Shown here: piece after piece, positions 1 through 64,000 of the stretch
Position numbering within the stretch: position 1 is the first letter of the stretch
Layout of the letters: every line of letters starts with the position of its first letter
Assembly (NCBI GenBank): GCA_005400705.1
Contig: GCA_005400705.1_4079.1
Source: Escherichia coli
GTDB taxonomy: Bacteria > Pseudomonadota > Gammaproteobacteria > Enterobacterales > Enterobacteriaceae
Direction: 5' to 3' (one strand)
DNA length: 64,000 nt
Translations under genes and position numbers: made by a program
The notes under the pieces: generated by a model
Seen by the model: the letters and a program-made list of their open reading frames with translations, nothing else
Told to the model about the DNA's origin: nothing
The model's database searches: none

Positions 1-1
1 T

Positions 2-307
2 ACTAAATGGATTGCATATTGGGAGGATTCACCAGTTGCAATTGAAATGACTGTGATTACAACAGTACTTGAAACTGGTTACATCAAAGCCATTATAGTT
101 GATAAGAAAGTCCGTACTCTTGATGAAATTAATCCATATCCAGCCCGAAATTCTAAAGTTTTTGGTGTGTTGGTTGATGGTAAATTTATGATAGAAAAAG
201 ATGCAAAGGAATATGTAATTAATAAACTTCAAACTACATCAGAAAAAAAGGAAGTATTGGATCAAAACTCTGTTGATGCAATCAAAAAAGCATGGGGACT
301 AAAGTAA
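2..307 (+). CDS. hypothetical protein (5' end probably outside window)
   Basis: Frame is open from window start to stop at 305-307; first in-window ATG at 47. Confidence 0.45.
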   Translation, partial: TKWIAYWEDSPVAIEMTVITTVLETGYIKAIIVDKKVRTLDEINPYPARNSKVFGVLVDGKFMIEKDAKEYVINKLQTTSEKKEVLDQNSVDAIKKAWGLK

Positions 308-308
308 T

Positions 309-731
309 ATGTTCACACTAAGTAATGCAAAATATCTTTTTCTTATTAGTATTATTGGTTGGGTTATGGCTCCAGTGCTAAATGCACTGGGGTTTTCCGA
401 TGAACATAAACTTTTAAATGTTTCAGGTTTAATTCAGGGTATTTCATGGTATACATTAATTACATTTTCAGTGTGCATCAATACATTTGCCCGTGAACAT
501 CGACGTTTGTTATATCTGAAAGTATTTGGAACTACCCGATATAGTTTTGTTTACACTTTCATTTTAGTACCGTGTATGTTATATGCATTTGTATTTGATT
601 ACTATACATATCTATGGGTATGTGGAACTATGTTTGTTATGTTGGAATACATCAGAACTGTTCAAAACTCATATGCCGATGAATTTCATGATCTAGAAGT
701 TAAACGAAAATTAACGGAGCTAAACAAATGA
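309..731 (+). CDS. hydrophobic membrane protein
   Basis: 140 aa ORF, several hydrophobic segments, tight tiling with neighbours. Confidence 0.5.
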   Translation: MFTLSNAKYLFLISIIGWVMAPVLNALGFSDEHKLLNVSGLIQGISWYTLITFSVCINTFAREHRRLLYLKVFGTTRYSFVYTFILVPCMLYAFVFDYYTYLWVCGTMFVMLEYIRTVQNSYADEFHDLEVKRKLTELNK

Positions 732-1153
732 GAGGTTATAATAAGATTTGTATTTTTGTATTTTTAGTTTGTGCATTCAATTCGTTTGGTTACTACTGTA
801 CAGAAAATAATATTTCATATGGTTTAAATCCTTTGTGGTTTACAATTTCTAATGTAGCACAAATTGGTATTGCTCTTATGTCTGCACTTATGTTCTGTCC
901 AATTGTCACTATGGATACTGATCATGAAAGGCTTGGATTTCTCCGTGATACTGGAGACGAACCTTACAGTAGATTGATTGTGTTGTATCCATTTATTGTT
1001 ATTTTAGGTACTAACATCCAACTTGGGTCATTATCTAATAGTGTTACATCAGCAGCTATTGCTATATTTGCATTCACATTTTTTATGGTACACAAATCAG
1101 TACTTAATTGGTATATCACAAAAATGGCAGAAGAAGGTACTAAAAATACTTGA
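728..1153 (+). CDS. hydrophobic membrane protein
   Basis: 141 aa ORF, start overlaps upstream stop (ATGA). Confidence 0.5.
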   Translation: MRGYNKICIFVFLVCAFNSFGYYCTENNISYGLNPLWFTISNVAQIGIALMSALMFCPIVTMDTDHERLGFLRDTGDEPYSRLIVLYPFIVILGTNIQLGSLSNSVTSAAIAIFAFTFFMVHKSVLNWYITKMAEEGTKNT

Positions 1154-1178
1154 CATAATTTAGTATGTTATATATAAT
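1150..1178 (+). promoter_or_regulatory. sigma70-type promoter TTGACA-17-TATAAT
   Basis: ttgaca at 1150-1155, tataat at 1173-1178. Confidence 0.6.
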
Positions 1179-1212
1179 TATTTTGTTAAAAACAAATTAG
1201 AGTAAGGAACTT

Positions 1213-1464
1213 ATGAACATCGATAAGGTCAAAGAACTTAGTGCTGCACTAATTAAGAATGAAGAAGTTTGTGAAGAACTTCGCAGTACTATCAAAGTTG
1301 AGTACGCACGACTCCAAGGTATGCTTCAAGAATCAGAATGGGTAGTAACTAAATCTATCGAAGCAATCTATAAGGATATCGAATCCCTTTTCAACAAGAA
1401 AAGTAAGATTGAATCTGATTCATATAACAAACGTAAAGAGTTATCTACTGCACTTGGTATCTAA
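1213..1464 (+). CDS. hypothetical protein
   Basis: 83 aa ORF, RBS aaggaac upstream, promoter upstream. Confidence 0.6.
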   Translation: MNIDKVKELSAALIKNEEVCEELRSTIKVEYARLQGMLQESEWVVTKSIEAIYKDIESLFNKKSKIESDSYNKRKELSTALGI

Positions 1465-1470
1465 AAGTAT

Positions 1471-1499
1471 TTGACATAACAAATAATATGGAGTACAAT
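1471..1499 (+). promoter_or_regulatory. sigma70-type promoter TTGACA-17-TACAAT
   Basis: ttgaca 1471-1476, tacaat 1494-1499. Confidence 0.55.
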
Positions 1500-1538
1500 G
1501 TGCTCCTAATTTAATTATCAGCTAAAAAGGAAAACATT

Positions 1539-1799
1539 ATGAAATCTATTCTCGTTGCAGTTAACCTGGTTGCTTCCCCATCTTTCAACTTCAAACAAGT
1601 TGTTGCTGATAATCTGAAGAAGATCTGTCCAAACGCTGAATTAACTTTCTGTGTGTTTGATTCAGAAAAAGTAACTAAAGTTGATCTAAACTATCTTTTG
1701 AACGAAGTAAAAAGCGTTTCTGGTGAAAGTAACTTAAAAGTTCTTCATGATATTGCTGATGATTATGATGATACACTTGTAATTTCGGAGAAATTCTAA
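1539..1799 (+). CDS. hypothetical protein
   Basis: 86 aa ORF, RBS aaaggaaa upstream. Confidence 0.6.
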   Translation: MKSILVAVNLVASPSFNFKQVVADNLKKICPNAELTFCVFDSEKVTKVDLNYLLNEVKSVSGESNLKVLHDIADDYDDTLVISEKF

Positions 1800-1804
1800 A
1801 TAAA

Positions 1805-2224
1805 ATGTTTAGATTTCTTCAGTACTTAATCATTAAGTTCTTTGGTTATCATACGATTGAAGGAAAAGCTACACTTGCACATAAAATCTTTGTAGCATTA
1901 TGTACGGGTGATTATGACGTATTGAATAAGTACTGTAAATCGCAAGCATGTATTGATATAATGGCACTTCGTATCTATGAGTGCCAGTTCAATAGATATA
2001 ATTTTTACCAGTACAGATTTGATAAAGAAGAATTTGATAGCATCAAAATGCTAAAGAATTTATGTAACAATAAAAAGAATATGCATATATCAGAATTTGT
2101 TGCTTTGTATTTTTATTTAAAAAGTTCATTGTATATGAACACGATGCAAAGATTCGATACTAGAATTAATGTATTCACCGATAAAGAATTTTATATATAC
2201 GATAAATTCTTAGATAAGGTTTAA
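1805..2224 (+). CDS. hypothetical protein
   Basis: 139 aa ORF, co-directional tiling. Confidence 0.5.
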   Translation: MFRFLQYLIIKFFGYHTIEGKATLAHKIFVALCTGDYDVLNKYCKSQACIDIMALRIYECQFNRYNFYQYRFDKEEFDSIKMLKNLCNNKKNMHISEFVALYFYLKSSLYMNTMQRFDTRINVFTDKEFYIYDKFLDKV

Positions 2225-2225
2225 T

Positions 2226-2723
2226 ATGACAACTGTTTATATTGATAAACGATTAAATTTATTGATTACCGATTCTAGAGTTACGTCAACTATACCACGA
2301 AACTTATTTGGTTTTTTTCCACTAAGACCAAAATATCAATATGGAGTTGTTAATCAAAAAACTTTATATGTACATGACCGTTTATTCAGTGCTAGTGGGG
2401 CAGTAAGTGAAATTGATAAAGTACTGGATTGGTTAATTAATAAAGTACCAGTTATACCTGACAGAAAGTTAAGTTGCCATTGTGTGCTTCTTTCTAAAGA
2501 TTATGTTATTCATATGATTTTAACTAAAGGAAAGTTTATTAAAAAACTTGAATATCTACATGAAGACTACACTTTCTTTATGGGAAGTGGTGGAGAATAC
2601 ATGGTAGATGCTGCTATTCATGAAGAACATACAACTTTATATGATAAAGTGTTTAGTACTTTCATGGATGTGCATAACCATGATTGCTTCACAGATGATA
2701 ATATTAATGTATATCGATTTTGA
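2226..2723 (+). CDS. hypothetical protein
   Basis: 165 aa ORF, co-directional tiling. Confidence 0.5.
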   Translation: MTTVYIDKRLNLLITDSRVTSTIPRNLFGFFPLRPKYQYGVVNQKTLYVHDRLFSASGAVSEIDKVLDWLINKVPVIPDRKLSCHCVLLSKDYVIHMILTKGKFIKKLEYLHEDYTFFMGSGGEYMVDAAIHEEHTTLYDKVFSTFMDVHNHDCFTDDNINVYRF

Positions 2724-2744
2724 TTTCGTCATTAGGAGATGTAA

Positions 2745-3710
2745 GTGAAAAAGCTTGATTTAAATACAATTGCCGAAGAAGTTCTGGATGAATGTTTTGC
2801 TAATGAAGAAGTCAACACACTAGAAGCCTTAGATTTCGTTGAAGATAAAGATGAAAATGAAGGTAAAGTACAAAGCAGTTTCAAATATAATATTACACTT
2901 AAGCGACCACCAAATGTTTCCAATGAAGATCTAATTCGTGATATTCAAGCTGGTATCAATGTAAAGAAAAACACTGAACTGTTAGTTCGTTACAATTATG
3001 GACTGATTATTGATGTAGCAAGTAAATGTACTTGTTATATCCCATTTGAAGATAAGATTTCATATGGTGTTGAGGGGTTCATGAGAGCACTAAAAACCTT
3101 TGATCTTAATAAGAATGTGAAGTTCATTACCTATGCTTCTTCTAGTATTTACATGACAGTTTATAACGAAAGTTCTGACGCTAACTATATGGTACACTTC
3201 CCACGTTATATGAGTGTTCATAAGATCAAAGTAAAAAGATTCTGCCAGGAATATATGCGTAAACATGGTGTTCGCCCAACTCCTGAAATAATCTCAGAGG
3301 GTACTGGGATTGAGATTCAGCATGTTAATAATTGTTTGTTATTTCAAAGCGAATACACTTCACTGGATGCACCATTAGACGGTGTTACAGATGGTACACT
3401 AGGTGACATTATTCATTCACCTGCTTCTGATTTTAACCTCAATGTTGATAGTATTCGTGCACCTTTACGTTATGCTATCAATGAACTGACTAACGAATTG
3501 AGTACTAAAGAACGTGAGATTATCCAGCGTGTTCATGGTCTAGGTGAATATGAACCTGAAACGCTTCGTGAGATTGCTGATAATGGTTTTGTTGATGATA
3601 ATGGAAAATATGTTAAATCCCGTTCATCAATACACCGAAAGTACAGTGAAGCTATGCAAAAGCTTAAGAAGCTAGTACTTGCAAAAGGGTACGAATACGA
3701 AGATTTCTAA
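2745..3710 (+). CDS. sigma-70 family RNA polymerase sigma factor-like protein
   Basis: 321 aa, GTG start with RBS aggaga; region-2-like YGVEGFMRALKTFDLNKNVKFITYASSSIY and region-4-like LSTKEREIIQRVHGLGEYEPETLREIADN...VKSRSSIHRKYSEAMQKLKKL. Confidence 0.65.
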   Translation: MKKLDLNTIAEEVLDECFANEEVNTLEALDFVEDKDENEGKVQSSFKYNITLKRPPNVSNEDLIRDIQAGINVKKNTELLVRYNYGLIIDVASKCTCYIPFEDKISYGVEGFMRALKTFDLNKNVKFITYASSSIYMTVYNESSDANYMVHFPRYMSVHKIKVKRFCQEYMRKHGVRPTPEIISEGTGIEIQHVNNCLLFQSEYTSLDAPLDGVTDGTLGDIIHSPASDFNLNVDSIRAPLRYAINELTNELSTKEREIIQRVHGLGEYEPETLREIADNGFVDDNGKYVKSRSSIHRKYSEAMQKLKKLVLAKGYEYEDF

Positions 3711-3717
3711 AGAAAAA

Positions 3718-3744
3718 GGGTTGGCTTATGCCAACCTTTTTTTA
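3718..3744 (+). terminator. intrinsic terminator
   Basis: gggttggc-ttat-gccaacc hairpin followed by T7 run. Confidence 0.7.
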
Positions 3745-4268
3745 TGGGATGAAGTAAAAGTTTGTGATATAATTATCTTGTACAATTCTGTTGGCATGAT
3801 ATTCATGTACCTGATCCACTCGAAAACGTAGAGGGCAGTTGAGCAGTCCGACAGTGCGAACAGCAAAAGAAACCCGTTAGATGTGGGCATAGTTTGAACC
3901 CCTCACGGCAATGCGGCTGTATAAAGAACCACGTTAGGATAGCTGGTGGTTCCTTGATAGACATATAAGGATAACACCTTACGAATTATCTAAGGGAGAG
4001 TTATCAAATTTTGTACAGGAAAGTTGCGTCCAGAATTTGAGTACTCACATTAAGTATTTGATTGCATAGATACTTAATGAAGATACACTATGTTTAAAAG
4101 TGTAGACCGTCATATGAAACTGAAGTAGAGAGAAACAGGATGACCCGCTTTCGCACTCGTTATGAGTAATCTTCAATGCAATAGCTCTGATACCATCAGC
4201 GTCAAATTTCCCTCCTTGTGGGGGGGAAGAAAAATCCCTTCCTCAAATCCCGTCAATATTAAAAGTCC
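3745..4268 (+). ncRNA. candidate structured non-coding RNA (unclassified)
   Basis: About 520 nt without ORF, locally GC-richer, nested helices e.g. gataac-a-cctta-cgaattatc-taagg-gaga-gttatc and gaaccac...gtggttc. Confidence 0.25.
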
Positions 4269-4297
4269 TTGACAGTTATTAATCATTCGCGTAGAAT
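4269..4297 (+). promoter_or_regulatory. sigma70-type promoter TTGACA-17-TAGAAT
   Basis: ttgaca 4269-4274, tagaat 4292-4297. Confidence 0.5.
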
Positions 4298-4361
4298 ACG
4301 TAGTATTAGAAGCGAACAGACATCTCTTCGAGATGGATGATTAACCATTAAGGAATATCAA

Positions 4362-4571
4362 ATGAATTCAGTAATCTTTTTAGTAGTCGCTTTCTCTGTT
4401 AATTCCGGTGTACAAATTACCCCAATGAACTCAATGAACCAATGTTTTTCTGTACGTGACAGTACTTATGATCAAGTAAACCACATGTCACTTATGACAG
4501 TTAGTAAAGAAAGTATGTGGTGTTACAATAGTAATACTAACACAAAGCTTATTGTAGGACAAACTCAATGA
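4362..4571 (+). CDS. hypothetical protein
   Basis: 69 aa ORF, RBS aagga upstream, hydrophobic N-terminus. Confidence 0.45.
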   Translation: MNSVIFLVVAFSVNSGVQITPMNSMNQCFSVRDSTYDQVNHMSLMTVSKESMWCYNSNTNTKLIVGQTQ

Positions 4572-4798
4572 GTTATGGTGTTCGTTTTGAGATTCGTTCT
4601 ATTGTCATCAATGCAGAGAAACAAGTATCGTTGGATGGTGATATACGTGAAATTTATCTATCATGTATCCGTGCGAAATCTGAAGCAGATGCCTTAGTAC
4701 AAATGTATAGTTTTAACTTTTCAAATGGATTCTATTTGGTACGAGTTGTTGAAGTTAAAAAAGTAATTCTTGGTTGTTGCATAGAAGGAATAATGTAA
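4568..4798 (+). CDS. hypothetical protein
   Basis: 76 aa ORF, ATGA overlap with upstream gene. Confidence 0.45.
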   Translation: MSYGVRFEIRSIVINAEKQVSLDGDIREIYLSCIRAKSEADALVQMYSFNFSNGFYLVRVVEVKKVILGCCIEGIM

Positions 4799-5587
4799 AT
4801 GAGCACTATCGATGAACTGATTCAACGGAATTCAAAATATTACCAACCATCAGAAATTGTGGATAACATTACTAAATCTGAGTTTGGACCGAACACACGC
4901 AAACTCATTCATGTAATGTCACGTGATGGCTTTAAATGTGATTGTTGTGGTGAATCAAATGTAGTATTCACTTTACACAAGCACAGTACTAAAGAACGTT
5001 ATAAATTCAGACCTTATGTACTTAAAGGGAAACGTCTTGTACGCATGACGTTAGACCATAACGTACTGGACTGTCTTCAGGGCGGTAATGATAAAGAGAA
5101 CATGACTGCACTGTGTGAAGATTGTAACGCATTACGCCAGCATAAGTTTGCTGAATACAGTGAGTTTAAACACTGGTATCATAACGCGGATCGTTCAATC
5201 GAGCCTGACGTTAACTACTGCTTCATTGAGTACATTAAGAATGCAAAAGATACATACATTCTTAAATCAATGTCACCTATTACCGTGTTTCCTGAGAACC
5301 TATTCACTACATTAAAGAATAGTTTTATTGTAGGTGATATTGATGCATTCAAGTATTTTGACAAAGGTGCAAAACATTTTGAAATTCAATGTCTTAGTAC
5401 TGCACTATGTGAACTCATTAAAATTTACATAAAAGAGTGTTTGGGTATTGACAATGTACGTGTACCAGAGTATACTTTTTCTATTGAATTCGATTGTGAA
5501 TCAATCAAAGAGTTTGGAATTCTTTTCAATAAACAAATAGAACTTGCAATTCAAAACGAAATCAAGTACTATACTACTAACATTTAA
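4799..5587 (+). CDS. HNH-family endonuclease (homing endonuclease-like)
   Basis: 262 aa; CDCCG ... TLDHNVLDCLQGGNDKENMTALCEDCNALRQHK matches the HNH CxxC/H-N/CxxC/H pattern. Confidence 0.65.
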   Translation: MSTIDELIQRNSKYYQPSEIVDNITKSEFGPNTRKLIHVMSRDGFKCDCCGESNVVFTLHKHSTKERYKFRPYVLKGKRLVRMTLDHNVLDCLQGGNDKENMTALCEDCNALRQHKFAEYSEFKHWYHNADRSIEPDVNYCFIEYIKNAKDTYILKSMSPITVFPENLFTTLKNSFIVGDIDAFKYFDKGAKHFEIQCLSTALCELIKIYIKECLGIDNVRVPEYTFSIEFDCESIKEFGILFNKQIELAIQNEIKYYTTNI

Positions 5588-5602
5588 TCAGAGGAAATTA
5601 TC

Positions 5603-5785
5603 ATGCAAATCATCATTCTTATCGTTGGTATCATGTTAGGTGTTTATGGTCACTCATGGATGAACGAGAAGTTTCCTAATACGCGTCCTGAATATTGCAG
5701 TACTAATGTATTCCAGAATGGTGAGAAACCAAAGGAAAGTATTGGTAAAAAGCTGGACAAAGTACTTGATGTAATCAACGAATAA
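5603..5785 (+). CDS. hypothetical small protein
   Basis: 60 aa ORF, hydrophobic N-terminus. Confidence 0.45.
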   Translation: MQIIILIVGIMLGVYGHSWMNEKFPNTRPEYCSTNVFQNGEKPKESIGKKLDKVLDVINE

Positions 5786-5794
5786 GGGGAAAGT

Positions 5795-5995
5795 ATGTTT
5801 AAATCAAATTCGAATGTTGGTAAGAAGGTTCAATTACTTGAGGATGTATCCACTCTGAGTGGGATTTTCCCAAGAGGTCACATCATGACTATTATTGCCG
5901 AAACATCCCGTGGTTGGGACTTGGAAGATGCTGATGGTAATCGCATCCTTGAGGCTGGCTTCTATGGTCATCGTGAATATAAAATTATCGATTAA
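5795..5995 (+). CDS. hypothetical protein
   Basis: 66 aa ORF. Confidence 0.45.
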   Translation: MFKSNSNVGKKVQLLEDVSTLSGIFPRGHIMTIIAETSRGWDLEDADGNRILEAGFYGHREYKIID

Positions 5996-6092
5996 GGATA
6001 TAAAATGATGTTAGAGGCTATCATTGGTATTGTTAGTTTTAGTCATCTGTGTTGCTTGCTTTGGGTATATGATGATTTTTGGTGATTAATAC

Positions 6093-6120
6093 TTGACAGA
6101 AGATATCAGTACTGTATAAT
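6093..6120 (+). promoter_or_regulatory. sigma70-type promoter TTGACA-16-TATAAT
   Basis: ttgaca 6093-6098, tataat 6115-6120, AGTACTG in spacer. Confidence 0.6.
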
Positions 6121-6150
6121 GTTTATATCAAACGAAATCCACTTTAACAA

Positions 6151-6444
6151 ATGATAGGAAATATTATGTCTTTTTCTAAAGAAGAACGTGACCTTATTAA
6201 AAAAGCAATTTGGTTTTATGCTAATGAAGGGAAGTGCGATGAAGAAAAAGCACGTGAACTGTGTAATATCCTTGAGAAGAAACAAGAACTGAAAGTGTTT
6301 CGTATCCGTGATTTGGATGAAGGGGATCGTATTGTCCTAGCTGAAACAAAAGAAGAAGCAGAACAAATCTTCACTGATAAAAACGAAAATCCACATTGGA
6401 TGGAAGAAGTCTGTGATGTTAAAAAAGGTACTTATATCGATTGA
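6151..6444 (+). CDS. hypothetical protein
   Basis: 97 aa ORF; alternative start at 6166. Confidence 0.5.
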   Translation: MIGNIMSFSKEERDLIKKAIWFYANEGKCDEEKARELCNILEKKQELKVFRIRDLDEGDRIVLAETKEEAEQIFTDKNENPHWMEEVCDVKKGTYID

Positions 6445-6532
6445 CAGTACTGAATAATAGCAGTATAATGTTTATATCAAAGGGAATGCAGTGAAAGGAA
6501 AGACAGCATAATCGTACTCGTCACTGCGTTCC
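6441..6532 (+). promoter_or_regulatory. promoter (TTGACA-17-TATAAT) followed by long 5' stem-loop
   Basis: ttgaca 6441-6446, tataat 6464-6469, stem gggaatgcagtga (6482-6494) pairing tcactgcgttccc (6520-6532). Confidence 0.55.
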
Positions 6533-6562
6533 CGCCCTTTTAAATTAAATGAGGAATTAACT

Positions 6563-6871
6563 ATGTTTCAAACTAACACTCAAGGTTTTGTAATCATCGA
6601 TTTGAATCAAAACAGCGGTTATTGGATGAAACCTACTGACGCATGTATGCAGTTTGATTTCTTAGGTTACAGAATTAGTGTAAGTACTGGTGCTTCTGTA
6701 CTGAGAGGTGGTTGTATCGTTGAACATCTGGTAACTGATCCAGAAGGTCGTGAGTATGAAATCGCAGGTTCAGTACAAGATGCCATTATGTTTGTATGTC
6801 AGCGTGAAATGAATGGTTCGAATTCAAATGCACTGACTCATGCTCTTTCTCAAGAAGTGGAGGTTCGTTAA
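6563..6871 (+). CDS. hypothetical protein
   Basis: 102 aa ORF, RBS gaggaa upstream. Confidence 0.55.
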   Translation: MFQTNTQGFVIIDLNQNSGYWMKPTDACMQFDFLGYRISVSTGASVLRGGCIVEHLVTDPEGREYEIAGSVQDAIMFVCQREMNGSNSNALTHALSQEVEVR

Positions 6872-7116
6872 TGAAATATATTGTAGCAGTACTAATCGCT
6901 TTTCTACTCACTGCATGTGATGCTTCTACCAAAGAACGTACAAGTGATTTTGTTCTACCTGCTGAATTAAAAGAAGCAGGGTGTAAGATTTATCGTATGC
7001 AACAAGATGGTGCTGGTGCGACTTTGTACACTGTGTACTGTCCTAATGCAAACACTTCTACGTCGCATACGAGTGGGAAAATTCGTATGAATACATCAGT
7101 GGTTCATGGAGAATAA
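6871..7116 (+). CDS. putative lipoprotein
   Basis: 81 aa; signal peptide with lipobox LTAC. Confidence 0.5.
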   Translation: MKYIVAVLIAFLLTACDASTKERTSDFVLPAELKEAGCKIYRMQQDGAGATLYTVYCPNANTSTSHTSGKIRMNTSVVHGE

Positions 7117-7118
7117 CA

Positions 7119-7487
7119 ATGAGTCTTGATACAACTCGTGCAGCAAATATCTTAGAACGTTTGAATGATGAAGAATATCTTGCTAATGCAAAATATCAGC
7201 TTGAAAAACTCATTCGAAATGTAAAATATGTTGATATCACTACACAGCTTCCACTAGATGAATATCATAAGCTAAACGAAAATATTGTATATCACCCAAA
7301 TGAAATTTGGATTGAGTGGGAATCATGGACCCATTCGGTTCTCCGTATCGAGGGCTATTGTGTGAAATATGAAAGTTCACCAGGTGATTTTACAAAAAAA
7401 CTGTCGATATTGTGCACTGACACACATGAAATAGTTGAGGTGAATTTGAATCATATGAAGGGTTGCCGTTGGGGAGATCTTAAATGA
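7119..7487 (+). CDS. hypothetical protein
   Basis: 122 aa ORF. Confidence 0.5.
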   Translation: MSLDTTRAANILERLNDEEYLANAKYQLEKLIRNVKYVDITTQLPLDEYHKLNENIVYHPNEIWIEWESWTHSVLRIEGYCVKYESSPGDFTKKLSILCTDTHEIVEVNLNHMKGCRWGDLK

Positions 7488-7759
7488 TTAAAAAACTATT
7501 GACTGTGTTTGTTGTATTCTGTACAATGTTTCTTACAGCATGTAATGATGACGGCAGGTTTAGTGCAAAAGACTTAGTTCGTCAGGATTGTACATTCACA
7601 GGCAAGTCTTTTATTAACGAGTATGAAATATGTACACAATCAGGTCGTATCTGTGGTGGTTGGGAAAAACGTCAGGAGCGATTGTATGTATATGAATGCC
7701 CTGGACATCACAACAAAGTACTAAGCACACACAAACTTGTTTATGATAAGGTTGAATAA
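7484..7759 (+). CDS. putative lipoprotein
   Basis: 91 aa; signal peptide with lipobox LTAC, Cys-rich. Confidence 0.5.
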   Translation: MIKKLLTVFVVFCTMFLTACNDDGRFSAKDLVRQDCTFTGKSFINEYEICTQSGRICGGWEKRQERLYVYECPGHHNKVLSTHKLVYDKVE

Positions 7760-7974
7760 TGACTACCAATGAAATGATGCAGGTTATTTGGGATAAAGGT
7801 TGTGATATTAAAATCACTAGTACTGATGTTCGTGTATTCAAAACTGAATATATGGAGTACTTGGATCTTGATACTTATAATAATATTGTATCAATCGAAC
7901 ACAAAGGTGCAGTACTGGAAACGATTGATGTAGTACTCAAGAAAGCTACCGACCTATTAGGAGTGGCAGTGTGA
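7759..7974 (+). CDS. hypothetical protein
   Basis: 71 aa ORF. Confidence 0.45.
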   Translation: MTTNEMMQVIWDKGCDIKITSTDVRVFKTEYMEYLDLDTYNNIVSIEHKGAVLETIDVVLKKATDLLGVAV

Positions 7975-8117
7975 ATAACAAAGAGTGGGAAGATTACCGC
8001 AAGAAGTGCCGAGAGTTTGATAAAGAACTCACAGGTGCAGTGAACGCGGTAATGTGGGTATCTGCAATTATTGCAGTACTTGGTTTGGGTGCTATTATTA
8101 TTAATAAATTATTGTAA
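7971..8117 (+). CDS. small membrane protein (GTG start)
   Basis: 48 aa ORF below the ORF-track cutoff, GTGA overlap with upstream stop, C-terminal TM segment. Confidence 0.3.
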   Translation: MNNKEWEDYRKKCREFDKELTGAVNAVMWVSAIIAVLGLGAIIINKLL

Positions 8118-8125
8118 GGACTAAT

Positions 8126-8326
8126 ATGTTTACTTTATATCTTGCAGTAGTACTAACTAATGGTGAAATCACTCGCACCGTTGGTGAAGGTGTATATAAA
8201 ACACCTGAGCAGTGTTACTCTGCAACTCATTGGCCTCGTGATGCTGGTGATGAATCTCGCACTGAATACAAATGTATGAAGGTTAAAGGTGATTTTGTAA
8301 ATCTAAAGGTTATTGAGACTAAGTAA
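8126..8326 (+). CDS. hypothetical protein
   Basis: 66 aa ORF. Confidence 0.45.
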   Translation: MFTLYLAVVLTNGEITRTVGEGVYKTPEQCYSATHWPRDAGDESRTEYKCMKVKGDFVNLKVIETK

Positions 8327-8844
8327 TGGATATTAATGAGTTGTTGAAATTAGTGTTTAATCGTGAACGCCGCGATACAAGACCAATTGAATATCAAGAT
8401 GTGATACGCATTGAAACTGATTTCTGTTATGGTAAAACAACTCATGACCTTTTGAATCTCTCTGGAAAACGCTATGCTGATGTTTGTTTTTCAGAGAGAA
8501 GTGATGGTTCAGAAATAACGAGTACTGATATTGTTTGTTACGCACGCAGTGCTGATAAATCTTATGAAATAGAACTTATATATTCCCCTAGTTCTAAAAC
8601 AAATCATCACCGCCATATTTTATATGATGTTTACACACCACCTGGTATTGCTGAATATTTTGTTATTGATTATAGTACTGAAGAAAATGTGTTTCAACAA
8701 AGTTTGATTCATAACTTTGAGGTGAATGATCCATTAGTACCAAAGTTGTTCAAACTACTTGACACCATAGATGTTGATTTTGAATTTGTTATGTGCATTA
8801 GAACTTCTTTATTCAATGAATTCATGGAACTTTTTAATATATGA
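8326..8844 (+). CDS. hypothetical protein
   Basis: 172 aa ORF. Confidence 0.55.
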   Translation: MDINELLKLVFNRERRDTRPIEYQDVIRIETDFCYGKTTHDLLNLSGKRYADVCFSERSDGSEITSTDIVCYARSADKSYEIELIYSPSSKTNHHRHILYDVYTPPGIAEYFVIDYSTEENVFQQSLIHNFEVNDPLVPKLFKLLDTIDVDFEFVMCIRTSLFNEFMELFNI

Positions 8845-9062
8845 ATAGATACTATGTTGTGTATGAACACGTCTCTGAATTTAATAACATACGCGGGTTT
8901 TCCAGAGTAGTCACCAAGATGGATGTATTCATTCGTGCTCTTAGTGAAGTAGATGCACTGTTTAAATTGTTTGATGAAATTACAAAGTATAACACACCTA
9001 AAACACACCGCTATGTGGAAACTGTACATAGCATTATGCTAACTGAAAGTGATGAGGAATGA
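8841..9062 (+). CDS. hypothetical protein
   Basis: 73 aa ORF, ATGA overlap. Confidence 0.45.
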   Translation: MNRYYVVYEHVSEFNNIRGFSRVVTKMDVFIRALSEVDALFKLFDEITKYNTPKTHRYVETVHSIMLTESDEE

Positions 9063-9065
9063 TAA

Positions 9066-9284
9066 ATGAATTTATATCTAGTTGAAGGTTTAGTACAAGT
9101 CTATAAACCAGAAGGTGAAGGTCAACGTTTTTCACACGTAGAAGAATTTAAGTACGTTGTACAGGCTGATGGTCAGTACGATGCGGAAATTCAAGTAGAT
9201 GAATCATTCCGTAAGAAAAATGAAATTGGTAAATTTCAATACCAGAACTTACAATATAAAGTATGGCCTAGTATAAATGACTAA
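9066..9284 (+). CDS. hypothetical protein
   Basis: 72 aa ORF. Confidence 0.45.
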   Translation: MNLYLVEGLVQVYKPEGEGQRFSHVEEFKYVVQADGQYDAEIQVDESFRKKNEIGKFQYQNLQYKVWPSIND

Positions 9285-9492
9285 GATGTGGTGGTGTCAT
9301 GGTGTATATAACGTGTATGTAAATGGTAGATATAAAATGTCTAGTACCTATACAAGACGTGTTAATGCGAACAACCAAGTTGATGCTGCTTGTGAGATCA
9401 TTGAGTGGTATGCTGAGTTCAATGCACCTGACTATATGTACGAAATAGTTACAATAAATGTTGTACAAATCGATACATCTTTGATACAATAA
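9277..9492 (+). CDS. hypothetical protein
   Basis: 71 aa ORF. Confidence 0.4.
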   Translation: MTKMWWCHGVYNVYVNGRYKMSSTYTRRVNANNQVDAACEIIEWYAEFNAPDYMYEIVTINVVQIDTSLIQ

Positions 9493-9524
9493 CCACATCA
9501 AAAAAATTGCATCTGAGGATACTT

Positions 9525-10187
9525 ATGTTAGTTAATCTTAATTTCATCACTTCACCTGACTGGGCATTACGTGGAGTTTCTTTAAACTTCAAGGAAACTA
9601 TGTTTGATTACATTGGTGAGTGTACATTGGTAAATGCAACTTTTGACCCAAATCATCCGTTCTGGGCTGAAATTCATGATCCAACTGTAAACAACAATAC
9701 ATCTGTTATGACTATTGTCCAGACTAAACATGCAGGTATCCTTGCAGGTTATCGACCTGGACATGCAATTGAACACTTCACTGATTACGATGTAGTGGAT
9801 GAATACCCAATGATCCATGAAGATGGAAGTCTATACACATCTGAGGACTTCCGTGCTATCTTTAATAGTACTGATGATATTCTACCAAGTGGACGTCCAC
9901 GTCCTGAGTCTTATCTTATGCATCCATCTTATGGTGTAGCAGATACGCTTGAACAGATTATGAATAAGTACAAGAACCTAATTGAAGGTCCAGAAGAAAT
10001 TGTCCTGTGCTATCACCCAGTACTGAAGTCTGAACAACCAAAGGATGGTGGATGGCGTTGGCATAAGAATGGTGAGTATATCGGTACTAAACGAAGTAAA
10101 GAACGTTTTGAGTACTTGTATGATGAGCCAGATGTTGATGTGGTTTTGTGTTATAATTTTATTAAGGTGAAAAAGAAATGTATCTAG
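9525..10187 (+). CDS. hypothetical protein
   Basis: 220 aa from ATG 9525 (RBS gagga); ORF-track start 9507 lacks an RBS. Confidence 0.55.
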   Translation: MLVNLNFITSPDWALRGVSLNFKETMFDYIGECTLVNATFDPNHPFWAEIHDPTVNNNTSVMTIVQTKHAGILAGYRPGHAIEHFTDYDVVDEYPMIHEDGSLYTSEDFRAIFNSTDDILPSGRPRPESYLMHPSYGVADTLEQIMNKYKNLIEGPEEIVLCYHPVLKSEQPKDGGWRWHKNGEYIGTKRSKERFEYLYDEPDVDVVLCYNFIKVKKKCI

Positions 10188-10417
10188 TACTAAGTTTTGT
10201 TGTTGCACTATTGTTTATGTTTTATCCTACACTAGTAGCATTAGCCACTAAACGACCGATTGTAGATATCACTACTGTATTCTTGCTAAACGTGGCATTA
10301 GTACTGGTTTCTATTATCATTCCCGTGAGCTTTACTGTTATTGATATTGTGTCGGTATTACTCTTCGTAATCAGTTATCTTATGCTTATTGAAGAAAAAC
10401 CAGTTGACAACCATTAG
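10178..10417 (+). CDS. small membrane protein
   Basis: 79 aa, two hydrophobic helices. Confidence 0.45.
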   Translation: MYLVLSFVVALLFMFYPTLVALATKRPIVDITTVFLLNVALVLVSIIIPVSFTVIDIVSVLLFVISYLMLIEEKPVDNH

Positions 10418-10431
10418 TAGTACTGTATAAT
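10404..10431 (+). promoter_or_regulatory. sigma70-type promoter TTGACA-16-TATAAT
   Basis: ttgaca 10404-10409, tataat 10426-10431, AGTACTG in spacer. Confidence 0.55.
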
Positions 10432-10477
10432 GGTTCCTGTAGTCTGAAACTTAACACTTAAACTTGAGGTAAAAAAT

Positions 10478-10804
10478 ATGCTATCAGTACTAATTTCAAT
10501 TCCGTCTTTAATTCTGATTTGGCTTCTGGTTTACGAATGCTTTATTACTGATGATAATGATAAAAAAGAGTTCTCTGAGTTGTTTATGCTTGATTCACCG
10601 ATTGTGCGTATTTTCTATACAGTCGTTGTGGTTTCAGTAATTGTATGGGTTTTGAGTTTTATCTTCCCACTCGGTGCAGTAGTTAAAACTTTGGATTTAG
10701 TTGAGAACTTTGTTGCAATTATGTGGCTAATCAAAGCACTATTTGCAGGAAATGTTAAAATTTGGATTGATATTATCAAATTCAAGTTCACGAATAAGAT
10801 GTAA
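10478..10804 (+). CDS. small membrane protein
   Basis: 108 aa, multiple hydrophobic segments. Confidence 0.5.
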   Translation: MLSVLISIPSLILIWLLVYECFITDDNDKKEFSELFMLDSPIVRIFYTVVVVSVIVWVLSFIFPLGAVVKTLDLVENFVAIMWLIKALFAGNVKIWIDIIKFKFTNKM

Positions 10805-10831
10805 CAGTCAAAATACCTCTATAGTATTAAA

Positions 10832-10862
10832 TACTTCTGTACATATATATAGTACAGAAGTA
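10832..10862. promoter_or_regulatory. perfect palindrome (terminator or operator)
   Basis: tacttctgtac-atatatat-gtacagaagta. Confidence 0.4.
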
Positions 10863-10882
10863 TTTCTCGTTAGAGGTTTGTT

Positions 10883-11242
10883 ATGAAAAGTTATATAAAA
10901 TTAATAGCACTTGTGTGTGCATTATTTTCATGTTTTAGTTATGGTGCAGCAGCAGAAACATATTGTCGTAGTACTAAGGGAACGTGGCATGTATTGACTA
11001 ACGACCCTAGAAATGGTAAAAATATAGTTGTTGATGGCGTGATTTATCGTTTTAAAGTAGAAAGTATTATTGGTAATAAAAAAATCTCGACTTATAGAGA
11101 TGATTCTGGTACATTAGCAAACGTAATATTAATTGTAGACCCAAGAACTGGTAATGGTGATATCTATATAGTAATTTACTTGGACTCATCGGTACGCCGT
11201 GACCTAGATATAGATAAATTGAACTTACACTGTGAAATATAG
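10883..11242 (+). CDS. secreted protein (signal peptide)
   Basis: 119 aa, N-terminal signal peptide MKSYIKLIALVCALFSCFSYGAAA. Confidence 0.5.
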   Translation: MKSYIKLIALVCALFSCFSYGAAAETYCRSTKGTWHVLTNDPRNGKNIVVDGVIYRFKVESIIGNKKISTYRDDSGTLANVILIVDPRTGNGDIYIVIYLDSSVRRDLDIDKLNLHCEI

Positions 11243-11253
11243 GACTTAAAAAA

Positions 11254-11631
11254 ATGGTAAACACTATTTTACTTTTGTTGTTGAATATTCCAATTATTCT
11301 GTCTTTTTTAATTTCTATTTTTATGGCAGGATATTGTTTAGTTGCAGTAATTCATTTTATTTTAACAAACAAATATGTCCTAATTTCTAAGCTTGATTCT
11401 ATTTTTGCTTGCGATTCAATGGCTTATAACTTATGGTTAATTTGTTCTTGCATTATGGGAGTAACTTTCCTTCTGCATGTATTTGATGTCCTTGACCAAA
11501 AGTTCGTATACATCAGTACTGGATTGGCTCTTTATCCTGCTACGTGGTACTTGATTTACGTTGGTGATATATGGTATAGTACTTATAAAGAATATCAGTA
11601 CAAGAAATCACTTAACGTTGGAGGAAAATAA
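11254..11631 (+). CDS. membrane protein
   Basis: 125 aa, hydrophobic. Confidence 0.5.
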   Translation: MVNTILLLLLNIPIILSFLISIFMAGYCLVAVIHFILTNKYVLISKLDSIFACDSMAYNLWLICSCIMGVTFLLHVFDVLDQKFVYISTGLALYPATWYLIYVGDIWYSTYKEYQYKKSLNVGGK

Positions 11632-11633
11632 TC

Positions 11634-11984
11634 ATGAAAATTATTTTATTTTTTGTATGTATGTTAATGTGTGGATTGTCATATGCTGAACCATTGGAAG
11701 GTTTAGTTTGTACAGATGGTAATATTAAACATATCTATCAAGGTGATAGTGACGATCGAGATATTGTATATATTGATGGACAATCATATACGTTTGTTAA
11801 AGTGCATACAGTAGGCGACATTAGCTTCACTGAGTTTTCTAACGACACAGACCCTAACTTCTTAGCGTTTATTGAAGTAGATGTATATGAAGATAGTAAT
11901 GGTACACAATATGCTAAATTAGTTATGATGCGTCGTGGTGCTAAAGAAACTAGTTTTGGTGGCTTGTGTAAATATAAGGATTGA
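11634..11984 (+). CDS. secreted protein (signal peptide)
   Basis: 116 aa, signal peptide MKIILFFVCMLMCGLSYA; loosely resembles 10883 product. Confidence 0.5.
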   Translation: MKIILFFVCMLMCGLSYAEPLEGLVCTDGNIKHIYQGDSDDRDIVYIDGQSYTFVKVHTVGDISFTEFSNDTDPNFLAFIEVDVYEDSNGTQYAKLVMMRRGAKETSFGGLCKYKD

Positions 11985-11988
11985 TATT

Positions 11989-12180
11989 ATGTTGATTTAT
12001 CAAAGTGAAAATATTCGTGTTATGCAGCATCCCTACTTACAAATCTTTGATGTGCAGCAGTATATGGAAGGTGATGACCCAAGAACCTATGGTCGTAAGT
12101 ATGATTACTTCACTGTAAAGCAGTGTAAAAATATTAACGAAGTACGACAATTAGTTCAAGAACTTCAAAACAAAGGTTGA
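11989..12180 (+). CDS. hypothetical protein
   Basis: 63 aa from internal ATG with RBS aagga. Confidence 0.4.
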   Translation: MLIYQSENIRVMQHPYLQIFDVQQYMEGDDPRTYGRKYDYFTVKQCKNINEVRQLVQELQNKG

Positions 12181-12206
12181 CTTCGGTCAGCCTTTTTTGT
12201 TATAAT
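12175..12206 (+). terminator. fused terminator-promoter: hairpin GGTTGAC-TTCG-GTCAGCC, T-run, TATAAT
   Basis: Hairpin 12175-12192, T6 run, tataat 12201-12206; TTGACT inside stem lies 18 nt upstream of the -10. Confidence 0.65.
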
Positions 12207-12234
12207 TCTCTTAATAAATTAGAGGATTTTAATT

Positions 12235-12675
12235 ATGTATGTATATCGTTTTGAACTTAAATTTAGTTACATTGAACCTAACTTAGATCCTGCACGAACT
12301 GTAGGTCCGTTTGCACGGTATTCAACCAGATACAGTACTAAAAATGGATTTGACCGTTTGCTCATGACTACACCTTCTCAATTCCAACCTGAACCAACTG
12401 AGGATGGGATCTATTCAATCAAAAGTGGATGGGTATTTGGCTGTCAAAGTTTGAAAGATTTGTTCAGATTCTTCACTATGGACTTAGGTAAATTGCATCG
12501 TGCTGGGTTTGCTATATCTGTATATGAAGTTCCAGACCACCATGTAGACATTGGTCGTAATCAGGTTCAGTACTATTGCGGTAGTGCTAAATTAGTTCGT
12601 ATCATGTCAGTTAAGGAAGCAAAGGATGAGTTCCGACAAAGTAAAAGAGAAACAAATGAGGTAATATATGGATAA
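12235..12675 (+). CDS. hypothetical protein
   Basis: 146 aa ORF, RBS agagga. Confidence 0.55.
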   Translation: MYVYRFELKFSYIEPNLDPARTVGPFARYSTRYSTKNGFDRLLMTTPSQFQPEPTEDGIYSIKSGWVFGCQSLKDLFRFFTMDLGKLHRAGFAISVYEVPDHHVDIGRNQVQYYCGSAKLVRIMSVKEAKDEFRQSKRETNEVIYG

Positions 12676-13012
12676 AACTCAAATAGAATTAAAGAAATTT
12701 GTTTCATTCTATCTTCCTGATGACCCACGTAATTCACAAAAAGATATTGAATATTATAATATCCTATCTAAACAGTTAATGAGAAAGTTTCAACAGTGTT
12801 TAACAATATTCAATACAGATGGAAGACGTAGATACCGAATCGTTTCAATGAATGATGAAAACGCAAATTTCTTTGATTACGATGTAGTCTTTAGGGCATA
12901 TAATGATGATCGTATAAAATTAAATTATGATCAAATTATACTTGACCTGAATGTTATATGTGTTATAATTACTCACATAGCCGAACTTAATGGTTTTAAA
13001 GAATGGTATTGA
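12668..13012 (+). CDS. hypothetical protein
   Basis: 114 aa ORF. Confidence 0.5.
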   Translation: MDKTQIELKKFVSFYLPDDPRNSQKDIEYYNILSKQLMRKFQQCLTIFNTDGRRRYRIVSMNDENANFFDYDVVFRAYNDDRIKLNYDQIILDLNVICVIITHIAELNGFKEWY

Positions 13013-13026
13013 ATATAGGATAACAT

Positions 13027-13293
13027 ATGAAGCTTAAATTACAATATAATGGATTTACTTTACGTAATGATACTGAATTTATTAATCGTTCTCCTGGTGC
13101 TGAACTGTTTTTACGAGAGATGAACATTCCTTTCATCATTACTACAGTGGGCGACCGTGAAGTTCTACAATACGCAGAGCATCCGATCATTGATGTTCCT
13201 TGGTACTCTGAGCATATGTACATGGATATGGCACGTCGCTACAACTGTAAGTTCGTAGTTGAAGGTGATAAAATTACAGTCGAATTTAAATAA
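13027..13293 (+). CDS. hypothetical protein
   Basis: 88 aa ORF. Confidence 0.5.
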   Translation: MKLKLQYNGFTLRNDTEFINRSPGAELFLREMNIPFIITTVGDREVLQYAEHPIIDVPWYSEHMYMDMARRYNCKFVVEGDKITVEFK

Positions 13294-13304
13294 GGTAAAT
13301 TAAA

Positions 13305-13598
13305 ATGATCAGTACTTCAGTTAATGAAAGCATCGTCGCTGACGTAGAAATGGTTAAAGAATGTGCAGATGAAACTCTTCGTGATATGTACATTAATGAT
13401 TTAATTACTGAATACGGTAGTCGTGGTGTACACGAATTTATTCGTTTAAGTGGAGAGTTGATGAAAAATCGAATTCGTATGAAGCTTAACGTACATCCAA
13501 AAGCATGGGCATTTACATTAAAATACGCAGAAGATATTGTGAATTTGCGTCGAACTGAAGTATATGAACGTTTGCACAATGGTATGTTAGATAAATGA
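13305..13598 (+). CDS. hypothetical protein
   Basis: 97 aa ORF. Confidence 0.5.
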   Translation: MISTSVNESIVADVEMVKECADETLRDMYINDLITEYGSRGVHEFIRLSGELMKNRIRMKLNVHPKAWAFTLKYAEDIVNLRRTEVYERLHNGMLDK

Positions 13599-13650
13599 TT
13601 GTAAAATAGGAATTCTTAAATGAATTCCTTTTTGTTTATAAGGTATAGTA

Positions 13651-13872
13651 ATGAAATATATAGTACTTGTACTGATATTATTCAGTACTGTTGTAAGTGC
13701 TAAACAAAAAGAATATGTTAAATGTATAAATTATGAAGAGAAATATGTTGAAACATATAAAAAAAGTATAATTAAAAACGTTTCGATTACTAACAGAGCA
13801 ACAATCATTGTACTTAAAAATGGGTTAATTATGCTATATAAACCACACGTTAAATGTGAAATTATTAATTGA
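13651..13872 (+). CDS. secreted small protein
   Basis: 73 aa, signal peptide. Confidence 0.45.
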   Translation: MKYIVLVLILFSTVVSAKQKEYVKCINYEEKYVETYKKSIIKNVSITNRATIIVLKNGLIMLYKPHVKCEIIN

Positions 13873-13879
13873 GGAAATT

Positions 13880-14452
13880 ATGAATCGTAAAGGTCGTTTT
13901 AAAGTATCAAAAAAGAACAAAAGTTCTAGGTTTAAACCTATTGTTTTAACAGTTAAATCTAACAAAGAATTAACTGCACTTAGTAAAAAGATAATTTCAT
14001 CTAAGATTGAAGTATCATACGTAAATTCATTAAAATATATGAATGTCAAACCACTGGACCAACTCATTTCACTTATATTTGAACGTAATGATTTTGAGAT
14101 ATCAGTAGATGATTATAGAGCCTATAATGCTGGTTTCATTAATGTTACTTGTAATAAAAAACTAACTGAGTTGGAAAATTTGTCATGTATAATAAATCTA
14201 GATAAAGGTGTAGTGAAGTACCATTTTGTACATTTCACTAATATCAATAATGGAATGGGTGTACAATCCAGACCTATAGTGCCTACGTGTGATGTTACTA
14301 AATTAGCAAAGCTCAATGATGAAGAATATTTTCAAGAAAGCATTGTAACTGAGCATTTAGATGATATAATAGCTACTTACAAAGAATGCATATGGGTGTT
14401 GAATGCTATAAAACCTAAATTGTGTTTAATGAATATTGTTCGTGATTTATGA
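13880..14452 (+). CDS. hypothetical protein
   Basis: 190 aa from ATG 13880 (RBS gaggaa). Confidence 0.5.
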   Translation: MNRKGRFKVSKKNKSSRFKPIVLTVKSNKELTALSKKIISSKIEVSYVNSLKYMNVKPLDQLISLIFERNDFEISVDDYRAYNAGFINVTCNKKLTELENLSCIINLDKGVVKYHFVHFTNINNGMGVQSRPIVPTCDVTKLAKLNDEEYFQESIVTEHLDDIIATYKECIWVLNAIKPKLCLMNIVRDL

Positions 14453-14465
14453 ATGGGGAATCGTA

Positions 14466-14909
14466 ATGAGTTGGGTAAATGTTAATAGTATTGAACTTAA
14501 CGAACAAGATATTTTTGCATTTGTAAATTTAACTAATAACACAGTACTAAAAGGGCGTTTGTTCAGTGCGAGTGATGGATATAAATGGATCTCTTTGATG
14601 GATGATAGTGGTGTGATTTATAATGTAATGCAATTACCCCAATGGGTATATAGTAACACTGCCGACGATGTTCTTGCCGCAGTTATGCGTGAGTTTGAAA
14701 AACTCCCAGGTGGTGATATCAAAAACAAAGTTTTTAATGCAGAACGGAAAAATTATACAGCACAGCAGTTGGAATCCCTTGCCATTGCTGCTTATCAAGC
14801 TGCTATTAAGAAGCCAGAGTGCGTTATTCTTAAGTATGTACCAGACTTAAAACTTACGTTGGAAGACATGGATGCATTCATTTTTACATCTGAACTTGAT
14901 CAGTACTAA
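14466..14909 (+). CDS. hypothetical protein
   Basis: 147 aa from ATG 14466. Confidence 0.5.
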   Translation: MSWVNVNSIELNEQDIFAFVNLTNNTVLKGRLFSASDGYKWISLMDDSGVIYNVMQLPQWVYSNTADDVLAAVMREFEKLPGGDIKNKVFNAERKNYTAQQLESLAIAAYQAAIKKPECVILKYVPDLKLTLEDMDAFIFTSELDQY

Positions 14910-15024
14910 TTTAACTTTGGGACAACCATTCTTATTATGATATAATGTTTTATGTCATTCGATATAAATGACAACGGAACTATAAATATTATAGTAAAAT
15001 TTATCTCTTATAGGAGTTATAAAA

Positions 15025-15408
15025 ATGGTTGATAAATGGAATAAGAAAGATCCATCACATGATGTTGATATTTCTGGTCTAGACAATGCACATAAGCACA
15101 AGTATCTAGATTCACTAGGTCTTCTAAAACCGGACCAAAGTCTTGCACATGATCGTCCATCCCGTGAAAAAGCATTTAGCCTAGAATCACTAGGTCATGA
15201 GCTTAATCGTGTGTTTGAGGATCACCCAATCTATGTACGTGATATTATCGAGAAACTTAAAGTAACTCCTAAAGAGCACTTTAAAGCAACAGTACACTCT
15301 GCATTCCGTGCATTGCATGATTCTCTCAAGAAAACTCACAATCTTCGTAAAATTCATGATGAAATCGTGAATGCAATCGAAAGTGAAAAACATAAGTTCA
15401 AGAAGTAA
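15025..15408 (+). CDS. hypothetical protein
   Basis: 127 aa, RBS taggag; shares YLDSLGLL motif with 15655 product. Confidence 0.55.
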   Translation: MVDKWNKKDPSHDVDISGLDNAHKHKYLDSLGLLKPDQSLAHDRPSREKAFSLESLGHELNRVFEDHPIYVRDIIEKLKVTPKEHFKATVHSAFRALHDSLKKTHNLRKIHDEIVNAIESEKHKFKK

Positions 15409-15414
15409 TAAAAA

Positions 15415-15448
15415 GGGGTTGACTAAGGTCAGCCCTTTGTTGTATCAT
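15415..15448 (+). terminator. fused terminator-promoter (GGGTTGAC-TAAG-GTCAGCCC)
   Basis: Hairpin 15415-15436, then TTT; candidate -10 tatcat 18 nt after the stem TTGACT. Confidence 0.55.
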
Positions 15449-15477
15449 AACTTCTCAATATAACTGAGGTATCATAT

Positions 15478-15591
15478 ATGCAAGGTTTGAAATTTGTAGT
15501 TGCTGCACTCATCGCCGCAGTACTGGTTGGTGGTGTATTCTATGTAGTGGATCAAAAAGTAAATCCACCTGCACAAGAACAATCTAAGTAA
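15478..15591 (+). CDS. small membrane peptide
   Basis: 37 aa ORF between two terminator hairpins, RBS gaggt, single TM helix. Confidence 0.35.
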   Translation: MQGLKFVVAALIAAVLVGGVFYVVDQKVNPPAQEQSK

Positions 15592-15599
15592 CAAAATAA

Positions 15600-15630
15600 G
15601 GTTGACTTCGGTCAGCCTTTTCTTTATACT
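15600..15630 (+). terminator. fused terminator-promoter (GGTTGAC-TTCG-GTCAGCC)
   Basis: Hairpin 15600-15617, T-run, tatact 15625-15630 (17 nt spacer from stem TTGACT). Confidence 0.6.
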
Positions 15631-15654
15631 ATAAATATAGTCATAGAGAAAAAA

Positions 15655-16932
15655 ATGAAATCTATGGAGAGAAATCAAATGCCAAGTAATTTTACTGATA
15701 AAAATGGTGGTAACATGGCTGGTCACTCTGATAAATGGAGTGAACGCAACCGCCGTCCAAATAGTTATCAAGCAGGTCAAGGTTCACGTGGGTCACGTAA
15801 TCAAGGAACTGGTCTAGCTGGTAAAGCAAACGCAGAAGCAGGTGAAGTTAAGAGTACTGAGAACATGACTGAGCTAGAAAAGCTACGTTATGTTAATTCA
15901 TTGGGACTTCTTAATGCTACACAAAAACAACGTCTAGCTGATATGGAACGTGAAGAAAAAGAAAAATCTGCTCCTGCTAAAGAAGAACCAAAACAAGAAG
16001 CACCAAAGGCGGTTAACCCTGTCAAAGAACTGTCTGATAAGTTAGGTAAGATTTTTGCTAATAAACCACAACTTATCCAAGGTATTGTGAAAGAATTGCA
16101 ATCTGTACCTAAAGAAGAATTAAAAGTCAAAGCACAAGCTGTACTTGATGCAATGAGTGGAAATACCAGTACTGAACCAACTGAAGTATTCAGTACTATA
16201 ATGCGTGCACTTGAAGGTACGCAACAAGGTGATGTGCCTGCACAAGAGGAAGTAAGTCTTGAAAGCGTACTTAAAACATTTGATAGTATTGGTAAAGAAG
16301 ACCGTGCTAATGCTCAACAAGTTAAGAATGTACTAGCTAAGTTAGAAAACCGTCTGGAAGGTAAAGACGATAAGATTAAATTAGTATCTGATGCAGTTAA
16401 CGATGCACTTAAATCTTACGTACAAGGTGAAAAGAGTCGTTTTGTAACTGCAATGGATGCTGCATTCAATACTATGAAAAAGTATGAAGCTGATCACGGT
16501 GAGAAGGTTACACGAGATGGTTATCTGATGCGTGATGATGAAGAAGGTGCAGTAGAACAGAACGATGTTCATTCAGACGAAGAAATTGATGACATGGAAG
16601 CTGAACTGTCACAAGACCGCCAAATGACTGAAAAATCCCATAACGAACTACAGAAATTAATGCAATGGGTTGCAGATGTTGGTGAAAAAGCTGGTGCTGA
16701 TAAGAAGAGTATAAACCGAAATCTTAGTTGGATTAAAGATAAAGTTGGTAACAACGCTCGTAAACTACAAAAAGCGTGGACTGATGTAGTGAATGGTGCT
16801 GTTGACATTGATGTTGAATCCGGTGAGGCATATGATTATGCATTGACTACACTTGATGACTCTTTCCGTGATTACGAAAATGGAAATGTAACTCCTTGGG
16901 AAAAGGACATCATGAGCAAATACGGTAAATGA
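15655..16932 (+). CDS. hypothetical charged (K/E/D-rich) protein
   Basis: 425 aa, largest plus-strand ORF, predicted coiled-coil-like; N-terminal YVNSLGLL motif. Confidence 0.65.
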   Translation: MKSMERNQMPSNFTDKNGGNMAGHSDKWSERNRRPNSYQAGQGSRGSRNQGTGLAGKANAEAGEVKSTENMTELEKLRYVNSLGLLNATQKQRLADMEREEKEKSAPAKEEPKQEAPKAVNPVKELSDKLGKIFANKPQLIQGIVKELQSVPKEELKVKAQAVLDAMSGNTSTEPTEVFSTIMRALEGTQQGDVPAQEEVSLESVLKTFDSIGKEDRANAQQVKNVLAKLENRLEGKDDKIKLVSDAVNDALKSYVQGEKSRFVTAMDAAFNTMKKYEADHGEKVTRDGYLMRDDEEGAVEQNDVHSDEEIDDMEAELSQDRQMTEKSHNELQKLMQWVADVGEKAGADKKSINRNLSWIKDKVGNNARKLQKAWTDVVNGAVDIDVESGEAYDYALTTLDDSFRDYENGNVTPWEKDIMSKYGK

Positions 16933-16942
16933 TAAAACAAAA

Positions 16943-16974
16943 GGTTGACTTCGGTCAGCCTTTTTTTGTAAATA
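16943..16974 (+). terminator. fused terminator-promoter (GGTTGAC-TTCG-GTCAGCC)
   Basis: Hairpin 16943-16960, T7 run, weak -10 taaata. Confidence 0.6.
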
Positions 16975-17003
16975 CAAAAGAGGAATTAAGAAGAGGGATT
17001 ACA

Positions 17004-17255
17004 ATGAAAAAATATATTATATTTGGAATTGTATTATTTTCCAGTACTACTTATGGTGCAGATTATCATTGCTCCGTAGCAAGGCAGGATTTCAGAAATG
17101 GGGAGTTCTATACTACCTCATACACAAAAGGAATAATACACGACACCGACAGAACTATTGGATTTAATGCGTTTGACAACAAAGATTCATATACTTCAGG
17201 TATACTATCTGAGCGTAAGACGGATGTACTCGGAATAGAAAAAGAGTTTCGGTGA
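17004..17255 (+). CDS. secreted small protein
   Basis: 83 aa from ATG 17004 with RBS; signal peptide; ORF-track start 16929 lies in the terminator. Confidence 0.5.
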   Translation: MKKYIIFGIVLFSSTTYGADYHCSVARQDFRNGEFYTTSYTKGIIHDTDRTIGFNAFDNKDSYTSGILSERKTDVLGIEKEFR

Positions 17256-17259
17256 TTCC

Positions 17260-17589
17260 GTGGCAATGTGTAATGACATTGAAAGTACTAAAAAAATTTA
17301 TTATAATAATGAAATAAATTATCGTTTTCATAATTTAACCACAAATAAAAGTTTACTATTTTACAATTGTAAAGAAGTAAAACTCCCACCAGACAATAGC
17401 TGTACTCCAACTAATCAACCCCCAGCACAATGTAATACTCCCTCTGAACCTGATAAAAATAAAAAAGACAAAGATAAAGATAAAAAAGAAGACAAAAAAC
17501 CTTTAAAAGATAAAAAGAAAGATAAAAAACCTAATCCGTTTAAAAATAATAAACCAGCACAACCCGATATGACGTGTAAAATAAAATAA
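17260..17589 (+). CDS. hypothetical protein with K/D-rich low-complexity tail
   Basis: 109 aa; KDKDKDKKEDKKPLKDKKKDKK. Confidence 0.4.
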   Translation: MAMCNDIESTKKIYYNNEINYRFHNLTTNKSLLFYNCKEVKLPPDNSCTPTNQPPAQCNTPSEPDKNKKDKDKDKKEDKKPLKDKKKDKKPNPFKNNKPAQPDMTCKIK

Positions 17590-17598
17590 GGATATAAA

Positions 17599-18018
17599 AT
17601 GAAAAAGATTTTTTTAAGTATTATTTTAGTACTTTTTAGTTTTAATGTATATGCAGCAGATGCTAAACAGGTTGCTAATACAGTAAAAGATGTTATAGTA
17701 GACAATGCTCCTACCTTAGAGGAAATTGGGGTAAAAACTTGTGATATTGTAATATATAATTTAGTTAATGATGAACGAGTTATGTTGAATACGTATGAAC
17801 AAGTAGTCCCATTGGTTGAATCTGGTGCTGCTTTTAGCTTTACATATAAAGTTAAATTAACAGGAGGGGTTGAAGTTAATCTTGACATTGATACCGCTTC
17901 AGTACTAAAAGATAAACTAGGATATGTGTTCAATCGTATTCGTGAAGAAGGTCATCTTAAGTATGTTTATGAAAGTAAAATACTAAAACGTGCAATAGTT
18001 ATAGAAAACTGTAAATGA
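17599..18018 (+). CDS. secreted protein (signal peptide)
   Basis: 139 aa, signal peptide MKKIFLSIILVLFSFNVYA. Confidence 0.55.
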   Translation: MKKIFLSIILVLFSFNVYAADAKQVANTVKDVIVDNAPTLEEIGVKTCDIVIYNLVNDERVMLNTYEQVVPLVESGAAFSFTYKVKLTGGVEVNLDIDTASVLKDKLGYVFNRIREEGHLKYVYESKILKRAIVIENCK

Positions 18019-18026
18019 TAATAAAA

Positions 18027-18059
18027 GGGTTGACTTCGGTCAGCCTTTTTTGTTATGAT
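18027..18059 (+). terminator. fused terminator-promoter (GGGTTGAC-TTCG-GTCAGCC)
   Basis: Hairpin 18027-18045, T6, tatgat 18054-18059. Confidence 0.65.
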
Positions 18060-18087
18060 GTTGATATTAACTACAGAGGATAAAGTA

Positions 18088-18729
18088 ATGACTAAGCAAG
18101 AAATATTCAAAACTTTAATTGACATTTTGCGTCCATCAAAAACTCGTTGTGCGATGGAGTTTGATATTCCTTATGCTGAACGCGTAATCTTTCCACAAGT
18201 TAAAGCTGCTGGACTTACTTTGCTTGGAATGGGGATGTACTCTGTAGTAGTTGAACATAAAAACTATCCTGGGCGTGCATTTAAAGTAACCACTTCACGC
18301 TGGGATGGTTTTCGTGCTTATGCAATGTACTGCATTGAAAACGCAGGAACCAAGTTTCTTCCAGTGATCTACAGTGCAAACGAACAAGGAAACTTTGGAT
18401 GGTATGAGATGGACAAGTACTATCCTATAATTAAACAAAAAAATAATTATGATGACTTTGTTAGTACTAAAATTGGAGATTTATATTCTTATGCACATGC
18501 TGGTCAGTATGCTACTTCAGTGAATGATATGCGTGGAAATTCTGAAGAGATTGCTATTGCGACGGTCGCTGCTAACATCATGAAAGAGTTTCACGGGTGT
18601 TTTGTACCAGACATTCATTCCAGTAATGTCATGATGGATAAAGATGGCAATGTATTCATTACTGATCCTCTTTCGTGTGATGTACGTAGAGAAATACCAG
18701 TTACTGAAGAAGATCCAGTTTTTTATTGA
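18088..18729 (+). CDS. kinase-like (phosphotransferase-fold) protein
   Basis: 213 aa from ATG 18088 (RBS gagga); DIHSSNVMMDKDGNVFITDP resembles the APH/protein-kinase catalytic loop and metal-binding Asp. Confidence 0.45.
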   Translation: MTKQEIFKTLIDILRPSKTRCAMEFDIPYAERVIFPQVKAAGLTLLGMGMYSVVVEHKNYPGRAFKVTTSRWDGFRAYAMYCIENAGTKFLPVIYSANEQGNFGWYEMDKYYPIIKQKNNYDDFVSTKIGDLYSYAHAGQYATSVNDMRGNSEEIAIATVAANIMKEFHGCFVPDIHSSNVMMDKDGNVFITDPLSCDVRREIPVTEEDPVFY

Positions 18730-18791
18730 CAGAACTGATGTAATGAGGTATTCTTAATAAACCATTAAAAAGTGCGGTAAAGGATAAAATC

Positions 18792-19073
18792 ATGCGTTCA
18801 TTTGAAAACTTAATAGGTAAGAATCTTTTATCTGAAATTGATGCAGACGTTAAAGAATTATCCAAATCAAAAAGTTACATTCATTTGGATGAACTATTTG
18901 TTAAGTACGGTGAGATTGGTTTTAAGTCATTATTTGTTTTTACTATGAAAGTACATAGTTTAAAGTACTTCGATTTGAGTGCTAAAGATGGTGAACCGAA
19001 TCTATATTACATGTATTACCTTAAGAACAAAGATGAAGCTAATACATTACTCTCTGAATATATATTGGGGTAA
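18792..19073 (+). CDS. hypothetical protein
   Basis: 93 aa ORF. Confidence 0.5.
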   Translation: MRSFENLIGKNLLSEIDADVKELSKSKSYIHLDELFVKYGEIGFKSLFVFTMKVHSLKYFDLSAKDGEPNLYYMYYLKNKDEANTLLSEYILG

Positions 19074-19075
19074 AA

Positions 19076-19414
19076 ATGGAACAATATTTTGAATTAATAA
19101 ACAAAGTATCATTTTATGTAGTATCTTTGGTTTGGGTGTATTATATGTTTTGCTACATTATTGCATTCTTCCGATACACTACTTTATATGAACGTATCTA
19201 CTATGATGCCCCAATTTCATTCTTGATGTTTTGTGCATGTACGTGGGGAATATTAGAAGTACTGATATGTGGGTATAGTACTGATGAATTAAATCTGGTA
19301 TCGGTGTTGACTGGGTTTTCATTTGTTGTTATGATAGCTGCCGTTCCAGTATGGTTGTTCTTTGGACTAGTTCATCGCATTGATATATGGCGTTCTAATA
19401 TCCCTGAAAAGTAA
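19076..19414 (+). CDS. small multi-pass membrane protein (paralog family M)
   Basis: 112 aa, 3-4 hydrophobic helices, C-terminal RSNIPEK. Confidence 0.55.
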   Translation: MEQYFELINKVSFYVVSLVWVYYMFCYIIAFFRYTTLYERIYYDAPISFLMFCACTWGILEVLICGYSTDELNLVSVLTGFSFVVMIAAVPVWLFFGLVHRIDIWRSNIPEK

Positions 19415-19417
19415 GGA

Positions 19418-19765
19418 TTGGTAATGATTTATTACACTAACATGTTTGCCTATGCTGTTGCTTGCATTTACATTGTTTACTTCTTATTCGGTGGAGTACT
19501 GTGCTTCTTTAAGTACAAAACGTTGTTCAACCGAATGTACCCAAATCATCCAATTGTAGTTGTACTTTTGATTCTTTCAGTTTCTCAAATAATCGTTGAA
19601 ACTACAATGGGTATCAGTAGTGTACATTATAGTTTTGGTACTATAGTAATTATTACTATGCTTATTGCATACATTTTAGTACTTGGATATGGTATCTTTG
19701 GTAATATTGGTATGAAAATGTATCATCGAATTAAAACATTACGTGATAATCTACCGGAGCGTTGA
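19418..19765 (+). CDS. small multi-pass membrane protein (paralog family M)
   Basis: 115 aa, C-terminal RDNLPER. Confidence 0.55.
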   Translation: MVMIYYTNMFAYAVACIYIVYFLFGGVLCFFKYKTLFNRMYPNHPIVVVLLILSVSQIIVETTMGISSVHYSFGTIVIITMLIAYILVLGYGIFGNIGMKMYHRIKTLRDNLPER

Positions 19766-19766
19766 T

Positions 19767-20111
19767 ATGTATAATTTGAACCTAATCTCATATATTATAA
19801 CAACACTGTTTACATTCTATGCCTTTGTTGGTATAATCCTACTGTACTTTAAATTTTATAAAGTGTTTAACCGTTTCTATCCTTCAATGGAGAATGAGTT
19901 TTTCTTTGTGTTGTACGTATGTTACACATTCATGGCTACATGTTTCACTGTAGTCGATGGTGTCATCGGCATTAAAACTGCTGCACCAAATGGTAGTACG
20001 CTGGTTGCATTTATTCTTACCGGATTCCTTGCAACTTATATTGCCTTCATTGCAACATGGTCAGTGGTTGAATTTCTCTTGCGACTACGAAAGAATATGC
20101 CGAATCGATAG
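19767..20111 (+). CDS. small multi-pass membrane protein (paralog family M)
   Basis: 114 aa from ATG 19767, C-terminal RKNMPNR. Confidence 0.5.
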   Translation: MYNLNLISYIITTLFTFYAFVGIILLYFKFYKVFNRFYPSMENEFFFVLYVCYTFMATCFTVVDGVIGIKTAAPNGSTLVAFILTGFLATYIAFIATWSVVEFLLRLRKNMPNR

Positions 20112-20120
20112 GAGACATAT

Positions 20121-20375
20121 ATGTTTGCATTGCGTAACAAAAACACTAAAGAAATATTATGTTTAGATACCGTATGGGATTGTGCGGGATCAACTACAGT
20201 TCTTGAAGAAGGAACTGGATATTGCGTGTTTGTTGTACATGATAGGAATGAACTCGAATTATTACTTGCTGAGTTCAATGCTGGTGGTAATCCTAACAGT
20301 ACTGAATACCCTGAGATTATCAATCCAGCACCACCAGGCTCTTATGAAATTCTACAACTGTGGGAGTTGAAGTAA
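20121..20375 (+). CDS. hypothetical protein
   Basis: 84 aa ORF, RBS aggaga. Confidence 0.5.
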   Translation: MFALRNKNTKEILCLDTVWDCAGSTTVLEEGTGYCVFVVHDRNELELLLAEFNAGGNPNSTEYPEIINPAPPGSYEILQLWELK

Positions 20376-20755
20376 TGCGTCAAATGCACAAAGTAACCGA
20401 GCTAAACAAGCGTCTGGTTAAACAATCAATGTTCGAGGATAAAGAGTCTTATTATAACTTTAAACGTGCTGTAGAGGCTGCTATCCACATTCAGAAGCTT
20501 AAAGAACGTGGTTGTATTATTCTGGAAAATGGGTCGGAAGTTGTAACGGATGACTTTAGTGTAGCGTTTGATGTTTCACCTGACGGGACGCTATCAATGC
20601 CCCGCTTAGGAACTGGAAACATGACTGTTTGGGTTGGCTTCACTATGGGGAATGTACCTGGTACTGTGTACGTAGATGATGCGGAATTGAAAGACAGTTT
20701 CAAAAACTTATCTTATCTTGAACCACAATACGCACATGAAATGAATTTATTTTGA
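20375..20755 (+). CDS. hypothetical protein
   Basis: 126 aa from ATG overlapping upstream stop (TAATG). Confidence 0.5.
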   Translation: MRQMHKVTELNKRLVKQSMFEDKESYYNFKRAVEAAIHIQKLKERGCIILENGSEVVTDDFSVAFDVSPDGTLSMPRLGTGNMTVWVGFTMGNVPGTVYVDDAELKDSFKNLSYLEPQYAHEMNLF

Positions 20756-20756
20756 G

Positions 20757-20815
20757 TTGACAAACACATTCAGTACTGTATAATGCTTATCAAGGGGATG
20801 AACTTCTCATCCCTA
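20757..20815 (+). promoter_or_regulatory. promoter TTGACA-16-TATAAT plus 5' stem-loop
   Basis: ttgaca 20757-20762, tataat 20779-20784, stem gggatga-acttc-tcatccc. Confidence 0.55.
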
Positions 20816-20831
20816 CAATCGAGGAACTACC

Positions 20832-21386
20832 ATGATTACTTTTAAGAAAACTGCTAACCACATCCATGAAATCTACATTAACGGTCACAAAGCTGGCCTT
20901 CTTCGTTTACTCGCCCATCATCCTGATGTTACCGTATCTGATAATGAACCTAAAGATTGGCGTGTATTTTTCTTTGGAAAGTACAGTGATTTTCAAGTAT
21001 CAAACCTGAAGAACATTCGTTCAGTATGCACGTTAACTGAAATTAAAGAAAAGTTAGAAAAAGCATTGAAAACTAATCCAGATGGTGTTCTTCCACCTGA
21101 TAACTTTGTAGAGAAAGGTTATGCATTAGCTCATTTCAAAGATGGTACTATTCAATCTATCAGTACTGAATATGAATATCAATGGACTGAGTACTTCACT
21201 TATGGATCGCGTAATACATTGATGGCTTCACGTAGTAAATTGGAAGAAGTACTGACTCGTATGAATGAACGCGAACGTCAATTTTATGACAAACCAGAAA
21301 TGTGGAGTTCAACTTACATTGACCGTATTGACTATGTTATTATGACTCCAATCTTTGACACTGCTTACTATGATTCTTTGAAATAA
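20832..21386 (+). CDS. hypothetical protein
   Basis: 184 aa, RBS gaggaa. Confidence 0.6.
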   Translation: MITFKKTANHIHEIYINGHKAGLLRLLAHHPDVTVSDNEPKDWRVFFFGKYSDFQVSNLKNIRSVCTLTEIKEKLEKALKTNPDGVLPPDNFVEKGYALAHFKDGTIQSISTEYEYQWTEYFTYGSRNTLMASRSKLEEVLTRMNERERQFYDKPEMWSSTYIDRIDYVIMTPIFDTAYYDSLK

Positions 21387-21397
21387 GGATAACTTAT

Positions 21398-21574
21398 ATG
21401 AAACTACGTACTCGTAATCGACTGATGGATGCACTGTACCATGAACAGCTTTCACTGAATGAAGTGAAGCGACAGTTAATGTACACATATCTGTTACCCG
21501 CTCGCATTGCAAAACAACGTGCTAAAGAATTGCTGAAAGAAGCAATCGAGTACTGGGAATCTGATTCATACTAA
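21398..21574 (+). CDS. hypothetical small protein
   Basis: 58 aa ORF (below ORF-track cutoff), RBS aagga. Confidence 0.4.
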   Translation: MKLRTRNRLMDALYHEQLSLNEVKRQLMYTYLLPARIAKQRAKELLKEAIEYWESDSY

Positions 21575-21613
21575 TATTACGTGATATGTCACGTTAATTA
21601 AGTGAGGCGATAA

Positions 21614-21865
21614 ATGAAAATATTATTAGTTTTAATACTACTAATAGTTTTACCATTTACTTTAGTATCCCCTGGACTTGCATGGAATGTATTTGTGTAC
21701 TTAGTATGTACTATTGTAGTAAATGGTATCTTGTTCTTAGTTCTATTCATAAATGGAATAGGACACGGTGGAGGATGGACCAGTACTGCTGATATTGTAC
21801 ATAAAACCACTATGTCTTTATTTGTAGTGTGGAATTTATTCTGGACTTGGTTTGTGTTCTTCTAA
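21614..21865 (+). CDS. small membrane protein
   Basis: 83 aa, hydrophobic. Confidence 0.5.
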   Translation: MKILLVLILLIVLPFTLVSPGLAWNVFVYLVCTIVVNGILFLVLFINGIGHGGGWTSTADIVHKTTMSLFVVWNLFWTWFVFF

Positions 21866-21874
21866 TTAAAAAAT

Positions 21875-22246
21875 ATGAATATAGATTTGAAAGGTGCAAC
21901 CCGAACTGTTATCCTCATTGGGGAATACGCTATCAAGATTCCAACCTTTAAAAGTTGGAAGCTATTCTTAACAGGGATGATAGCTAACCTCAATGAACGT
22001 TCGTGGATGCAGTACTCCAAGCGTAGTGATACTGGTATCTGTCCTACTTTGTGGTCATCATGTACTGGACTAGTAACTGTACAGAAACGTTGTAAGCCAG
22101 TGCAACATAGGGGTTTATTTTGGGTGGAGTTGTGTGCTTTAGCATTGAATACAGAGTTAAGTACTGACTTCTTCTATTCAGATGCGAAGCCAGAAAACTT
22201 TGGGTATCTGGGTGGTAAGTTAGTTAAACTTGATTATGGAGATTAA
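21875..22246 (+). CDS. kinase-like small protein
   Basis: 123 aa; EYAIKIP (Lys motif), DAKPENFG (catalytic-loop-like), KLDYGD (DFG-like). Confidence 0.4.
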   Translation: MNIDLKGATRTVILIGEYAIKIPTFKSWKLFLTGMIANLNERSWMQYSKRSDTGICPTLWSSCTGLVTVQKRCKPVQHRGLFWVELCALALNTELSTDFFYSDAKPENFGYLGGKLVKLDYGD

Positions 22247-22247
22247 T

Positions 22248-22517
22248 ATGTACGCACTGTATAATAAAGAAAAGAAACGATTTGCTAAGGTTGAAATTTC
22301 GATTGATACATTTGATATGTTGGAGTACTGTATTGTAACTGACCTATCTGCTAACTTGTATTACGTTCATGATGACGTATCAGTACTGCAACGATTGCTT
22401 GAGAATTCCAAAAGTCAATGCCAGGACATCCATGATGGTTCATCTTATGAAACACCTGAGTGTCCCCACGGGCAACTCGATGGGTATGAGATTGTTAAGT
22501 TGGGAATTGTTGAGTAA
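22248..22517 (+). CDS. hypothetical protein
   Basis: 89 aa from ATG 22248 with RBS ggaga. Confidence 0.5.
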   Translation: MYALYNKEKKRFAKVEISIDTFDMLEYCIVTDLSANLYYVHDDVSVLQRLLENSKSQCQDIHDGSSYETPECPHGQLDGYEIVKLGIVE

Positions 22518-22523
22518 AAGGTA

Positions 22524-22552
22524 TTGACACCGTACTCATTTAACTGTATTAT
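22524..22552 (+). promoter_or_regulatory. sigma70-type promoter TTGACA-17-TATTAT
   Basis: ttgaca 22524-22529, tattat 22547-22552. Confidence 0.5.
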
Positions 22553-22582
22553 GTATGTACACCAACTAATGAGGAATCGGAA

Positions 22583-22942
22583 ATGGCATCTTTATCTGAA
22601 ATCACTGAACTGAATCCACTGGTAATTAGTACTGTTCAACGCACCAAGACGTTTTACTTCCGTCCTGCTGATGGATGGAAACGTGGAATGAATGGTGACT
22701 ATCGAGTACTGGAAGATTCGCTCATCGAGCGTATCAACTCTGAACTACAGAAGTATGAAGGTGTTAAAGTTGTCCGTTCAACTTCTCGTTATTTTGAGTA
22801 CTACATTGAGTCTTCAACTGTAAATGAAAACTCATCATTCTCGGTGGATAACACTGATATTCTTCGCAATGCAGTTGGTTTGCTATGCAACATTGCAGAA
22901 GAAATGGGATTAACTATCACCACAATGAGTGAGTTAGAATAG
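22583..22942 (+). CDS. hypothetical protein
   Basis: 119 aa, RBS gaggaa. Confidence 0.55.
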   Translation: MASLSEITELNPLVISTVQRTKTFYFRPADGWKRGMNGDYRVLEDSLIERINSELQKYEGVKVVRSTSRYFEYYIESSTVNENSSFSVDNTDILRNAVGLLCNIAEEMGLTITTMSELE

Positions 22943-22952
22943 AATAAAAAAA

Positions 22953-22984
22953 GGGTTGACTTAGGTCGGCCCTTTTGCTATTAT
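22953..22984 (+). terminator. fused terminator-promoter (GGGTTGAC-TTAG-GTCGGCCC, G-U wobbles)
   Basis: Hairpin 22953-22972, TTTT, tattat 22979-22984. Confidence 0.55.
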
Positions 22985-23012
22985 ATCTATATCGAAACGA
23001 AGGAGACAAACC

Positions 23013-23786
23013 ATGACCCGTCAAGAGAAAGCAATCCAAATCGAAAAAAACTTCAATAGCATGATGGCTGCACTGGAATGCCTTCTTGATACACAAGCTA
23101 ACTCTATCAACTCTCTGATCGTATCAGGTAAAGGTGGTGTTGGTAAAACTTATAACGTTGACCAACGGTTGCAGAAAGCTGATGATAACTTTGAAATCGA
23201 CTACAAGAAAATCAGTGGTAAAGTAACTACTTTGGGTCTGTACGAAGCACTGTATCGTTCACGTCATGCCGCATCAGTACTGTTACTTGATGACGTTGAT
23301 ATCTTCTCTGACGAGACTAATATTGATTTGCTTAAAGCTGTGTTGGATACGTCAGAGAAGCGTGTAGTTTCTTACGCGACTTCTGCTAAGTACCTGGAAC
23401 AGCAGGGTATCCCTAAGCAGTTTGAATTCCGTGGTAAAGTAATCTTTCTGACTAACAAAAACCTGTCACAGATTGCTAAAGGTAAAAGCAGCTTAGCACC
23501 ACACATCGATGCACTGATCACTCGTAGTATCTTTGTTGACCTGCAACTGTTCACCAACGAAGAAGTGATGATTCACATTGAGAACATCATGAACAAAACT
23601 AACATCCTTGAAAACAATGGTGTTAACAAAAATGGTTGTAAAGCAATCCTGAATTGGATGCTGAACAACGAAGAACGTTTGCGTAGTCCATCACTGCGTA
23701 TGCCAGTACTGATCGCTGGTTTGTATAATAAATTCCCATACGATTGGGAATCAATGGCAGAGAATATGTTCCTTGAGAAAATTTAA
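23013..23786 (+). CDS. P-loop NTPase (AAA-like ATPase)
   Basis: 257 aa; Walker A GKGGVGKT, Walker B VLLLDDVD. Confidence 0.6.
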   Translation: MTRQEKAIQIEKNFNSMMAALECLLDTQANSINSLIVSGKGGVGKTYNVDQRLQKADDNFEIDYKKISGKVTTLGLYEALYRSRHAASVLLLDDVDIFSDETNIDLLKAVLDTSEKRVVSYATSAKYLEQQGIPKQFEFRGKVIFLTNKNLSQIAKGKSSLAPHIDALITRSIFVDLQLFTNEEVMIHIENIMNKTNILENNGVNKNGCKAILNWMLNNEERLRSPSLRMPVLIAGLYNKFPYDWESMAENMFLEKI

Positions 23787-23853
23787 TTACATGTATTGAC
23801 AGTACTACACTATGGTAGTACTATAACTTAATATTCACCACCGGAGATACGAT

Positions 23854-24192
23854 ATGCTTGAGTTTTTTAATTCAGATACAATGCTTAGTATTACTTTGAT
23901 TTATCTGTTTGGTTTTTTCTTTTATCATGCACTAGTTGTAGTACTATGGTATTTTAAAAAGAAAATCGTTTTCAAACTGTATCCTGATGGAAACATTTCA
24001 CTACTTCTTTTCACTATTATCCAAGGTATGTTTGCAATTGTTGGTCTTATCGCACACTTAATTTATTGTGCTAATCCACAGTTGAACTCAATATCACAAT
24101 ATATTGTATTCCTTGGATTACTAATTTGGGTGCTGATATACTTGTTTAATCTCATCATTAATGGAAGAGCAAAAATTCGTGGGGACTTCTAA
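23854..24192 (+). CDS. small multi-pass membrane protein (family M)
   Basis: 112 aa, hydrophobic. Confidence 0.5.
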   Translation: MLEFFNSDTMLSITLIYLFGFFFYHALVVVLWYFKKKIVFKLYPDGNISLLLFTIIQGMFAIVGLIAHLIYCANPQLNSISQYIVFLGLLIWVLIYLFNLIINGRAKIRGDF

Positions 24193-24539
24193 TGTTTGAA
24201 TCTTATCTTGAGTTTTTAAAGAGTAGTTCTGTTGCACATTCAATTGCAGGGATTATTCTAACAGGTTATGTAACATTTTGGGTAGTTATGTTTCTAGGAT
24301 GGTATTTTAAACGACAATTCTATAAGCGTAATGGTGAAGATTTTATGAATTCTTTCATTAATCAATCGTTGTTTGCATCAACATTGATAGCATGTATTGT
24401 AGCAACACTCACAGGAAAGGTACTGCCAGCATTCTCCGCAGTTTACGGTACATTGGGTATGATATGTGTAGTTTTTTACTTGACCATTAAAATTTGTTGT
24501 GTTATGATTGAACTTCGAAATAAGATACCGGAGGAATGA
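24192..24539 (+). CDS. small multi-pass membrane protein (family M)
   Basis: 115 aa, C-terminal LRNKIPEE. Confidence 0.5.
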   Translation: MFESYLEFLKSSSVAHSIAGIILTGYVTFWVVMFLGWYFKRQFYKRNGEDFMNSFINQSLFASTLIACIVATLTGKVLPAFSAVYGTLGMICVVFYLTIKICCVMIELRNKIPEE

Positions 24540-24874
24540 TGGAGTACTTTATTGATTTACTGCCGTGGTATATGAAAGTTAGTACTTTGTACTATATTAT
24601 TAGTGCTGGATTCTACTTTCTGATGTGGTTCTTTAAACGACCAATTTCAGTATTCATCGCTGATAACATGCTGCAATTAAAATTACACGCATGGTTTGGT
24701 ATGGCGATGATTATGCCTATTATTCACTACTCAATGATTAGTAGAGGTTTCCGTTCTAATGGTGAACCAATTGTATTAGTATTCTATTGGGGTTCAACTA
24801 TTGCATATGTAAGTTTGTTGTTGTTCCCAGTCGTTCATAAGTTACGTGCTAAAATTCCTGATGCGAGGTACTAA
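24536..24874 (+). CDS. small multi-pass membrane protein (family M)
   Basis: 112 aa, C-terminal LRAKIPDARY. Confidence 0.5.
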   Translation: MMEYFIDLLPWYMKVSTLYYIISAGFYFLMWFFKRPISVFIADNMLQLKLHAWFGMAMIMPIIHYSMISRGFRSNGEPIVLVFYWGSTIAYVSLLLFPVVHKLRAKIPDARY

Positions 24875-25188
24875 TGGATATAGTAACATTGATTTACACG
24901 TTGTATTCATTCTATTTCATTATGTGTTGGGTTGGATTTTTATTTGTACTCAAGATGTTTGATTATGTTGAAAAACAGATAAAAGAATTTTGTATTCCTT
25001 TTATCGGTTCAACCATTATTAGTGTTTCTTGTGTGTATTTTTTGGTTTTTGATCCACCAGATAACACTGCAATGATTGACTTGATGTTACTACCAACAAC
25101 TGTTACTTTTTTATGTAGTCTGATGCCGCCGATTAGCCGTGGACTAACAGAATTTAGACGCAATCAAAAGCGTAAACGAGGGATGTAA
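24874..25188 (+). CDS. small multi-pass membrane protein (family M)
   Basis: 104 aa, basic C-terminus. Confidence 0.5.
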   Translation: MDIVTLIYTLYSFYFIMCWVGFLFVLKMFDYVEKQIKEFCIPFIGSTIISVSCVYFLVFDPPDNTAMIDLMLLPTTVTFLCSLMPPISRGLTEFRRNQKRKRGM

Positions 25189-25556
25189 TGGAAATTGCTC
25201 TTATTATCTTAACTGCTATGCTGTTTATTAGTACTGTGGTTATAATTGGTAAATTCTTTTGTGTATCATTTTTAGAAACGGTATACGATGAAATTGCTGA
25301 TGATTATGAATTACAAGCCGGATTTTTCATTACGTATTGGCTTAGTTTATTTTGTCTAGTCATTGCTTGGATTTTACATATCTTTAAATGGGGTATGGTA
25401 GACGGTGATCCTATTATGGCAATTATTGTTCTAGTGTTTGGTATCCTTGGTGGTGCAGTGCATAATCTAATGGTTATCTGGCAAACTGTTCAATATGTTT
25501 TGGTTCCCTATTTCGAAAAGATGCACAGTACAATTAAAAAACGTAAACGAGGTTAG
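25188..25556 (+). CDS. small multi-pass membrane protein (family M)
   Basis: 122 aa, basic C-terminus KKRKRG. Confidence 0.5.
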   Translation: MEIALIILTAMLFISTVVIIGKFFCVSFLETVYDEIADDYELQAGFFITYWLSLFCLVIAWILHIFKWGMVDGDPIMAIIVLVFGILGGAVHNLMVIWQTVQYVLVPYFEKMHSTIKKRKRG

Positions 25557-25557
25557 T

Positions 25558-25920
25558 ATGAACGGGATAGAATTATCTTTCGTTGGTCAATTACTAGTAA
25601 TGGCGTATACATTTATCTTCTCACTGAATGCATTCGTGTGCATTGGGAAGTACTTCCATAAGCGACCATTATCAAATATATATGATGTAATCCAAAAGAG
25701 ATATAGTCCAGCATATACTGTGTTGGGTACAGTATTCAATTTTGGTTTTATTGTATTAATAATTGGACTGTTCACATCCTCTTTGAATACAATAACCTTC
25801 GGTCTTATGATATGTTCATTGGTATTAGCCGTAATTATATGTTGTTTAGTACTACACCTTGTGATACTATTATATATAAAGATCTCTGAAATCCACCAAC
25901 GTTTGGGTATGAGGAAATAA
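25558..25920 (+). CDS. small multi-pass membrane protein (family M)
   Basis: 120 aa from ATG 25558. Confidence 0.45.
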   Translation: MNGIELSFVGQLLVMAYTFIFSLNAFVCIGKYFHKRPLSNIYDVIQKRYSPAYTVLGTVFNFGFIVLIIGLFTSSLNTITFGLMICSLVLAVIICCLVLHLVILLYIKISEIHQRLGMRK

Positions 25921-25921
25921 T

Positions 25922-26293
25922 ATGAGTTACCGTGAGATATTTTCCATTATTTCAATTATTATGTTCAGTACTGGAACACTGGTATGGTTATTATATTTCT
26001 TCTGTATTAATCCAGTGTATAATATGTTATGTAATATTAAATCAAGTGCCGGATATATCACTTTTATGGTCTTTATGGGATATTATTGTCTAAGCATTTT
26101 AGGTGTTGTTTTGGTTGTTATATTTGATGTGGGGCCAAATAGTGATGGTATGGAAATACATGAATTAATAACCATGTTTGGATGTATGATACCAACAGCA
26201 CTACTGTTTGTAGCTACTGGTAGTGGATTGATAAAATTATATAATTATTTAAAATCCATTCATAATTCCATTCATAATAAGCGTATGTCATAA
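25922..26293 (+). CDS. small multi-pass membrane protein (family M)
   Basis: 123 aa, hydrophobic. Confidence 0.5.
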   Translation: MSYREIFSIISIIMFSTGTLVWLLYFFCINPVYNMLCNIKSSAGYITFMVFMGYYCLSILGVVLVVIFDVGPNSDGMEIHELITMFGCMIPTALLFVATGSGLIKLYNYLKSIHNSIHNKRMS

Positions 26294-26335
26294 TAAAAAA
26301 TCCAGTACTATTAAGTACTGGATGTATAAGGAGTT

Positions 26336-26998
26336 ATGATGAAATCAAAATTAGGTTTGTTTTATAAAAACTATTTTGTTAAACAACGTAAATTTATAAA
26401 AAAATATTTCTCTGGTGAGAAGTCTAGTCCTATAATTTTTAAAAGACCAAGTTATAATACTTACTTAGCTTGTGCTAAACAGTCTAAGAAATTTATTACT
26501 CTTTTAAATAAAAACAAAATTAAAGCTTCTTATGTTGAAACGAGAAGAAACTCATCAATAACTCCTGGTGATTTTATTGAGTACGGATGTTTCAATATTA
26601 AGTATAATGATAATACATACTTTATGGATATTGATTGTAATACATCCAATCTTTTTAACATTGTAGTAAATCCATTAAAACAATATAATGTTTATGGTGA
26701 TTCTATTATCAAATTAATCAAAAACAAAGATGGCTTTGATTTTGAAATAAATGTTTTAGATGATAATTTTGACGAAGTACCCGTAAACCCTGAAATCTGT
26801 GATATTTTAAACAGTTTAAAAGGTAGTACCTACAATATATCATCTGATTTAATGTTTCAGTACTCATTAATCCATAAAGATATTGAAAAGTATATTGAAT
26901 GCTCCAGAATTTTGAATTTTCTCTATGATGAATTTAAAAAGAGTTCTAAAATAACTGCATACACTTTGTACAATATTCCTAAAATGGTGAATCTTTAA
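26336..26998 (+). CDS. hypothetical protein
   Basis: 220 aa, RBS aaggag; 3' end converges on the minus-strand array. Confidence 0.55.
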   Translation: MMKSKLGLFYKNYFVKQRKFIKKYFSGEKSSPIIFKRPSYNTYLACAKQSKKFITLLNKNKIKASYVETRRNSSITPGDFIEYGCFNIKYNDNTYFMDIDCNTSNLFNIVVNPLKQYNVYGDSIIKLIKNKDGFDFEINVLDDNFDEVPVNPEICDILNSLKGSTYNISSDLMFQYSLIHKDIEKYIECSRILNFLYDEFKKSSKITAYTLYNIPKMVNL

Positions 26999-27604
26999 CA
27001 AATACAGTACTGGCAACTCCACCGTCTGTAATATATTGTCCAGTACTGTAAATTTGTATACCATCGGTTAAGTAAGTTCTGTATAAAGTTGCTGTAACAT
27101 ATACGTTATTCATATTCATCTCTATTGGTAGTACACATTTGGTATAGGCCGACACATCTGTTTGTGTACCTATACCCAATTGACCTGCGTTATCGCCTGT
27201 GTTATTACCAGTTGCGTAAACACCCAATGAAGTTATAATATGATTAGAAAAATATGAATAACCCAAACTCTTGAGATTCTCTACTGTACAACGTACCATC
27301 TGACATAAGGGCAAAAACTGTTGTATCAGATGAAGCTATTTTTGTTACAGAAGGTTGTATGTTCTGTTTTGATGATGTGATAATTCTTCGAAAGGGTAGC
27401 ATTGTATCCTCCAAATGTAAATCATTATTATATTTAGGACAAAAAAATGCCAGTACAAGGCACTGGCATAAAATCTAAGCAGAAGGCATATCCTTCATCT
27501 TAATAAATGAAAATTGTGTACCAGTATTTGTGGTTCCAATTTCTTTATTTCAGGAAGAGTTGGTTTAATATTTCCGTACTTGACCATTCTTGCAAAAGGT
27601 AACA
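26979..27604 (-). pseudogene. decayed ninth copy of the RCC1-like leader-peptide family
   Basis: Intact start MLPFARMVKYGNI near 27604 hits a stop after about 35 codons; C-terminal fragment ORF 26979-27314 still has GQLGIG. Confidence 0.5.
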
Positions 27605-27678
27605 TAATTCCCTCCTTTTATTTGTTATACTATATTTAATACAAATAAGAAAGCCAGTATCAAGTACTGGCTTTTACA
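27605..27678 (-). promoter_or_regulatory. family cassette: hairpin GCCAGTA-CTTGA-TACTGGC, TATAAT-like element, AAGGAGG RBS
   Basis: Conserved block preceding each RCC1-like paralog. Confidence 0.5.
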
Positions 27679-28869
27679 TTACAATTGTCTAGGTGTATCC
27701 AGTACATATCTATTTGTACGAGGACCACCATCATCATCAGTTCCGGTTGAATATATATTTTTCATATCAGCAGTTAGGAAAGTACGATACGAACCGCGAT
27801 ATATTTTTATTTTATCATACATAGAATATGTTATTTCTGACGGCAATGGACATGCAGTAAATTTACCAATGGTAACATCAGAACCAACACCCAATGTGCC
27901 AGCATAACTACTCGCATTTAAACCAGTTGCATATACACCTGCACTCGTAACTAGTATACTAGATTGTGTTGGGTATCCAGTATGAATTGAATACAAAGTA
28001 CCGGGTGGTAAGGTTGTACTATTGTTTCCTAAAACTCCATTAACAGTGCTAGATGTAGTTTTATTTCCCCATGCTCCATTATTAGCTAATCCACCAACTA
28101 GAAACTGACGTGCTCCTGTATTTGGATTCTCCACTAAAGCACTGACTGAACCCATTGAGCATACAGTGTATTGTAACGTTTTTGTGTATGTTGTACTTGG
28201 CTGATATAAAGTATATTCATTATATAAAGTCCATGTAGTGCTGGAACTTATACCGGATGTACCACCACCAATATATAAATTATTTTGTGTATCAAAAAAC
28301 ATTGCACAGCTATTTGTTGACATTATTTGTGCAATATCAACATCTGGTGTTACAGCTTTAACAAATGAACCATCGGTTATTTGTTGAGTTTTTCCAGTAC
28401 CATCAGCGAATTGTTTAGCCCCACTCCAACCAGTACTCCATATTGTATTATTATCCATTAAGAAAGTAAACCACGTAGTACCTGCATACATCTGTTTAAT
28501 TGAAGTACTTGAACTTTGTGTGAACAAATTTTCAATATATTGGTTATAACTTAAAAATGATGTAGTACTAGTTTCTAAACCAATATGACTACCATATCCA
28601 CAATAAAAATAATTTAAGTCATTATCTTGTACTAACAAAGTTCCTTCTGACATCCAACAATCGTTAACGTTTTCTCTAATTAATGTCCATGTTCTTAATG
28701 CAGTGTTGTTTCCTCTCCCAAACTTCCCAAAACTATTATTGCCTCGTGCGTATAGTTGACCATCAGTATAAAGTACAACAACATCACTATTGATTGGTAT
28801 TATTTTCTTAATTTGAAGAGGCTCAGGTGTAATATTTCCATAATCAAACATTCTAACAAAAGGTAACAT
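27679..28869 (-). CDS. RCC1-like repeat (beta-propeller) protein with MLPFVRMFDYGN leader, paralog 1
   Basis: 396 aa from ATG with RBS aaggagg; G-x-F/L-G-x-G repeats; ORF-track extension MPVLDTG... reads through the upstream hairpin. Confidence 0.7.
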   Translation of the reverse strand: MLPFVRMFDYGNITPEPLQIKKIIPINSDVVVLYTDGQLYARGNNSFGKFGRGNNTALRTWTLIRENVNDCWMSEGTLLVQDNDLNYFYCGYGSHIGLETSTTSFLSYNQYIENLFTQSSSTSIKQMYAGTTWFTFLMDNNTIWSTGWSGAKQFADGTGKTQQITDGSFVKAVTPDVDIAQIMSTNSCAMFFDTQNNLYIGGGTSGISSSTTWTLYNEYTLYQPSTTYTKTLQYTVCSMGSVSALVENPNTGARQFLVGGLANNGAWGNKTTSSTVNGVLGNNSTTLPPGTLYSIHTGYPTQSSILVTSAGVYATGLNASSYAGTLGVGSDVTIGKFTACPLPSEITYSMYDKIKIYRGSYRTFLTADMKNIYSTGTDDDGGPRTNRYVLDTPRQL

Positions 28870-28939
28870 ATTTCCTCCTTTATTCATTATACTATATTTA
28901 ATACAAAAAGAAATGCCAGTATCAAGTACTGGCATAATA
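28870..28939 (-). promoter_or_regulatory. family cassette (hairpin, TATAAT, AAGGAGG)
   Basis: Near-identical to the other inter-paralog blocks. Confidence 0.5.
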
Positions 28940-30118
28940 TTATCGGTTAAATTTAAAATCTGTTATGTGTGTCCATGTATGATTTAATGGTGTACTCATT
29001 GGTGTAAAGCCAGCAGGGTCTGACAAAGCTGTACCACGTGCGTACATAAATTGATTGCCAGTACAATCCATTATAGCATAAGAACGTGTTGCTGTGCCAC
29101 ATTTGAACCCAACTGCACTACTTGGGGTCGGTAATACTTCAAATGTAGGTGCATTTGAACTACCACCCCCATCTTTTGTTCCAGCTATGTACAGAACTCC
29201 ATTAGTATCAATGATTAAGTTAGTCCAATATGCTTGTTCTCGACCAGCATAAAAATATGTTAAATCACCGGGTACAAATGGTAACGTTCCTTTATATATT
29301 GTGGTATTAACATTCACTGGTGCACCAGCTACACCCCATGAACTCATATAGTTTCTCCCACTTGCGTAGAATGTAGTTCCTTTACCGTAAAGTATTAATG
29401 TTGCTTGACTTGTTCGCATTGCATTATATTCAAACTCAGGATCATCAGTAGCGTCCTTAAAAATCTGTGTCCATGTTGTTATATTGCCAGTAGTTGTAAC
29501 ACCCATTTGATAATAATAATTATCACCAGTAGCATAGAATTCTTTAGGGCCAGTTTGTACAATTGCATTCCCATTAGTTAACCAAAAATCTAATGTATTA
29601 GTCTTGATCTTGGTTGGTGTGTAATTCGCCACGGTATTTCCTTTTCCGAAATAACCATTAGCGTTATTTCCATGACCCCATAAATCACCATTAGTTGTGC
29701 GTAGGAATAATGTACCAGTATTGAATCCAACTTTTTCTATAGTACTTATGTCAATACCAACAGCAGTGTACTTCGTTGTAAAATCTTGAAAAGTACTCCA
29801 ATAATTTGATGAACCATTAAACATGGTTTGTCTGCCAGTGTACTTCACTTTATTATCGTTAGTGATAAGTAATGTCCCCCACACTGACGCGAACATTAAC
29901 TTAACATTTTCCATAACAAAGTATGGCTTACCGTATGCTGACGCGGTAGTGTTTAAACCTAATAGTTGTCCATCATTACTACAACCCCATACTTCGCCGT
30001 TATCCAAAAGCATCAACATAGTAGGTTTGCCAGATGATACATCCAAAAAGAAATCTTTTGGTGTTGGTACACCAGGTGTGATATTCCCATAATCAAACAA
30101 TCTTACAAAAGGTAACAT
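28940..30118 (-). CDS. RCC1-like repeat protein with MLPFVRLFDYGN leader, paralog 2
   Basis: 392 aa; conserved leader and RBS. Confidence 0.7.
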   Translation of the reverse strand: MLPFVRLFDYGNITPGVPTPKDFFLDVSSGKPTMLMLLDNGEVWGCSNDGQLLGLNTTASAYGKPYFVMENVKLMFASVWGTLLITNDNKVKYTGRQTMFNGSSNYWSTFQDFTTKYTAVGIDISTIEKVGFNTGTLFLRTTNGDLWGHGNNANGYFGKGNTVANYTPTKIKTNTLDFWLTNGNAIVQTGPKEFYATGDNYYYQMGVTTTGNITTWTQIFKDATDDPEFEYNAMRTSQATLILYGKGTTFYASGRNYMSSWGVAGAPVNVNTTIYKGTLPFVPGDLTYFYAGREQAYWTNLIIDTNGVLYIAGTKDGGGSSNAPTFEVLPTPSSAVGFKCGTATRSYAIMDCTGNQFMYARGTALSDPAGFTPMSTPLNHTWTHITDFKFNR

Positions 30119-30189
30119 ATTTCCCTCCTTTATTCATTATACTATATTTAATACAAATAAGAATGCCAGTATCAAGTACTGGCATTATG
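30119..30189 (-). promoter_or_regulatory. family cassette (hairpin, TATAAT, AAGGAGG)
   Basis: gccagtacttgatactggc hairpin and tatagtataatgaataaaggaggg. Confidence 0.5.
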
Positions 30190-31299
30190 TTATTTTGGTA
30201 AATCAATTTTAGTAAAGACTGCAACATCTTCACTTGCTCCTGGTATTGCGTAATAAGAACCAGTACTATACACATCTCCATTTTTGGTTAATATCGATGT
30301 CAAACCATCACTAAAAAGAACATCCCTAATCTCACTAACTTCAACTGGTAATTGTAAATTGGTAGCACTATATATAGCACCAGTTTGAGAATTGTTTAAT
30401 CCCAAACCACGGTTCGCCCCAACACCCTTCTGATATGTACTAGTAATTACCATTTGTGTAGCAGTATTTAAGGCAGGTGAATTCGTCATAAACAACGGAG
30501 AACTATTAGGCAAAGTACTTACAGGAACGGCACGGAATGTAGTCGTACCTGAACTAAGAAAGTTTGGAGTTTGACCACATACGAAATATGATGTACCATT
30601 ATAGTAATTGAATGCATTACCACCAATGGCTGCATCGATTACACCAGAACTACGCAATCCCCAAGTGTTAATTTGTGTTTGGTTCCCCGTACCATGCTGT
30701 CCACTACTATTCCATCCAGAACTATATAGCTTATTATCTAATGTAAGATACATACTATCATTCGCATTGGTCATTACTTTACGAACGTTCGTAGCACATT
30801 GAGTTAATGTGTAAATTGATGAGGAACCAATACCCAAAGAACCACGATATCCATTATCTCCTGCACCATAGAGTACTGAATTAGTGCTAAGTACAAATAT
30901 TAAACCATTTGTACATACAATATTAGCAATTTCACTTACTGGTATAGCATTGGTAAACCAATTAGTCCTTTCAACTAATACAGTACTGTAAGAAGTAGTT
31001 GTAGAAGATGAGAACCAGTACGTTTGACCTGATGTCCATATCGTATTATCATTTTTAATAATAACAAGTGTACGATCACCCACGAAAAAATTAGAAACAT
31101 CTGTACTTACTAATATCCATGAAGATACCGTGTTGGTATTACCATTTCCAGATTCACCACCTTGATTTCTACCTATGTAATATAAATCATGTGAATCAGT
31201 CAATAAGAATTGACCTTGTGTAGAAGCACCAACTTTAATTATATTTTTAGGACCAGGTACAATATTTCCGTACTTAACCATTCTTGCAAAAGGTAACAT
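30190..31299 (-). CDS. RCC1-like repeat protein with MLPFARMVKYGN leader, paralog 3
   Basis: 369 aa; GSLGIG, GQHGTG motifs; only 10 nt downstream of paralog 4 (likely co-transcribed). Confidence 0.7.
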   Translation of the reverse strand: MLPFARMVKYGNIVPGPKNIIKVGASTQGQFLLTDSHDLYYIGRNQGGESGNGNTNTVSSWILVSTDVSNFFVGDRTLVIIKNDNTIWTSGQTYWFSSSTTTSYSTVLVERTNWFTNAIPVSEIANIVCTNGLIFVLSTNSVLYGAGDNGYRGSLGIGSSSIYTLTQCATNVRKVMTNANDSMYLTLDNKLYSSGWNSSGQHGTGNQTQINTWGLRSSGVIDAAIGGNAFNYYNGTSYFVCGQTPNFLSSGTTTFRAVPVSTLPNSSPLFMTNSPALNTATQMVITSTYQKGVGANRGLGLNNSQTGAIYSATNLQLPVEVSEIRDVLFSDGLTSILTKNGDVYSTGSYYAIPGASEDVAVFTKIDLPK

Positions 31300-31309
31300 A
31301 ATTCTCTCC

Positions 31310-32440
31310 TTAATTTAATAATGCCCCTGGCAAATCCACTTTGACGAATTGTGCATATGCTGAGGAATTTTGATCAAAGTTTGGTCCCAATCCATAAAAT
31401 GAGCTAATGCCGTCTTCATTTGTGTATATGATATAAACGTTCTTTACATCATTTCCGCATATAAATCGAATGTCTTTCGTTTGTGTTCCCGCTGGAACAT
31501 TACGAAGGTTCACAACGCCATTACTTGCATTGTTATCAGCCGACGCAATTGGTAATTGATTTTGACCATATTGACCACGCATATTTTTTGCATCTAAACC
31601 AAACACAGTATTTGATACCGCACCAACTTTCAAAAATGAACCAAAACTATTATTGAATGACTTTGGAAATGTACCACTATAAACACTTCTCCCATCTGAT
31701 AATACCGCTGAACTGAATTTCCCGTTATTCGATATGGCAAATTCATTGTAAGGAAGTGTACCCATTTTGGTATATACAGAATATGAATTAGTGGAAGTAT
31801 TATCAATAATCTTATTACCATTATATCCAATACCATACTGGTATCCGTCTGCATCTTGAACTATACACAAAGGACCACTTGGGGTTTGTGTCAACGAAAC
31901 AACACGTTCAACTTGTATATCACCAAATGTATTTCTTCGCCATGTTCTATCTATTATAGTACTAGTATTACCCAAAGATAATTCCACACTATATAATAGA
32001 TTGTTTTCAGTAAAAATGGCAACATAATATGCGTGGTTAATAACTTGCTTCATCCCAGCATCAATAACTTCCTGTGGAATATGATCAGTAACATCCAACC
32101 AATCAAGGTTAGATGATGCAATATCTGGAGTACTGAATTTGTCAAATCTAGTTGAGCCACAAACTAGCACTCTATCATCATTTGTCAAAGCCACTGTGCT
32201 AGTCTGCATATTAGAACTGAATGATTTAACATTACTAATGTTAGACTTGTACCAACCCTTATCAGCAGCACCCACCGTGAATCCGGTTCCCATTGATCCA
32301 CTTGTACTTGTACCATAAGCCCACATCTCACCACTATATGTTAGTGCCATACAGTGGCTTCCATTTGCTTGGAAATCCTTTATACCAGTGGGAGCAACCA
32401 CTGTATTCCCATAATCAAACATTCTAACAAAAGGTAACAT
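31310..32440 (-). CDS. RCC1-like repeat protein with MLPFVRMFDYGN leader, paralog 4
   Basis: 376 aa from ATG 32440 (RBS ggag); ORF-track start 32455 adds 5 codons without an RBS. Confidence 0.65.
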   Translation of the reverse strand: MLPFVRMFDYGNTVVAPTGIKDFQANGSHCMALTYSGEMWAYGTSTSGSMGTGFTVGAADKGWYKSNISNVKSFSSNMQTSTVALTNDDRVLVCGSTRFDKFSTPDIASSNLDWLDVTDHIPQEVIDAGMKQVINHAYYVAIFTENNLLYSVELSLGNTSTIIDRTWRRNTFGDIQVERVVSLTQTPSGPLCIVQDADGYQYGIGYNGNKIIDNTSTNSYSVYTKMGTLPYNEFAISNNGKFSSAVLSDGRSVYSGTFPKSFNNSFGSFLKVGAVSNTVFGLDAKNMRGQYGQNQLPIASADNNASNGVVNLRNVPAGTQTKDIRFICGNDVKNVYIIYTNEDGISSFYGLGPNFDQNSSAYAQFVKVDLPGALLN

Positions 32441-32515
32441 AACTAAAATCTCCATATAATAATTATAATGTATTTACAAAAAAATACCAGTACATATTTC
32501 AGTACTGGTATAATG
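32441..32515 (-). promoter_or_regulatory. family cassette variant (hairpin ACCAGTACTGAAATATGTACTGGT, TATAAT)
   Basis: Palindromic hairpin plus tataat. Confidence 0.45.
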
Positions 32516-33688
32516 TTATGGTAAAATAATAGCTTGTAACGAACTCATACCCAATGTTGGGACACTCGCCTGTGGTGCTGGTGCATTCACTTTTGGTGAT
32601 GAAACCGCATAAGTCATTCCTGTACCCAAATCTGGATCAAAAACTACAGAACAATAATCCCCATTGTATATAAGTCCATTAGTATATCCTTGTGCACTTT
32701 GAATGCATTTCGTGAACGTACCAATGTCAGTAGTGGCATTTATTAAGTTCCTCCCACGGTAGCCACAGGTGTATATGAAATTATCAACACCTATGTACAT
32801 ACTCGCAGAACCAGAAGAACTACATAGATAAGACATATAAGCACGCATGTTTTTAGGAGCAACTGACAATGTACCAGCATAGAATTTATTATTCATACTC
32901 GAAATATCACCATCACCCAAAGCACCAAAACTCCCCCAACCAGTACCATAATATCTCTTATCACTCAAGAATATAATACAGTTGTTATTACACATCTTGA
33001 CTTGATATATCAATGAAGGATCAACCCCAGGGAATGATTCAGTGTATGTTAGAACAGCCAGATCAGTACTAGCATTACATTGATGATATGTATTAGTACC
33101 AGCGGACAATATTGTACCATCAACTAATAGAATCCTCGAAGTGCCAGTACCAGCAATACAAGCAACAGCATTACCTGTATATATTTGTCTGAAAGTAAAG
33201 AAACCAACAGTCTTACTCCCCTGTCCACTCCAACCAGTATTATCAACACCACATGCCCATACTGAACCATCTTGCATGATCATCATTACACCATAGCGTT
33301 CTATCGAAATATAGACAATCTTCGTAGTATCAACTGCACTAAATCTAGAAGTTATATCAGTCCAAACCTTTACACTCACCGCCGTCGCACCGAAAGTAGG
33401 ATCTTCCCCTGCTATCATTATCCTACCATTGTTAGTCAGATACATTGTCTGACTATAACCAGTACTACAAAACTTAACACTATCAGTCTCTGGAACTTTT
33501 AACCACTCGTTGTAACGTGTTACGTTAGTGTTATTACCTAACTGATAATAGTTATTCATCCCAGATACATATAACACACCATCCTTTATTAAACTATAAG
33601 TCGCACTATAGTCACTACAGGTATAACGTGTACCCACAGGTCGCTCAACGACGTTCCCATAATCAAACATTCTAACAAAAGGTAACAT
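32516..33688 (-). CDS. RCC1-like repeat protein with MLPFVRMFDYGN leader, paralog 5
   Basis: 390 aa; GALGDG motif. Confidence 0.7.
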   Translation of the reverse strand: MLPFVRMFDYGNVVERPVGTRYTCSDYSATYSLIKDGVLYVSGMNNYYQLGNNTNVTRYNEWLKVPETDSVKFCSTGYSQTMYLTNNGRIMIAGEDPTFGATAVSVKVWTDITSRFSAVDTTKIVYISIERYGVMMIMQDGSVWACGVDNTGWSGQGSKTVGFFTFRQIYTGNAVACIAGTGTSRILLVDGTILSAGTNTYHQCNASTDLAVLTYTESFPGVDPSLIYQVKMCNNNCIIFLSDKRYYGTGWGSFGALGDGDISSMNNKFYAGTLSVAPKNMRAYMSYLCSSSGSASMYIGVDNFIYTCGYRGRNLINATTDIGTFTKCIQSAQGYTNGLIYNGDYCSVVFDPDLGTGMTYAVSSPKVNAPAPQASVPTLGMSSLQAIILP

Positions 33689-33768
33689 AATTAAATCTCC
33701 AAAATTAAAATAATTAGATAGTATTTACAAAAAATACCAGTACATATTTCAGTACTGGTATCGTAGCG
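33689..33768 (-). promoter_or_regulatory. family cassette variant
   Basis: Same hairpin type as 32441-32515. Confidence 0.45.
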
Positions 33769-34911
33769 TTAAAATGGCATCTTAACCTCTTTATATACTA
33801 ATATATCACCGGATAAACCAGGAAACGCAGAACCATTACCACATGCATATATAGTACTATCATTCCACACTGCTTGATGGTAATTGCCTATAGTACATTT
33901 ATAATTCGATAAATCAGTCACACCAGGTGTTAGTACATAATATACTGGTCCACTAGGTAAATTAAAATCAAATCTACCAAAGTAGTTCAAACCAGATGAA
34001 TAGGACTTGTCATTAGCAAATATTACAGTACCATCTTCTGTAAAAGAACTGTGAGAAATGTCTTTGAGATTGTTCACAACACCAGACGGTATTGATGTAT
34101 TCAACGTAAAGGACGTCAATGGTGCTGCACTTGGTGTGTTGTTCGCCGTGTAACCATAATATGCATAACCAGCTACATATACACTCGAATCTGAACAAAA
34201 TAAAAATGCACTCCTATAACCCAACCTAATACTCTCTATAGTCTTACTAAAAGTAACTTTAGTAAAGGTAGGAACTAAACCACTATATCCTACCCCACAT
34301 GTACCAAAATCATTCTTCCCAGTACTGTACAATTCGTTATTATTTGTAAGGTAAAATGACGCAGCAGCACCGCTATCTAAAGTACTGTAAACGTCTTTTA
34401 CATTACTCGCAATCAATTTAAATGCACTCAATACGGTAGCCGAACCATTGTTAGACAGCGTTGTTGAATCCGTGCCTTGTCCTATTGTATATAAATCTCC
34501 AGTACTAGTCAAAACAAATATACCATTAGTCGCCATAACAATTCTGTCATTCTTTAAATTAAATGAACTAAAAAGTGTACTTATATCAGTAAAGGTAGTA
34601 TAACGCCCACTCTGCCCTATACTCGATAAATTCCCACTCAAATAAACCTTATTATCATTACCAACAGCTACATAACAACCCCACCCAGCATATATCTGAT
34701 CAATGCCTTGTATCGGTATTTGTAACCATTCACTACCAGTTACCGAAGCAGTACTTCCAGTTCCAAGTTCACCAGAGTTATTAGCTCCGAATACATATAA
34801 ATTCCCACTATCCGATAAAACAACTGTATTACCAACTCCAGTTTTTATATCCTTGATACCATTCTTAGGAGCAACATTCCCATAATCAAACATTCTAACA
34901 AAAGGTAACAT
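33769..34911 (-). CDS. RCC1-like repeat protein with MLPFVRMFDYGN leader, paralog 6
   Basis: 380 aa; GELGTG motif. Confidence 0.7.
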   Translation of the reverse strand: MLPFVRMFDYGNVAPKNGIKDIKTGVGNTVVLSDSGNLYVFGANNSGELGTGSTASVTGSEWLQIPIQGIDQIYAGWGCYVAVGNDNKVYLSGNLSSIGQSGRYTTFTDISTLFSSFNLKNDRIVMATNGIFVLTSTGDLYTIGQGTDSTTLSNNGSATVLSAFKLIASNVKDVYSTLDSGAAASFYLTNNNELYSTGKNDFGTCGVGYSGLVPTFTKVTFSKTIESIRLGYRSAFLFCSDSSVYVAGYAYYGYTANNTPSAAPLTSFTLNTSIPSGVVNNLKDISHSSFTEDGTVIFANDKSYSSGLNYFGRFDFNLPSGPVYYVLTPGVTDLSNYKCTIGNYHQAVWNDSTIYACGNGSAFPGLSGDILVYKEVKMPF

Positions 34912-34983
34912 ATTTCCCTCCTTTATTCATTATACTATATTTAATCAAAAAGAAAAGCCAGTACTTGAGTACTGGCATAGTTT
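34912..34983 (-). promoter_or_regulatory. family cassette (hairpin, TATAAT, AAGGAGG)
   Basis: gccagtactcaagtactggc hairpin, tatagtataatgaataaaggagg. Confidence 0.5.
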
Positions 34984-36111
34984 TCAAAAAGGTAAATCAA
35001 TTTGCTTAGTAATAATAGTATCTAACGGTATTGAACACAATGAGAAATTCTTTCCACCCGTATTTTCAGGATTATATCCATTCATCCATACATTATTACC
35101 TTCGTAAAATGTATTCCAGTATAAAGCCCCACTATATCGTGTATTCGAATTGAACGATGGAAAGTTGAATTCTTGGAATGATGTAAAATATGGAATGGAA
35201 CTTGAACTACTTCCCGTAAATGGGGTATACCCAGTTGCTATTAGTTTGTTTGTATCTGCATTAATTAAAAATACAACACTAGTCGAATAGTCCAACGAAT
35301 CAGGATGATATATATTACTCATATCACCTATAGTAAAACCAACATCAAAAACTTTACTATGTGCACCACTACCAGCAAAAGTAGTTCCAGTTGCATATAT
35401 TTTATTATCAGATGTTATCATTACAAAACCAGCACCAGAAACAAAACTGCATTTTATATCATAAGATATATCATCAAACAACGGAACAAATGTGGTTGCA
35501 TCACCCGATGTTGCTTTAACTTGAAAGCTGTTATTTGAACCTGAACCATATACAGTTCCATCGTTTTTAATCTTAAACAATGTATCGCCAAGGTAACCGC
35601 CAAATATATTATCCACATTAGTGTCAAGTACAGTCCACGCTGAAACATAATTTTTATGTCCTAAACCTAATGCACCACTTCGATTCCATCCTCTTCCATA
35701 AAGTGTTCCGTCTTTCATTAATATAAATGCTGTATAACCACATAACATTTTTTTAATTTGGGTAACATCTATACCAGTGAAATACACACCCCAGTCAGTA
35801 TATCCTTGTTGGAAAGTATCAGAATTCGTGAATGCATATGTTGAACCTGAACCATATATTTTATCACCTTTAATAACAACGGAAAACAATCCTAACCATA
35901 AGTCATCAACTTCAGTTGTGATTTGTTGAACTGCTCCTAACGATACAAACTGTGTACTTAAACCCGCATTATAGTTTGAATCTTCACCGTGTGCATATAC
36001 AGTGCCATCTTGCATTAGAAACATTTCAAGAGTGTAACTAACAACACTTTTCTTTATATTATTAACTTCGATTATATTCCCATAATCAAACATTCTAACA
36101 AAAGGTAACAT
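34984..36111 (-). CDS. RCC1-like repeat protein with MLPFVRMFDYGN leader, paralog 7
   Basis: 375 aa; GALGLG motif. Confidence 0.7.
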   Translation of the reverse strand: MLPFVRMFDYGNIIEVNNIKKSVVSYTLEMFLMQDGTVYAHGEDSNYNAGLSTQFVSLGAVQQITTEVDDLWLGLFSVVIKGDKIYGSGSTYAFTNSDTFQQGYTDWGVYFTGIDVTQIKKMLCGYTAFILMKDGTLYGRGWNRSGALGLGHKNYVSAWTVLDTNVDNIFGGYLGDTLFKIKNDGTVYGSGSNNSFQVKATSGDATTFVPLFDDISYDIKCSFVSGAGFVMITSDNKIYATGTTFAGSGAHSKVFDVGFTIGDMSNIYHPDSLDYSTSVVFLINADTNKLIATGYTPFTGSSSSSIPYFTSFQEFNFPSFNSNTRYSGALYWNTFYEGNNVWMNGYNPENTGGKNFSLCSIPLDTIITKQIDLPF

Positions 36112-36183
36112 AATTCCCTCCTTTATTCATTATACTTTATTTAATACAAATAAGAATTCCTGTATCGAGTACTGGCATTCAAT
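36112..36183 (-). promoter_or_regulatory. family cassette (hairpin, TATAAT, AAGGAGG)
   Basis: gccagtactcgatacagg hairpin-like, tataatgaataaaggagg. Confidence 0.45.
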
Positions 36184-37332
36184 TTATTGTAAAAAGGACA
36201 TATCTACTTCTGTATAACTAAGAATGTTTTGACCAGCAATTCCACCCATTACTACTATTGCATACCCACAATAATATAATTTCCCAGTGTCCGTAAGTAT
36301 AAGTGAACCAGAAGGTGTTCTTACCAAATTACACGAACTATTAAAAGAAGTATACGAAGGAGTATAGGAGTACTGATCAATATTATTACCAACACCTAAT
36401 TGACCACCCCTATTCGAACCAGATGCATAAAGTACTTCATCTGCTTTGACAATATGTGATGCCATGTTACCAACACATGCATATACACCATATACCCCTG
36501 TACTCAATAATGTAGGAGTCTTGTATTGAATATCAGTACTAGTAGATGTTCCACCTGTGCCAAATTCATTACCATATTGTGCTCCGTACTGCTTCCCACA
36601 TGCGTACAAATTATTATCGGACTTAATAAAAAATGTACTCTGATAACTTACATCAAAATCTATAACATCCGAAGAAATCATCGTTACCCCAGTAATCGAA
36701 GTTTGATTACCAGTACCCAACTGGTAGTAATAGTTAAAACCACAACCCCATAAAGTATTATCTTCTCGCAAATAAATGTTACCAACAGCCTTTTTAACAG
36801 ATGTTATAGTACTGACCTTCTTGAAGGTATTAAATGAATCAATGTTAGTACCATCTCCAAAGGAGGATATGTTCGATGCGTTATTAGCACCACAACAATA
36901 TAATGTCCCATCCTTCAGTACTAAATTTACCTTCATATCATTAAAACTGCTCATATACTCAATATCAGATACACTAATACCACCTGATGTTATCCACGTA
37001 GTACAGTCCGTCCATAACGTCTTCCTATCAGTTACCCCAGTAAATGCCTCCGTGTTACCAGTGATAAACACTTTACCAGTACCCTTTTCTTCATACAATT
37101 GACAATCACTACTGTTATCTTCCAATAAAACCCTCTGTACATTCTCTGCACAAAGAATAAATTTACTCGATGCTACACCTGTTCCAGTACCCCAATTCGT
37201 CGCAGAAGATGCATACAACTTATGTGTTAGTGTATCATGCAAATACATAGAACCACTAGAATATATTTTAAAACGCCCAGAGTTGGTAGGTGCTTCATTC
37301 CCATAATCAAACATTCTAACAAAAGGTAACAT
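36184..37332 (-). CDS. RCC1-like repeat protein with MLPFVRMFDYGN leader, paralog 8
   Basis: 382 aa; GQLGVGNN motif; first gene of the minus-strand block. Confidence 0.7.
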   Translation of the reverse strand: MLPFVRMFDYGNEAPTNSGRFKIYSSGSMYLHDTLTHKLYASSATNWGTGTGVASSKFILCAENVQRVLLEDNSSDCQLYEEKGTGKVFITGNTEAFTGVTDRKTLWTDCTTWITSGGISVSDIEYMSSFNDMKVNLVLKDGTLYCCGANNASNISSFGDGTNIDSFNTFKKVSTITSVKKAVGNIYLREDNTLWGCGFNYYYQLGTGNQTSITGVTMISSDVIDFDVSYQSTFFIKSDNNLYACGKQYGAQYGNEFGTGGTSTSTDIQYKTPTLLSTGVYGVYACVGNMASHIVKADEVLYASGSNRGGQLGVGNNIDQYSYTPSYTSFNSSCNLVRTPSGSLILTDTGKLYYCGYAIVVMGGIAGQNILSYTEVDMSFLQ

Positions 37333-37375
37333 AATTCCCTCCTTTATTCATTATATCATATTTACCCCATAACCC

Positions 37376-37404
37376 TTGACATCCTTTCAGTACTGGTGTA
37401 CTAT
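37376..37404 (+). promoter_or_regulatory. candidate promoter TTGACA-17-TACTAT in divergent region
   Basis: ttgaca 37376-37381, AGTACTG in spacer. Confidence 0.4.
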
Positions 37405-37429
37405 AGAAGGAATATAAGGAGAACTACAC

Positions 37430-37657
37430 ATGACAGCTACACTTAAGTACTACATTAATACTCTAAATGAACTAGAGTACGCGAAGTTTCTCGCGGATTG
37501 TTCGTGGCTAATAGAGCTAAAAACACATAACAGTACTGGATGTAACCTTATGCTGAACAGTGCACTTGATACCCTTGTAGTGAGTATTTTACACAGCAAC
37601 ATCTGCGTGGATAGCAATAAACAATTATCAAAAATCTTAGTACTGGTAGCTATATGA
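37430..37657 (+). CDS. small protein, tandem family A
   Basis: 75 aa, RBS aaggag. Confidence 0.5.
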   Translation: MTATLKYYINTLNELEYAKFLADCSWLIELKTHNSTGCNLMLNSALDTLVVSILHSNICVDSNKQLSKILVLVAI

Positions 37658-37866
37658 ACACTATGAACATTAAACAGTACTACATCGATGCACTACCAAC
37701 AAAAGGTCTACGAGAAAGCCTACTGTATACACAAAATAATTTTATACACTACAAACGTTATCCTAAACTCCTGAACTCGTACAGGAATAATAACATAAGA
37801 AATGCTTTACAAGGGGTAGAAAGTATGCAATACTATTACATCCTTACCCTTTTAATCGAGTACTAA
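37654..37866 (+). CDS. small protein, tandem family A
   Basis: 70 aa; QYYIDALP N-terminus, C-terminal LTLLIEY. Confidence 0.5.
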   Translation: MNTMNIKQYYIDALPTKGLRESLLYTQNNFIHYKRYPKLLNSYRNNNIRNALQGVESMQYYYILTLLIEY

Positions 37867-37867
37867 T

Positions 37868-38053
37868 ATGTATAAAGAATTCTACTGTAGTAAGCTGCAC
37901 AAACAATACAGAGATTCATTTCCCAATGAACCTATGGACATGAATAGTCCCTTTTATAATTTTGACTTCAGACTGGAGACACGTTATGCAATAGAACATC
38001 AATTTCCTGAAACTAAGTACTTAGCTATCATGAACCTCATCTTTAAGTTCTAA
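37868..38053 (+). CDS. small protein, tandem family A
   Basis: 61 aa. Confidence 0.45.
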   Translation: MYKEFYCSKLHKQYRDSFPNEPMDMNSPFYNFDFRLETRYAIEHQFPETKYLAIMNLIFKF

Positions 38054-38274
38054 AAGAGTACTATATGAAAACTATGAACATTCATCAGTACTACTTAGAT
38101 ATTCTCCCTAAAGATGTGCAGAACATCCTTAAACAAGAATTCAGTACTTTAAAAAAACCTTAAAAGATCCGCACCGAATGTACTCATCCTGCACCAAATA
38201 AATGTAGTTGATAATATTCTACAAGGTGTACCAGGAACCGAGTACTTTAATATAGTAAGGCTAATTACATTACA

Positions 38275-38460
38275 ATGAATCATATAAGCTACTATTACCA
38301 AAAACTATCCGACCGAGACAAGTACAGCCACAACTCCCATGTATGGTACTACAAACGCGGTAGTATAAGGGACAAACAACATTACTTCTGTACTGCTATA
38401 AAAGAAACACTAACAACTAAGTACACGTACAGAGCAGTACTGAAACTTATTGATATGTAA
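38275..38460 (+). CDS. small protein, tandem family A
   Basis: 61 aa; C-terminal YTYRAVLKLIDM. Confidence 0.45.
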   Translation: MNHISYYYQKLSDRDKYSHNSHVWYYKRGSIRDKQHYFCTAIKETLTTKYTYRAVLKLIDM

Positions 38461-38470
38461 AGAGAATACT

Positions 38471-38656
38471 ATGAATACATTTGAGTACTATACAAATAAA
38501 CTATCTATGCCAGAAAGATCTCATCTCTATGTGTGGAGAAATGCGTATAAAAGCGGCAATAAACTTATACAAAGAAATTCCCTTACAGTGTGTACAAATT
38601 TAATTAAAGCAGAGTACCGCACATATATTGAAGTACTGAAACTAATCTCTATCTAA
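38471..38656 (+). CDS. small protein, tandem family A
   Basis: 61 aa from ATG 38471; C-terminal EVLKLISI. Confidence 0.45.
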   Translation: MNTFEYYTNKLSMPERSHLYVWRNAYKSGNKLIQRNSLTVCTNLIKAEYRTYIEVLKLISI

Positions 38657-38664
38657 GGTACTCT

Positions 38665-38844
38665 ATGCAAGAATTCTATATCTATAAACTTCAGCACAAA
38701 GATAGATACAACTATAATAAATTCCAAAGGTACTACACAGTCGGGAACAAAAGAGATAAAAAACGATACTTTCTATCATGTACAGTAGAAGCACAAAACG
38801 AAAAGTACACGTACAGAGAAGTACTGAAACTCATCTCAATCTAA
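38665..38844 (+). CDS. small protein, tandem family A
   Basis: 59 aa (below ORF-track cutoff); C-terminal YTYREVLKLISI. Confidence 0.4.
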   Translation: MQEFYIYKLQHKDRYNYNKFQRYYTVGNKRDKKRYFLSCTVEAQNEKYTYREVLKLISI

Positions 38845-38852
38845 GGAATAAT

Positions 38853-39032
38853 ATGCAAGAATACTATATAGAACACATAAGCATTAAAGACCGTTTCATG
38901 TACGACACCTTCGTGAAGTACTACAACCTGGCAACTAACAGTACTAAAAATATTAATCTCAATAGCTGCATTCATCACGCACTAACAAAAGATAATCCCT
39001 TCAGGGAAATCCTCGCACTAGCATCTGTATAA
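38853..39032 (+). CDS. small protein, tandem family A
   Basis: 59 aa from ATG 38853 with RBS aagga. Confidence 0.45.
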   Translation: MQEYYIEHISIKDRFMYDTFVKYYNLATNSTKNINLNSCIHHALTKDNPFREILALASV

Positions 39033-39042
39033 AGGAAACCAA

Positions 39043-39702
39043 ATGAAACTTAATGCACACAGCAAACAATACCTTAAGCACTTTAAGTACCTCAACAGTA
39101 TTCAAGCAGAATCTATTACATCTGCATATACGTATCACCCTAATGTACTAAAGAAACGAAATAAAAAGAAAAAATCCAGAAATGTTCTCGTATCTAAGAA
39201 CCTCAAATCGTACTTGAAGAAAAATAATATAGCTCTTGCTTTTATTAATATCTATAATACTGATTTAAAAGTATTGAGTACTAATACCAGCACAAAAGCA
39301 CTAAAGAATGCATCTATCTATATACACATGGATAATATCCCGTGCACTATAATTCTATCTTTCGGGAATGTATACTTCTTCGGGAATTGTAATAGCACCC
39401 ATGATATCAGTACTGCACAATTCCAAATCGGCGATATGTACTGCATGGGTTCAGAAAAAATACACGATAACATGCACTTCTTCCAAAAGCAACGTACTAA
39501 CGAAACTGATACAGTACTGCAATTCCTCAAAGAATTACAAAACAAAGAATTATCCGAGGAAGAAGAATTCATGTACAGTACTGTAATCGATAATCCAGAA
39601 CTCTATAAAAACGCGTACAATCTAACAAAACATGTACAGGAACTTATCAGTACTGATAAGAAATTTCATCACCTCATTACGTATATTTCAAACTATGTAT
39701 AA
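39043..39702 (+). CDS. hypothetical protein
   Basis: 219 aa, RBS aaggaaa; interrupts family A array. Confidence 0.55.
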   Translation: MKLNAHSKQYLKHFKYLNSIQAESITSAYTYHPNVLKKRNKKKKSRNVLVSKNLKSYLKKNNIALAFINIYNTDLKVLSTNTSTKALKNASIYIHMDNIPCTIILSFGNVYFFGNCNSTHDISTAQFQIGDMYCMGSEKIHDNMHFFQKQRTNETDTVLQFLKELQNKELSEEEEFMYSTVIDNPELYKNAYNLTKHVQELISTDKKFHHLITYISNYV

Positions 39703-39877
39703 AGAATACTACAAAGATAAAATCCCAATGCATCTACAACACCATATACCAAACGTTGCATTGGGTATCAAAGATCACGCAAAGATAATGTTCCAACAAT
39801 GTACTAAGTACACGCTCATATACGATGATAATCCATATATGCTGTACTACGTAGTAATGCTAACATTCAGGTACTAA
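39695..39877 (+). CDS. small protein, tandem family A
   Basis: 60 aa from ATG 39695; MYKEYYKDKIP ... LTFRY. Confidence 0.45.
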   Translation: MYKEYYKDKIPMHLQHHIPNVALGIKDHAKIMFQQCTKYTLIYDDNPYMLYYVVMLTFRY

Positions 39878-39878
39878 T

Positions 39879-40058
39879 ATGAATACTTATAAAGAATTCT
39901 ACCTCTCGTACCTTAATTCCGATATAGTAACATCCAATACATTCAGTACTAAAATTATCTATAATGAATTAATGAAAGAATGTATTAAAGGTGCTATTAA
40001 CCCTAAAGATACGTATGACTTGTACTATGCAGTACTAACCCTTGTTTTCACGAAATAA
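39879..40058 (+). CDS. small protein, tandem family A
   Basis: 59 aa (below cutoff); TAATATG overlap. Confidence 0.4.
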   Translation: MNTYKEFYLSYLNSDIVTSNTFSTKIIYNELMKECIKGAINPKDTYDLYYAVLTLVFTK

Positions 40059-40066
40059 CACATAAT

Positions 40067-40258
40067 ATGAATAACCACAAAGAATACTACATAGAGAAAC
40101 TCCCAATGTATCTCCAACACCTTGTACCAACAGAACCATTGGGTATAGAAAAAAACTACGAAAAAGACTACTTCATTCAGTGCACTAAATCCTCGATATA
40201 TATTGAAGACTATAATCGAGTACTGTATCACATCCTTTTACTAATATATAGGTACTAA
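40067..40258 (+). CDS. small protein, tandem family A
   Basis: 63 aa; C-terminal LLLIYRY. Confidence 0.5.
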   Translation: MNNHKEYYIEKLPMYLQHLVPTEPLGIEKNYEKDYFIQCTKSSIYIEDYNRVLYHILLLIYRY

Positions 40259-40259
40259 T

Positions 40260-40442
40260 ATGCACAAAGAATACTACACACAATTTCTCCCCAGCATTTT
40301 TGAACACTACGCCAGATACAAAGTCCCTATGGATAACGATTTGGCAGTACTGGGATTCAATAACTGCATAGAACGAAGTATAGAAAATAGTAGTAGTTAT
40401 GACCAGCTATATAACACTATCCTACTTATATTCAGGTACTAA
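40260..40442 (+). CDS. small protein, tandem family A
   Basis: 60 aa; C-terminal ILLIFRY. Confidence 0.5.
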   Translation: MHKEYYTQFLPSIFEHYARYKVPMDNDLAVLGFNNCIERSIENSSSYDQLYNTILLIFRY

Positions 40443-40443
40443 T

Positions 40444-40629
40444 ATGCATAAAGAATACTACACACAATTTGTTAAAGGGAACTACAAACATGCCGTACCC
40501 AGAACCCCTTTAAATTCTCATGACCCAAGTACTATATTCTTGTTTAATGACGCAATACGTACAGTACTCAATACTAAAGATGAAGATGTGCAGTACGTAT
40601 TCTTACTATTACTTATATACAGACACTAA
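40444..40629 (+). CDS. small protein, tandem family A
   Basis: 61 aa from ATG 40444; C-terminal LLLLIYRH. Confidence 0.45.
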   Translation: MHKEYYTQFVKGNYKHAVPRTPLNSHDPSTIFLFNDAIRTVLNTKDEDVQYVFLLLLIYRH

Positions 40630-40634
40630 CTAAT

Positions 40635-40844
40635 ATGAATAAAGAACATAAAGAATTCTACTCCAAATACATAAGCCCCTCAGAACAAATGTTTCTAAGG
40701 ACTACTCCACCTTTAAGTACTAATACATTTTTCGGCAGAGTATGCTACAATAATTGTATTCAAATGACTTTAAACGCAAACGAAGATGGTAACAGTACTA
40801 ACCTGTACTCAGGTATCATAGGTATACTATTCCTGTATGAATAA
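40635..40844 (+). CDS. small protein, tandem family A
   Basis: 69 aa. Confidence 0.45.
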   Translation: MNKEHKEFYSKYISPSEQMFLRTTPPLSTNTFFGRVCYNNCIQMTLNANEDGNSTNLYSGIIGILFLYE

Positions 40845-41025
40845 TTACAAAGACTTCTATTTGAATACACTACCTACTGTACTTTCTCTAAGTGCTCAAT
40901 GTAAAATCCCGCTGGATAATGCTTACGCCAGATATAGCTATTCCATAACTGTTAATCGATGTATAGAGAATCATTGCAGTACTAACCAGTACTATAACAT
41001 AATCCTACTTATATTCAGGTACTAA
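40837..41025 (+). CDS. small protein, tandem family A
   Basis: 62 aa; C-terminal ILLIFRY. Confidence 0.5.
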   Translation: MNNYKDFYLNTLPTVLSLSAQCKIPLDNAYARYSYSITVNRCIENHCSTNQYYNIILLIFRY

Positions 41026-41026
41026 T

Positions 41027-41209
41027 ATGAATAAAGAACATAAAGAATTCTATATACGAAAACTAACATTCGTCCCCGTAAGAATATATAAAGAATGCGA
41101 CCCAAGATTATACCTATGGCACTTCAATGAGTGCATAAAAGATTCTATATACCATAAGAACTATAAAGAACAATTGTGCTCAGTACTAACACTAGTACTA
41201 TCATATTAA
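41027..41209 (+). CDS. small protein, tandem family A
   Basis: 60 aa. Confidence 0.45.
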   Translation: MNKEHKEFYIRKLTFVPVRIYKECDPRLYLWHFNECIKDSIYHKNYKEQLCSVLTLVLSY

Positions 41210-41224
41210 TTAATAGAGAATACT

Positions 41225-41416
41225 ATGTATAAAAACTTCTATATAAGTAAACTAAAAGAAAATGAACAAGTATGGATTAGATCTATAATTCCACTGGCAT
41301 TTAATAGATATGCATTTAACAGATGTACCGAGATTGCTATAGACCCTTATAATATTAAAGAGAATGTACAGTATAATCAGTACTACTATATCTTAATGCT
41401 TATATATAGAAAGTAA
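41225..41416 (+). CDS. small protein, tandem family A
   Basis: 63 aa; C-terminal ILMLIYRK. Confidence 0.45.
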   Translation: MYKNFYISKLKENEQVWIRSIIPLAFNRYAFNRCTEIAIDPYNIKENVQYNQYYYILMLIYRK

Positions 41417-42054
41417 TTAAACACAAGTAGACAGGGGAAGCTCCTAGTGAACAACCTTTATGTACAGGCGAATTGTTAAAATTCAGCCTGGACAAATGCG
41501 ATCACTAGGATTCTCCCCAGGCTAAACCCCGTAATCATAGGTAGTCATAAGTAATCATATATAAACATTTATATGAGCACCGTAGAATCACAGAATGATT
41601 ATATATGATTCAGTACTGATTAGTATAGACAAGATTGCTCAAGAATGCACGGAAATGTGTGTGAATGATTCAGTACTGATATCCCACTAAGTAGGCAGAG
41701 GAAGTCTGCCGTACTTTTTAGTTTCCAAGCTCCTTTTCCATTTTTCAAATTACATCAAATGTAATCAAAAGTAATCACGCAATGATTAGTACTGAATTAT
41801 TACTTTCACCTTAATTACAATTACCCTTTTACCCTTCGGGGTAAAATTCCATTACCCCTTGAGGCTCCAGCAAAAAGTTGGTTAGTACTCCATCCTAAAT
41901 CTCGATCCTAAAAATTTTGGAGTACCTATGAAATAAAAGTTGGATCTTCGAAAGTTGAAATTTACGTTGGGACGTTTATGATTTGTGGGATATAATGATG
42001 TTTGTAGTCGGGTAGTTCTCAAGAATATCAGTACTGAATGATGAAAGAAAGCTA

Positions 42055-42082
42055 TTGACTTTATGATTCAGTACTGTATAAT
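42055..42082 (+). promoter_or_regulatory. orphan promoter TTGACT-16-TATAAT with no ORF downstream
   Basis: ttgact 42055-42060, tataat 42077-42082, followed by gttttacat as in the PeSL-type promoters. Confidence 0.5.
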
Positions 42083-42088
42083 GTTTTA

Positions 42089-42200
42089 CATAGAGAGATG
42101 AGTTGCCGCAAACAATTCATTCACTCTACTTCCTGTCGTGAGACAGTACAGAAAGATAGTTCCTCCTATGGGTGGTACATCTTTTAGAACCTCTTTTTTC
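42089..42200 (+). ncRNA. candidate small RNA
   Basis: About 110 nt from the orphan promoter to the T-run ctcttttttc at 42191-42200, no ORF. Confidence 0.25.
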
Positions 42201-42410
42201 GTAATATGAACAGTACTGATATTAACAGAATGGTGTCAGTACTGATTTTAATTTAATGCATTATGCCACCAGCACAAGCTGGTGGATTCCCTCTAACAGT
42301 ATTCAGTACTACATGATGGTCTTCATCCTCCTAGGGTAACATAGTGAGGGCTATGATGGCAGTACTGAATACTCCCTTTCAAAAGATAGATCTATGGTAT
42401 AGTACTGACG

Positions 42411-42600
42411 GATTTTGGGCGTAGTTACCCTGGATGGATTTTGGACGTAGATATGTCTAGCCCTCCAGAAGTCTGGAAGTAAAGATGGCTATCCATCTAG
42501 ACGGCTAAACGGCTAGATTTCTGGATGGCTGGATGGCTAGACGTTTGGACGGCTAAACGGCTAGATGGTTACACGTCTGGAAGTATAGACGGCTAAATCA
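42411..42600. repeat. iteron-like direct repeats
   Basis: gacggctaaacggctagat twice (42500-42518, 42548-42566); ggatggct three times; gtctggaagta twice; gattttgg(g/a)cgtag twice. Confidence 0.6.
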
Positions 42601-43337
42601 AAATTTTATTTTGTTTTTTCCAATAGTTCCCCTACCGCGTGGGGATAGTTTCCCCGCAGTATCTGGAGTTAGATTTTTCTGAATCTGGAATCATTATCTT
42701 ATAAACTGGGGGCAATGTCAACCGCCTGGACGGATATTTTTAAAAATTTTTTCAGTACTGAATTTTGGGCGTAACTATGCACCCGGTGGGCTTGAGTCTT
42801 TCTCGACTTGATGGAACTATTATACAGTACTGGAAAAATAAAGCAATACCCTGGAAGCAAAAAAGTTTTAATTAATTTGCTTGCTATCCTGGGCCGGACT
42901 ATGGTACTATATTTCAGTACTGAGAAAGTGCGTTTACCTGCTAGGGTGCGGGAGTGTATCCTTTTTTTATATCTTGAATTTTGGGCGTAATTCCGCACCC
43001 TCTGGGGTTTCCGCTTTCTCGCGTCTATGTAGTAATTATACGCTTTTTCAGGATCAAGTCAATACCTAAAAACAAAATAATTGAAAATAATTTAACGCGT
43101 TTAAACGGCCCGTAAAGCCCTGGAATGATTGGAATGGTGCAAATGTATAGCTTAGGTGTATTAATGCGTTAGAATGCGTCTGAGGCCGTTTTACGGGGTA
43201 TAGGGATGATTTGGTGGATTGATTCAGTACTGAATGATAGTACTACTATATAGAAAGATAGTTCCCCTGAATGGTTGCAGTACTGAATGATAGTTCCCCT
43301 ATATAGAAAGAAAACTATTTTAAAAGTATTTGTAGAA

Positions 43338-43402
43338 AGTACTTGCAAACTAAGTTTAACGGCGTATAATGTTTTACATCGAGAGCGGGAACACTTCCCG
43401 CT
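43338..43402 (+). promoter_or_regulatory. PeSL-like cassette (promoter AGTACTTGCAAAC..TATAAT, stem-loop GCGGGAA-CAC-TTCCCGC)
   Basis: tataat 43365-43370 within gtataatgttttacatc; hairpin 43385-43401. Confidence 0.6.
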
Positions 43403-43425
43403 ACATATTACGAGAGATTAAAACG

Positions 43426-43788
43426 ATGGCGACTCAAATCACTAAAATTATTGCTAACCTGGTTAACTTTCGCGACGAGATGAAAGATCTTCCGGCAGAA
43501 ACGGTAAAAATTCACATTTCAGCTTATCGGGAACTTATTGCAATGTTACCGCTTAAGCGTGAACAATACGCCGCGACCGTGATGCTTGATGCGATGATCC
43601 ATAAGATGATCGCCAGTGATTTAACGATGGTTTATCAGTATATGGGCGAAAATTTCGCGGTGTATAGTAAACCAGTACCAGGAATGGAAAGTACAGAAGT
43701 ATTACACGGTTTAAATTTAAAACAAGATGCATGGGATAATATGCCTCGTTTCCTGGTATGGGCTGACAGTGGCAAGATTTACGAATAA
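43426..43788 (+). CDS. hypothetical protein
   Basis: 120 aa from ATG 43426 downstream of the cassette hairpin; ORF-track start 43369 is the ATG inside tataATGtttt. Confidence 0.55.
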   Translation: MATQITKIIANLVNFRDEMKDLPAETVKIHISAYRELIAMLPLKREQYAATVMLDAMIHKMIASDLTMVYQYMGENFAVYSKPVPGMESTEVLHGLNLKQDAWDNMPRFLVWADSGKIYE

Positions 43789-43797
43789 GTTTTAGAA

Positions 43798-43860
43798 AGT
43801 ACTTGCAAACTAAGTTTAAAAGCGTATAATGTTTTACATCAGGTGGGGAATAGTTCCCCA
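43798..43860 (+). promoter_or_regulatory. PeSL-like cassette
   Basis: agtacttgcaaactaagtttaaaagcgtataat then hairpin tggggaa-tag-ttcccca 43844-43860. Confidence 0.6.
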
Positions 43861-43881
43861 CTATATAAGAGGATTAAAAAA

Positions 43882-44121
43882 ATGGCTAAATCAAAAATGT
43901 TCTTAGGTCACAAAAACAAAACTCATTGGAATGTAAGCCTTTGGATTAATAACGATGAGTCATTGTACCGGTTGGCCCAGGACTTTATTAACGATAGCAC
44001 TAATCGCAATGATGCGGCCCGTCATATGATGTTATTTTTAGAACAGACTGGACAAGATAAAACACCGGACGGATTCAAATATAGCACTACTGCGATCCGT
44101 GCGGCGATGGTTGGAATGTAA
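43882..44121 (+). CDS. hypothetical protein
   Basis: 79 aa from ATG 43882, RBS gagga. Confidence 0.55.
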   Translation: MAKSKMFLGHKNKTHWNVSLWINNDESLYRLAQDFINDSTNRNDAARHMMLFLEQTGQDKTPDGFKYSTTAIRAAMVGM

Positions 44122-44136
44122 TAGAATATATTTAAA

Positions 44137-44170
44137 GTACTATCGCAAAAAATGATAGTACTTTATAATA
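44137..44170 (+). promoter_or_regulatory. promoter with upstream palindrome AGTACTATC...GATAGTACT
   Basis: Palindrome 44137-44163, tataat 44165-44170; same design at 55759-55794. Confidence 0.5.
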
Positions 44171-44206
44171 GTGTTTTATTCATACACAAACGATAAGGGC
44201 AACAGC

Positions 44207-44473
44207 ATGAATATTAAGTATTTTGCGACGCGTGAACAAGCTCGGATCGCCGCACGCCAGGACGGGGCAACGTTTAAAGATATGGGCGTACAATCGGAAC
44301 GTGGTAAACGTTGGGCCATTATAAAGCGTAGTACCGCCAGATCATTACAGTACTGGTTAGCGGCGTTAAAAAGTCCTGATAGTGTATCGCGTCGAGTGGT
44401 AGAAATAAAGCTCGACCGAAAGGGCAACCGCGTGACCGTGTACCGTACTAAAAAGATAGCAGTACTTGAATAA
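44207..44473 (+). CDS. hypothetical protein (paralog of 55839 product)
   Basis: 88 aa; FATREQARIAARQDGATFKDMG ... DRKGNRVTVY shared with the 55839-56234 product. Confidence 0.55.
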   Translation: MNIKYFATREQARIAARQDGATFKDMGVQSERGKRWAIIKRSTARSLQYWLAALKSPDSVSRRVVEIKLDRKGNRVTVYRTKKIAVLE

Positions 44474-44474
44474 A

Positions 44475-44538
44475 AGTACTTGCATACTATGTTTAAAGGC
44501 GTATAATGTTTTACATCGAGAGCGGGAACACTTCCCGC
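44475..44538 (+). promoter_or_regulatory. PeSL-like cassette
   Basis: aaagtacttgcatactatgtttaaaggcgtataat, hairpin gcgggaacacttcccgc 44522-44538. Confidence 0.6.
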
Positions 44539-44559
44539 CTATAACCTGGAGTAATAAAA

Positions 44560-44790
44560 ATGACTAATATGTATATGACTGAAGTTAAAACTGTAAAAGA
44601 TACTACCACGAATAAAACTACTTACTTACAGCGGATCTGTGGTGTCTGGCAACGTATCAGCAAAATAAAGTACTATAAATTGACATCACATGCTAACCGT
44701 TCGGATTCATTCAGTACTGAAATAAAAGGTAATAAAGTACACCAATACGGCACTTATTATTATTATAGCCTGGATGCGATTGCAGTATAA
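44560..44790 (+). CDS. hypothetical protein
   Basis: 76 aa, RBS ggag. Confidence 0.55.
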   Translation: MTNMYMTEVKTVKDTTTNKTTYLQRICGVWQRISKIKYYKLTSHANRSDSFSTEIKGNKVHQYGTYYYYSLDAIAV

Positions 44791-44820
44791 GCAGTTTACA
44801 AATCTTTACAATTGCCGGTA

Positions 44821-44849
44821 TTGACTTATTTTGTCAGTACTGGCATAAT
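44821..44849 (+). promoter_or_regulatory. promoter TTGACT-17-CATAAT (AGTACTGG class)
   Basis: ttgact 44821-44826, agtactggcataat. Confidence 0.45.
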
Positions 44850-45032
44850 GTATTCATTGGCAGATAAGCCGTAGCCCATAGGGTGCGGGAGTGTATCTAT
44901 AGAAAAAGTAGTTTATTACAGTTACAATTGTGCACCCGGTGGGTTAGCTGTTGTCATGGGGTATATTATACCAGTACTGGATAGTGCTGTCAATACCTTT
45001 TTACTATTCAGTACTGAAAACTATTTTTAAAA

Positions 45033-45065
45033 AGTACTTGCAAACTATGTTTAAAGGCGTATAAT
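45033..45065 (+). promoter_or_regulatory. PeSL-type promoter driving the structured element
   Basis: agtacttgcaaactatgtttaaaggcgtataat. Confidence 0.55.
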
Positions 45066-45150
45066 GTTTTACATCAGGACGGGGAACGAAATAAGTAACT
45101 TCCCGTTAAGTAGCCCAGGAGTAAGGCACACGAAAAACTCCCCTGATAAA
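45066..45150 (+). ncRNA. candidate structured small RNA, copy A (identical copy at 54907-54990)
   Basis: No ORF; closing helix atcagg...cctgat and inner hairpin acgggga...ttcccgt; about 100 nt identical in both copies. Confidence 0.35.
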
Positions 45151-45155
45151 ATAGT

Positions 45156-45183
45156 TTGACAAATGTTTTTAAAAGCGTATAAT
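45156..45183 (+). promoter_or_regulatory. sigma70-type promoter TTGACA-16-TATAAT
   Basis: ttgaca 45156-45161, tataat 45178-45183. Confidence 0.55.
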
Positions 45184-45215
45184 ACTTACATCAACTACTG
45201 AATGAGGGTTACAAA

Positions 45216-45827
45216 ATGAAAACTATCACTACTACTACTTTCGTTATGGCTTTTTCTGAATTGAACGCAGAACAACAAACGTCAGCTATCGAACTGGTTC
45301 GGGATCGGGAACGTTCAAGCGGTGATGATTTCTTTTCTGAGTCAGTGATCGAGTACTATAAAGAAACAGTACTACCAGAATATGGAATTGATGACGCTGA
45401 TTTGCAATTCAGTGGTTTTTGGTCGCAGGGTGACGGTGCATCAATCAGTACTGACCACGTTGACGCTGTGAAGTTTTTACGCAAGATTAAAGCATTAACT
45501 AAGTATCGTTCTATCCGTCACCTGCTGAATGAAGATGATTTGGCGATGAGTGTAAAGCGTTCTCACTCCCACTACTCGCATGAAAACACTGTAAGCGGGT
45601 ACATTGAATCGGGGTACACTGATTTAACCGCAAAACAAGAAACGTTAGTTAATGAGCTTGAGGAACTACTCACTGAAACTATTCGTGAATTATCCCGCAA
45701 GTTGTACCGTGATTTAGAGAATGCATATGAGGATCAATTCACTACTGAAAACATTACGGCACTGATTGAGGGTAACGAATATCAATTCAATGTTATTGAT
45801 GGCGTAGTAGAATCTATCGAATATTAA
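45216..45827 (+). CDS. hypothetical acidic protein
   Basis: 203 aa, RBS gagggt. Confidence 0.6.
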   Translation: MKTITTTTFVMAFSELNAEQQTSAIELVRDRERSSGDDFFSESVIEYYKETVLPEYGIDDADLQFSGFWSQGDGASISTDHVDAVKFLRKIKALTKYRSIRHLLNEDDLAMSVKRSHSHYSHENTVSGYIESGYTDLTAKQETLVNELEELLTETIRELSRKLYRDLENAYEDQFTTENITALIEGNEYQFNVIDGVVESIEY

Positions 45828-45883
45828 TTCAGTACTGAATCAATGGCGGGAGTGGTTCCCGCCTATAACCAGGAGTAAGCATC

Positions 45884-46117
45884 ATGATCGAACAAATTCA
45901 AACGACCACAAGCCGGAGCGGAACGAAAGTACATTACATCGCTGATACTGATAAAGGTGTACCCTATTGTGCTGTACACGTAAATACTGACGGTGACTAT
46001 TGGTTAACTGTATACGGGCGTTACTCGTTTGCTTTTAGTGCACATTGTAAGATCCTGGAAGTAGTGAAGCCTACCGGTAAGAATATCACGCCGGGAAAAT
46101 GTTTTACTAAGCACTAA
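45884..46117 (+). CDS. hypothetical protein (paralog of 47039 product)
   Basis: 77 aa; GVPYCAVHVNT.G.YW.TVYG.YSF ... PTGKNIT shared with 47039. Confidence 0.6.
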   Translation: MIEQIQTTTSRSGTKVHYIADTDKGVPYCAVHVNTDGDYWLTVYGRYSFAFSAHCKILEVVKPTGKNITPGKCFTKH

Positions 46118-46118
46118 A

Positions 46119-46185
46119 AAGTACTTGCATACTAAGTTTAAAAGCGTATAATACTTTATATCGAGGCGGGGGAATGGTTCCCGCC
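46119..46185 (+). promoter_or_regulatory. PeSL-like cassette
   Basis: aaagtacttgcatactaagtttaaaagcgtataat, hairpin ggcggggg-aatgg-ttcccgcc. Confidence 0.6.
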
Positions 46186-46203
46186 TTTACTGAGGATTAT
46201 CTA

Positions 46204-46491
46204 ATGAGCAAAGTAATTAACTATACAGTACTAAGCAAGTCATTATCTATTAGCCAGTGCACCGATGGTTTTTGGCTGTACGATGAAACGCGTGGCATGA
46301 ATTTAGCTATGCGGGAGAAAACTGCTGAGGCGGCGTATTTACAAGCCCTGGAATACTACCAGGAACGTTTAAAGGAAGTAGAAAACAATTATCAAAATTT
46401 AAAAGAGAAAGTAGATAATTTCGTTTGTCAATTCGTTGACGATGACGAGGAAGACGGGCACTACTGCAACCGTTGCGGATCTTACAATTAA
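46204..46491 (+). CDS. hypothetical protein
   Basis: 95 aa from ATG 46204; C-terminal CNRCGSYN. Confidence 0.5.
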   Translation: MSKVINYTVLSKSLSISQCTDGFWLYDETRGMNLAMREKTAEAAYLQALEYYQERLKEVENNYQNLKEKVDNFVCQFVDDDEEDGHYCNRCGSYN

Positions 46492-46554
46492 GTACTTGCA
46501 ATTAGTTTTCAGTACTGTATAATGGTTTACATCAAAGGGAGAAATGGTTCTCCC
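46491..46554 (+). promoter_or_regulatory. PeSL-like cassette
   Basis: agtacttgcaattagttttcagtactgtataat, hairpin gggaga-aatggt-tctccc. Confidence 0.6.
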
Positions 46555-46573
46555 TGGTAATGAGGAAAATAAA

Positions 46574-46795
46574 ATGGCTAATATCACTACTCTTTCCCAA
46601 CTGGAAGCACTGGTTAAATCTATGCGGGAACATGCCGACAAAATCGGCGTACAAGATCCAGCCGTTTGCTTCTGCGACGAATTGAATGATGATACCCTGG
46701 TAATAGCAGAAGTCCAGGACGTTTCTAACTATTCCTCGCGTTACACTGGCGGCGTAGCAAATAAAGGTGACTTCTGTTTATACCTTACAAAATAA
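46574..46795 (+). CDS. hypothetical protein
   Basis: 73 aa from ATG 46574, RBS gagga. Confidence 0.55.
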   Translation: MANITTLSQLEALVKSMREHADKIGVQDPAVCFCDELNDDTLVIAEVQDVSNYSSRYTGGVANKGDFCLYLTK

Positions 46796-46798
46796 CAA

Positions 46799-46836
46799 CG
46801 CGGGGAGATAATAACTCCCCGTTACTTTTTCAGTAC
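46799..46836 (+). terminator. intrinsic terminator
   Basis: cgcggggag-ataataa-ctccccg then ttacttttt. Confidence 0.6.
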
Positions 46837-46958
46837 TGAATCATTTAATAGACGGATCTCGGCACCCGGTGGGTTAGTGACTGTTTCGTCTTGATGTAGT
46901 AATTATGCCAGTACTGGATGCACTTGTCAACAATTATTTTTCAAATACTTTTTATTAA

Positions 46959-47017
46959 AATACTTGCAATTAGTTTTTAAACGCGTATAATGTTTTGCAT
47001 AGGGGGAGCGGTTCCCC
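46959..47017 (+). promoter_or_regulatory. PeSL-like cassette
   Basis: tacttgcaattagtttttaaacgcgtataat, hairpin gggga-gcggt-tcccc. Confidence 0.55.
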
Positions 47018-47038
47018 TGGTAACTAAGGAATAATAAA

Positions 47039-47275
47039 ATGCTTGAACAAATCAAATCAACGTCTTCGAATGTAACGGGAACGGTAGCACACTTTACTAG
47101 TGATGAATCGCGGGGCGTTCCCTATTGTGCTGTACATGTAAACACTGAGGGTAACTACTGGTTTACGGTTTACGGTTCATATTCATTTGGACGGCCAGGG
47201 CATCAAAAAATTCTGGATAAAGTACAGCCAACGGGTAAAAATATCACTGCTGAAATGTTTTATAAAAAATCATAA
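47039..47275 (+). CDS. hypothetical protein (paralog of 45884 product)
   Basis: 78 aa, RBS aagga. Confidence 0.6.
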   Translation: MLEQIKSTSSNVTGTVAHFTSDESRGVPYCAVHVNTEGNYWFTVYGSYSFGRPGHQKILDKVQPTGKNITAEMFYKKS

Positions 47276-47276
47276 A

Positions 47277-47339
47277 GTACTTGCAATTAGTTTTTAGTAC
47301 TGTATAATATTTTACATCGCAAGGGGGAGCGGTTCCCCC
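47277..47339 (+). promoter_or_regulatory. PeSL-like cassette
   Basis: aagtacttgcaattagtttttagtactgtataat, hairpin ggggga-gcggt-tccccc. Confidence 0.6.
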
Positions 47340-47359
47340 TGGTAACTAAGGATAATCAA

Positions 47360-47659
47360 ATGAAAATTGCAATCATCGCCCTGGCTTTATCTGTTTCCTC
47401 TTTCGCTGTTAATGCGTCATTAGATGTAAGTAGTGAAAAATTCATTCAGTGCACTGTTGCAATGACCGATGAAAGTACTGGCGAGATTGTTTTAAAGGAT
47501 TTAGAGATCCAGCCCGAAGCATTTAAAAACGGGCCGTTCCATGAAGAAGACGAAAAAGGTAGCACGACAATTTATTACGATGCAAGTACTAAACGCGGTT
47601 CGGTCACTGTTATGGATACTGAGAAAGTAACTCATACTGGCGTTATTAATTGCCGTTGA
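47360..47659 (+). CDS. secreted protein (signal peptide)
   Basis: 99 aa, signal peptide MKIAIIALALSVSSFAVNA. Confidence 0.55.
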   Translation: MKIAIIALALSVSSFAVNASLDVSSEKFIQCTVAMTDESTGEIVLKDLEIQPEAFKNGPFHEEDEKGSTTIYYDASTKRGSVTVMDTEKVTHTGVINCR

Positions 47660-47680
47660 TAGATACTACGGGGTAACATC

Positions 47681-47911
47681 ATGACTAAGCGAATTGTTTT
47701 ACTTAACGAAAGCAGTACTACACAACTACTTAACGCCGTGCATTATGATATTGAAACGAGCGTTAATCTTATCAGTACTGTAGTACTGTTGGACACTGGA
47801 AAGGTCGCCAATGATAAAGCGATTGCAGGTATACTAACGGATCTTGAGCCTGGTAGCAGTGCACCAATAACGTTAAATGGTAAAGTGTTTAATATTTTAC
47901 TCACTGATTAA
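47681..47911 (+). CDS. hypothetical protein
   Basis: 76 aa. Confidence 0.5.
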   Translation: MTKRIVLLNESSTTQLLNAVHYDIETSVNLISTVVLLDTGKVANDKAIAGILTDLEPGSSAPITLNGKVFNILLTD

Positions 47912-47917
47912 GTACAT

Positions 47918-47941
47918 AGCCCACCTGGTGGGCTTTTTTGT
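47918..47941 (+). terminator. intrinsic terminator
   Basis: agcccacc-t-ggtgggct then T6. Confidence 0.7.
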
Positions 47942-47992
47942 TTTTGTAGTATCGTAGTACTGAGATACTTTGAAAATAGTTTTAAAAAATAG

Positions 47993-48020
47993 TTGACATT
48001 ACCGCAGAAAAGCGTAGAAT
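47993..48020 (+). promoter_or_regulatory. sigma70-type promoter TTGACA-16-TAGAAT
   Basis: ttgaca 47993-47998, tagaat 48015-48020. Confidence 0.5.
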
Positions 48021-48143
48021 GTATTACATCAAGACGGGGAGCACTAAGTAGACCGCCAGTAAGTCGAACGAAAAACTGGACACGTCGAGAAAACTTTGAT
48101 ACACTAATAAACGTAAACTAAACTTTAATTGAGGATTTATAAA

Positions 48144-48626
48144 ATGGCTAATGTAAAATCATTCATCAAAGCACTGGTAGCAAATGAAACTAACGTCGCG
48201 GCAGAGATCCTGGCTGATCTGGATAACGATACCATGAAAGCGGTACGCAATAATTTTAACATCGCTTATAGTACTGCGAAAGAACTACAAGCAAATAAAG
48301 CGGCAGAAATTGAAGCGGCAAAGGCGGCCCGTGAAGCAGAACTACAAGCAACAATTGAAAGTATCCAGGCGGCAGTAGTTGGATTGGATCTGGAAGTAGT
48401 TACAGAGATGGCACAAAAAGCCCTGGCGGTTAAGTATGGGGAAGATAAGCCGGAATCTAAGCCTAAAAAATGGATTCAAAAACGTGTAGCGGTAGTACTG
48501 GACAACGGGGAAGAATATCTGATTCCGGTGCGTGGTAACTGCATTGCGGTAGTACTGGATGCGATTAACTCCAGTGGTATGACTCGCGAGGAATGGATCG
48601 AAGCTCATCGCAAAGTTGAAGCATAA
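48144..48626 (+). CDS. hypothetical protein
   Basis: 160 aa from ATG 48144 (RBS gagga); alternative start 48129. Confidence 0.55.
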   Translation: MANVKSFIKALVANETNVAAEILADLDNDTMKAVRNNFNIAYSTAKELQANKAAEIEAAKAAREAELQATIESIQAAVVGLDLEVVTEMAQKALAVKYGEDKPESKPKKWIQKRVAVVLDNGEEYLIPVRGNCIAVVLDAINSSGMTREEWIEAHRKVEA

Positions 48627-48647
48627 CAATTAAAGTACTGAATCACT

Positions 48648-48675
48648 AGCCCACCTTAAACGGTGGGCTTTTTTG
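48648..48675 (+). terminator. intrinsic terminator
   Basis: agcccacc-ttaaac-ggtgggct then T6. Confidence 0.7.
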
Positions 48676-48823
48676 TGTTTATCGTTTACCAGGCCACCAG
48701 CACCGCCTAGAAACGATTCTAACGCATTAAACTGATTATCTGATGCATTGCCCTAGCTGGTGGCGTTAAGGCTGTAAGAACGCGATTGAGAGCGTTTAAA
48801 GTATTTTGCAAAAAGTAATAAAA

Positions 48824-48888
48824 AGTACTTGCACGATTAAGAGATTAGCGTATAATGTTTTACATCGAGAGGGGGAAACGGTTCTCCT
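48824..48888 (+). promoter_or_regulatory. PeSL-like cassette
   Basis: aaagtacttgcacgattaagagattagcgtataat, hairpin ggggaa-acgg-ttctcc. Confidence 0.55.
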
Positions 48889-48911
48889 TCCAAATCAAAG
48901 GAATTAAAACA

Positions 48912-49139
48912 ATGGCTATCGTAATCACTCGCGTAACTGGTACTACTGGCAATTCTTCTACTGTTGCTGTAATTACTAATAAGAAAGGTGCGGAATTGCA
49001 TTTTGCAATGGATAAATGGGCCGTTAATGAGTTCGGTCAGTGGGCAAGTGTAGCATACATTGAAACCTATCAAGTGCCGTCGATTAGTTTAACTGATTTG
49101 GGCGTTGAGCGTATCCTTTGCCTGGATGAATTAAATTAA
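48912..49139 (+). CDS. hypothetical protein
   Basis: 75 aa from ATG 48912, RBS aaggaa. Confidence 0.55.
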   Translation: MAIVITRVTGTTGNSSTVAVITNKKGAELHFAMDKWAVNEFGQWASVAYIETYQVPSISLTDLGVERILCLDELN

Positions 49140-49140
49140 A

Positions 49141-49206
49141 AAAGTACTTGCAAAGTAAATCAGATAAAGTATAATACATTACATCAAGGGGAGAAATGGT
49201 TCTCCC
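49141..49206 (+). promoter_or_regulatory. PeSL-like cassette
   Basis: aaagtacttgcaaagtaaatcagataaagtataat, hairpin gggaga-aatggt-tctccc. Confidence 0.6.
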
Positions 49207-49225
49207 TGATAATGAGGAAACTAAT

Positions 49226-49369
49226 ATGAAAACTTGTCAATGTGGTAAAAAATCTATTACTGGTTTAAAGCGGGGCGTTGCACTTTGCCAGTACCATTAT
49301 AATTTACAAGTATGGGGTAAAGAATGGGCCGACCAGGTGGAAGCAGCAAAGAAAGCAAAAAGTAAGTAA
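49226..49369 (+). CDS. small Cys-containing protein
   Basis: 47 aa (below cutoff), RBS gagga; CQCG...C..H. Confidence 0.45.
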   Translation: MKTCQCGKKSITGLKRGVALCQYHYNLQVWGKEWADQVEAAKKAKSK

Positions 49370-49388
49370 AAATATTATCACAGTACTA

Positions 49389-49417
49389 TTGACATAGTTT
49401 GATAGTACTGGCATAAT
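49389..49417 (+). promoter_or_regulatory. promoter TTGACA-17-CATAAT (AGTACTGG class)
   Basis: ttgaca 49389-49394, gatagtactggcataat. Confidence 0.5.
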
Positions 49418-49450
49418 AGATTTTATCAAGACAACTAAGAGGAAATTAAA

Positions 49451-49795
49451 ATGGCTAATATCAACACTATCGCAAAACAAAATATCAACCTGTCTTCTGT
49501 TGAAGTTGTACATATTGCCGCTCGGCGTTGGTTCCAGGCTTCATATGGTAACACTTATTTCTCTTTAAGTGTAGACGTAGAAATTGATGGTAATTTTATT
49601 GAAGTAGTAAACGTGCCGTTCCAATATGGATACGGGGATCACTTTGACACTGTAGCAATGGAAGAATTTAGCAAGGTTATTAATATGGAAGATAAGGAGT
49701 TTACACGCGGATCGTACCTTTCACGTTTTTGCCGTGATAATAATATCACTGTTTACAGTTCGGTAACTGATGTTAAACGCAAAAAAGATCTTTAA
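49451..49795 (+). CDS. hypothetical protein (paralog of 55420 product)
   Basis: 114 aa; shared features incl. C-terminal DVKRKKD. Confidence 0.55.
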   Translation: MANINTIAKQNINLSSVEVVHIAARRWFQASYGNTYFSLSVDVEIDGNFIEVVNVPFQYGYGDHFDTVAMEEFSKVINMEDKEFTRGSYLSRFCRDNNITVYSSVTDVKRKKDL

Positions 49796-49875
49796 TTCGC
49801 TTTACTTTATGCAGATACTTTGATATAGTGTCTGCATAGGGGAAAGAAATTAAATTAACTTAAGAGGAACGTATA

Positions 49876-50145
49876 ATGAAAAATATCAGTACTTTAATCG
49901 ATGCAGGTACACATGTTCGGCGGTCAATGGTTGCAACCAGTACTACAAAACAAGTAGCGAGCGGTTATCTTGTATTTGTGCACGATGGTAAACTCCTGGA
50001 ACGTTCAATCAATTTTGATGTTAAAAACAATTGCCGTTTTATTATCTTTCGCCGTGAACAATATAAGATCGACATTCCAGCGAAGCCCATTAGCGGTGCG
50101 TACAACGTGCAATCATTGTTTGAGCGTCAACCATACACCTATTAA
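49876..50145 (+). CDS. hypothetical protein
   Basis: 89 aa, RBS agagga. Confidence 0.5.
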   Translation: MKNISTLIDAGTHVRRSMVATSTTKQVASGYLVFVHDGKLLERSINFDVKNNCRFIIFRREQYKIDIPAKPISGAYNVQSLFERQPYTY

Positions 50146-50196
50146 TCAAAACATCGTTAGCGGTTGATTTAGGCCGCTTATATTGAGGATTATACC

Positions 50197-50469
50197 ATGA
50201 ACGTTAATCAAGTACTGAATGAGATCGAAAGCATCATTAAACCGATGAAGCGTACTGATGCTATGTTAACACCGGAAGAATGCCGCCTATATGAGCGTTA
50301 TAGCGTCGAACAAGTCCAGGCAATGGCTATGGCTACCACAGCCGTTAAACCGCCTGAGAATGCGTTACAGGACGTTACAGGGGATTATATCATCAATCCA
50401 GTACTAGGGAAGATGGCTGCAATCACCGAAGATCAACAAGACTACTTAAGCCAGTACTTAAAAGGTTAA
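50197..50469 (+). CDS. hypothetical protein
   Basis: 90 aa, RBS gagga. Confidence 0.5.
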   Translation: MNVNQVLNEIESIIKPMKRTDAMLTPEECRLYERYSVEQVQAMAMATTAVKPPENALQDVTGDYIINPVLGKMAAITEDQQDYLSQYLKG

Positions 50470-50474
50470 TTAAT

Positions 50475-50684
50475 ATGCTTACTGTACAGGATAAGATCGA
50501 CATCTTAAAGGTTAATATGTATGTGATTGATGCCGTACCTGGTAAAGTATTTGCATACGATGATAGTACTGTAAGCGATTTCTACTATAGCCAGGACGTG
50601 GGGGATCTTTCTGTACAGTCGGTTATTGAAAACGTAGTTAATGCAGCGTATGAGCATTTACTTTCAAATAGTACTTGCAATTAG
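50475..50684 (+). CDS. hypothetical protein
   Basis: 69 aa. Confidence 0.45.
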   Translation: MLTVQDKIDILKVNMYVIDAVPGKVFAYDDSTVSDFYYSQDVGDLSVQSVIENVVNAAYEHLLSNSTCN

Positions 50685-50734
50685 TTTTTAAACGCGTATA
50701 ATGTTTTACATGAAGGGGAGAAATGATTCTCCCC
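50670..50734 (+). promoter_or_regulatory. PeSL-like cassette
   Basis: agtacttgcaattagtttttaaacgcgtataat, hairpin ggggagaa-atga-ttctcccc. Confidence 0.6.
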
Positions 50735-50753
50735 ACTAATTAAGGAATATGAA

Positions 50754-50900
50754 ATGAAAGCATCAAAAAAGAGTAATACCAAGAAAGCATGTTCACCTTT
50801 CGCTGGGGTATTCCCTTTACGTTTCGTTGATGAAGTGGTTTCCTACCCGCCGGGCCTTACTCCTGAGATGGTAGAAAGTTTGCGTAAATCTAAAAAATAG
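50754..50900 (+). CDS. small basic protein
   Basis: 48 aa (below cutoff), RBS aagga. Confidence 0.4.
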   Translation: MKASKKSNTKKACSPFAGVFPLRFVDEVVSYPPGLTPEMVESLRKSKK

Positions 50901-50963
50901 TACTTGCAATTAGTTTTCAGTACTGTATAATGTTTTACATGAAGGGGAGAAATGATTCTCCCC
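50899..50963 (+). promoter_or_regulatory. PeSL-like cassette
   Basis: agtacttgcaattagttttcagtactgtataat, hairpin ggggagaa-atga-ttctcccc. Confidence 0.6.
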
Positions 50964-50981
50964 AATAACAGGAGAAACAAA

Positions 50982-51134
50982 ATGAAACAATACAACGCTC
51001 GGTTTGATGTTACTATCGGTAACGGCAAAGGTCAATTCTCTTTCAGTACTCGCAAAAGTTATACAGAAAACTTCCTGCGTAATTGTGCACTGACCGCCGC
51101 TCAAATTAAACATTACTTTCAGGCTAAAAAATGA
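50982..51134 (+). CDS. small protein
   Basis: 50 aa from ATG 50982, RBS aggaga. Confidence 0.45.
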   Translation: MKQYNARFDVTIGNGKGQFSFSTRKSYTENFLRNCALTAAQIKHYFQAKK

Positions 51135-51220
51135 AATCATTAGCTTACTATAGTTCGGCCCTGGTCGGTACATTGATCGCGGCATTGTTAGTAACCTATC
51201 TATTCTTTATGGTGATTTAA
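51131..51220 (+). CDS. small hydrophobic peptide
   Basis: 29 aa, ATGA overlap, single TM helix. Confidence 0.25.
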   Translation: MKSLAYYSSALVGTLIAALLVTYLFFMVI

Positions 51221-51364
51221 ATGAATCCAACAGGTTTAAATTATAAAAGTTGTTCGGCGTTTACGAAAGCAAATAAAGCGAATGCACGTAAAGCGAAAGT
51301 ACAGGAATACATCAAGCAAGGCATGACGCGAAAGGCGGCGATTCTAAAAGCTAAAAATAAATGA
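51221..51364 (+). CDS. small basic protein
   Basis: 47 aa, start abuts upstream stop. Confidence 0.35.
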   Translation: MNPTGLNYKSCSAFTKANKANARKAKVQEYIKQGMTRKAAILKAKNK

Positions 51365-51371
51365 AAAAAGT

Positions 51372-51402
51372 GGTTGACTCCGGTCAGCCATTTTGCTATT
51401 AT
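51372..51402 (+). terminator. fused terminator-promoter (GGTTGAC-TCCG-GTCAGCC)
   Basis: Hairpin 51372-51389, TTTT, tattat 51397-51402. Confidence 0.6.
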
Positions 51403-51488
51403 ATATTCATTGAGAGATAGCTCACTAGCCCACAGGGTGCATAAGTGTATCTATTATATAAGTATTGAGTACTGAAAACTATTTTTAA

Positions 51489-51554
51489 AAAGTACTTGCA
51501 AACTATCTCAATTGGCGTATAATGTTTTACATCGCAAGGGGAAACGGTTTCCCC
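51489..51554 (+). promoter_or_regulatory. PeSL-like cassette
   Basis: aaagtacttgcaaactatctcaattggcgtataat, palindromic stem ggggaaac-g-gtttcccc. Confidence 0.6.
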
Positions 51555-51574
51555 TGGTAATAAGGAAACGAATC

Positions 51575-51916
51575 ATGACTATCTCAATTGCTCAATCTAA
51601 CTTTGAAAACGAAATCATCGCCCAGGCACTGCGTTTAAATGATGGTCGGGCCGAAATTAATTACGGTTTCAATTCAGGCGGTTGCGAAAAATATCAGTAC
51701 TTTGTAACGGCTGATGGCGGTGTCCTGGGGATCAATACAGTTATTGTAAACATTCAGAAAATTAATTTCAATGATCCAGAAGATAGCCAGTTTTACATCA
51801 CGGGCGTGAACGTGAACTATGAGGATGATTATCTAACTGATGATCACACTGGCGAGAAGTTAGAAAGTGCATACGGTGAAGATGATTATCAGTCCGGTCC
51901 AGAAGATTTTGAATAA
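51575..51916 (+). CDS. hypothetical acidic protein
   Basis: 113 aa from ATG 51575, RBS aagga. Confidence 0.55.
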   Translation: MTISIAQSNFENEIIAQALRLNDGRAEINYGFNSGGCEKYQYFVTADGGVLGINTVIVNIQKINFNDPEDSQFYITGVNVNYEDDYLTDDHTGEKLESAYGEDDYQSGPEDFE

Positions 51917-51930
51917 TATTAAAAAATAGT

Positions 51931-51990
51931 TTGACAATAGATTATAGTACTGTATAATAAGTTACATCAAGGGGAGAAATGATTCTCCCC
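51931..51990 (+). promoter_or_regulatory. PeSL-like cassette (TTGACA-16-TATAAT)
   Basis: ttgaca 51931-51936, tataat 51953-51958, hairpin ggggagaaatgattctcccc 51971-51990. Confidence 0.6.
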
Positions 51991-52010
51991 ACTAACAAAG
52001 AGAAAACAAA

Positions 52011-52223
52011 ATGGCTAATATCTGCACTGTACTGAAAAATGCAAAACAAGTTTTATTTTCTGATCATGAAAATTTCAACAAGGATATTACGGGCGTTCGG
52101 AATATCAAAGATGTAAAAAGTGTTATGGGTATCTATTGCAATATGAAACGTGTTGGTACGTTCGGCGACAAAGTACTATACCAGGCAGGGGATTATAACT
52201 TTACATTAACCATTATCAATTAA
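52011..52223 (+). CDS. hypothetical protein
   Basis: 70 aa. Confidence 0.55.
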   Translation: MANICTVLKNAKQVLFSDHENFNKDITGVRNIKDVKSVMGIYCNMKRVGTFGDKVLYQAGDYNFTLTIIN

Positions 52224-52241
52224 AATATATTACCAGTACTA

Positions 52242-52270
52242 TTAACAATGATTGATAGTACTGGCATAAT
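52242..52270 (+). promoter_or_regulatory. promoter TTAACA-17-CATAAT (AGTACTGG class)
   Basis: gatagtactggcataat. Confidence 0.45.
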
Positions 52271-52314
52271 AACTTTTATCAACAGTAGTTAACTTAACAA
52301 AAGAGAGAAACAAA

Positions 52315-52458
52315 ATGATCGCACTAGATTCATTCATCGACGCAGTACTGGCAAAAACTGGCGAGGATCTGACCGCAGAACAATACGCGATGATCGAACA
52401 ATGTCAGCAAAACGGTAAATCGGTGAAAGATACTGTTAAGATTATCCGCAAGATGTAA
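52315..52458 (+). CDS. small protein
   Basis: 47 aa (below cutoff), RBS agagag. Confidence 0.4.
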   Translation: MIALDSFIDAVLAKTGEDLTAEQYAMIEQCQQNGKSVKDTVKIIRKM

Positions 52459-52563
52459 GATTATAGCCCACTGGTTAACGCTGGTGGGCTATAATTCATT
52501 ACCCTATACAATGCCAGTACTCAACCGTTTATCTCGTTAGAATGCGTTACAGGACGTTTACCA

Positions 52564-52761
52564 ATGATTAGCATGAAATCAGTACAAAAACAAATAGAAA
52601 CATTATCAAAAATTAAACGTAAACAGTACTCGTTAGAATATACAATCAATGGTAACTATCATCTAATGAAAGAGAATAATTTTATCGTCATTGATGAATC
52701 ATTGCAAGTTATTAGTATAGTACTGAAAGCATTAATCAATGACAGAAAAAAATTAAAATAA
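52564..52761 (+). CDS. hypothetical protein
   Basis: 65 aa. Confidence 0.45.
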   Translation: MISMKSVQKQIETLSKIKRKQYSLEYTINGNYHLMKENNFIVIDESLQVISIVLKALINDRKKLK

Positions 52762-52765
52762 TCTA

Positions 52766-52794
52766 TTGACAATATCCTCCAGTACTGGCATAAT
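52766..52794 (+). promoter_or_regulatory. promoter TTGACA-17-CATAAT (AGTACTGG class)
   Basis: ttgaca 52766-52771, agtactggcataat. Confidence 0.5.
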
Positions 52795-52856
52795 ACTTAC
52801 ATCAAGACGAGAACGTCACCAACCCATAGGGTGCACAAATGTAACTATATAATATC

Positions 52857-52929
52857 GATCAATAAATGATCAAAAAAGTACTGGATCAATTTAGCATAAG
52901 GCGTATAATTCTGATCAATTCTTGATCAA
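52857..52929. repeat. cluster of five (T)GATCAA repeats (GATC sites)
   Basis: gatcaa at 52857, 52868, 52884, 52913, 52924, flanking a tataat at 52903-52908. Confidence 0.5.
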
Positions 52930-53090
52930 AGGCAATATACGCAGTTGAATTTATATAGACAGTACAAAGGCGTTACTATCCGTGGTAATGCTGGTGGATA
53001 TGTAGTATCATATGGTTTGAATAAGATAAACACTAGTAGTATTATTGTAGCATTACAGTACTATAGTATTTTTATAATGAGGTTAAAATA

Positions 53091-53348
53091 ATGGCAGTAG
53101 GATACGCGAAAGACGGGGCCGAACAAGACGAGATTCATGCAGTGATTCAGGCCGCCGTTAACCACGCTAGAAAGCAAATTAACGCACAAAGAGAATCACT
53201 GGTACATTGCCTCGACTGCGGCGATAAAATTCCTGAGAATCGACGCCAGGCCGTTATAGGGTGCATGTATTGTATTACTTGCCAGGAGGATCATGATAGT
53301 ACTTTTAAAAGAGATCCGCGTAATTGTTGGCATAGATCTATGAGATAA
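53091..53348 (+). CDS. TraR/DksA-family C4 zinc-finger protein
   Basis: 85 aa; CLDCGDKIPENRRQAVIGCMYCITCQ gives CxxC-x17-CxxC as in TraR/DksA. Confidence 0.65.
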   Translation: MAVGYAKDGAEQDEIHAVIQAAVNHARKQINAQRESLVHCLDCGDKIPENRRQAVIGCMYCITCQEDHDSTFKRDPRNCWHRSMR

Positions 53349-53354
53349 AAAGTA

Positions 53355-53383
53355 ATTGACAGTACTGAAAGATAGTGTATAAT
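53355..53383 (+). promoter_or_regulatory. sigma70-type promoter TTGACA-17-TATAAT
   Basis: ttgaca 53355-53360, tataat 53378-53383. Confidence 0.55.
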
Positions 53384-53412
53384 GTTTTATATCTTAACTG
53401 AGGATAGAAATC

Positions 53413-53769
53413 ATGGGAATACAACATATCACGCGTACTACTGACAATGGCGAGATCACTGGTTATCAAGTACAGGGCAAAGTAGCACAATTGCAGTACT
53501 GGTTTGTTAAACGTGGAATCATTGCACCGGATCTTGATTATGACCGTGTAGCGTTTATTGATTCTCTTTATGTTGATCCTGATAGTCGGGGCAATGGTGA
53601 AGGTAACGAATTAATGAATGCCTTTATCGATGCCGCCGATGATTCAGATTGTATCATCTTAGAATGCGATACGGGAGAAGATAACGCCTTTAATCTTAAA
53701 GAATGGTACGAAGGTTTCGGATTCGAGGTATTGATAGATAGTGAATATCCTATCATGATTTTATCATAG
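53413..53769 (+). CDS. hypothetical protein, possibly GNAT-like acetyltransferase
   Basis: 118 aa; IDSLYVDPDSRGNGEGNELMNAFIDAA loosely resembles GNAT motif A. Confidence 0.5.
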   Translation: MGIQHITRTTDNGEITGYQVQGKVAQLQYWFVKRGIIAPDLDYDRVAFIDSLYVDPDSRGNGEGNELMNAFIDAADDSDCIILECDTGEDNAFNLKEWYEGFGFEVLIDSEYPIMILS

Positions 53770-53830
53770 TACTTGCATTTAGTTTTCAGTACTGTTATAG
53801 TACTTGCATCAAGGGGAAACATCTTCCCCT
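53768..53830 (+). promoter_or_regulatory. PeSL-like cassette (degenerate -10)
   Basis: agtacttgcatttagttttcagtactgttatag, hairpin aggggaa-acatc-ttcccct. Confidence 0.45.
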
Positions 53831-53847
53831 ACTAAGAGGAAATAAAA

Positions 53848-54036
53848 ATGGAAAACTTATCAAGTATTTTAGTACAAGATGATTTCGGTAATCCTGGAAG
53901 TGCTATCATTGTTCGGGGTAATAAAGCAACGTTTGTTATTGCTGGTGGACCCGTACAGCGTAGCATTAAAAATAATGCTGTTACCATTAATAATGTACGC
54001 TATCGCTTAGATAAAGAATTGATTCATAAACTGTAA
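53848..54036 (+). CDS. hypothetical protein
   Basis: 62 aa, RBS agagga. Confidence 0.5.
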   Translation: MENLSSILVQDDFGNPGSAIIVRGNKATFVIAGGPVQRSIKNNAVTINNVRYRLDKELIHKL

Positions 54037-54044
54037 AAAAGTAC

Positions 54045-54104
54045 TGGACAATAGATTATAGTACTGTATAATAAGTTACATGAAGGGGAGAAATGATTCT
54101 CCCC
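54045..54104 (+). promoter_or_regulatory. PeSL-like cassette
   Basis: tggaca-16-tataat (54067-54072), hairpin ggggagaaatgattctcccc. Confidence 0.55.
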
Positions 54105-54122
54105 AGTACTGAGGAAAGAAAA

Positions 54123-54335
54123 ATGCAAGGTCAACTAATCGTTCGTAAATGGTCTGATACTAACGCTAAACCGTGGGATGTACAATACATCGGCCCCAAT
54201 GGTGAATCCAGATATCAACCAGGTGTAACGCATAGTACTGAGCAATTCGCCGCCGCTCATCGTGAACGTCTGTTACAATCAATGCAGCAAGGTTCCGGTG
54301 AAAAATTCATTCAGGATCATTGGCTGAAAGATTAA
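54123..54335 (+). CDS. hypothetical protein
   Basis: 70 aa from ATG 54123, RBS gagga. Confidence 0.55.
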   Translation: MQGQLIVRKWSDTNAKPWDVQYIGPNGESRYQPGVTHSTEQFAAAHRERLLQSMQQGSGEKFIQDHWLKD

Positions 54336-54336
54336 A

Positions 54337-54400
54337 AAGTACTTGCACAGTACTGAATAAAGTGTATAATGTTTTATATCGAGAGGGGAATAGTTCCCCT
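54337..54400 (+). promoter_or_regulatory. PeSL-like cassette
   Basis: aaagtacttgcacagtactgaataaagtgtataat, hairpin gaggggaa-tag-ttcccctc. Confidence 0.6.
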
Positions 54401-54421
54401 CCTAACAAAAAGGAAAGTATA

Positions 54422-54595
54422 ATGATCCAAGTAGAATTATCAGTACTGAAAGATCTATTTTATCGGTTAGGTACTAATGGCGAGTATCCTAAAAGTGATA
54501 CCGCAAAACTTTTTGTATCACTCGACTTATGGCAACGCGAACAATTAGTAATGTCGTGGCGTAAAGGTAAAGCAGATCGCGAGGTGAAAGCATGA
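54422..54595 (+). CDS. small protein
   Basis: 57 aa from ATG 54422, RBS aaggaaag. Confidence 0.45.
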   Translation: MIQVELSVLKDLFYRLGTNGEYPKSDTAKLFVSLDLWQREQLVMSWRKGKADREVKA

Positions 54596-54741
54596 AAGAA
54601 TTCTTATTTGAAGTAGTGTTTCAAGGTGTCGGTAATAACCAACTGATTCGATCAAGTGGTTATAATGTTAACCAGGCATGGAATAACATTAAACAAATGT
54701 ACCCTAACGCTATCACCTATCGCAACCCGAAAGAAGTTTAA
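54592..54741 (+). CDS. small protein
   Basis: 49 aa, ATGA overlap. Confidence 0.35.
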   Translation: MKEFLFEVVFQGVGNNQLIRSSGYNVNQAWNNIKQMYPNAITYRNPKEV

Positions 54742-54755
54742 AAATAATTGAAAAA

Positions 54756-54789
54756 GGGATTGACTCCGGTCAGTCCCTTTGCTATTATA
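54756..54789 (+). terminator. fused terminator-promoter (GGGATTGAC-TCCG-GTCAGTCCC)
   Basis: Hairpin 54756-54777, TTT, tattat 54784-54789. Confidence 0.6.
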
Positions 54790-54873
54790 TACGCATAGAA
54801 ACAAATCAGCCCACCGGGTGCATAAATGTATCTATTGTTTGCTGGTGGCTAGTACTGAAAACTATTTTTAAAA

Positions 54874-54906
54874 AGTACTTGCATTGTACTTAGAATCAAG
54901 TATAAT
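54874..54906 (+). promoter_or_regulatory. PeSL-type promoter driving the structured element
   Basis: aaagtacttgcattgtacttagaatcaagtataat. Confidence 0.55.
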
Positions 54907-54990
54907 GTTTTACATCAGGACGGGGAACGAAATAAGTAACTTCCCGTTAAGTAGCCCAGGAGTAAGGCACACGAAAAACTCCCCTGATAA
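54907..54990 (+). ncRNA. candidate structured small RNA, copy B
   Basis: Sequence identical to 45066-45150. Confidence 0.35.
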
Positions 54991-54996
54991 AATAGT

Positions 54997-55024
54997 TTGA
55001 CAATAGAAAGTAAACGAGTATAAT
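54997..55024 (+). promoter_or_regulatory. sigma70-type promoter TTGACA-16-TATAAT
   Basis: ttgaca 54997-55002, tataat 55019-55024. Confidence 0.55.
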
Positions 55025-55057
55025 ACTTACATCAACCACTGATAAGGAAACATTAAA

Positions 55058-55333
55058 ATGCGGATTCTACTGACAGCTAACGAAATCGAACAAGTACTGA
55101 CTACTAACCTGGAACAATGGAAACGTGATGCAGATATCCAGGCGGTTCAATGGCTTAACGATAAGTTAACGCCGGATGACTTAAGCAAGATTGTAGATCC
55201 TCAATTCTACGAAGATATCCACGACACCGCGTTAAGCGTCGAGGATGTACTTGATAAGCACTACATTGATACTGATTTACAGGTTTACGGTCGTAAAAAC
55301 TTTATCACTATCCACGACATTTACAATAATTAA
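55058..55333 (+). CDS. hypothetical acidic protein
   Basis: 91 aa, RBS aaggaaa. Confidence 0.55.
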   Translation: MRILLTANEIEQVLTTNLEQWKRDADIQAVQWLNDKLTPDDLSKIVDPQFYEDIHDTALSVEDVLDKHYIDTDLQVYGRKNFITIHDIYNN

Positions 55334-55336
55334 GTA

Positions 55337-55398
55337 TTGACAAAGTATCTTAGTACTGTATAATAGTTTACATCAAGTGAGGGGAAACGGTTCCCCTC
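55337..55398 (+). promoter_or_regulatory. PeSL-like cassette
   Basis: ttgaca-16-tataat (55359-55364), hairpin gaggggaaacggttcccctc. Confidence 0.6.
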
Positions 55399-55419
55399 CT
55401 AACAAAGAGAGAAATAAAA

Positions 55420-55743
55420 ATGGCTATGATCCTTACCCAGAAAGTAGAACTGAAAATTGTAACCTCCTTTGACATTAAAGTTAATCGCTGGACTGATCGG
55501 AACGGCAATACTTACCACTCTTGCTACGTGTCTGCATTGATTGGTGATCGTTGGGAAGACCTGGGACACGAAACTTTTACATACGGTTACGGTACGCAAG
55601 GCGAATACACGGGCTTGGAGATCATTAAAGAAACCGTTATAGGTTTCAACCCGAAAGAAAAAGTTATTCACCGCATCGAAAAAGAGATTAACAAAGAAAT
55701 AACAGTTCGCTACTACGATGTAAAACGTAAGAAAGACATGTAA
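55420..55743 (+). CDS. hypothetical protein (paralog of 49451 product)
   Basis: 107 aa, RBS agagag. Confidence 0.55.
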   Translation: MAMILTQKVELKIVTSFDIKVNRWTDRNGNTYHSCYVSALIGDRWEDLGHETFTYGYGTQGEYTGLEIIKETVIGFNPKEKVIHRIEKEINKEITVRYYDVKRKKDM

Positions 55744-55758
55744 TAGAATCCATTTAAA

Positions 55759-55794
55759 GTACTATTTGACATTACACAGATAGTACTTTATAAT
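55759..55794 (+). promoter_or_regulatory. promoter with palindrome AGTACTAT...ATAGTACT
   Basis: ttgaca 55766-55771 inside the palindrome, tataat 55789-55794. Confidence 0.5.
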
Positions 55795-55838
55795 AGACTC
55801 TAGCTTGTAGTACTAACTTAACTAATAGGATGTATACC

Positions 55839-56234
55839 ATGATTACTAAATTCTACGCTACCCGTGAAGCTGCCCGTATTGTTGCACGCGAGGAAGGAGC
55901 AGCATTTAAAGACATGGGCAAAGATGCACCGAAAGGCCAACGCTGGGCCGTACAGTTCAAAGAGATCTCTGATATTGTGAATTCACCGGAGCCAGTACTG
56001 ACAGCAGCAGAACAGAAGAAAGCTGATGAACTGTCAGCAGTTCTTAACGCTCAAGATGACTTTATCGCGGGTTCTGATATTAAAGTTTCCGTAAATTCGA
56101 ATGCATGGACTCACGCGGATCATCTGGCTAACTTGAAGCGTCCAAGTGTACTGATTCGCAACCAACGAGAGATCCGCCACGACCGCAAGGGAAACAGTGT
56201 TACTGTATTCAGTAAACGCCGCCAGGTTATCTAA
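55839..56234 (+). CDS. hypothetical protein (paralog of 44207 product)
   Basis: 131 aa from ATG 55839, RBS agga. Confidence 0.55.
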   Translation: MITKFYATREAARIVAREEGAAFKDMGKDAPKGQRWAVQFKEISDIVNSPEPVLTAAEQKKADELSAVLNAQDDFIAGSDIKVSVNSNAWTHADHLANLKRPSVLIRNQREIRHDRKGNSVTVFSKRRQVI

Positions 56235-56255
56235 TAACTTGCAGTACTAACAACA

Positions 56256-56290
56256 CGGCGGGTTCAGTTCCCGCCTTTTTTTTATAGGAT
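56256..56290 (+). terminator. intrinsic terminator
   Basis: ggcggg-ttcagtt-cccgcc then T9. Confidence 0.7.
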
Positions 56291-56298
56291 AAACTAAA

Positions 56299-56553
56299 AT
56301 GATGAAGGTACAACTATCTAAAGATAATATCTTGCGGGTACACTATAAAGCACCACAGAGAATCATCACAAAGGCCGTACAGCTTGCTAATGAGTTTATT
56401 AATGGTAGTCTATTACCCAGGAAGTTAAGCAACGGGAAACTACGTGTTATCGATGTAGACACTAACAATAGAATAGTAATTGAGAGTACTGGAAAAATTA
56501 ATCTATATGAACACCAACAATACAATAAAAAAATAAAACTAATATCACGTTGA
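56299..56553 (+). CDS. hypothetical protein
   Basis: 84 aa. Confidence 0.5.
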   Translation: MMKVQLSKDNILRVHYKAPQRIITKAVQLANEFINGSLLPRKLSNGKLRVIDVDTNNRIVIESTGKINLYEHQQYNKKIKLISR

Positions 56554-56578
56554 CAGTACTCAATTGTTTTAGTATTAT
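56550..56578 (+). promoter_or_regulatory. promoter TTGACA-17-TATTAT
   Basis: Near-identical to the 56826 promoter and leader. Confidence 0.5.
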
Positions 56579-56606
56579 GTACACATACCAACACGGGAGA
56601 AACAAA

Positions 56607-56825
56607 ATGAAATTATCTAAAATCGAAAAGAAAACTATTGATGAAGCAGTTAAGCACGGTTATACCTTTCGTAATGATTCACATTTTACCAATTTTCAAC
56701 AAGGGTATCGTACTATTAAAAAACTAATTGACAAAGGTTTATTAGTTGAAGTCAATAACGGCAATGGCATTGAGTATCAACCAACACAGGACGCATTTTA
56801 TTTTAAGAAATATAATATTATCTAA
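56607..56825 (+). CDS. hypothetical protein
   Basis: 72 aa from ATG 56607, RBS gggaga. Confidence 0.5.
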   Translation: MKLSKIEKKTIDEAVKHGYTFRNDSHFTNFQQGYRTIKKLIDKGLLVEVNNGNGIEYQPTQDAFYFKKYNII

Positions 56826-56854
56826 TTGACAGTACTCAAATGTTTTAGTACTAT
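56826..56854 (+). promoter_or_regulatory. promoter TTGACA-17-TACTAT
   Basis: Duplicate of the 56550 cassette. Confidence 0.5.
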
Positions 56855-56883
56855 ATGTACATACCAACACGGGGAAAAACAAA

Positions 56884-57126
56884 ATGATTACTTTAGAAAA
56901 ACGTATCAAAGAAACTACATCGCTGGTGGAACTGTTAACAGTACTGAAATGTAAAACAACACCATTCAGCACGCCGGACTTTATTAATATGGTTGATGTT
57001 AATGGTCGCTATCGCATCACGGTCGAACAAGGAGCGGCGAAAGTATTCAGTACTAAAAACACCAAGGAAGTGATCCACGCCGTTAATGTTAAAAAAGTAG
57101 TTGCCATTGATAGTAAAGTACTGTAA
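56884..57126 (+). CDS. hypothetical protein
   Basis: 80 aa. Confidence 0.5.
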   Translation: MITLEKRIKETTSLVELLTVLKCKTTPFSTPDFINMVDVNGRYRITVEQGAAKVFSTKNTKEVIHAVNVKKVVAIDSKVL

Positions 57127-57157
57127 TATAGTTTCATTAACTCAAGGAGAACATGCA

Positions 57158-57742
57158 ATGCGTAATTATACTAAATTCATCCGTACACTGTCAGAAATGG
57201 AAACCAACAAAGAGATCCTTTCAGCTTGTCGGTTAGCTGGCCTGGAGATCATCGGTGCTGGTTCTTCCCGTATAGTATTCGCTTTAAATGATCGGTTAGT
57301 GATTAAGGTCGCGAATTGTGATGCGGGTGTAGAACAAAATGAAACTGAATGTAAGGTATGGAATTTTTTAGACTATGACCGCCCTCAGTTGAAACAGTAC
57401 TTTGCAAAGGTGCATATGCATTTATGCGATCCTGATAATATGTTTATCGTTATGGATCGGTTGAGTACTGCAAGCAAAGGCAGTGTGAAGCACGTTAACG
57501 CGTGCAATGAATTAAAGTACAATATTAAACGTAATGCCATTGAACGCCAGCACCGCTTTGCTGATGCACTACAACACGTTGATGATACCTTATCAACACT
57601 AACTATAAGAGATATCAGAAAACAGAATATCGGCCAGGATCGCAACGGCTTGATTAAAGTACTTGATTACGGTTTAACCCGCAATATCTGGAATCAGTAC
57701 TATAAAAAGCGTGATGTAAAAGCCGTAACTATAACACGATAA
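57158..57742 (+). CDS. protein kinase-like protein
   Basis: 194 aa from ATG 57158 (RBS aaggaga); Gly-rich IGAGSSRIVF, Lys in VIKVA, RDIRKQNIG (HRD-like), VLDYGL (DFG-like). Confidence 0.5.
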   Translation: MRNYTKFIRTLSEMETNKEILSACRLAGLEIIGAGSSRIVFALNDRLVIKVANCDAGVEQNETECKVWNFLDYDRPQLKQYFAKVHMHLCDPDNMFIVMDRLSTASKGSVKHVNACNELKYNIKRNAIERQHRFADALQHVDDTLSTLTIRDIRKQNIGQDRNGLIKVLDYGLTRNIWNQYYKKRDVKAVTITR

Positions 57743-57756
57743 AAAAGATTAAAAAA

Positions 57757-57790
57757 GGGATTGACTCCGGTCAGTCCCTTTGCTATTATA
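57757..57790 (+). terminator. fused terminator-promoter (GGGATTGAC-TCCG-GTCAGTCCC)
   Basis: Hairpin 57757-57778, TTT, tattat 57785-57790. Confidence 0.6.
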
Positions 57791-57871
57791 TATGCATGAA
57801 AACAATCTAACCCACCGGGTGCATAAATGTATCTATTATATAAGTATTCAGTACTGAAAACTATTTTTAAA

Positions 57872-57937
57872 AAGTACTTGCATACTATCTCAATTCGCGT
57901 ATAATGTTTTATATCGAGAGGGGGAAATGGTTCTCCC
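57872..57937 (+). promoter_or_regulatory. PeSL-like cassette
   Basis: aaagtacttgcatactatctcaattcgcgtataat, hairpin ggggaa-atgg-ttctcc. Confidence 0.6.
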
Positions 57938-57959
57938 TGGTACATTAAGGAATAAAATC

Positions 57960-58367
57960 ATGACTACTACCAATCAAGCTCGGAACATCACCAACGATAA
58001 AAATCATGCTGCAATGGTCGCTGGATACATTGAAGCTATGCAATTCAGTACTGTATACAATGAGAACGGCGATTACCTGGAAGATTATGAATTATCAGAG
58101 CAAGCCCATCAAGCGGCAGTGATTGCATGTTCACGTTTCCTTGCTGTACATGGTGAAGATATGGAAACAGTACAAAAACACCATAATCCTGATTATACTT
58201 ATAATCATGCAGGTCATGATCTCTTTCTTACTCGCGAAGGTCACGGCACTGGCTTTTGGGATCGTGATATCGGTCACTATGACGATGTATTCACTAAGTA
58301 CTGCGAAGAAATCAACGTTTGCGATCCCTATGTAGGCGATGATAATCTAATCTATATGGGCGAATAA
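57960..58367 (+). CDS. hypothetical His-rich protein
   Basis: 135 aa from ATG 57960, RBS aaggaa. Confidence 0.55.
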   Translation: MTTTNQARNITNDKNHAAMVAGYIEAMQFSTVYNENGDYLEDYELSEQAHQAAVIACSRFLAVHGEDMETVQKHHNPDYTYNHAGHDLFLTREGHGTGFWDRDIGHYDDVFTKYCEEINVCDPYVGDDNLIYMGE

Positions 58368-58373
58368 AAGTAT

Positions 58374-58432
58374 TTGACAAAGTATATCAGTACTGTATAA
58401 TAGTTTACATCAAGGGGAGAATAGTTCTCCCC
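58374..58432 (+). promoter_or_regulatory. PeSL-like cassette
   Basis: ttgaca-16-tataat (58396-58401), hairpin ggggagaa-tag-ttctcccc. Confidence 0.6.
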
Positions 58433-58456
58433 ACACCAATAAAAGGAAACAAAATT

Positions 58457-58729
58457 ATGTCCAGCTACTCCGCTACTATGATCATTAAAGATATGAACGG
58501 TAATCCTACTTCTGCTGGTGGATCATTTGGAAATATTAACTTAGATGGGCGGTTATCCATGCAATCAGCCATTGATGCAGCGAAAGAAGTTTTTAAGAAT
58601 GAATGTACTGTAAGTAAGCTGGATTATATGGGATTCGCTATCGAGAAAACTAATCGTTTTGTGAACTACAAAAATCCACTGATGATCGATACTAACCTGA
58701 AAGCAAACGAAGTGGAATACTTATTATGA
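58457..58729 (+). CDS. hypothetical protein
   Basis: 90 aa, RBS aaaggaaa. Confidence 0.55.
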   Translation: MSSYSATMIIKDMNGNPTSAGGSFGNINLDGRLSMQSAIDAAKEVFKNECTVSKLDYMGFAIEKTNRFVNYKNPLMIDTNLKANEVEYLL

Positions 58730-58917
58730 CAGTTGAAGAAGTTAAAAAAGTACTGGCAGTACTACGCTATCATAATCATTGTAAGGTGAAGAATGATCCT
58801 GATTATGTTGATTCATCCCTGGAGGAAGACACCTTAAACGCGATAAGCCATATGCAAACATTAGCAAAGCGTATGACCGAAAAGAATAGGCCGGACTATA
58901 TCGGAAATAAAATTTAA
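58726..58917 (+). CDS. hypothetical protein
   Basis: 63 aa, ATGA overlap. Confidence 0.45.
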   Translation: MTVEEVKKVLAVLRYHNHCKVKNDPDYVDSSLEEDTLNAISHMQTLAKRMTEKNRPDYIGNKI

Positions 58918-58986
58918 AAAGTACTTGCATTGTAGTTAGATTAACGTATAATGTTTTATATCGAGAGGGGGAAATGGTTTCCCCTC
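58918..58986 (+). promoter_or_regulatory. PeSL-like cassette
   Basis: aaagtacttgcattgtagttagattaacgtataat, hairpin gagggggaaa-tgg-tttcccctc. Confidence 0.6.
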
Positions 58987-59004
58987 AAGTCCAGGAGATA
59001 CACC

Positions 59005-59268
59005 ATGAACGCTATTGAAATCACTATCAATGCACACGTATACGACAACGTAGTACTGCAAACTACTATGACCGCTAACGATACCAGTACTTTGCGGAAT
59101 ACTGTTATTAGTGCTGTATGTGCCGCTATCGGTGATGTCGCCCTGGAAAATGCAAAACACGTAAACGATGGTTTCACTATGTGCAAACGTGATAACGCAA
59201 AACATATCATCGTAGAAGGTTACGGCGGTGTAGAATATAATGTTTATATGAAAAAAGTACTTGCATAG
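59005..59268 (+). CDS. hypothetical protein
   Basis: 87 aa from ATG 59005, RBS aggaga. Confidence 0.55.
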   Translation: MNAIEITINAHVYDNVVLQTTMTANDTSTLRNTVISAVCAAIGDVALENAKHVNDGFTMCKRDNAKHIIVEGYGGVEYNVYMKKVLA

Positions 59269-59318
59269 TACTGAATAAAGCGTATAATGTTTTGCATAGG
59301 GGGAGATATCCTCCCCCA
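59265..59318 (+). promoter_or_regulatory. PeSL-like cassette
   Basis: aaagtacttgcatagtactgaataaagcgtataat, hairpin gggggag-atatc-ctccccc. Confidence 0.6.
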
Positions 59319-59335
59319 CTAAAAGGAGTATTAAA

Positions 59336-59560
59336 ATGGCTAACTTTGATGAACTGATGCGGGAAGTAGCTAACCTGGCAGAAGAGAAGAAATCATTCGA
59401 TTCTATCTATAACACCGCTCACCGTGATTCAGTACTGGCATGTAACCAGGATCAAAAAGATGAACTAATCGCCACATATCATGAAGCATGGAAGTACTAC
59501 CGACAATGGGAGAAAGAAGAAAGCGAGTCTACCATCGAAGGTATCAATAATCTAATCTAA
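59336..59560 (+). CDS. hypothetical protein
   Basis: 74 aa, RBS aaggag. Confidence 0.55.
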   Translation: MANFDELMREVANLAEEKKSFDSIYNTAHRDSVLACNQDQKDELIATYHEAWKYYRQWEKEESESTIEGINNLI

Positions 59561-59579
59561 AAGTTTTATTTCAGTACTA

Positions 59580-59608
59580 TTGACATAGCTTGATAGTACT
59601 GATATGAT
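59580..59608 (+). promoter_or_regulatory. promoter TTGACA-17-TATGAT (AGTACTG class)
   Basis: ttgaca 59580-59585. Confidence 0.45.
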
Positions 59609-59635
59609 AACTTTACTAACTAAAGGGGAAACATA

Positions 59636-59893
59636 ATGGAACAGTTCACACAATATCGGGTAAATCCAATTGCTACAGCCTACGTAGAAGACCATAAAAC
59701 GTTACCAGTACTGCAACCAGTTAAAGGCCGTATCTATCGTGGCCTTGCCTGGGATACGGCCCAGGATGGATATAAAACCGTCGCCGTGGGGATGTATTGC
59801 GGGAATGGTGAATGGTTTGATCCTAACAATCCGATTGCACTTGACAGTACTGAAAAAATGAAATGGTCCGACTACATCGAAGATATTTCATAA
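59636..59893 (+). CDS. hypothetical protein
   Basis: 85 aa, RBS aagggga. Confidence 0.55.
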   Translation: MEQFTQYRVNPIATAYVEDHKTLPVLQPVKGRIYRGLAWDTAQDGYKTVAVGMYCGNGEWFDPNNPIALDSTEKMKWSDYIEDIS

Positions 59894-59900
59894 AAACTAT

Positions 59901-59961
59901 TTGACAGTACTAACCAGTAATGTATAATGTTTTACATAGAGCGGGGGAATAGTTCTCCCGC
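59901..59961 (+). promoter_or_regulatory. PeSL-like cassette
   Basis: ttgaca-16-tataat (59923-59928), hairpin gcgggggaa-tag-ttctcccgc. Confidence 0.6.
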
Positions 59962-59983
59962 CAATAGTTTGGAGTAAAACATT

Positions 59984-60184
59984 ATGTCTATCGCTATCGC
60001 CCTGGTTGAAGTACTGAAAGAAGCTAAAGCCAACCTTATCGATGTACAGATTAAGGAATTGCAAAACGGCTTAATCGGCTGTACTTGTACCGCTGGTGGA
60101 GCGGCAGACTATCGAGAACACGAATCACTCGAATCACTGGTTCGGTATCTTACCATGATCGTTGATGATTGGAGAATCATCTAA
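59984..60184 (+). CDS. hypothetical protein
   Basis: 66 aa, RBS ggag. Confidence 0.5.
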   Translation: MSIAIALVEVLKEAKANLIDVQIKELQNGLIGCTCTAGGAADYREHESLESLVRYLTMIVDDWRII

Positions 60185-60201
60185 CAAAAAAGAATAAAAA
60201 A

Positions 60202-60234
60202 GGGATTGACTCAGGTCAGTCCCTTTGCTATTAT
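60202..60234 (+). terminator. fused terminator-promoter (GGGATTGAC-TCAG-GTCAGTCCC)
   Basis: Hairpin 60202-60223, TTT, tattat 60229-60234. Confidence 0.6.
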
Positions 60235-60347
60235 ATACGCATAGACAAAAACTAGCCCACAGGGTGCATAAGTGTATCCAAAATATATAGTTAATAACGG
60301 TGAGTAACTATCTGCTGGTGGAGTGAAAACTATTAATAAAAAAAGTA

Positions 60348-60376
60348 TTGACAAAGTATATCAGTACTGCGATAAT
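60348..60376 (+). promoter_or_regulatory. promoter TTGACA-17-GATAAT
   Basis: ttgaca 60348-60353, AGTACTG in spacer. Confidence 0.5.
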
Positions 60377-60429
60377 GTATCTCGTAGGGCGGCAATGGTG
60401 CGACGGCCCACAAAGTTAGGAGATTCAAA

Positions 60430-60762
60430 ATGACTACTTCAATCGCTATCGTTAAAGCTTTCATCCGTACTAATGTTTCCTCTGTATTCATCGACGGCCT
60501 CGACCGTAACGTAGAATACTCAATCATTATCGCACAAACGGCAAACGGTTCTCGGTACATCCTGAATGATAGTGAAGCAAATCACTACTACTTCACTAAA
60601 GCCACTGGCTTTAAACGCATCGATGCTGATGTAGTATACGCTAAGATGAATAAGCTGGTAGACAAGATTAACGCGAAAGGTACTATCGATTTACAGTACT
60701 GGACCGAAACCGATCCAGAATATGGATCACACCGCTACCTGAATCCAGGTATCAAAATGTAA
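60430..60762 (+). CDS. hypothetical protein
   Basis: 110 aa, RBS aggaga. Confidence 0.55.
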   Translation: MTTSIAIVKAFIRTNVSSVFIDGLDRNVEYSIIIAQTANGSRYILNDSEANHYYFTKATGFKRIDADVVYAKMNKLVDKINAKGTIDLQYWTETDPEYGSHRYLNPGIKM

Positions 60763-60763
60763 A

Positions 60764-60830
60764 AAGTACTTGCATAGTACTTAGATTCATGTATAATGTT
60801 TTACATAGAGAGGGGGAAATGGTTCTCCCT
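60764..60830 (+). promoter_or_regulatory. PeSL-like cassette
   Basis: aaagtacttgcatagtacttagattcatgtataat, hairpin gagaggggg-aaatgg-ttctccctc. Confidence 0.6.
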
Positions 60831-60851
60831 CCTAAATTAAGGAGTTTTATC

Positions 60852-61253
60852 ATGACCTTCTCAATCACTTCCTTCGCTGACGTTTTAGTACTGGCTCGGA
60901 CTTTTGGTAAAGATGCACTGGAGTACGCTGTAAGTAATGGCACTATCCAACCGGAACAGTGCCGCATCATTGGAAACTGCAAACGTTGGGCGGTATCCAA
61001 TACTATTGCACTGGAAAACTTCAACGATGGCAACAATGAATATTCTGTTGATGCAGTATTCGAAGCCGTAGACCTGGGCGGTATCTATAACACTAACCTG
61101 AATGATGTGCGTATCGTTCGCACTGGCTTCGGTGCTTATGATGTATCTATCCGTGAAGCTATGGACAAGGGATACATTAGCAAGGACCAGTTAGCTTACA
61201 TCATGCAGCAAACTAAGGAGCGTAACGAAGCCCGTACTATCTTAGGGTTGTAA
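60852..61253 (+). CDS. hypothetical protein
   Basis: 133 aa from ATG 60852, RBS aaggag. Confidence 0.55.
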   Translation: MTFSITSFADVLVLARTFGKDALEYAVSNGTIQPEQCRIIGNCKRWAVSNTIALENFNDGNNEYSVDAVFEAVDLGGIYNTNLNDVRIVRTGFGAYDVSIREAMDKGYISKDQLAYIMQQTKERNEARTILGL

Positions 61254-61321
61254 GCGTTACACATCACCAAACATCATAGGCCGCCTTGTAGCGGCCTTAA
61301 CTATATCAGGAGTACATACAC

Positions 61322-61531
61322 ATGATCTATACAGTATATAGCGTTCTAGGTACTATTGCAGGCGTACACGATAACGTCGATAGTGCTATGCGTACAGTAC
61401 TGCAACAGGTTCCACTAAAGCCTAAGACCATTAAGCAGATGACAGCACGACTAACCAGGGCGACGGCTGGCGTGGAAGTATGGCAGGACTATGGGGATAC
61501 ACAGATAATCGTAAGCGTAACGAAGGATTAA
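61322..61531 (+). CDS. hypothetical protein
   Basis: 69 aa, RBS aggag. Confidence 0.5.
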   Translation: MIYTVYSVLGTIAGVHDNVDSAMRTVLQQVPLKPKTIKQMTARLTRATAGVEVWQDYGDTQIIVSVTKD

Positions 61532-61564
61532 TGCGTAAAAGGATTTAGTACTGATTCAGAAAAA

Positions 61565-61640
61565 AGTCAAGGCGTTTTTAAAATTATGCGTTAAAAAAAT
61601 GCATAGGTAATCCCTTGACTTTTTTGAAATAAAAGGGATT
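61565..61640. promoter_or_regulatory. long inverted repeat at block boundary
   Basis: aaaaaagtcaagg ... ccttgactttttt flanking an internal palindrome atgcgttaaaaaaatgcat. Confidence 0.4.
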
Positions 61641-61750
61641 GGACTATGGCAAAATGCGTAGGGGGGCTAAAGTGCGGGTAACTTAGCGACTTCGATAAAA
61701 GGGTATTACGAATAAAATGTTATTGACTTTTTATATAAATCGTATAAAAT

Positions 61751-61978
61751 ATGATTGATAATAATTTTAAGGGAGTCCCTGTGCGTATTTTAACTCAAGC
61801 AGAACACCACGAAAGACTTATCAATAACATGGCTATGATAATGTATAAGTCCCATGAACGTGGTATTGCCTATAAGCGTGAATTAGTACTGGAACTATTC
61901 ATTGGAACTAACTTTCAGGAAAGGTATGTCAACGATTGGATTTGGTATTTAATTGAAGATATAACGAGTAAACTATGA
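61751..61978 (+). CDS. small protein, tandem family B
   Basis: 75 aa; GTNFQERYV core motif. Confidence 0.5.
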   Translation: MIDNNFKGVPVRILTQAEHHERLINNMAMIMYKSHERGIAYKRELVLELFIGTNFQERYVNDWIWYLIEDITSKL

Positions 61979-62169
61979 TAATTTTAACTAAAAAAGAATA
62001 TCAAGAACTGTTACGTAAAAACTACGTAAAGATTTACAATACAGACACACACGTAGAACGAATGGAGTTATACCTTTTGATTACATTGGGAACTAACTAT
62101 CAGGAAAGATGGGTGATTCAATATATGGATACATTGAAAAATAAAATATTGTCCACGAGGAAACAATGA
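61975..62169 (+). CDS. small protein, tandem family B
   Basis: 64 aa; ATGA overlap; GTNYQERWV. Confidence 0.5.
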   Translation: MIILTKKEYQELLRKNYVKIYNTDTHVERMELYLLITLGTNYQERWVIQYMDTLKNKILSTRKQ

Positions 62170-62375
62170 AAATCATAACACACAGACAAGCATTGGGTCG
62201 TATGGTGAAGTATCTTGAATTGATGGTGTCTATACCAAAGAGCTTACCAAAAACTGAAAGAGCGATACATTCAGCAGAGTATCGTCTGTTAGCAGTACTG
62301 AATACTAACTACCAAGATGAATATGTTGACGATTGGATTCTATCATTAATAGAAGATATAAAGAGTAAACTATGA
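62166..62375 (+). CDS. small protein, tandem family B
   Basis: 69 aa; ATGA overlap; NTNYQDEYV. Confidence 0.5.
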   Translation: MKIITHRQALGRMVKYLELMVSIPKSLPKTERAIHSAEYRLLAVLNTNYQDEYVDDWILSLIEDIKSKL

Positions 62376-62584
62376 TTTTTTTAACACCAGAAGAATATAA
62401 GATACGTTTTGTTTCTGTCCAGAATAAAATCTTAATTATATACAATTCAAATGCAGACCTTAACTTATCAAGGGTATTAGAAAAAGATTTACTTATGGGT
62501 GCATTTTTGGATACAGACTTTCAGGAGTATTATGTAGGGGAATACTTAATTGCACTCAAGAATTATATTAAGAGTAAACTATGA
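62372..62584 (+). CDS. small protein, tandem family B
   Basis: 70 aa; ATGA overlap; DTDFQEYYV. Confidence 0.5.
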   Translation: MIFLTPEEYKIRFVSVQNKILIIYNSNADLNLSRVLEKDLLMGAFLDTDFQEYYVGEYLIALKNYIKSKL

Positions 62585-62796
62585 ATATCATTGCAAACTC
62601 AAATCAATATACCGAACGCGTCGCTGCAAGACAACTTGAAATTCTCATAGTATACGAAGAGACTTCTGATTTAAACTTAGCCGAGGTATTGGAAAATGAT
62701 ATACTATTGGGTGCATTCCTCGGCACAGACTATCAGGAGCACTTCTTGAATGAGTATATAATTGCACTCCAGAAATACATTAAGAGCAAACTATGA
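62581..62796 (+). CDS. small protein, tandem family B
   Basis: 71 aa; ATGA overlap; GTDYQEHFL. Confidence 0.5.
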   Translation: MNIIANSNQYTERVAARQLEILIVYEETSDLNLAEVLENDILLGAFLGTDYQEHFLNEYIIALQKYIKSKL

Positions 62797-63029
62797 AACA
62801 TTTAAGTAATTCCGAGAAGAATAAAATTATCGTTGCTGCAATAAACAAATATTTTACACTTCCTCACACAGAAGGTTTATGTGTAAGAGAACACAGGATA
62901 AACACCACCGATATACGCATGATGGCTGTACTGGGGACTAACTTTCAGAAGGAGTATGTTGATGCACACATTACCGCACTGATGAACTTTATAATGGGAA
63001 AGGTAAATGAAACACTTAACACTAGATGA
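62793..63029 (+). CDS. small protein, tandem family B
   Basis: 78 aa; ATGA overlap; GTNFQKEYV. Confidence 0.5.
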   Translation: MKHLSNSEKNKIIVAAINKYFTLPHTEGLCVREHRINTTDIRMMAVLGTNFQKEYVDAHITALMNFIMGKVNETLNTR

Positions 63030-63264
63030 ATATGAAACTATAGTCCGTAAACTAACCCCTATAGCAAGGATAGTCTACGATGACCCCAGCCTTACATGGA
63101 ACCAAATGCGAGCTAAAGTTAATGAGCTATGGTTGCTGTACTTTATGGGAACGCAATATCAAGATAAGTTTTGCACAGAATATGTCGAACAATTAATGAA
63201 TGTTATACAGGATAAACTAGATGATTATTGGCTCGCAAAACATGAAGACTTTATCAGGAGTTGA
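63007..63264 (+). CDS. small protein, tandem family B
   Basis: 85 aa; GTQYQDKF. Confidence 0.5.
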   Translation: MKHLTLDEYETIVRKLTPIARIVYDDPSLTWNQMRAKVNELWLLYFMGTQYQDKFCTEYVEQLMNVIQDKLDDYWLAKHEDFIRS

Positions 63265-63493
63265 GTATCAAACTGCCCTATTCTCTTTAATCCATACCCT
63301 TAGAAAAAACAATGCCTTACATGGTGCACCTGAAGTGGATGTTATCAACGGTGAACTTTATCTGATGAAATTCATTGGAACAAACTATCAAGATCTGTTC
63401 ATTCAACGATACCTATCAGCATTAAGAAACCAAATCCAATATAAAACCATCAAGGCCAAAAAAGAATGGAATAAACAATGCGACACAGACTAA
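63242..63493 (+). CDS. small protein, tandem family B
   Basis: 83 aa from ATG 63242; GTNYQDLF. Confidence 0.45.
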   Translation: MKTLSGVEYQTALFSLIHTLRKNNALHGAPEVDVINGELYLMKFIGTNYQDLFIQRYLSALRNQIQYKTIKAKKEWNKQCDTD

Positions 63494-63729
63494 ATCACAA
63501 AATGTATTGTAAACTATTGCAGACACTGGCACAGAAACACTATGACACGGTATCTGAAATATTACCCTATGATATCATGCGTTTACTTCACTGTGAGGCC
63601 GAGATGCTTGTACTGATGACAGGCACAGATAAAAAAGCAATTGCCAAATCAATAGATATGTTCATCGAAGCACAATGTCAACACATTAGAACCGAGATAT
63701 GGAGGCGAGAGAATGATAACCCTAAATGA
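63478..63729 (+). CDS. small protein, tandem family B (divergent)
   Basis: 83 aa; overlaps upstream gene. Confidence 0.45.
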   Translation: MRHRLNHKMYCKLLQTLAQKHYDTVSEILPYDIMRLLHCEAEMLVLMTGTDKKAIAKSIDMFIEAQCQHIRTEIWRRENDNPK

Positions 63730-63928
63730 GTATCAGTATCATTGGAGGTTACAAGCTATAAGAAGGAAAGTTGTTAGTATTTCTTTAGACAAGTCTATTG
63801 CACAAGAGGACAAATGTGTTATAATAGCTGAAATGAAGTTGGGTGTTTTCGTAGGGACAAACTATCAAAACATCTACACTGACGTATTGTTAAGTGTCTT
63901 ACGTAACAAGGTGATATCAAAAGAATGA
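63713..63928 (+). CDS. small protein, tandem family B
   Basis: 71 aa; GTNYQNIYT. Confidence 0.5.
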   Translation: MITLNEYQYHWRLQAIRRKVVSISLDKSIAQEDKCVIIAEMKLGVFVGTNYQNIYTDVLLSVLRNKVISKE

Positions 63929-64000
63929 GAAAATTACAAGGCTTTGAATACATCAGGCTCCTGAAAACATGTGGCAGCAGAAGGAGAATGATATCAAGCG
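63925..64000 (+). CDS. small protein, tandem family B (3' end outside window)
   Basis: ATGA overlap start; open to window end. Confidence 0.35.
   Translation, partial: MRKLQGFEYIRLLKTCGSRRRMISS

Follow-up and report, generated by a model that had tools for sequence, protein, structure and literature searches.

Chi octamers clustered in the terminal repeat of an Escherichia coli jumbo phage suggest use of host RecBCD at the phage DNA ends

Several phages are described in which the host DNA-repair signal Chi is concentrated near the ends of the packaged molecule. Phage P1 and its relatives P7 and D6 carry Chi at a density above that of E. coli, and P1 has 50 sites (31 of them on the top strand) near its terminal redundancy and needs RecBCD and RecA to cyclize, with a proposed role in recombination between the terminal repeats after injection (Subramaniam & Smith, 10.1101/2021.07.08.451572; Adv Genet 2022). 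P1 is temperate and packages by headful from pac, and as a result its 5-10 kb redundancy is permuted over about 20-40 kb. The LLS-class “no Rec module, high Chi” lambdoid phages, which include phages on several enterobacterial hosts, have cos ends, genomes of about 40-58 kb, no phage recombination genes and about one Chi per 1.9 kb clustered toward one genome end, with 20 of 23 sites in the orientation read by RecBCD entering at that end, and these phages grow better with RecBCD (Genome Res 2025, PMC12315714). The orientation rule used in this study is given in the same paper and originates from lambda chi+ mutants in a red gam background, which are single mutational sites in a laboratory phage that naturally lacks Chi and inhibits RecBCD with Gam. 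On the E. coli chromosome Chi is over-represented genome-wide, mostly within ORFs, and is as a rule co-oriented with replication. Finally, T5 is a virulent coliphage with a long exact direct terminal repeat (DTR) of 10.2 kb, the first-step-transfer DNA, that is full of small pre-early genes with strong host-type promoters.

The DNA analyzed here, hereafter the window, is a stretch of 64,000 nucleotides from contig GCA_005400705.1_4079.1 of assembly GCA_005400705.1. It comes from an Asteriusvirus (121Q/PBECO4/G17-like) E. coli jumbo phage, and 164 of the 201 matching records are Escherichia phages. A preliminary description of the window had counted at least 11 plus strand and 2 minus strand copies of the octamer GCTGGTGG, mostly in intergenic modules, and had considered about one copy per strand to be expected. 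That observation is real and is stronger than was described, as an exact count on both strands gives 14 copies, 12 on the plus strand and 2 on the minus strand (Table 1), whereas one hundred dinucleotide-preserving shuffles give a mean of 0.59 and a maximum of 2. The earlier count missed the copy at 56922 and placed the minus strand copy at 42266 one nucleotide too low, at 42265. Its expectation was also generous, since Markov models of order 0-4 predict 0.2-0.8 copies per strand for the whole window. What was not recognized is that the sites are not spread over positions 3942-60321 but that 12 of the 14 fall within 41690-61683 (P=4e-5). For this 20 kb stretch the same Markov models predict only 0.11-0.43 plus strand and 0.05-0.13 minus strand copies where 10 and 2 are observed. 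The phage carries Chi about 30 times more often than chance, almost only inside this stretch.

This stretch aligns end to end with the experimentally confirmed 21 kb DTR of the close relative fEgEco12, and its limits agree with three records that have determined ends (PMC13070987; PMC6563267), although the DTR of this particular window is inferred by homology. The cluster thus coincides exactly with the DNA that carries the two free ends of the virion chromosome. In the whole genome of fEgEco12 there are 12 Chi in the 21 kb DTR (one per 1.75 kb) and 24 in 333 kb of unique DNA (one per 13.9 kb), which is a 7.9-fold ratio of densities (P=6e-7). The DTR density of 1 per 1.7 kb also exceeds the 1 per 4.6 kb of E. 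coli, while the unique DNA is only about 2-fold above its Markov expectation.

Table 1. Chi sites and the inferred terminal repeat in the window.
Position	Strand	Feature	Context	Supporting evidence and conservation
3942..3949	+	Chi outside the DTR	Intergenic, after the sigma-factor-like gene at 2745-3710	fEgEco12 has a + Chi at 307290, between its sigma-factor gene (ends 307048) and the next gene (starts 307710); possibly the homologous site, judged from gene context alone and not from alignment
20280..20287	+	Chi outside the DTR	Inside an ORF in Ala-Gly-Gly phase	Background of the kind seen at about 1 per 14 kb in unique DNA
41690..61683	.	DTR equivalent, about 19,994 bp	Present once, between right-end unique DNA (up to 41689) and left-end unique DNA (from 61684); about 49 small + strand early-type genes, each with its own near-consensus sigma-70 promoter	First 600 bp of the fEgEco12 DTR align from 41690, its last 600 bp end at 61682 and its left unique DNA starts at 61684; records G17 and vB_Ec-M-J begin at the position homologous to 41690; fEgEco12 DTR confirmed by PhageTerm and restriction digests (PMC13070987); boundaries in the window inferred by homology
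42266..42285	.	Back-to-back double Chi palindrome, CCACCAGC-ACAA-GCTGGTGG (- Chi at 42266, + Chi at 42278)	576-588 bp from the left DTR end; one Chi for each direction of RecBCD travel	Both arms invariant in the window, fEgEco12, 121Q and Klebsiella phage fENko-Kae01; loop varies (ACAA, TTGT, TTAA); flanks barely align
48694..48701	-	Chi	Intergenic, about 7.0 kb from the left end, between a terminator (48648-48669) and a promoter (-35 at 48829)	Conserved in fEgEco12, vB_Ec-M-J and SD-15_S21; lost in 121Q and G17
48756..48763	+	Chi	Intergenic, in the same spacer as 48694	Conserved in all 5 relatives
52480..52487	+	Chi	Intergenic, overlapping the loop and 3' arm of the hairpin TATAGCCCAC...GTGGGCTATA	Same 12 nt upstream flank (ccactggttaac) at one fENko-Kae01 site
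52990..52997	+	Chi	Intergenic	Least conserved site; reads GCTGATGG in vB_Ec-M-J and GCTGGGGA in 121Q; does not align in G17 or SD-15_S21
53941..53948	+	Chi	Inside a 62 aa ORF, phase 0 (Ala-Gly-Gly)	
54841..54848	+	Chi	Intergenic, in the variable junction of a repeated module (families D4, D7)	'gtttGCTGGTGGc' replaces the 'atataagtatt' of the paralogous copies at 51496 and 57878
56922..56929	+	Chi	Inside an 80 aa ORF, phase 2 (Leu-Val)	
58514..58521	+	Chi	Inside a 90 aa ORF, phase 0 (Ala-Gly-Gly)	
60092..60099	+	Chi	Inside a 66 aa ORF, phase 0 (Ala-Gly-Gly)	Absent in 121Q
60314..60321	+	Chi	Intergenic, 1362 bp from the right DTR end; first Chi met by RecBCD entering at the right genome end	31 nt after the third copy of module D7, with flanks different from those of 54841

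The description of the sites as mostly intergenic holds, as 7 of the 12 plus strand copies in the window and 8 of the 12 copies in the DTR are intergenic although only about 32% of the latter stretch is non-coding (P=0.014, or 0.064 if the two close pairs are each counted once). By comparison, Chi is reported to lie preferentially in ORFs in E. coli but not in P1 (10.1101/2021.07.08.451572). The description of the sites as belonging to cassettes or modules is only loosely right. Chi is not a constituent of the repeated promoter modules but sits in their variable junctions, with only about 3 of at least 28 promoter modules having a Chi and with paralogous modules differing exactly at the Chi. 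The strand bias of 10:2 in the cluster is real against a 50:50 null (P=0.019), but it is not significant against the ratio of about 0.73:0.27 that the G-rich plus strand composition alone would give (P=0.33), and it also coincides with the direction of transcription.

These properties bear on whether the cluster could be a by-product that involves no selection on Chi. Three of the 4 coding sites in the DTR are in GCT-GGT-GG phase, which would fit preferred Ala-Gly-Gly codons on a G-rich coding strand. In addition, the GC content of the DTR is 38.5% against 35.5% in unique DNA, the background in unique DNA follows the coding strand, and the DTR is full of repeated modules by which sites could have spread through duplication. 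However, Markov models fitted to the DTR itself do not predict the observed counts, most of the sites are non-coding, and their flanks are unrelated, so that the sites are not copies of one another. Only the exact octamer is enriched, with 10 observed against 0.35 expected, while all 24 one-mismatch variants together number 3 against 6.6 expected. We consider that a by-product origin is already largely refuted and is very unlikely.

A second alternative is that GCTGGTGG is a phage-specific regulatory or structural element unrelated to RecBCD, such as a binding site for a phage or host protein, a part of terminator hairpins, or a packaging signal. Several copies do sit in or beside hairpins (42266/42278, 52480), many sites lie between a terminator and a promoter, and the double Chi palindrome folds well (-21.7 kcal/mol, z=-3.2) and is annotated in the G17 record as an ARNOLD “terminator”. 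However, no T-run follows the palindrome, and between genera it shows only loop changes and no compensatory changes in the stem. Moreover, the motif is exactly the Chi of the host with no tolerated variants and no conserved flanks, its position relative to promoters and terminators is variable, and four of the sites are inside ORFs. This explanation therefore appears improbable.

Conservation of the octamer is high among close relatives, with 53 of 58 site-by-genome cells in five Asteriusvirus relatives keeping it. The enrichment also recurs, with unalignable flanks, in two other genera on enterobacterial hosts. The DTR of Klebsiella phage fENko-Kae01 has 12 plus and 2 minus strand sites against 1 plus and 1 minus in the next 25 kb, and the DTR of Pectobacterium phage CBB has 7 plus and 2 minus strand sites, with about 0.5 expected, against 0 plus and 2 minus in the preceding 27.5 kb, these being the only stretches of unique DNA that the comparison covers in the two phages. 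In contrast, the homologous 39 kb repeat of the Pseudomonas relative PA5oct has no GCTGGTGG, in keeping with a motif that tracks the host, although this repeat also shows no enrichment of the proposed Pseudomonas octamer. A complication is that the DTR is also the promoter-rich and most intergenic part of the genome, so that “DTR” and “early region” are confounded in Asteriusvirus. They are less so in CBB, for which most RpoD-like promoters have been placed outside the repeat.

The best explanation, held with moderate confidence, is that the octamers are functional Chi sites selected in the DTR of a RaK2-like jumbo phage so that host RecBCD loading on a free phage DNA end is converted, inside the repeat, from a nuclease into a RecA loader. 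In the linear virion chromosome the repeat sits at both ends. The 10 plus strand Chi face RecBCD entering at the right end, with the first one 1.4 kb in and the sites spread over 19.4 kb, while the 2 minus strand Chi, at 0.58 kb and 7.0 kb, face RecBCD entering at the left end. In this view degradation would stop before unique genes are reached, and the RecA-coated 3' tail, which would carry repeat sequence, could invade the other repeat copy either on the same molecule, giving a circle, or on another molecule, giving a concatemer or a primer for recombination-dependent replication. Our analysis establishes the enrichment, its confinement to the DTR, its specificity for the exact octamer, its recurrence across genera and the geometry of site orientation, whereas the action of RecBCD at these sites, the recombination outcome and which end matters most are inferred from sequence alone. 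The absence of any known RecBCD inhibitor family among the 20 largest DTR proteins is in keeping with this model. On the other hand, these phages encode their own recombination proteins, as the fEgEco12 record annotates RecA/UvsX-like, UvsY-like and SbcCD/gp46-47-like proteins and endonuclease VII. Furthermore, the left end has only two correctly oriented sites, and with 30-40% recognition per site 36-49% of enzymes would escape them, so that protection would be very asymmetric in a manner that remains unexplained. The earlier interpretation, that co-oriented Chi sites would protect or recombine linear phage DNA and hint at an enterobacterial host, is supported, with its inference of the host being correct and its functional proposal now resting on much better, though still indirect, evidence.

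Two rival explanations place the benefit elsewhere. In the first, the molecular event is the same but attenuation of RecBCD at the phage ends serves to evade CRISPR adaptation or other nuclease-fed immunity, as fewer degradation fragments from the entering end would mean fewer spacers acquired from the phage. The products of RecBCD feed Cas1-Cas2, Chi limits acquisition, the first-injected end is an acquisition hotspot, and several papers concern Chi and spacer acquisition. The location of the cluster exactly at the DNA ends would fit this view. However, it does not explain why the sites are confined to the repeat rather than simply to the first few kb, or why about 10 sites are spread over 19 kb, and homology between the two repeats gives recombination an obvious substrate. 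We regard this possibility as unlikely, although it is not exclusive of the model above. In the second, Chi polarity would serve repair of broken replication forks, as on the E. coli chromosome. If forks moved left to right through the repeat, then plus strand Chi would be correctly oriented for RecBCD entering at a collapsed fork, and the plus strand bias is indeed co-oriented with all DTR genes in three genera. This reading is likewise doubtful, as fork repair would not be restricted to the terminal repeat and the 333 kb of unique DNA in fEgEco12, which also has mostly plus strand genes, has only 14 plus and 10 minus strand sites.

We found no report of such an arrangement for the DTRs of jumbo phages, but it resembles several of the systems introduced above. 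As in P1, Chi density is above that of E. coli, the sites are concentrated in the DNA that forms the terminal direct repeats of the packaged linear molecule, they are not preferentially in ORFs, and recombination between the repeats after injection is the proposed role. The phage studied here differs from P1 in being a virulent jumbo phage of 350-385 kb with a fixed, exact DTR of about 20 kb, a 10:2 strand bias and a terminal double Chi palindrome, and RecBCD dependence has been shown for P1 whereas here it is inferred. With the LLS-class lambdoids it shares many Chi sites that are clustered terminally and lie predominantly in the orientation read from one end. It differs from them in that the cluster is confined to a repeat present at both ends and in that relatives of this phage are annotated with RecA/UvsX-, UvsY- and gp46/47-like proteins, while LLS-class phages lack such a module. 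With lambda chi+ it would share orientation-dependent stimulation of RecBCD-RecA recombination from a free phage DNA end. T5 has only 2 Chi in its DTR, both in the orientation not read from the first-entering left end, and none in the next 40 kb, so that T5 evidently handles its ends in another way and, as is also seen with PA5oct, the strategy is not general. Finally, the E. coli chromosome has the same octamer and an orientation bias relative to a direction of DNA processing, but in this phage Chi is local, mostly intergenic and tied to the DNA ends.

We find 14 exact copies of the Chi octamer GCTGGTGG in the 64 kb window, 12 on the + strand and 2 on the - strand, while dinucleotide-preserving shuffles yield 0.59 copies in total and never more than 2. 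The observation of an enriched Chi octamer made in the preliminary description is therefore confirmed, although that description missed the + strand copy at 56922 and was off by one at 42266; otherwise its list of sites is right. It also expected about one copy per strand by chance, but as the window has about 35% G+C the chance expectation is well below this value, with Markov models of order 0-4 giving 0.2-0.8 per strand. Its interpretation, that co-oriented Chi sites would protect or recombine linear phage DNA and hint at an enterobacterial host, is supported by our analysis, with the action of RecBCD at these sites being inferred.

Megablast places the window in the genus Asteriusvirus, the 121Q/PBECO4/G17-like E. 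coli jumbo phages of 350-385 kb. The closest relatives are all E. coli or Salmonella phages, and it is from these relatives that we infer that the host of this exact phage has a RecBCD that recognises this octamer. The best records cover only about 47% of the query, and less than 50% of either half of the window, at 93-96% identity, so this is a distinct mosaic member that is not represented in the phage collection searched. An ARAGORN scan found no tRNA genes in the window, although relatives carry about 7 tRNAs elsewhere, so there is no tRNA-related explanation. Record OQ718158.1 (vB_Ec-M-J) annotates its first 21,525 bp as "Direct Terminal Repeats", and this is the part that matches the Chi-rich half of the window. 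The closest relative, fEgEco12, has a 20,993 bp direct terminal repeat (DTR) found by PhageTerm and confirmed by restriction digests (PMC13070987), while G17 has about 20 kb redundancies (PMC6563267) and Sharanji has a repeat of 20,668 bp (PMC11895373). Window 41690-61683 aligns with fEgEco12 DTR positions 1-20993 at about 94% identity at both boundaries: the first 600 bp of the fEgEco12 DTR start at window 41690, its last 600 bp end at 61682 and its left unique DNA begins at 61684. In addition, the G17 and vB_Ec-M-J records begin at the position homologous to 41690. The window therefore reads as right-end unique DNA, then a single DTR copy, then left-end unique DNA, which is what a collapsed assembly looks like, with the DTR of this particular phage inferred by homology. 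Twelve of the 14 Chi lie inside the DTR (P=4e-5).

Features of the window, with the distance of each Chi within the repeat from the terminus that it faces
Feature	Position (start, or start-end)	Strand	Distance or remark
Chi	3942	+	
Chi	20280	+	
Array of eight tandem paralogous genes	27679-37332	-	369-418 aa each
Tightly packed, overlapping genes without promoter modules	37430-41416		outside the repeat
Direct terminal repeat, inferred by homology	41690-61683		
Start of the repeat without a convincing gene	41690-43368		about 1.7 kb
Promoter modules	42055-60797		at least 28
Strong promoter	42055-42082		
Hairpin of two CAGTACTG copies	42211-42244		14 bp stem; copies at 42211-42218 and 42237-42244
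Back-to-back double Chi palindrome	42266-42285		
Chi	42266	-	0.58 kb from left terminus
Chi	42278	+	19.4 kb from right terminus
192 bp direct repeat, two copies at 90% identity	45010-45201 and 54851-55042		two tandem promoters about 118 bp apart
CAGTACTG in a promoter spacer (example)	46518-46525		
Chi	48694	-	7.0 kb from left terminus
Chi	48756	+	12.9 kb from right terminus
Hairpin module (families D4, D5, D7), four copies	51331-51410, 54717-54796, 57718-57797, 60163-60242		about 100-130 nt intergenic module
Surroundings of the Chi at 52480, upstream flank shared with fENko-Kae01	52468-52499		10.8 kb from left end
Chi	52480	+	9.2 kb from right terminus
Chi	52990	+	8.7 kb from right terminus
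Chi	53941	+	7.7 kb from right terminus
Module copy (families D4, D7)	54739-54836		
Chi	54841	+	6.8 kb from right terminus
Chi	56922	+	4.75 kb from right terminus
Chi	58514	+	3.16 kb from right terminus
Chi	60092	+	1.58 kb from right terminus
Module copy (families D4, D7)	60185-60282		Chi 31 nt downstream
Chi	60314	+	1.36 kb from right terminus
Tightly packed, overlapping genes without promoter modules	61751 onward		outside the repeat

To address whether the enrichment is a property of the repeat, we assembled the whole fEgEco12 genome. Its two DTR copies are identical and carry 10 + and 2 - Chi, one per 1.75 kb, while its 332.7 kb of unique DNA carries 14 + and 10 - Chi, one per 13.9 kb, which is a 7.9-fold density ratio (P=6e-7). 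Against Markov models of order 3-5 the unique DNA is only about 2-fold enriched, whereas the DTR is 25- to 90-fold enriched on the + strand. The DTR of the window has 1 Chi per 1.67 kb against 1 per 4.6 kb in E. coli, and density in the repeat is 2.7 times that of the E. coli chromosome despite 38% G+C. A role of Chi polarity in fork repair would not be restricted to the repeat, and the unique DNA of fEgEco12 shows no such bias. Six of the ten - strand Chi in the unique DNA of fEgEco12 fall within an array (333825-347288) of about 15 genes that correspond to the eight tandem paralogous genes on the minus strand of the window, which show a local reversal of GC skew and which relatives annotate as RCC1-like "chromosome condensation regulator / DNA condensation" proteins. 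The array in the window has no Chi.

Ranking of all octamers in the DTR against an order-3 model puts three promoter-module words first, CAGTACTG (41 copies), GTATAATGTTTTACATCA and AGTACTTGCA, with GCTGGTGG being the next independent word (P=6e-12). The 8 bp palindrome CAGTACTG is the most over-represented octamer in the repeat, with its 41 copies standing against 4.75 expected; the window has 74 in all, and fEgEco12 has 40 in its DTR against 181 in 333 kb of unique DNA. It often sits directly upstream of the -10 hexamer (cagtactgTATAAT) or upstream of the -35, and may be an operator-like site for a phage or host regulator. The repeat holds at least 28 near-identical, near-consensus sigma-70-type promoter modules, roughly one per small gene, each reading AAAAAGTAC-TTGCAa-N16-TATAAT-GTTTTACATC followed by a short GC hairpin and an RBS (consensus in families D1-D3 of repeated modules). 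Outside the repeat genes are tightly packed and overlap without such modules. Chi is not a fixed part of this promoter module, as only about three of the at least 28 modules have a Chi nearby and paralogous modules differ exactly at the Chi. For example, in module families D4 and D7 one copy is followed by "gtttGCTGGTGGc" where its paralogues have "atataagtatt", while another copy has a Chi downstream in a different context. These families, together with D5, also include a 12 bp-stem hairpin, AAAGGGATTGACTCCGGTCAGTCCCTTT followed by GCTATTATAT, that is repeated four times; its stem contains TTGACT and its tail TATTAT, so it may be a terminator and a promoter at once. A 192 bp direct repeat holds two tandem promoters, with the short leader of the first ending at a second TTGACA promoter, and could encode a small early RNA.

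The sites are also not copies of one long repeat since their flanks are unrelated, with the 12 nt on either side of the sites showing no consensus. The 24 one-mismatch variants together occur 3 times against 6.6 expected, while exact Chi occurs 10 times against 0.35. Eight of the 12 DTR sites are non-coding, although about 68% of the repeat is coding, and three of the four coding sites are in the GCT-GGT-GG (Ala-Gly-Gly) phase. A composition or codon artefact is rejected by the Markov expectations fitted to the DTR itself and by the non-enrichment of one-mismatch variants, and a by-product of duplication is rejected by the differences among flanks and paralogous modules. The unit under selection is therefore the exact host Chi octamer, and not a longer repeat, a degenerate protein-binding site or a codon by-product.

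In five Asteriusvirus relatives (fEgEco12, vB_Ec-M-J, 121Q, G17 and Salmonella phage SD-15_S21), 53 of 58 aligned site-by-genome cells keep the octamer with flanks at 87-99% identity. As these genomes are related, their sites are not independent observations and this alone is weak evidence; phages of other genera in the RaK2-like clade are more telling. The Klebsiella phage fENko-Kae01 has a 19,736 bp repeat defined by PhageTerm with 12 + and 2 - Chi, against 1 + and 1 - in the next 25 kb, the only stretch of its unique DNA examined. The Pectobacterium phage CBB (Mimasvirus) has a 22,455 bp repeat with 7 + and 2 - Chi where about 0.5 are expected, against 0 + and 2 - in the preceding 27.5 kb, which is likewise the extent of unique DNA covered. 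The fENko-Kae01 flanks do not align with the window at all. One Chi nonetheless shares the identical 12 nt upstream flank (ccactggttaacGCTGGTGG) in the window and in fENko-Kae01 (around 19342-19361), where it is only about 0.4 kb from the right end of the repeat, and this may be a small mobile or anciently conserved hairpin-plus-Chi element. In CBB most RpoD-like promoters are placed outside the repeat (PMC5259590), which argues that Chi follows the repeat rather than promoter density. In contrast, the 39,080 bp repeat of the Pseudomonas relative PA5oct (MK797984.1, 1-39080) has no GCTGGTGG, nor is there any in the 11 kb of adjacent unique DNA examined. This is consistent with Chi tracking the host, but the repeat also has only one copy of the proposed Pseudomonas octamer GCTGGCGC and thus no enrichment of it, so PA5oct is only half a positive control. 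The top over-represented words of its repeat are TCTTATTTG(C) and GCATTTGC, probably its own promoter or operator motifs. The E. coli phage T5 has 2 Chi in its 10.2 kb repeat and 0 in the next 40 kb, so a general rule that a long DTR means a Chi cluster is not supported. Enrichment is thus seen in three genera on enterobacterial hosts, and is neither an inherited sequence feature of the clade's repeats nor a general property of long DTRs. A regulatory or structural motif independent of RecBCD is unlikely given the exact-octamer specificity, the variable placement of sites, their presence in ORFs and their absence from the Pseudomonas relative.

RecBCD recognises Chi only when it approaches from the 3' side, which means that + strand Chi is read by enzyme travelling right to left (PMC12315714). 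In a virion chromosome with the repeat at both ends, the 10 + sites would face the right terminus and the 2 - sites the left terminus, and both ends, as inferred by homology, have at least one correctly oriented site within 1.4 kb. The site nearest the left end is a perfect back-to-back pair, CCACCAGC-ACAA-GCTGGTGG, so it holds one Chi for each direction. Both arms are invariant in the window, fEgEco12, 121Q and the Klebsiella phage, while the loop differs (ACAA, TTGT, TTAA) and the surrounding sequence barely aligns. The G17 record (MK327931.1, 586-605) annotates this palindrome as a "putative terminator, -16.50, determined by ARNOLD", which looks like a misannotation: the palindrome folds as a hairpin, but it is followed by ATTCCCTCT with no T-run and is not reported by a terminator scan. 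The first about 1.7 kb of the repeat, where the palindrome lies together with a strong promoter and a hairpin made of two CAGTACTG copies, has no convincing gene, and the packaging or terminase recognition site may lie here.

With 30-40% recognition per Chi site, 0.6-2.8% of enzymes entering at the right end would traverse the repeat unchanged, as compared to 36-49% from the left end. This otherwise unexplained asymmetry would make sense if the right end is the one exposed to RecBCD, either by entering first or by being left free during packaging, which is a prediction and not a result. The + bias (10:2, 12:2 and 7:2 in the three genera) is significant against 50:50 but not against the about 0.73 expected from the G-rich + strand, and as it coincides with the direction of all DTR genes it cannot be separated from composition or transcription direction.

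The best-supported reading is that these are working Chi sites. In this view, RecBCD loading on a phage DNA end is switched within the repeat from degradation to RecA loading, so that unique DNA is spared and the 3' tail, which is repeat sequence, can invade the other repeat copy to give a circle, a concatemer or a primer for recombination-dependent replication. Our sequence analysis establishes the number of sites, their concentration in the repeat, the specificity for the exact octamer and its recurrence in other genera, whereas RecBCD-dependent nicking, RecA loading or hotspot activity at the sites, any dependence of growth or circularisation on RecBCD and RecA, and the duplication of the repeat at both ends of this phage's virion DNA are inferred. 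The authors of the fEgEco12 study already assume circularisation by recombination between the repeats (PMC13070987), but neither this study nor those of G17 (PMC6563267) and Sharanji (PMC11895373) mention Chi or host RecBCD. Full-text searches, in a collection that leaves out most subscription-journal papers, likewise returned no paper reporting Chi in the repeats of Asteriusvirus or other RaK2-like phages, or a dependence of such phages on RecBCD and RecA. The same RecBCD-Chi event could also be selected because it limits CRISPR spacer acquisition from the entering end; this is not exclusive of the above reading, but it does not explain confinement to the repeat. A PHROGs search with the 20 largest DTR proteins for Gam, Abc2, gp5.9 or end-protection families found none of these and no known RecBCD inhibitor family, with hits mostly to families of unknown function plus a DksA-like zinc finger and a GNAT acetyltransferase, although absence of a hit is weak evidence.

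A more far-reaching possibility, which we regard as doubtful but not excluded, is that RaK2-like jumbo phages of Enterobacterales depend on a host factor, with their 20 kb terminal repeats being dedicated RecBCD-Chi recombination substrates that circularise or concatenate the genome and prime its first replication. Under this reading recB/recC or Chi-recognition mutants of the host would resist infection, and the 10:2 polarity and the terminal double-Chi palindrome would report which end enters the cell first (predicted to be the right end) and define the minimal protected terminus. The idea that the sites recruit RecBCD predicts a host-resistance route through recBCD or recA, offers Chi polarity as a sequence-only indicator of DNA-entry or packaging direction, and would give the unexplained, unusually long (about 20 kb) terminal repeats of this clade a concrete mechanistic role. 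Practically, Chi density could help locate the DTR in the many Asteriusvirus records deposited as collapsed or arbitrarily opened sequences.

The principle that phages recruit RecBCD rather than inhibit it is a recently recognised strategy already known from temperate P1 and small lambdoid phages, and the present case would extend it to virulent jumbo phages, which are candidates for phage therapy. P1 has 50 Chi concentrated where its terminal redundancy falls, and its cyclization and yield depend on RecBCD and RecA (10.1101/2021.07.08.451572). LLS-class lambdoids have about 20 co-oriented Chi toward one end, lack recombination genes and grow better with RecBCD (PMC12315714). The present phage differs in that it is virulent and very large, its repeat is exact and fixed, and the cluster is confined to the repeat. 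Relatives also encode their own RecA/UvsX-, UvsY- and gp46/47-like proteins, with the fEgEco12 annotation listing RecA, a recombination/ssDNA-binding protein, an SbcC-like nuclease subunit, a recombination endonuclease subunit and endonuclease VII. Consequently, this phage is not a member of the LLS class, which is defined in part by the absence of a phage-encoded recombination module, although it may work in a similar way.

Follow-up and report, generated by a model that had tools for sequence, protein, structure and literature searches.

A structured non-coding RNA of at least 475 nt without an Rfam relative, present in several copies in Rak2-like jumbo phages and in single copies in enterobacterial chromosomal islands

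The DNA analysed here, a stretch of 64,000 nt called the window below, carries a structured non-coding RNA gene of at least 475 nt on its + strand. The RNA belongs to a family without an Rfam relative. Its conserved fold comprises at least 14 helices and two pseudoknots, one a loop-to-strand pairing (PK1) and the other of the H-type (PK2). The main result is its distribution, which is multi-copy, crosses genera and extends to chromosomal islands: each Rak2-like jumbo phage has 3-5 diverged paralogs, the RNA core being present in 3-5 places per genome in 71 phage records whose hosts belong to nine genera (copies from different genera are about 70% identical, and most lack annotation), and single copies occur in small integrative islands of Serratia, Enterobacter, Silvania, Buttiauxella and E. 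coli. The window itself derives from an Asteriusvirus (PBECO4/121Q-like) jumbo coliphage and is 97-100% identical to PBECO4 and 121Q. The RNA gene and its flanking features are as follows.

2745..3710, + strand: gene for a phage RpoD-like sigma factor, upstream neighbour outside the RNA (Pfam Sigma70_r2/r3/r4; 121Q gene 167)
3717..3745, + strand: intrinsic terminator of the sigma gene, GGTTGGC-TTAT-GCCAACC followed by a T-run (sequence and terminator scan; stem 3719-3736, T-run to 3743)
3763..3773, + strand: putative extended -10 promoter of the RNA, TGTGATATAAT (TG 3765-3766, TATAAT 3768-3773; inferred transcription start at about 3780-3782)
about 3781..4255, + strand: structured non-coding RNA gene, minimum extent (nhmmer/covariance-model match, covariation, strand test)
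4269..4297, + strand: sigma-70 promoter of the next transcription unit, outside the RNA (TTGACA 4269-4274, 17 nt, TAGAAT 4292-4297; 11 of 12 matches in the promoter scan)
4286..4316, + strand: downstream hairpin with a C(GUA)G triloop, the window version of a module found 3' of the RNA in most copies (sequence; survey of 47 copies)
4799..5587, + strand: HNH endonuclease gene, a loose neighbour of the RNA and paralog of 121Q gene 513 (Pfam HNH match of gene 513)

An earlier note on this DNA had described an ORF-less, GC-richer and highly structured segment between the sigma-gene terminator and the next promoter. Its placement was confirmed, and all ORFs that overlap the RNA segment are of 54 aa or less. 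The difference in composition was also found: the G+C content of 3781-4255 is 41.7%, with a local maximum of 46%, whereas the window as a whole has 35.7% and the genes on either side have 35.1% and 33.9%. The region is without annotation in 121Q, PBECO4 and most relatives. Part of the RNA is labelled repeat_region in one record, and short hypothetical ORFs are called over it in some automatic annotations.

The family matches the window at 3781..4255 with 100 bits (E 1.3e-20) in the nhmmer/covariance-model search; blastn, nhmmer and the covariance model found no second copy within the window. A total of 69 distinct full-length copies were collected and reduced to 47 clusters at ≤95% identity. 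The structure statistics refer to the named fold on these 47 sequences, with 76 pairs and 3452 pair cells, and were compared with slid controls and 500 shuffles. Standard pairs occupy 96.2% of the pair cells versus 37-46% in the slid controls. Compensatory changes were observed at 55 of the 76 pairs, and double changes in 715 cells versus 75-105 in the slid controls. The covariation score is 0.573 (0.08-0.11 in controls), and none of the 500 shuffles reached the observed values. RNAalifold reported compensatory changes at 47 of 74 pairs. The family has stronger covariation support than many accepted families. Single-sequence folding energies were uninformative, with MFE z-scores of -1.3 (+ strand) and -1.5 (- strand) that are not above chance; the segment is thus highly structured as judged by covariation, and not by thermodynamics alone. 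Invariant positions number 96 of 452, many of them in loops and junctions. G-U cells outnumber A-C cells by 331 to 29 (11:1, a G-U share of about 10%), and the RNA is therefore the + strand. No coding signal was seen across the 47 homologs, which show neither a clear 3-base periodicity nor a conserved frame; in 537 of 626 indel runs the length is not divisible by 3.

The elements of the fold, all on the + strand, are listed here.

3783..3807, + strand: 5' leader with a conserved CAAUYCUGNUUGGC box and a variable hairpin P0, 3795-3799/3803-3807 (5' extensions of 44 homologs aligned)
3819..3833, + strand: hairpin P1, 3819-3821/3831-3833, with an invariant GAAAA loop (3 of 3 pairs covarying)
3843..3857, + strand: hairpin P2, 3843-3845/3855-3857 (100% of cells paired; 2 of 3 pairs covarying)
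3860..3920, + strand: P3, 3860-3864/3916-3920, around P4 (100% of cells paired; 3 covarying pairs)
within P3, + strand: P4, 3874-3877/3905-3908, around a variable insert (99.5% of cells paired; 1 covarying pair)
3926..3952, + strand: hairpin P5, gaaccac/gtggttc, 3926-3932/3946-3952 (5-bp core, 5 of 5 pairs covarying)
3966..3981, + strand: hairpin P6, UAAG/CUUA (central pair AU in 30, GC in 14 and GU in 3)
3998..4046, + strand: P7, 3998-4001/4043-4046, around P7a (4 of 4 pairs covarying)
within P7, + strand: modular hairpin P7a, 4007-4013/4031-4037 (pairing weaker in the MAFFT alignment used)
4048..4079, + strand: P8, 13-bp hairpin whose 6-nt loop, 4061-4066, takes part in PK1 (12 of 13 pairs covarying)
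4061..4182, + strand: PK1, P8 loop AUUGCA 4061-4066 with UGCAAU 4177-4182 (6 of 6 pairs covarying; 99.6% of cells paired)
4083..4105, + strand: hairpin P9 (4 of 5 pairs covarying)
4109..4152, + strand: PK2, H-type, GUCAU 4109-4113/AUGAC 4140-4144 crossing GAGAG 4128-4132/CUUUC 4148-4152
4121..4175, + strand: P10, 4121-4125/4171-4175, around P11 (5 of 5 pairs covarying)
within P10, + strand: P11, 4155-4157/4165-4167, with a variable tip (3 of 3 pairs covarying)
4189..4203, + strand: tentative hairpin P13, GAYG...CGUC with loop CYAYCA (by eye, then counted)
4208..4230, + strand: P12, GC-rich terminal hairpin of a C-run and a G-run, no T-run after it (4 of 5 tested pairs passed; 96% of cells paired)
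4245..4255, + strand: 3' box AAAUCCCGUCA, kept in all copies

The P5 helix, which the earlier note had seen enclosing a Chi octamer, is real, and in copies B, C and D of 121Q it reads GAACUC/GAGUUC. The octamer, GCTGGTGG at 3942-3949 of the window copy, is part of the P5 loop and part of its 3' strand. Two other helices proposed there did not hold. The cctta/taagg helix has uncompensated changes in its 5' strand (14 and 7 C-A cells), and CCUUA covaries instead with the UAAG at 3966-3969; the gataac/gttatc helix is not conserved. The P7a loop has the consensus UACAAUAUAGAUCCGUC in most copies and UACAGGAAAGUUGCGUC in the window copy, and the P7a module is found again at a second insertion site in other copies. 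Both helices of PK2 have 100% of their cells paired, with 3 and 1 covarying pairs, and the knot contains the motif UAGnnAGAAACnGnnnnACCCGCUUnCG, invariant in 47 of 47 homologs. Variation in P13 is mainly C-G to U-G, with GACG/CGUC replaced by UUCG/CGAA in a divergent subfamily. The 3' box and the CGUCA of P13 change together in L056 and in the divergent subfamily. The changes in P12 are one-sided (C-G to U-G) and thus consistent with an RNA on the + strand. No helix closing the 5' leader onto the 3' box was found in the MAFFT alignment.

The RNA appears to have its own promoter of the extended -10 type (TGnTATAAT). Of the 47 homologs, 33 have a TGnTAnnnT motif upstream of the RNA, at a similar aligned distance in most. 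Given such a promoter, the RNA would be synthesized early by the host sigma-70 RNA polymerase, in the first minutes of infection and from several loci at once; for the island copies, constitutive synthesis would be expected. The candidate regulatory RNA of the earlier note was right in kind, since the segment encodes a heavily covarying structured RNA that is probably transcribed independently. No intrinsic terminator was found downstream of the RNA in the window copy, so transcription could continue into the downstream genes. Between the conserved core and the last hairpin, about half of the copies have a U-run hairpin that resembles a terminator. A weak terminator-like hairpin is found inside the 3' part of many copies other than the window copy. 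A conserved module of an AT-rich spacer and a hairpin follows the RNA in phages and islands alike, and the stems of this hairpin are almost purely Watson-Crick (148 WC, 3 GU, 1 AC), the pattern that a structure acting as DNA would give.

The genome of 121Q contains four diverged paralogs (A-D), all on the + strand and all in unannotated intergenic gaps; copy C is oriented opposite to the local genes. Paralogs within one genome are 60-85% identical, which we read as a sign of age. Copies in the same gene neighbourhood were found across genera at two or more sites: the endonuclease VII/baseplate-hub site carries a copy in both 121Q and 7t3, and the methyltransferase site carries one in both 121Q and XbC2. 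The RNA core is 96-100% identical and the flanks 86-98%, and the downstream genes vary among copies. Scans with invariant motifs gave 30 true loci among 39 matches in IMG/VR, together with 8 genome and 69 metagenome loci, and all true loci were confirmed by nhmmer. Nine IMG/VR loci that matched the first, shorter motif were rejected as chance matches in coding DNA. No copies were found in other phages, outside the Rak2-like group, and the 735-nt query in sensitive mode had no match in 72,556 PLSDB plasmids.

One island has a module of about 735 nt, flanks included, in common with phage XaC1. The island copies that were checked converge on a CI-like repressor gene. Comparison of the island proteins with Pfam, PHROGs, NCBIfam and PADLOC identified integrases, ParB/RepB-like proteins, a CI/Cro pair, LprI and Kiwa KwaB. 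The island protein searches, which included homologs of a 286-aa protein, yielded nothing that accounts for the RNA, and the islands examined contain no recognisable replication initiator gene. The 286-aa protein, of unknown function, is conserved in the CI-type islands and is also recorded in Klebsiella. Its gene is at the position at which lambdoid phages and their satellites usually keep replication genes.

The Rfam scan that the earlier note had proposed returned no family. Rfam 15 (4227 families) at gathering thresholds gave no match in the whole window and none in five bacterial loci with homologs, and a permissive scan of 3600-4450 (E up to 10) gave terminator-driven noise only, of at most 22 bits. 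ARAGORN found no tRNA or tmRNA gene in the window. Full-text searches of the literature found no description of the RNA, and genome papers on relatives do not mention it. The locus combines a promoter of its own, as read from sequence, with covariation beyond controls and the lack of a coding signal.

GOLLD and ROOL are largely phage- or prophage-borne. Together with OLE and raiA they resemble the present RNA in size (several hundred nt), in their many covarying helices, pseudoknots and conserved unpaired nucleotides, and in having no obvious function. They differ in that none matches it in sequence or structure in Rfam 15; the present RNA is also set apart by its hosts (Enterobacteriaceae and their jumbo phages), its 3-5 diverged paralogs per genome and the absence of tRNA genes beside the copies examined. 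Cryo-EM work is reported to show that GOLLD and related large RNAs assemble into RNA-only multimeric complexes. Nothing points to homo-oligomers of the present RNA, because PK1 is not consistently self-complementary. The Pseudomonas jumbo phage PA5oct produces four ORF-less, + strand RNAs (ncRNA001-004) that account for up to 5% of phage reads (PMC7318152); ncRNA002, 451 nt long, contributes about 5% of the phage reads in early and mid infection (PMC7318152). PA5oct is a distant relative of the Rak2-like phages and its ncRNAs are of similar size, so phages of the wider group do make abundant long ncRNAs; no structure or family has been described for them, unlike the RNA reported here. Neither nhmmer at maximum sensitivity nor the core covariance model (133 conserved positions) found a homolog in PA5oct 7-24 kb, the part that holds ncRNA001 and ncRNA002. 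The pRNA of phi29 is likewise phage-encoded and structured, with a covarying loop-to-strand pairing. In phi29 pRNA the loop pairing is intermolecular. For PK1 an intramolecular pairing is the simpler reading, since the loop of each paralog matches its own downstream strand; moreover, the present RNA is about three times larger, has no homology to pRNA, and has a promoter type that suggests early rather than late expression.

In the preferred reading, the locus is an early gene for a trans-acting folded RNA. The RNA would act through its three-dimensional shape, and a host or phage protein is its likeliest target, for which it would be a high-affinity partner, a scaffold or a decoy. This reading excludes roles as the leader of an mRNA, as an sRNA that works by base pairing and as a DNA site, and has the island copies exploit or imitate the interaction of the phage RNA. 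It seems to us about evenly poised between right and wrong. A leader role is disfavoured because copy C opposes the local genes and the island copies checked converge on a CI-like repressor gene. Against the preferred reading, the old paralogs (60-85%) and shared gene neighbourhoods point to a position-dependent role in cis over simple dosage; the conserved AT-rich spacer and hairpin module and the lack of a terminator in the window copy also tell against it.

The main rival, an unlikely one in our estimate, is an RNA-primed replication origin. ColE1 RNA II and the R-loop origins oriF/oriG of T4 have a promoter-driven folded RNA of about 500 nt without a terminator, followed by a hybrid-priming region, and T4 has several dispersed origins. 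By analogy, the folded RNA would be a primer that stays hybridized to the AT-rich spacer through its 3' part (G-run hairpin and 3' box), priming or helicase loading would take place at the downstream GNA-triloop hairpin of the displaced strand, the 3-5 copies would be multiple origins of the 350-kb genome, and the islands would be satellites replicated by the jumbo-phage replisome. The arrangement of the copies, multiple, dispersed, in one orientation and partly syntenic, is consistent with this, as are the putative promoter, the invariant G-run, the usual lack of a terminator beyond the 3' box, the AT-rich spacer with its conserved hairpin, the common module of an island and XaC1, the islands examined without a recognisable initiator, and the RNase H and RNase H-like exonuclease encoded by 121Q. 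However, the approximately 96 invariant nucleotides and two pseudoknots far exceed the known needs of primer RNAs, and the present RNA is far more conserved and knotted than RNA II or oriF/oriG. Since the plasmids searched gave no match, it is not an autonomous replicon of host enzymes. The cumulative GC skew of 121Q tracks gene orientation, with no origin signature at the copies. In about half of the copies the proposed hybrid region is preceded by the terminator-like hairpin, an iteron-like array at 42435-42594 of the window is a more conventional origin candidate, and in the CI-type islands the 286-aa protein occupies the usual position of replication genes. Rather improbable is a cis-acting transcription element at the head of early units, either an antiterminator like HK022 put or EAR or a very large leader like a riboswitch or T-box, with the internal terminator hairpin as expression platform. 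The RNA directly follows a promoter, a terminator is missing from the window copy, the U-run hairpin stands between core and last hairpin in about half of the copies, the two co-changing CGUCA motifs could mean alternative pairings and thus a switch, and read-through in the islands would be antisense into the CI repressor gene. Against a leader of this kind, copy C and the CI-type island copies face oppositely oriented genes, and an independent promoter close to the consensus comes directly after the window copy. Sequence is also conserved beyond the terminator-like hairpin and the downstream genes differ between copies; put and EAR are 5-7 times smaller than the RNA, which has no evident ligand or tRNA logic.

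Self-processing or catalysis, by a new ribozyme or by a degenerate group I-like intron without exons, is quite improbable, although large ribozymes are of comparable size and likewise have pseudoknots and many invariant unpaired nucleotides, and processing at the conserved 3' box is conceivable because no terminator defines the 3' end. The intron remnant considered in the earlier note was rejected: Rfam has no ribozyme or intron match at E up to 10 (Intron_gpI included, and group II likewise), the 121Q and bacterial copies are intergenic, stable and syntenic, behind their own putative promoters, and they interrupt no gene and have no exon context. Nor is the topology that of P3/P7 in group I introns, PK2 being a compact 44-nt H-type knot and PK1 pairing a loop with a strand 110 nt downstream, and no catalytic motif was recognised. 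A partnership with the HNH endonuclease, with the RNA as a guide or cofactor like HEARO or IscB omega-RNA or as a homing target beside which free-standing HNH genes settle, is very improbable. As in those systems, a large structured ncRNA is found near an HNH endonuclease gene on mobile DNA. The window gene and 121Q gene 513 are paralogs and the sole members of their family found in 121Q, both within 0.9 kb of an RNA copy (one 544 nt downstream from A, the other about 880 nt upstream from D), and the gene family does not extend beyond the phage group that also has the RNA. The association noted earlier is loose: HNH genes are missing at copies B and C and at every island copy, and the distance between gene and RNA is about 3.5-10 kb in Serratia phage BF, Pectobacterium phage CBB and GAP32. 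In the window two ORFs and a promoter separate the HNH gene from the RNA; the protein is short (262 aa) and has no RuvC domain, its paralog has only HNH in Pfam, and there is no HEARO match in Rfam. The view that there is no RNA at all, and that the segment is a decayed protein gene or a protein-bound dsDNA repeat (pac site, operator array), can draw on the repeat_region label and the automatically called ORFs and is effectively refuted. The compensatory double changes at 55 pairs and the 11:1 excess of G-U over A-C are incompatible with a duplex DNA site or a coding region; most indels are not multiples of 3, no frame is conserved, and the candidate promoter is. The protein-binding DNA site suggested earlier likewise does not fit G-U pairs at 10% on one strand only.

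A wider reading, somewhat unlikely, is that the RNA is a shared currency between the Rak2-like jumbo phages and an unrecognised class of enterobacterial islands, as either a cis-acting RNA-primed origin or hijacking module, or a phage RNP decoy counterfeited by the islands. If the origin or hijacking version were true, the islands would be the first jumbo-phage satellites, replicated or mobilised via a borrowed copy. If the decoy version were true, the RNA would be an essential component of a phage ribonucleoprotein that islands counterfeit to block infection. Under both versions the family would amount to a new class of large functional RNA, found in a system with routine genetics (E. coli with PBECO4, 121Q and phAPEC6). 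To our knowledge, bacterial and phage RNAs of more than 400 nt with a conserved, tertiary-looking architecture are rare, and every known class (RNase P RNA, tmRNA, group I/II introns, OLE, GOLLD, ROOL, HEARO) is catalytic, an RNP core or an RNA-only assembly. The family is present in culturable coliphages used in phage-therapy studies, and offers an experimental handle on the use of abundant long ncRNAs by jumbo phages, on replication start or host takeover by a 350-kb phage genome, and on the existence of jumbo-phage satellites or RNA-based antagonists. The region deserves annotation as an ncRNA gene in place of a blank or spurious short ORFs. As a minor observation, the iteron-like repeat array of the window is situated in a 2-kb non-coding stretch.

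The window matches the Asteriusvirus jumbo coliphages PBECO4, 121Q and phAPEC6 (~350 kb) at 97-100% identity. An earlier note had singled out a GC-richer segment without ORFs (3745-4268) after the sigma factor gene; its coordinates, lack of ORFs and composition were all confirmed. The segment is predicted to hold the gene of a structured non-coding RNA of at least 475 nt, with a G+C content (3781-4255) of 41.7% versus 35.7% window-wide. The features of the locus are:

2745-3710, RpoD-like sigma factor gene, the 5' landmark of the segment
3719-3736, terminator stem of the sigma gene, the 5' boundary of the segment
3763-3773, extended -10 promoter motif TGTGATATAAT
~3781-4255, + strand, predicted structured RNA
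4245-4255, 3' box of the RNA, AAAUCCCGUCA
4269-4274 (TTGACA) and 4292-4297 (TAGAAT), near-consensus sigma-70 promoter, the 3' landmark, driving two small ORFs and the HNH gene
4799-5587, HNH endonuclease gene, downstream of the sigma-70 promoter

A sensitive DNA search found 3-5 instances of the RNA core (~3810-4260) per genome across 71 phage records, with hosts in the genera Escherichia, Klebsiella, Salmonella, Erwinia, Serratia, Yersinia, Pectobacterium, Cronobacter and Xanthomonas. Core identity between genera is ~70%, and annotation is absent in nearly all records. Asteriusvirus sub-clades share 96% identity in the core, compared with 86% in the surrounding 850 nt. Copy A alone is present in the window, which holds no second copy; the whole genome of 121Q contains four, each in an annotation gap:

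90312-90796, + strand, copy A, counterpart of the window copy
192844-193316, + strand, copy B
247522-247923, + strand, copy D
from 326682, + strand, copy C

At least two sites carry a copy in a matching gene neighbourhood across genera. Copy C is flanked by endonuclease VII and baseplate hub genes in 121Q and Salmonella phage 7t3, and copy B adjoins a DNA methyltransferase gene in 121Q and Xanthomonas phage XbC2. In the phage database no full copy was found outside the Rak2-like jumbo phages, the group that includes Asteriusvirus; the sole match outside it (44 nt, E 4e-4) was taken as chance.

The alignment of the four paralogs by itself reveals stems with both sides changing in concert. Scans with family-invariant motifs yielded true loci numbering 30 in IMG/VR, 8 in genomes and 69 in metagenomes, every one of them confirmed with nhmmer; there were 69 distinct full-length sequences, in 47 clusters at ≤95% identity. 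RNAalifold predicted 74 pairs from 27 sequences, with compensatory changes at 47 of them, and a scan of all column pairs added two further pseudoknots, PK1 and PK2. The named structure (16 helices, 76 pairs) was tested on the 47-sequence alignment A2 against slid controls, in which pairing partners were displaced by 1-3 columns. Standard pairs made up 96.2% of 3452 cells, versus 37-46% in the controls; changes on both sides were seen at 55 pairs (715 cells) versus 25-29 pairs (75-105 cells), and the covariation score was 0.573 versus 0.08-0.11. None of 500 shuffles reached even one of these observed values. G-U cells far outnumber A-C cells (331 versus 29), which identifies the + strand as the one that folds and the molecule as RNA rather than duplex DNA. 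Invariant positions number 96 of 452 in the window copy, many of them within loops and junctions. The homolog alignment lacks a coding signal and any clear 3-base periodicity, and 537 of its 626 indel runs are not divisible by three. Readings of the segment as a protein gene or a DNA site are effectively excluded by the missing coding signal and the excess of G-U over A-C. The RNA is conserved and intricately folded.

The description of the segment as highly structured holds by comparison with relatives and not by folding energy, which is not above chance (z -1.3; -1.5 on the opposite strand). All three perfect helices that had been proposed occur in the window sequence. The gaaccac/gtggttc helix is hairpin P5 and has full support; the Chi octamer reported there was found at 3942-3949, where it overlaps the loop and 3' strand of P5, and 121Q copies B, C and D carry GAACUC/GAGUUC at this position. 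For the inner helix, the partner of the CCUUA strand is UAAG at 3966-3969 (P6) and not UAAGG at 3991-3995; compensation for changes in this strand is seen only in P6. The outer gataac/gttatc helix is restricted to the window copy and not shared by relatives.

The extended -10 motif is found upstream of the RNA in 33 of the 47 copies, at a similar aligned distance in most, and transcription probably starts at ~3781. A 5' leader, consisting of the box CAAUUCUGUUGGC and hairpin P0, is followed by a body of helices P1 to P13 with both pseudoknots; the 3' part comprises the GC-rich hairpin P12 and the 3' box, ending at 4255. In PK1 hairpin P8 (13 bp) pairs through its 6-nt loop with a strand 110 nt downstream, with covariation at all six pairs. 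The invariant motif UAGnnAGAAACnGnnnnACCCGCUUnCG lies within PK2, a compact H-type knot. The modular hairpin P7a, inside P7, has a 17-nt loop that is conserved across copies, and in other copies the module recurs at a second insertion site. About half of the copies, the window copy not among them, carry a short terminator-like hairpin and U-run between P13 and P12. P12, 3' of this hairpin, varies solely from C-G to U-G, which fits an RNA-level element on the + strand. Most copies have no intrinsic terminator after the 3' box. The CGUCA motifs at 4200-4204 (3' strand of P13) and 4251-4255 (3' box) co-vary: in locus L056 the two read CGACA, and in the divergent metagenome loci L081, L087, L107, L109 and L127 the two read CGAAG. 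The joint change hints that the two motifs pair in alternation with a single partner or are both sites for the same factor. 121Q copy B (L005 42776-42840) and the XbC2-type copies (loci L110, L036, L013 and L117) lack the extended -10 promoter and begin directly after an upstream terminator hairpin and T-run (TTTTTTAAT); read-through or another promoter may account for their transcription.

Full-length homologs also occur on the chromosomes of Serratia fonticola GTA-SR07 (complete), Silvania hatchlandensis, Enterobacter chinensis, Buttiauxella and Serratia sp., and in 2 of 5426 complete E. coli genomes; no copy was found among 72,556 plasmids. In every case examined the RNA lies in an AT-rich non-coding gap of ~1.3-1.4 kb within a small integrated island. 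A large serine recombinase is found in most islands (mutual identity of the recombinases just 24-28%), with the order recombinase, RNA module, convergent CI-like S24 repressor, Cro-like HTH, 286-aa protein, LprI. In S. fonticola, two tandem rof genes adjoin the island, in which the RNA is accompanied by a serine recombinase and two ParB/RepB-like genes. The E. coli LR-29-1 island (~10.7 kb, at ffs) has a tyrosine-recombinase fragment, IS3 and several DUF genes. Island RNA with flanks is 73% identical to the Xanthomonas phage XaC1 copy over 99% of a 735-nt query. The Enterobacteriaceae island family (bacterial and metagenome loci L052-L059, L066, L070, L082, L086 and L131) combines diverse integrases (large serine or tyrosine recombinases) with a CI/Cro-like switch and LprI. 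Its conserved 286-aa protein was recorded in Enterobacter, Klebsiella, Raoultella and Atlantibacter, and L066 has a Kiwa KwaB gene nearby. No phage structural genes were seen in the 8-28 kb inspected of the island loci. A divergent metagenome subfamily (L081, L087, L107, L108, L109, L116 and L127) keeps the 3' half, from P8 to the 3' box, and has a different, itself conserved 5' half. Its gene contexts are unlike those of the main family; L109, for one, has a Thg1-like gene and DUF6267.

Past an AT-rich spacer 3' of the RNA, most phage and island copies have a second conserved hairpin (window 4286-4316; L051 ~6811-6860; L057 ~3570-3600, - strand). It consists of GAAUUGA, stem, a (G/A)AACGNAGUGA loop with a C(GNA)G triloop, stem and GAAAAUUC, and frequently overlaps the -35 box of the next promoter. 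Its stem cells are 148 Watson-Crick, 3 G-U and 1 A-C. The loop motif RAACGNAGTGA has one other match in the window (6521-6531, - strand), which may be chance: ~0.2 matches are expected, and one or more turned up in 18 of 100 shuffles.

At gathering thresholds Rfam 15 matched neither the window nor any of five bacterial loci; a permissive scan returned noise only, and ARAGORN detected nothing. The ncRNAs known from RNA-seq of a relative, Pseudomonas jumbo phage PA5oct (PMC7318152), were rejected as homologs after nhmmer and a covariance model found no match to the RNA at 7-24 kb of that genome, where ncRNA001 and ncRNA002 lie. A full-text literature search, including genome papers on relatives, found no description of it. 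GOLLD and ROOL, which are largely phage- or prophage-borne, are of the same large, ornate kind but differ in sequence, structure and host. No described RNA family is related to this one, which is rated a categorically new class of RNA, with the caveat that its mechanism may prove similar to a known one. Interest lies in the unusually strong covariation and the experimentally tractable hosts and phages, and the sharing between phages and islands suggests a testable biological conflict or dependency.

The host sigma-70 polymerase would transcribe the RNA from the extended -10 promoter, a prediction that implies early expression, from several loci. The many invariant unpaired nucleotides and two pseudoknots point to function through folded shape. 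A leader role is opposed by copy C and the CI-type island copies, which face oppositely oriented genes, and by the strong separate promoter that follows the window copy; a cis antiterminator or switch is distinctly unlikely. Shape-based function and these arguments together favour an RNA that acts in trans through its fold, as binding partner, scaffold or decoy for a protein, a reading given about an even chance from sequence comparison. Island copies would then exploit or counterfeit the same RNA-protein interaction.

The main rival, an RNA-primed origin module, would account for old paralogs at conserved sites in a single orientation, the terminator absence and invariant G-run, the AT-rich spacer and nearly all-Watson-Crick C(GNA)G-triloop hairpin after the RNA in phages and islands, and the RNA in islands without a recognisable replication initiator. 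It is nevertheless unlikely, given that the RNA is absent from plasmids, that GC skew is uninformative, that copies can carry a terminator-like hairpin internally and that the window has a separate array of iteron-like repeats. A new ribozyme is highly unlikely.

The earlier note had also linked the segment to the HNH gene. The window HNH protein and 121Q gene 513 (L006 46019-46630) are paralogs (26% identity, E 7e-7) and the only two members of their family in 121Q, both within 0.9 kb of an RNA copy: the window gene is 544 nt downstream of copy A and gene 513 ~880 nt upstream of copy D. The link stands to that extent, but in other genera ~3.5-10 kb separate the gene from the RNA, and the gene is absent at copies B and C and in islands. 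The HNH family was found in Rak2-like phages only. We read the proximity either as synteny shared across the early region or as the settling of a free-standing homing endonuclease beside a highly conserved target; partnership is not obligatory, and the RNA as HNH partner or target has a very slight probability.

Elsewhere in the window, 41417-43426 is the counterpart of a 2-kb 121Q stretch without annotation (135194-137161). It includes an array of ~8-nt periodic repeats (NGANGGCT) at 42435-42594, with at least seven overlapping 48-nt units; this iteron-like array may be an origin of conventional type or a binding array for a protein. Region 43300-47400 has at least eight early-promoter cassettes, each ahead of a small ORF, in the order AAAGTACTTGCA, 17 nt, TATAAT, GTTTTACATC, GC-rich hairpin and ribosome-binding site (families D1, D2, D6 and D7); their promoter type is unlike that of the RNA, which has an extended -10. 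On the + strand the window has 12 sites of the E. coli Chi octamer GCTGGTGG (3942, 20280, 42278, 48756, 52480, 52990, 53941, 54841, 56922, 58514, 60092 and 60314) and on the - strand two, against an expectation of ~0.2 per strand estimated from base composition. The contexts of these sites are mutually unrelated, and the co-oriented sites look to be under selection, possibly for protection from RecBCD.
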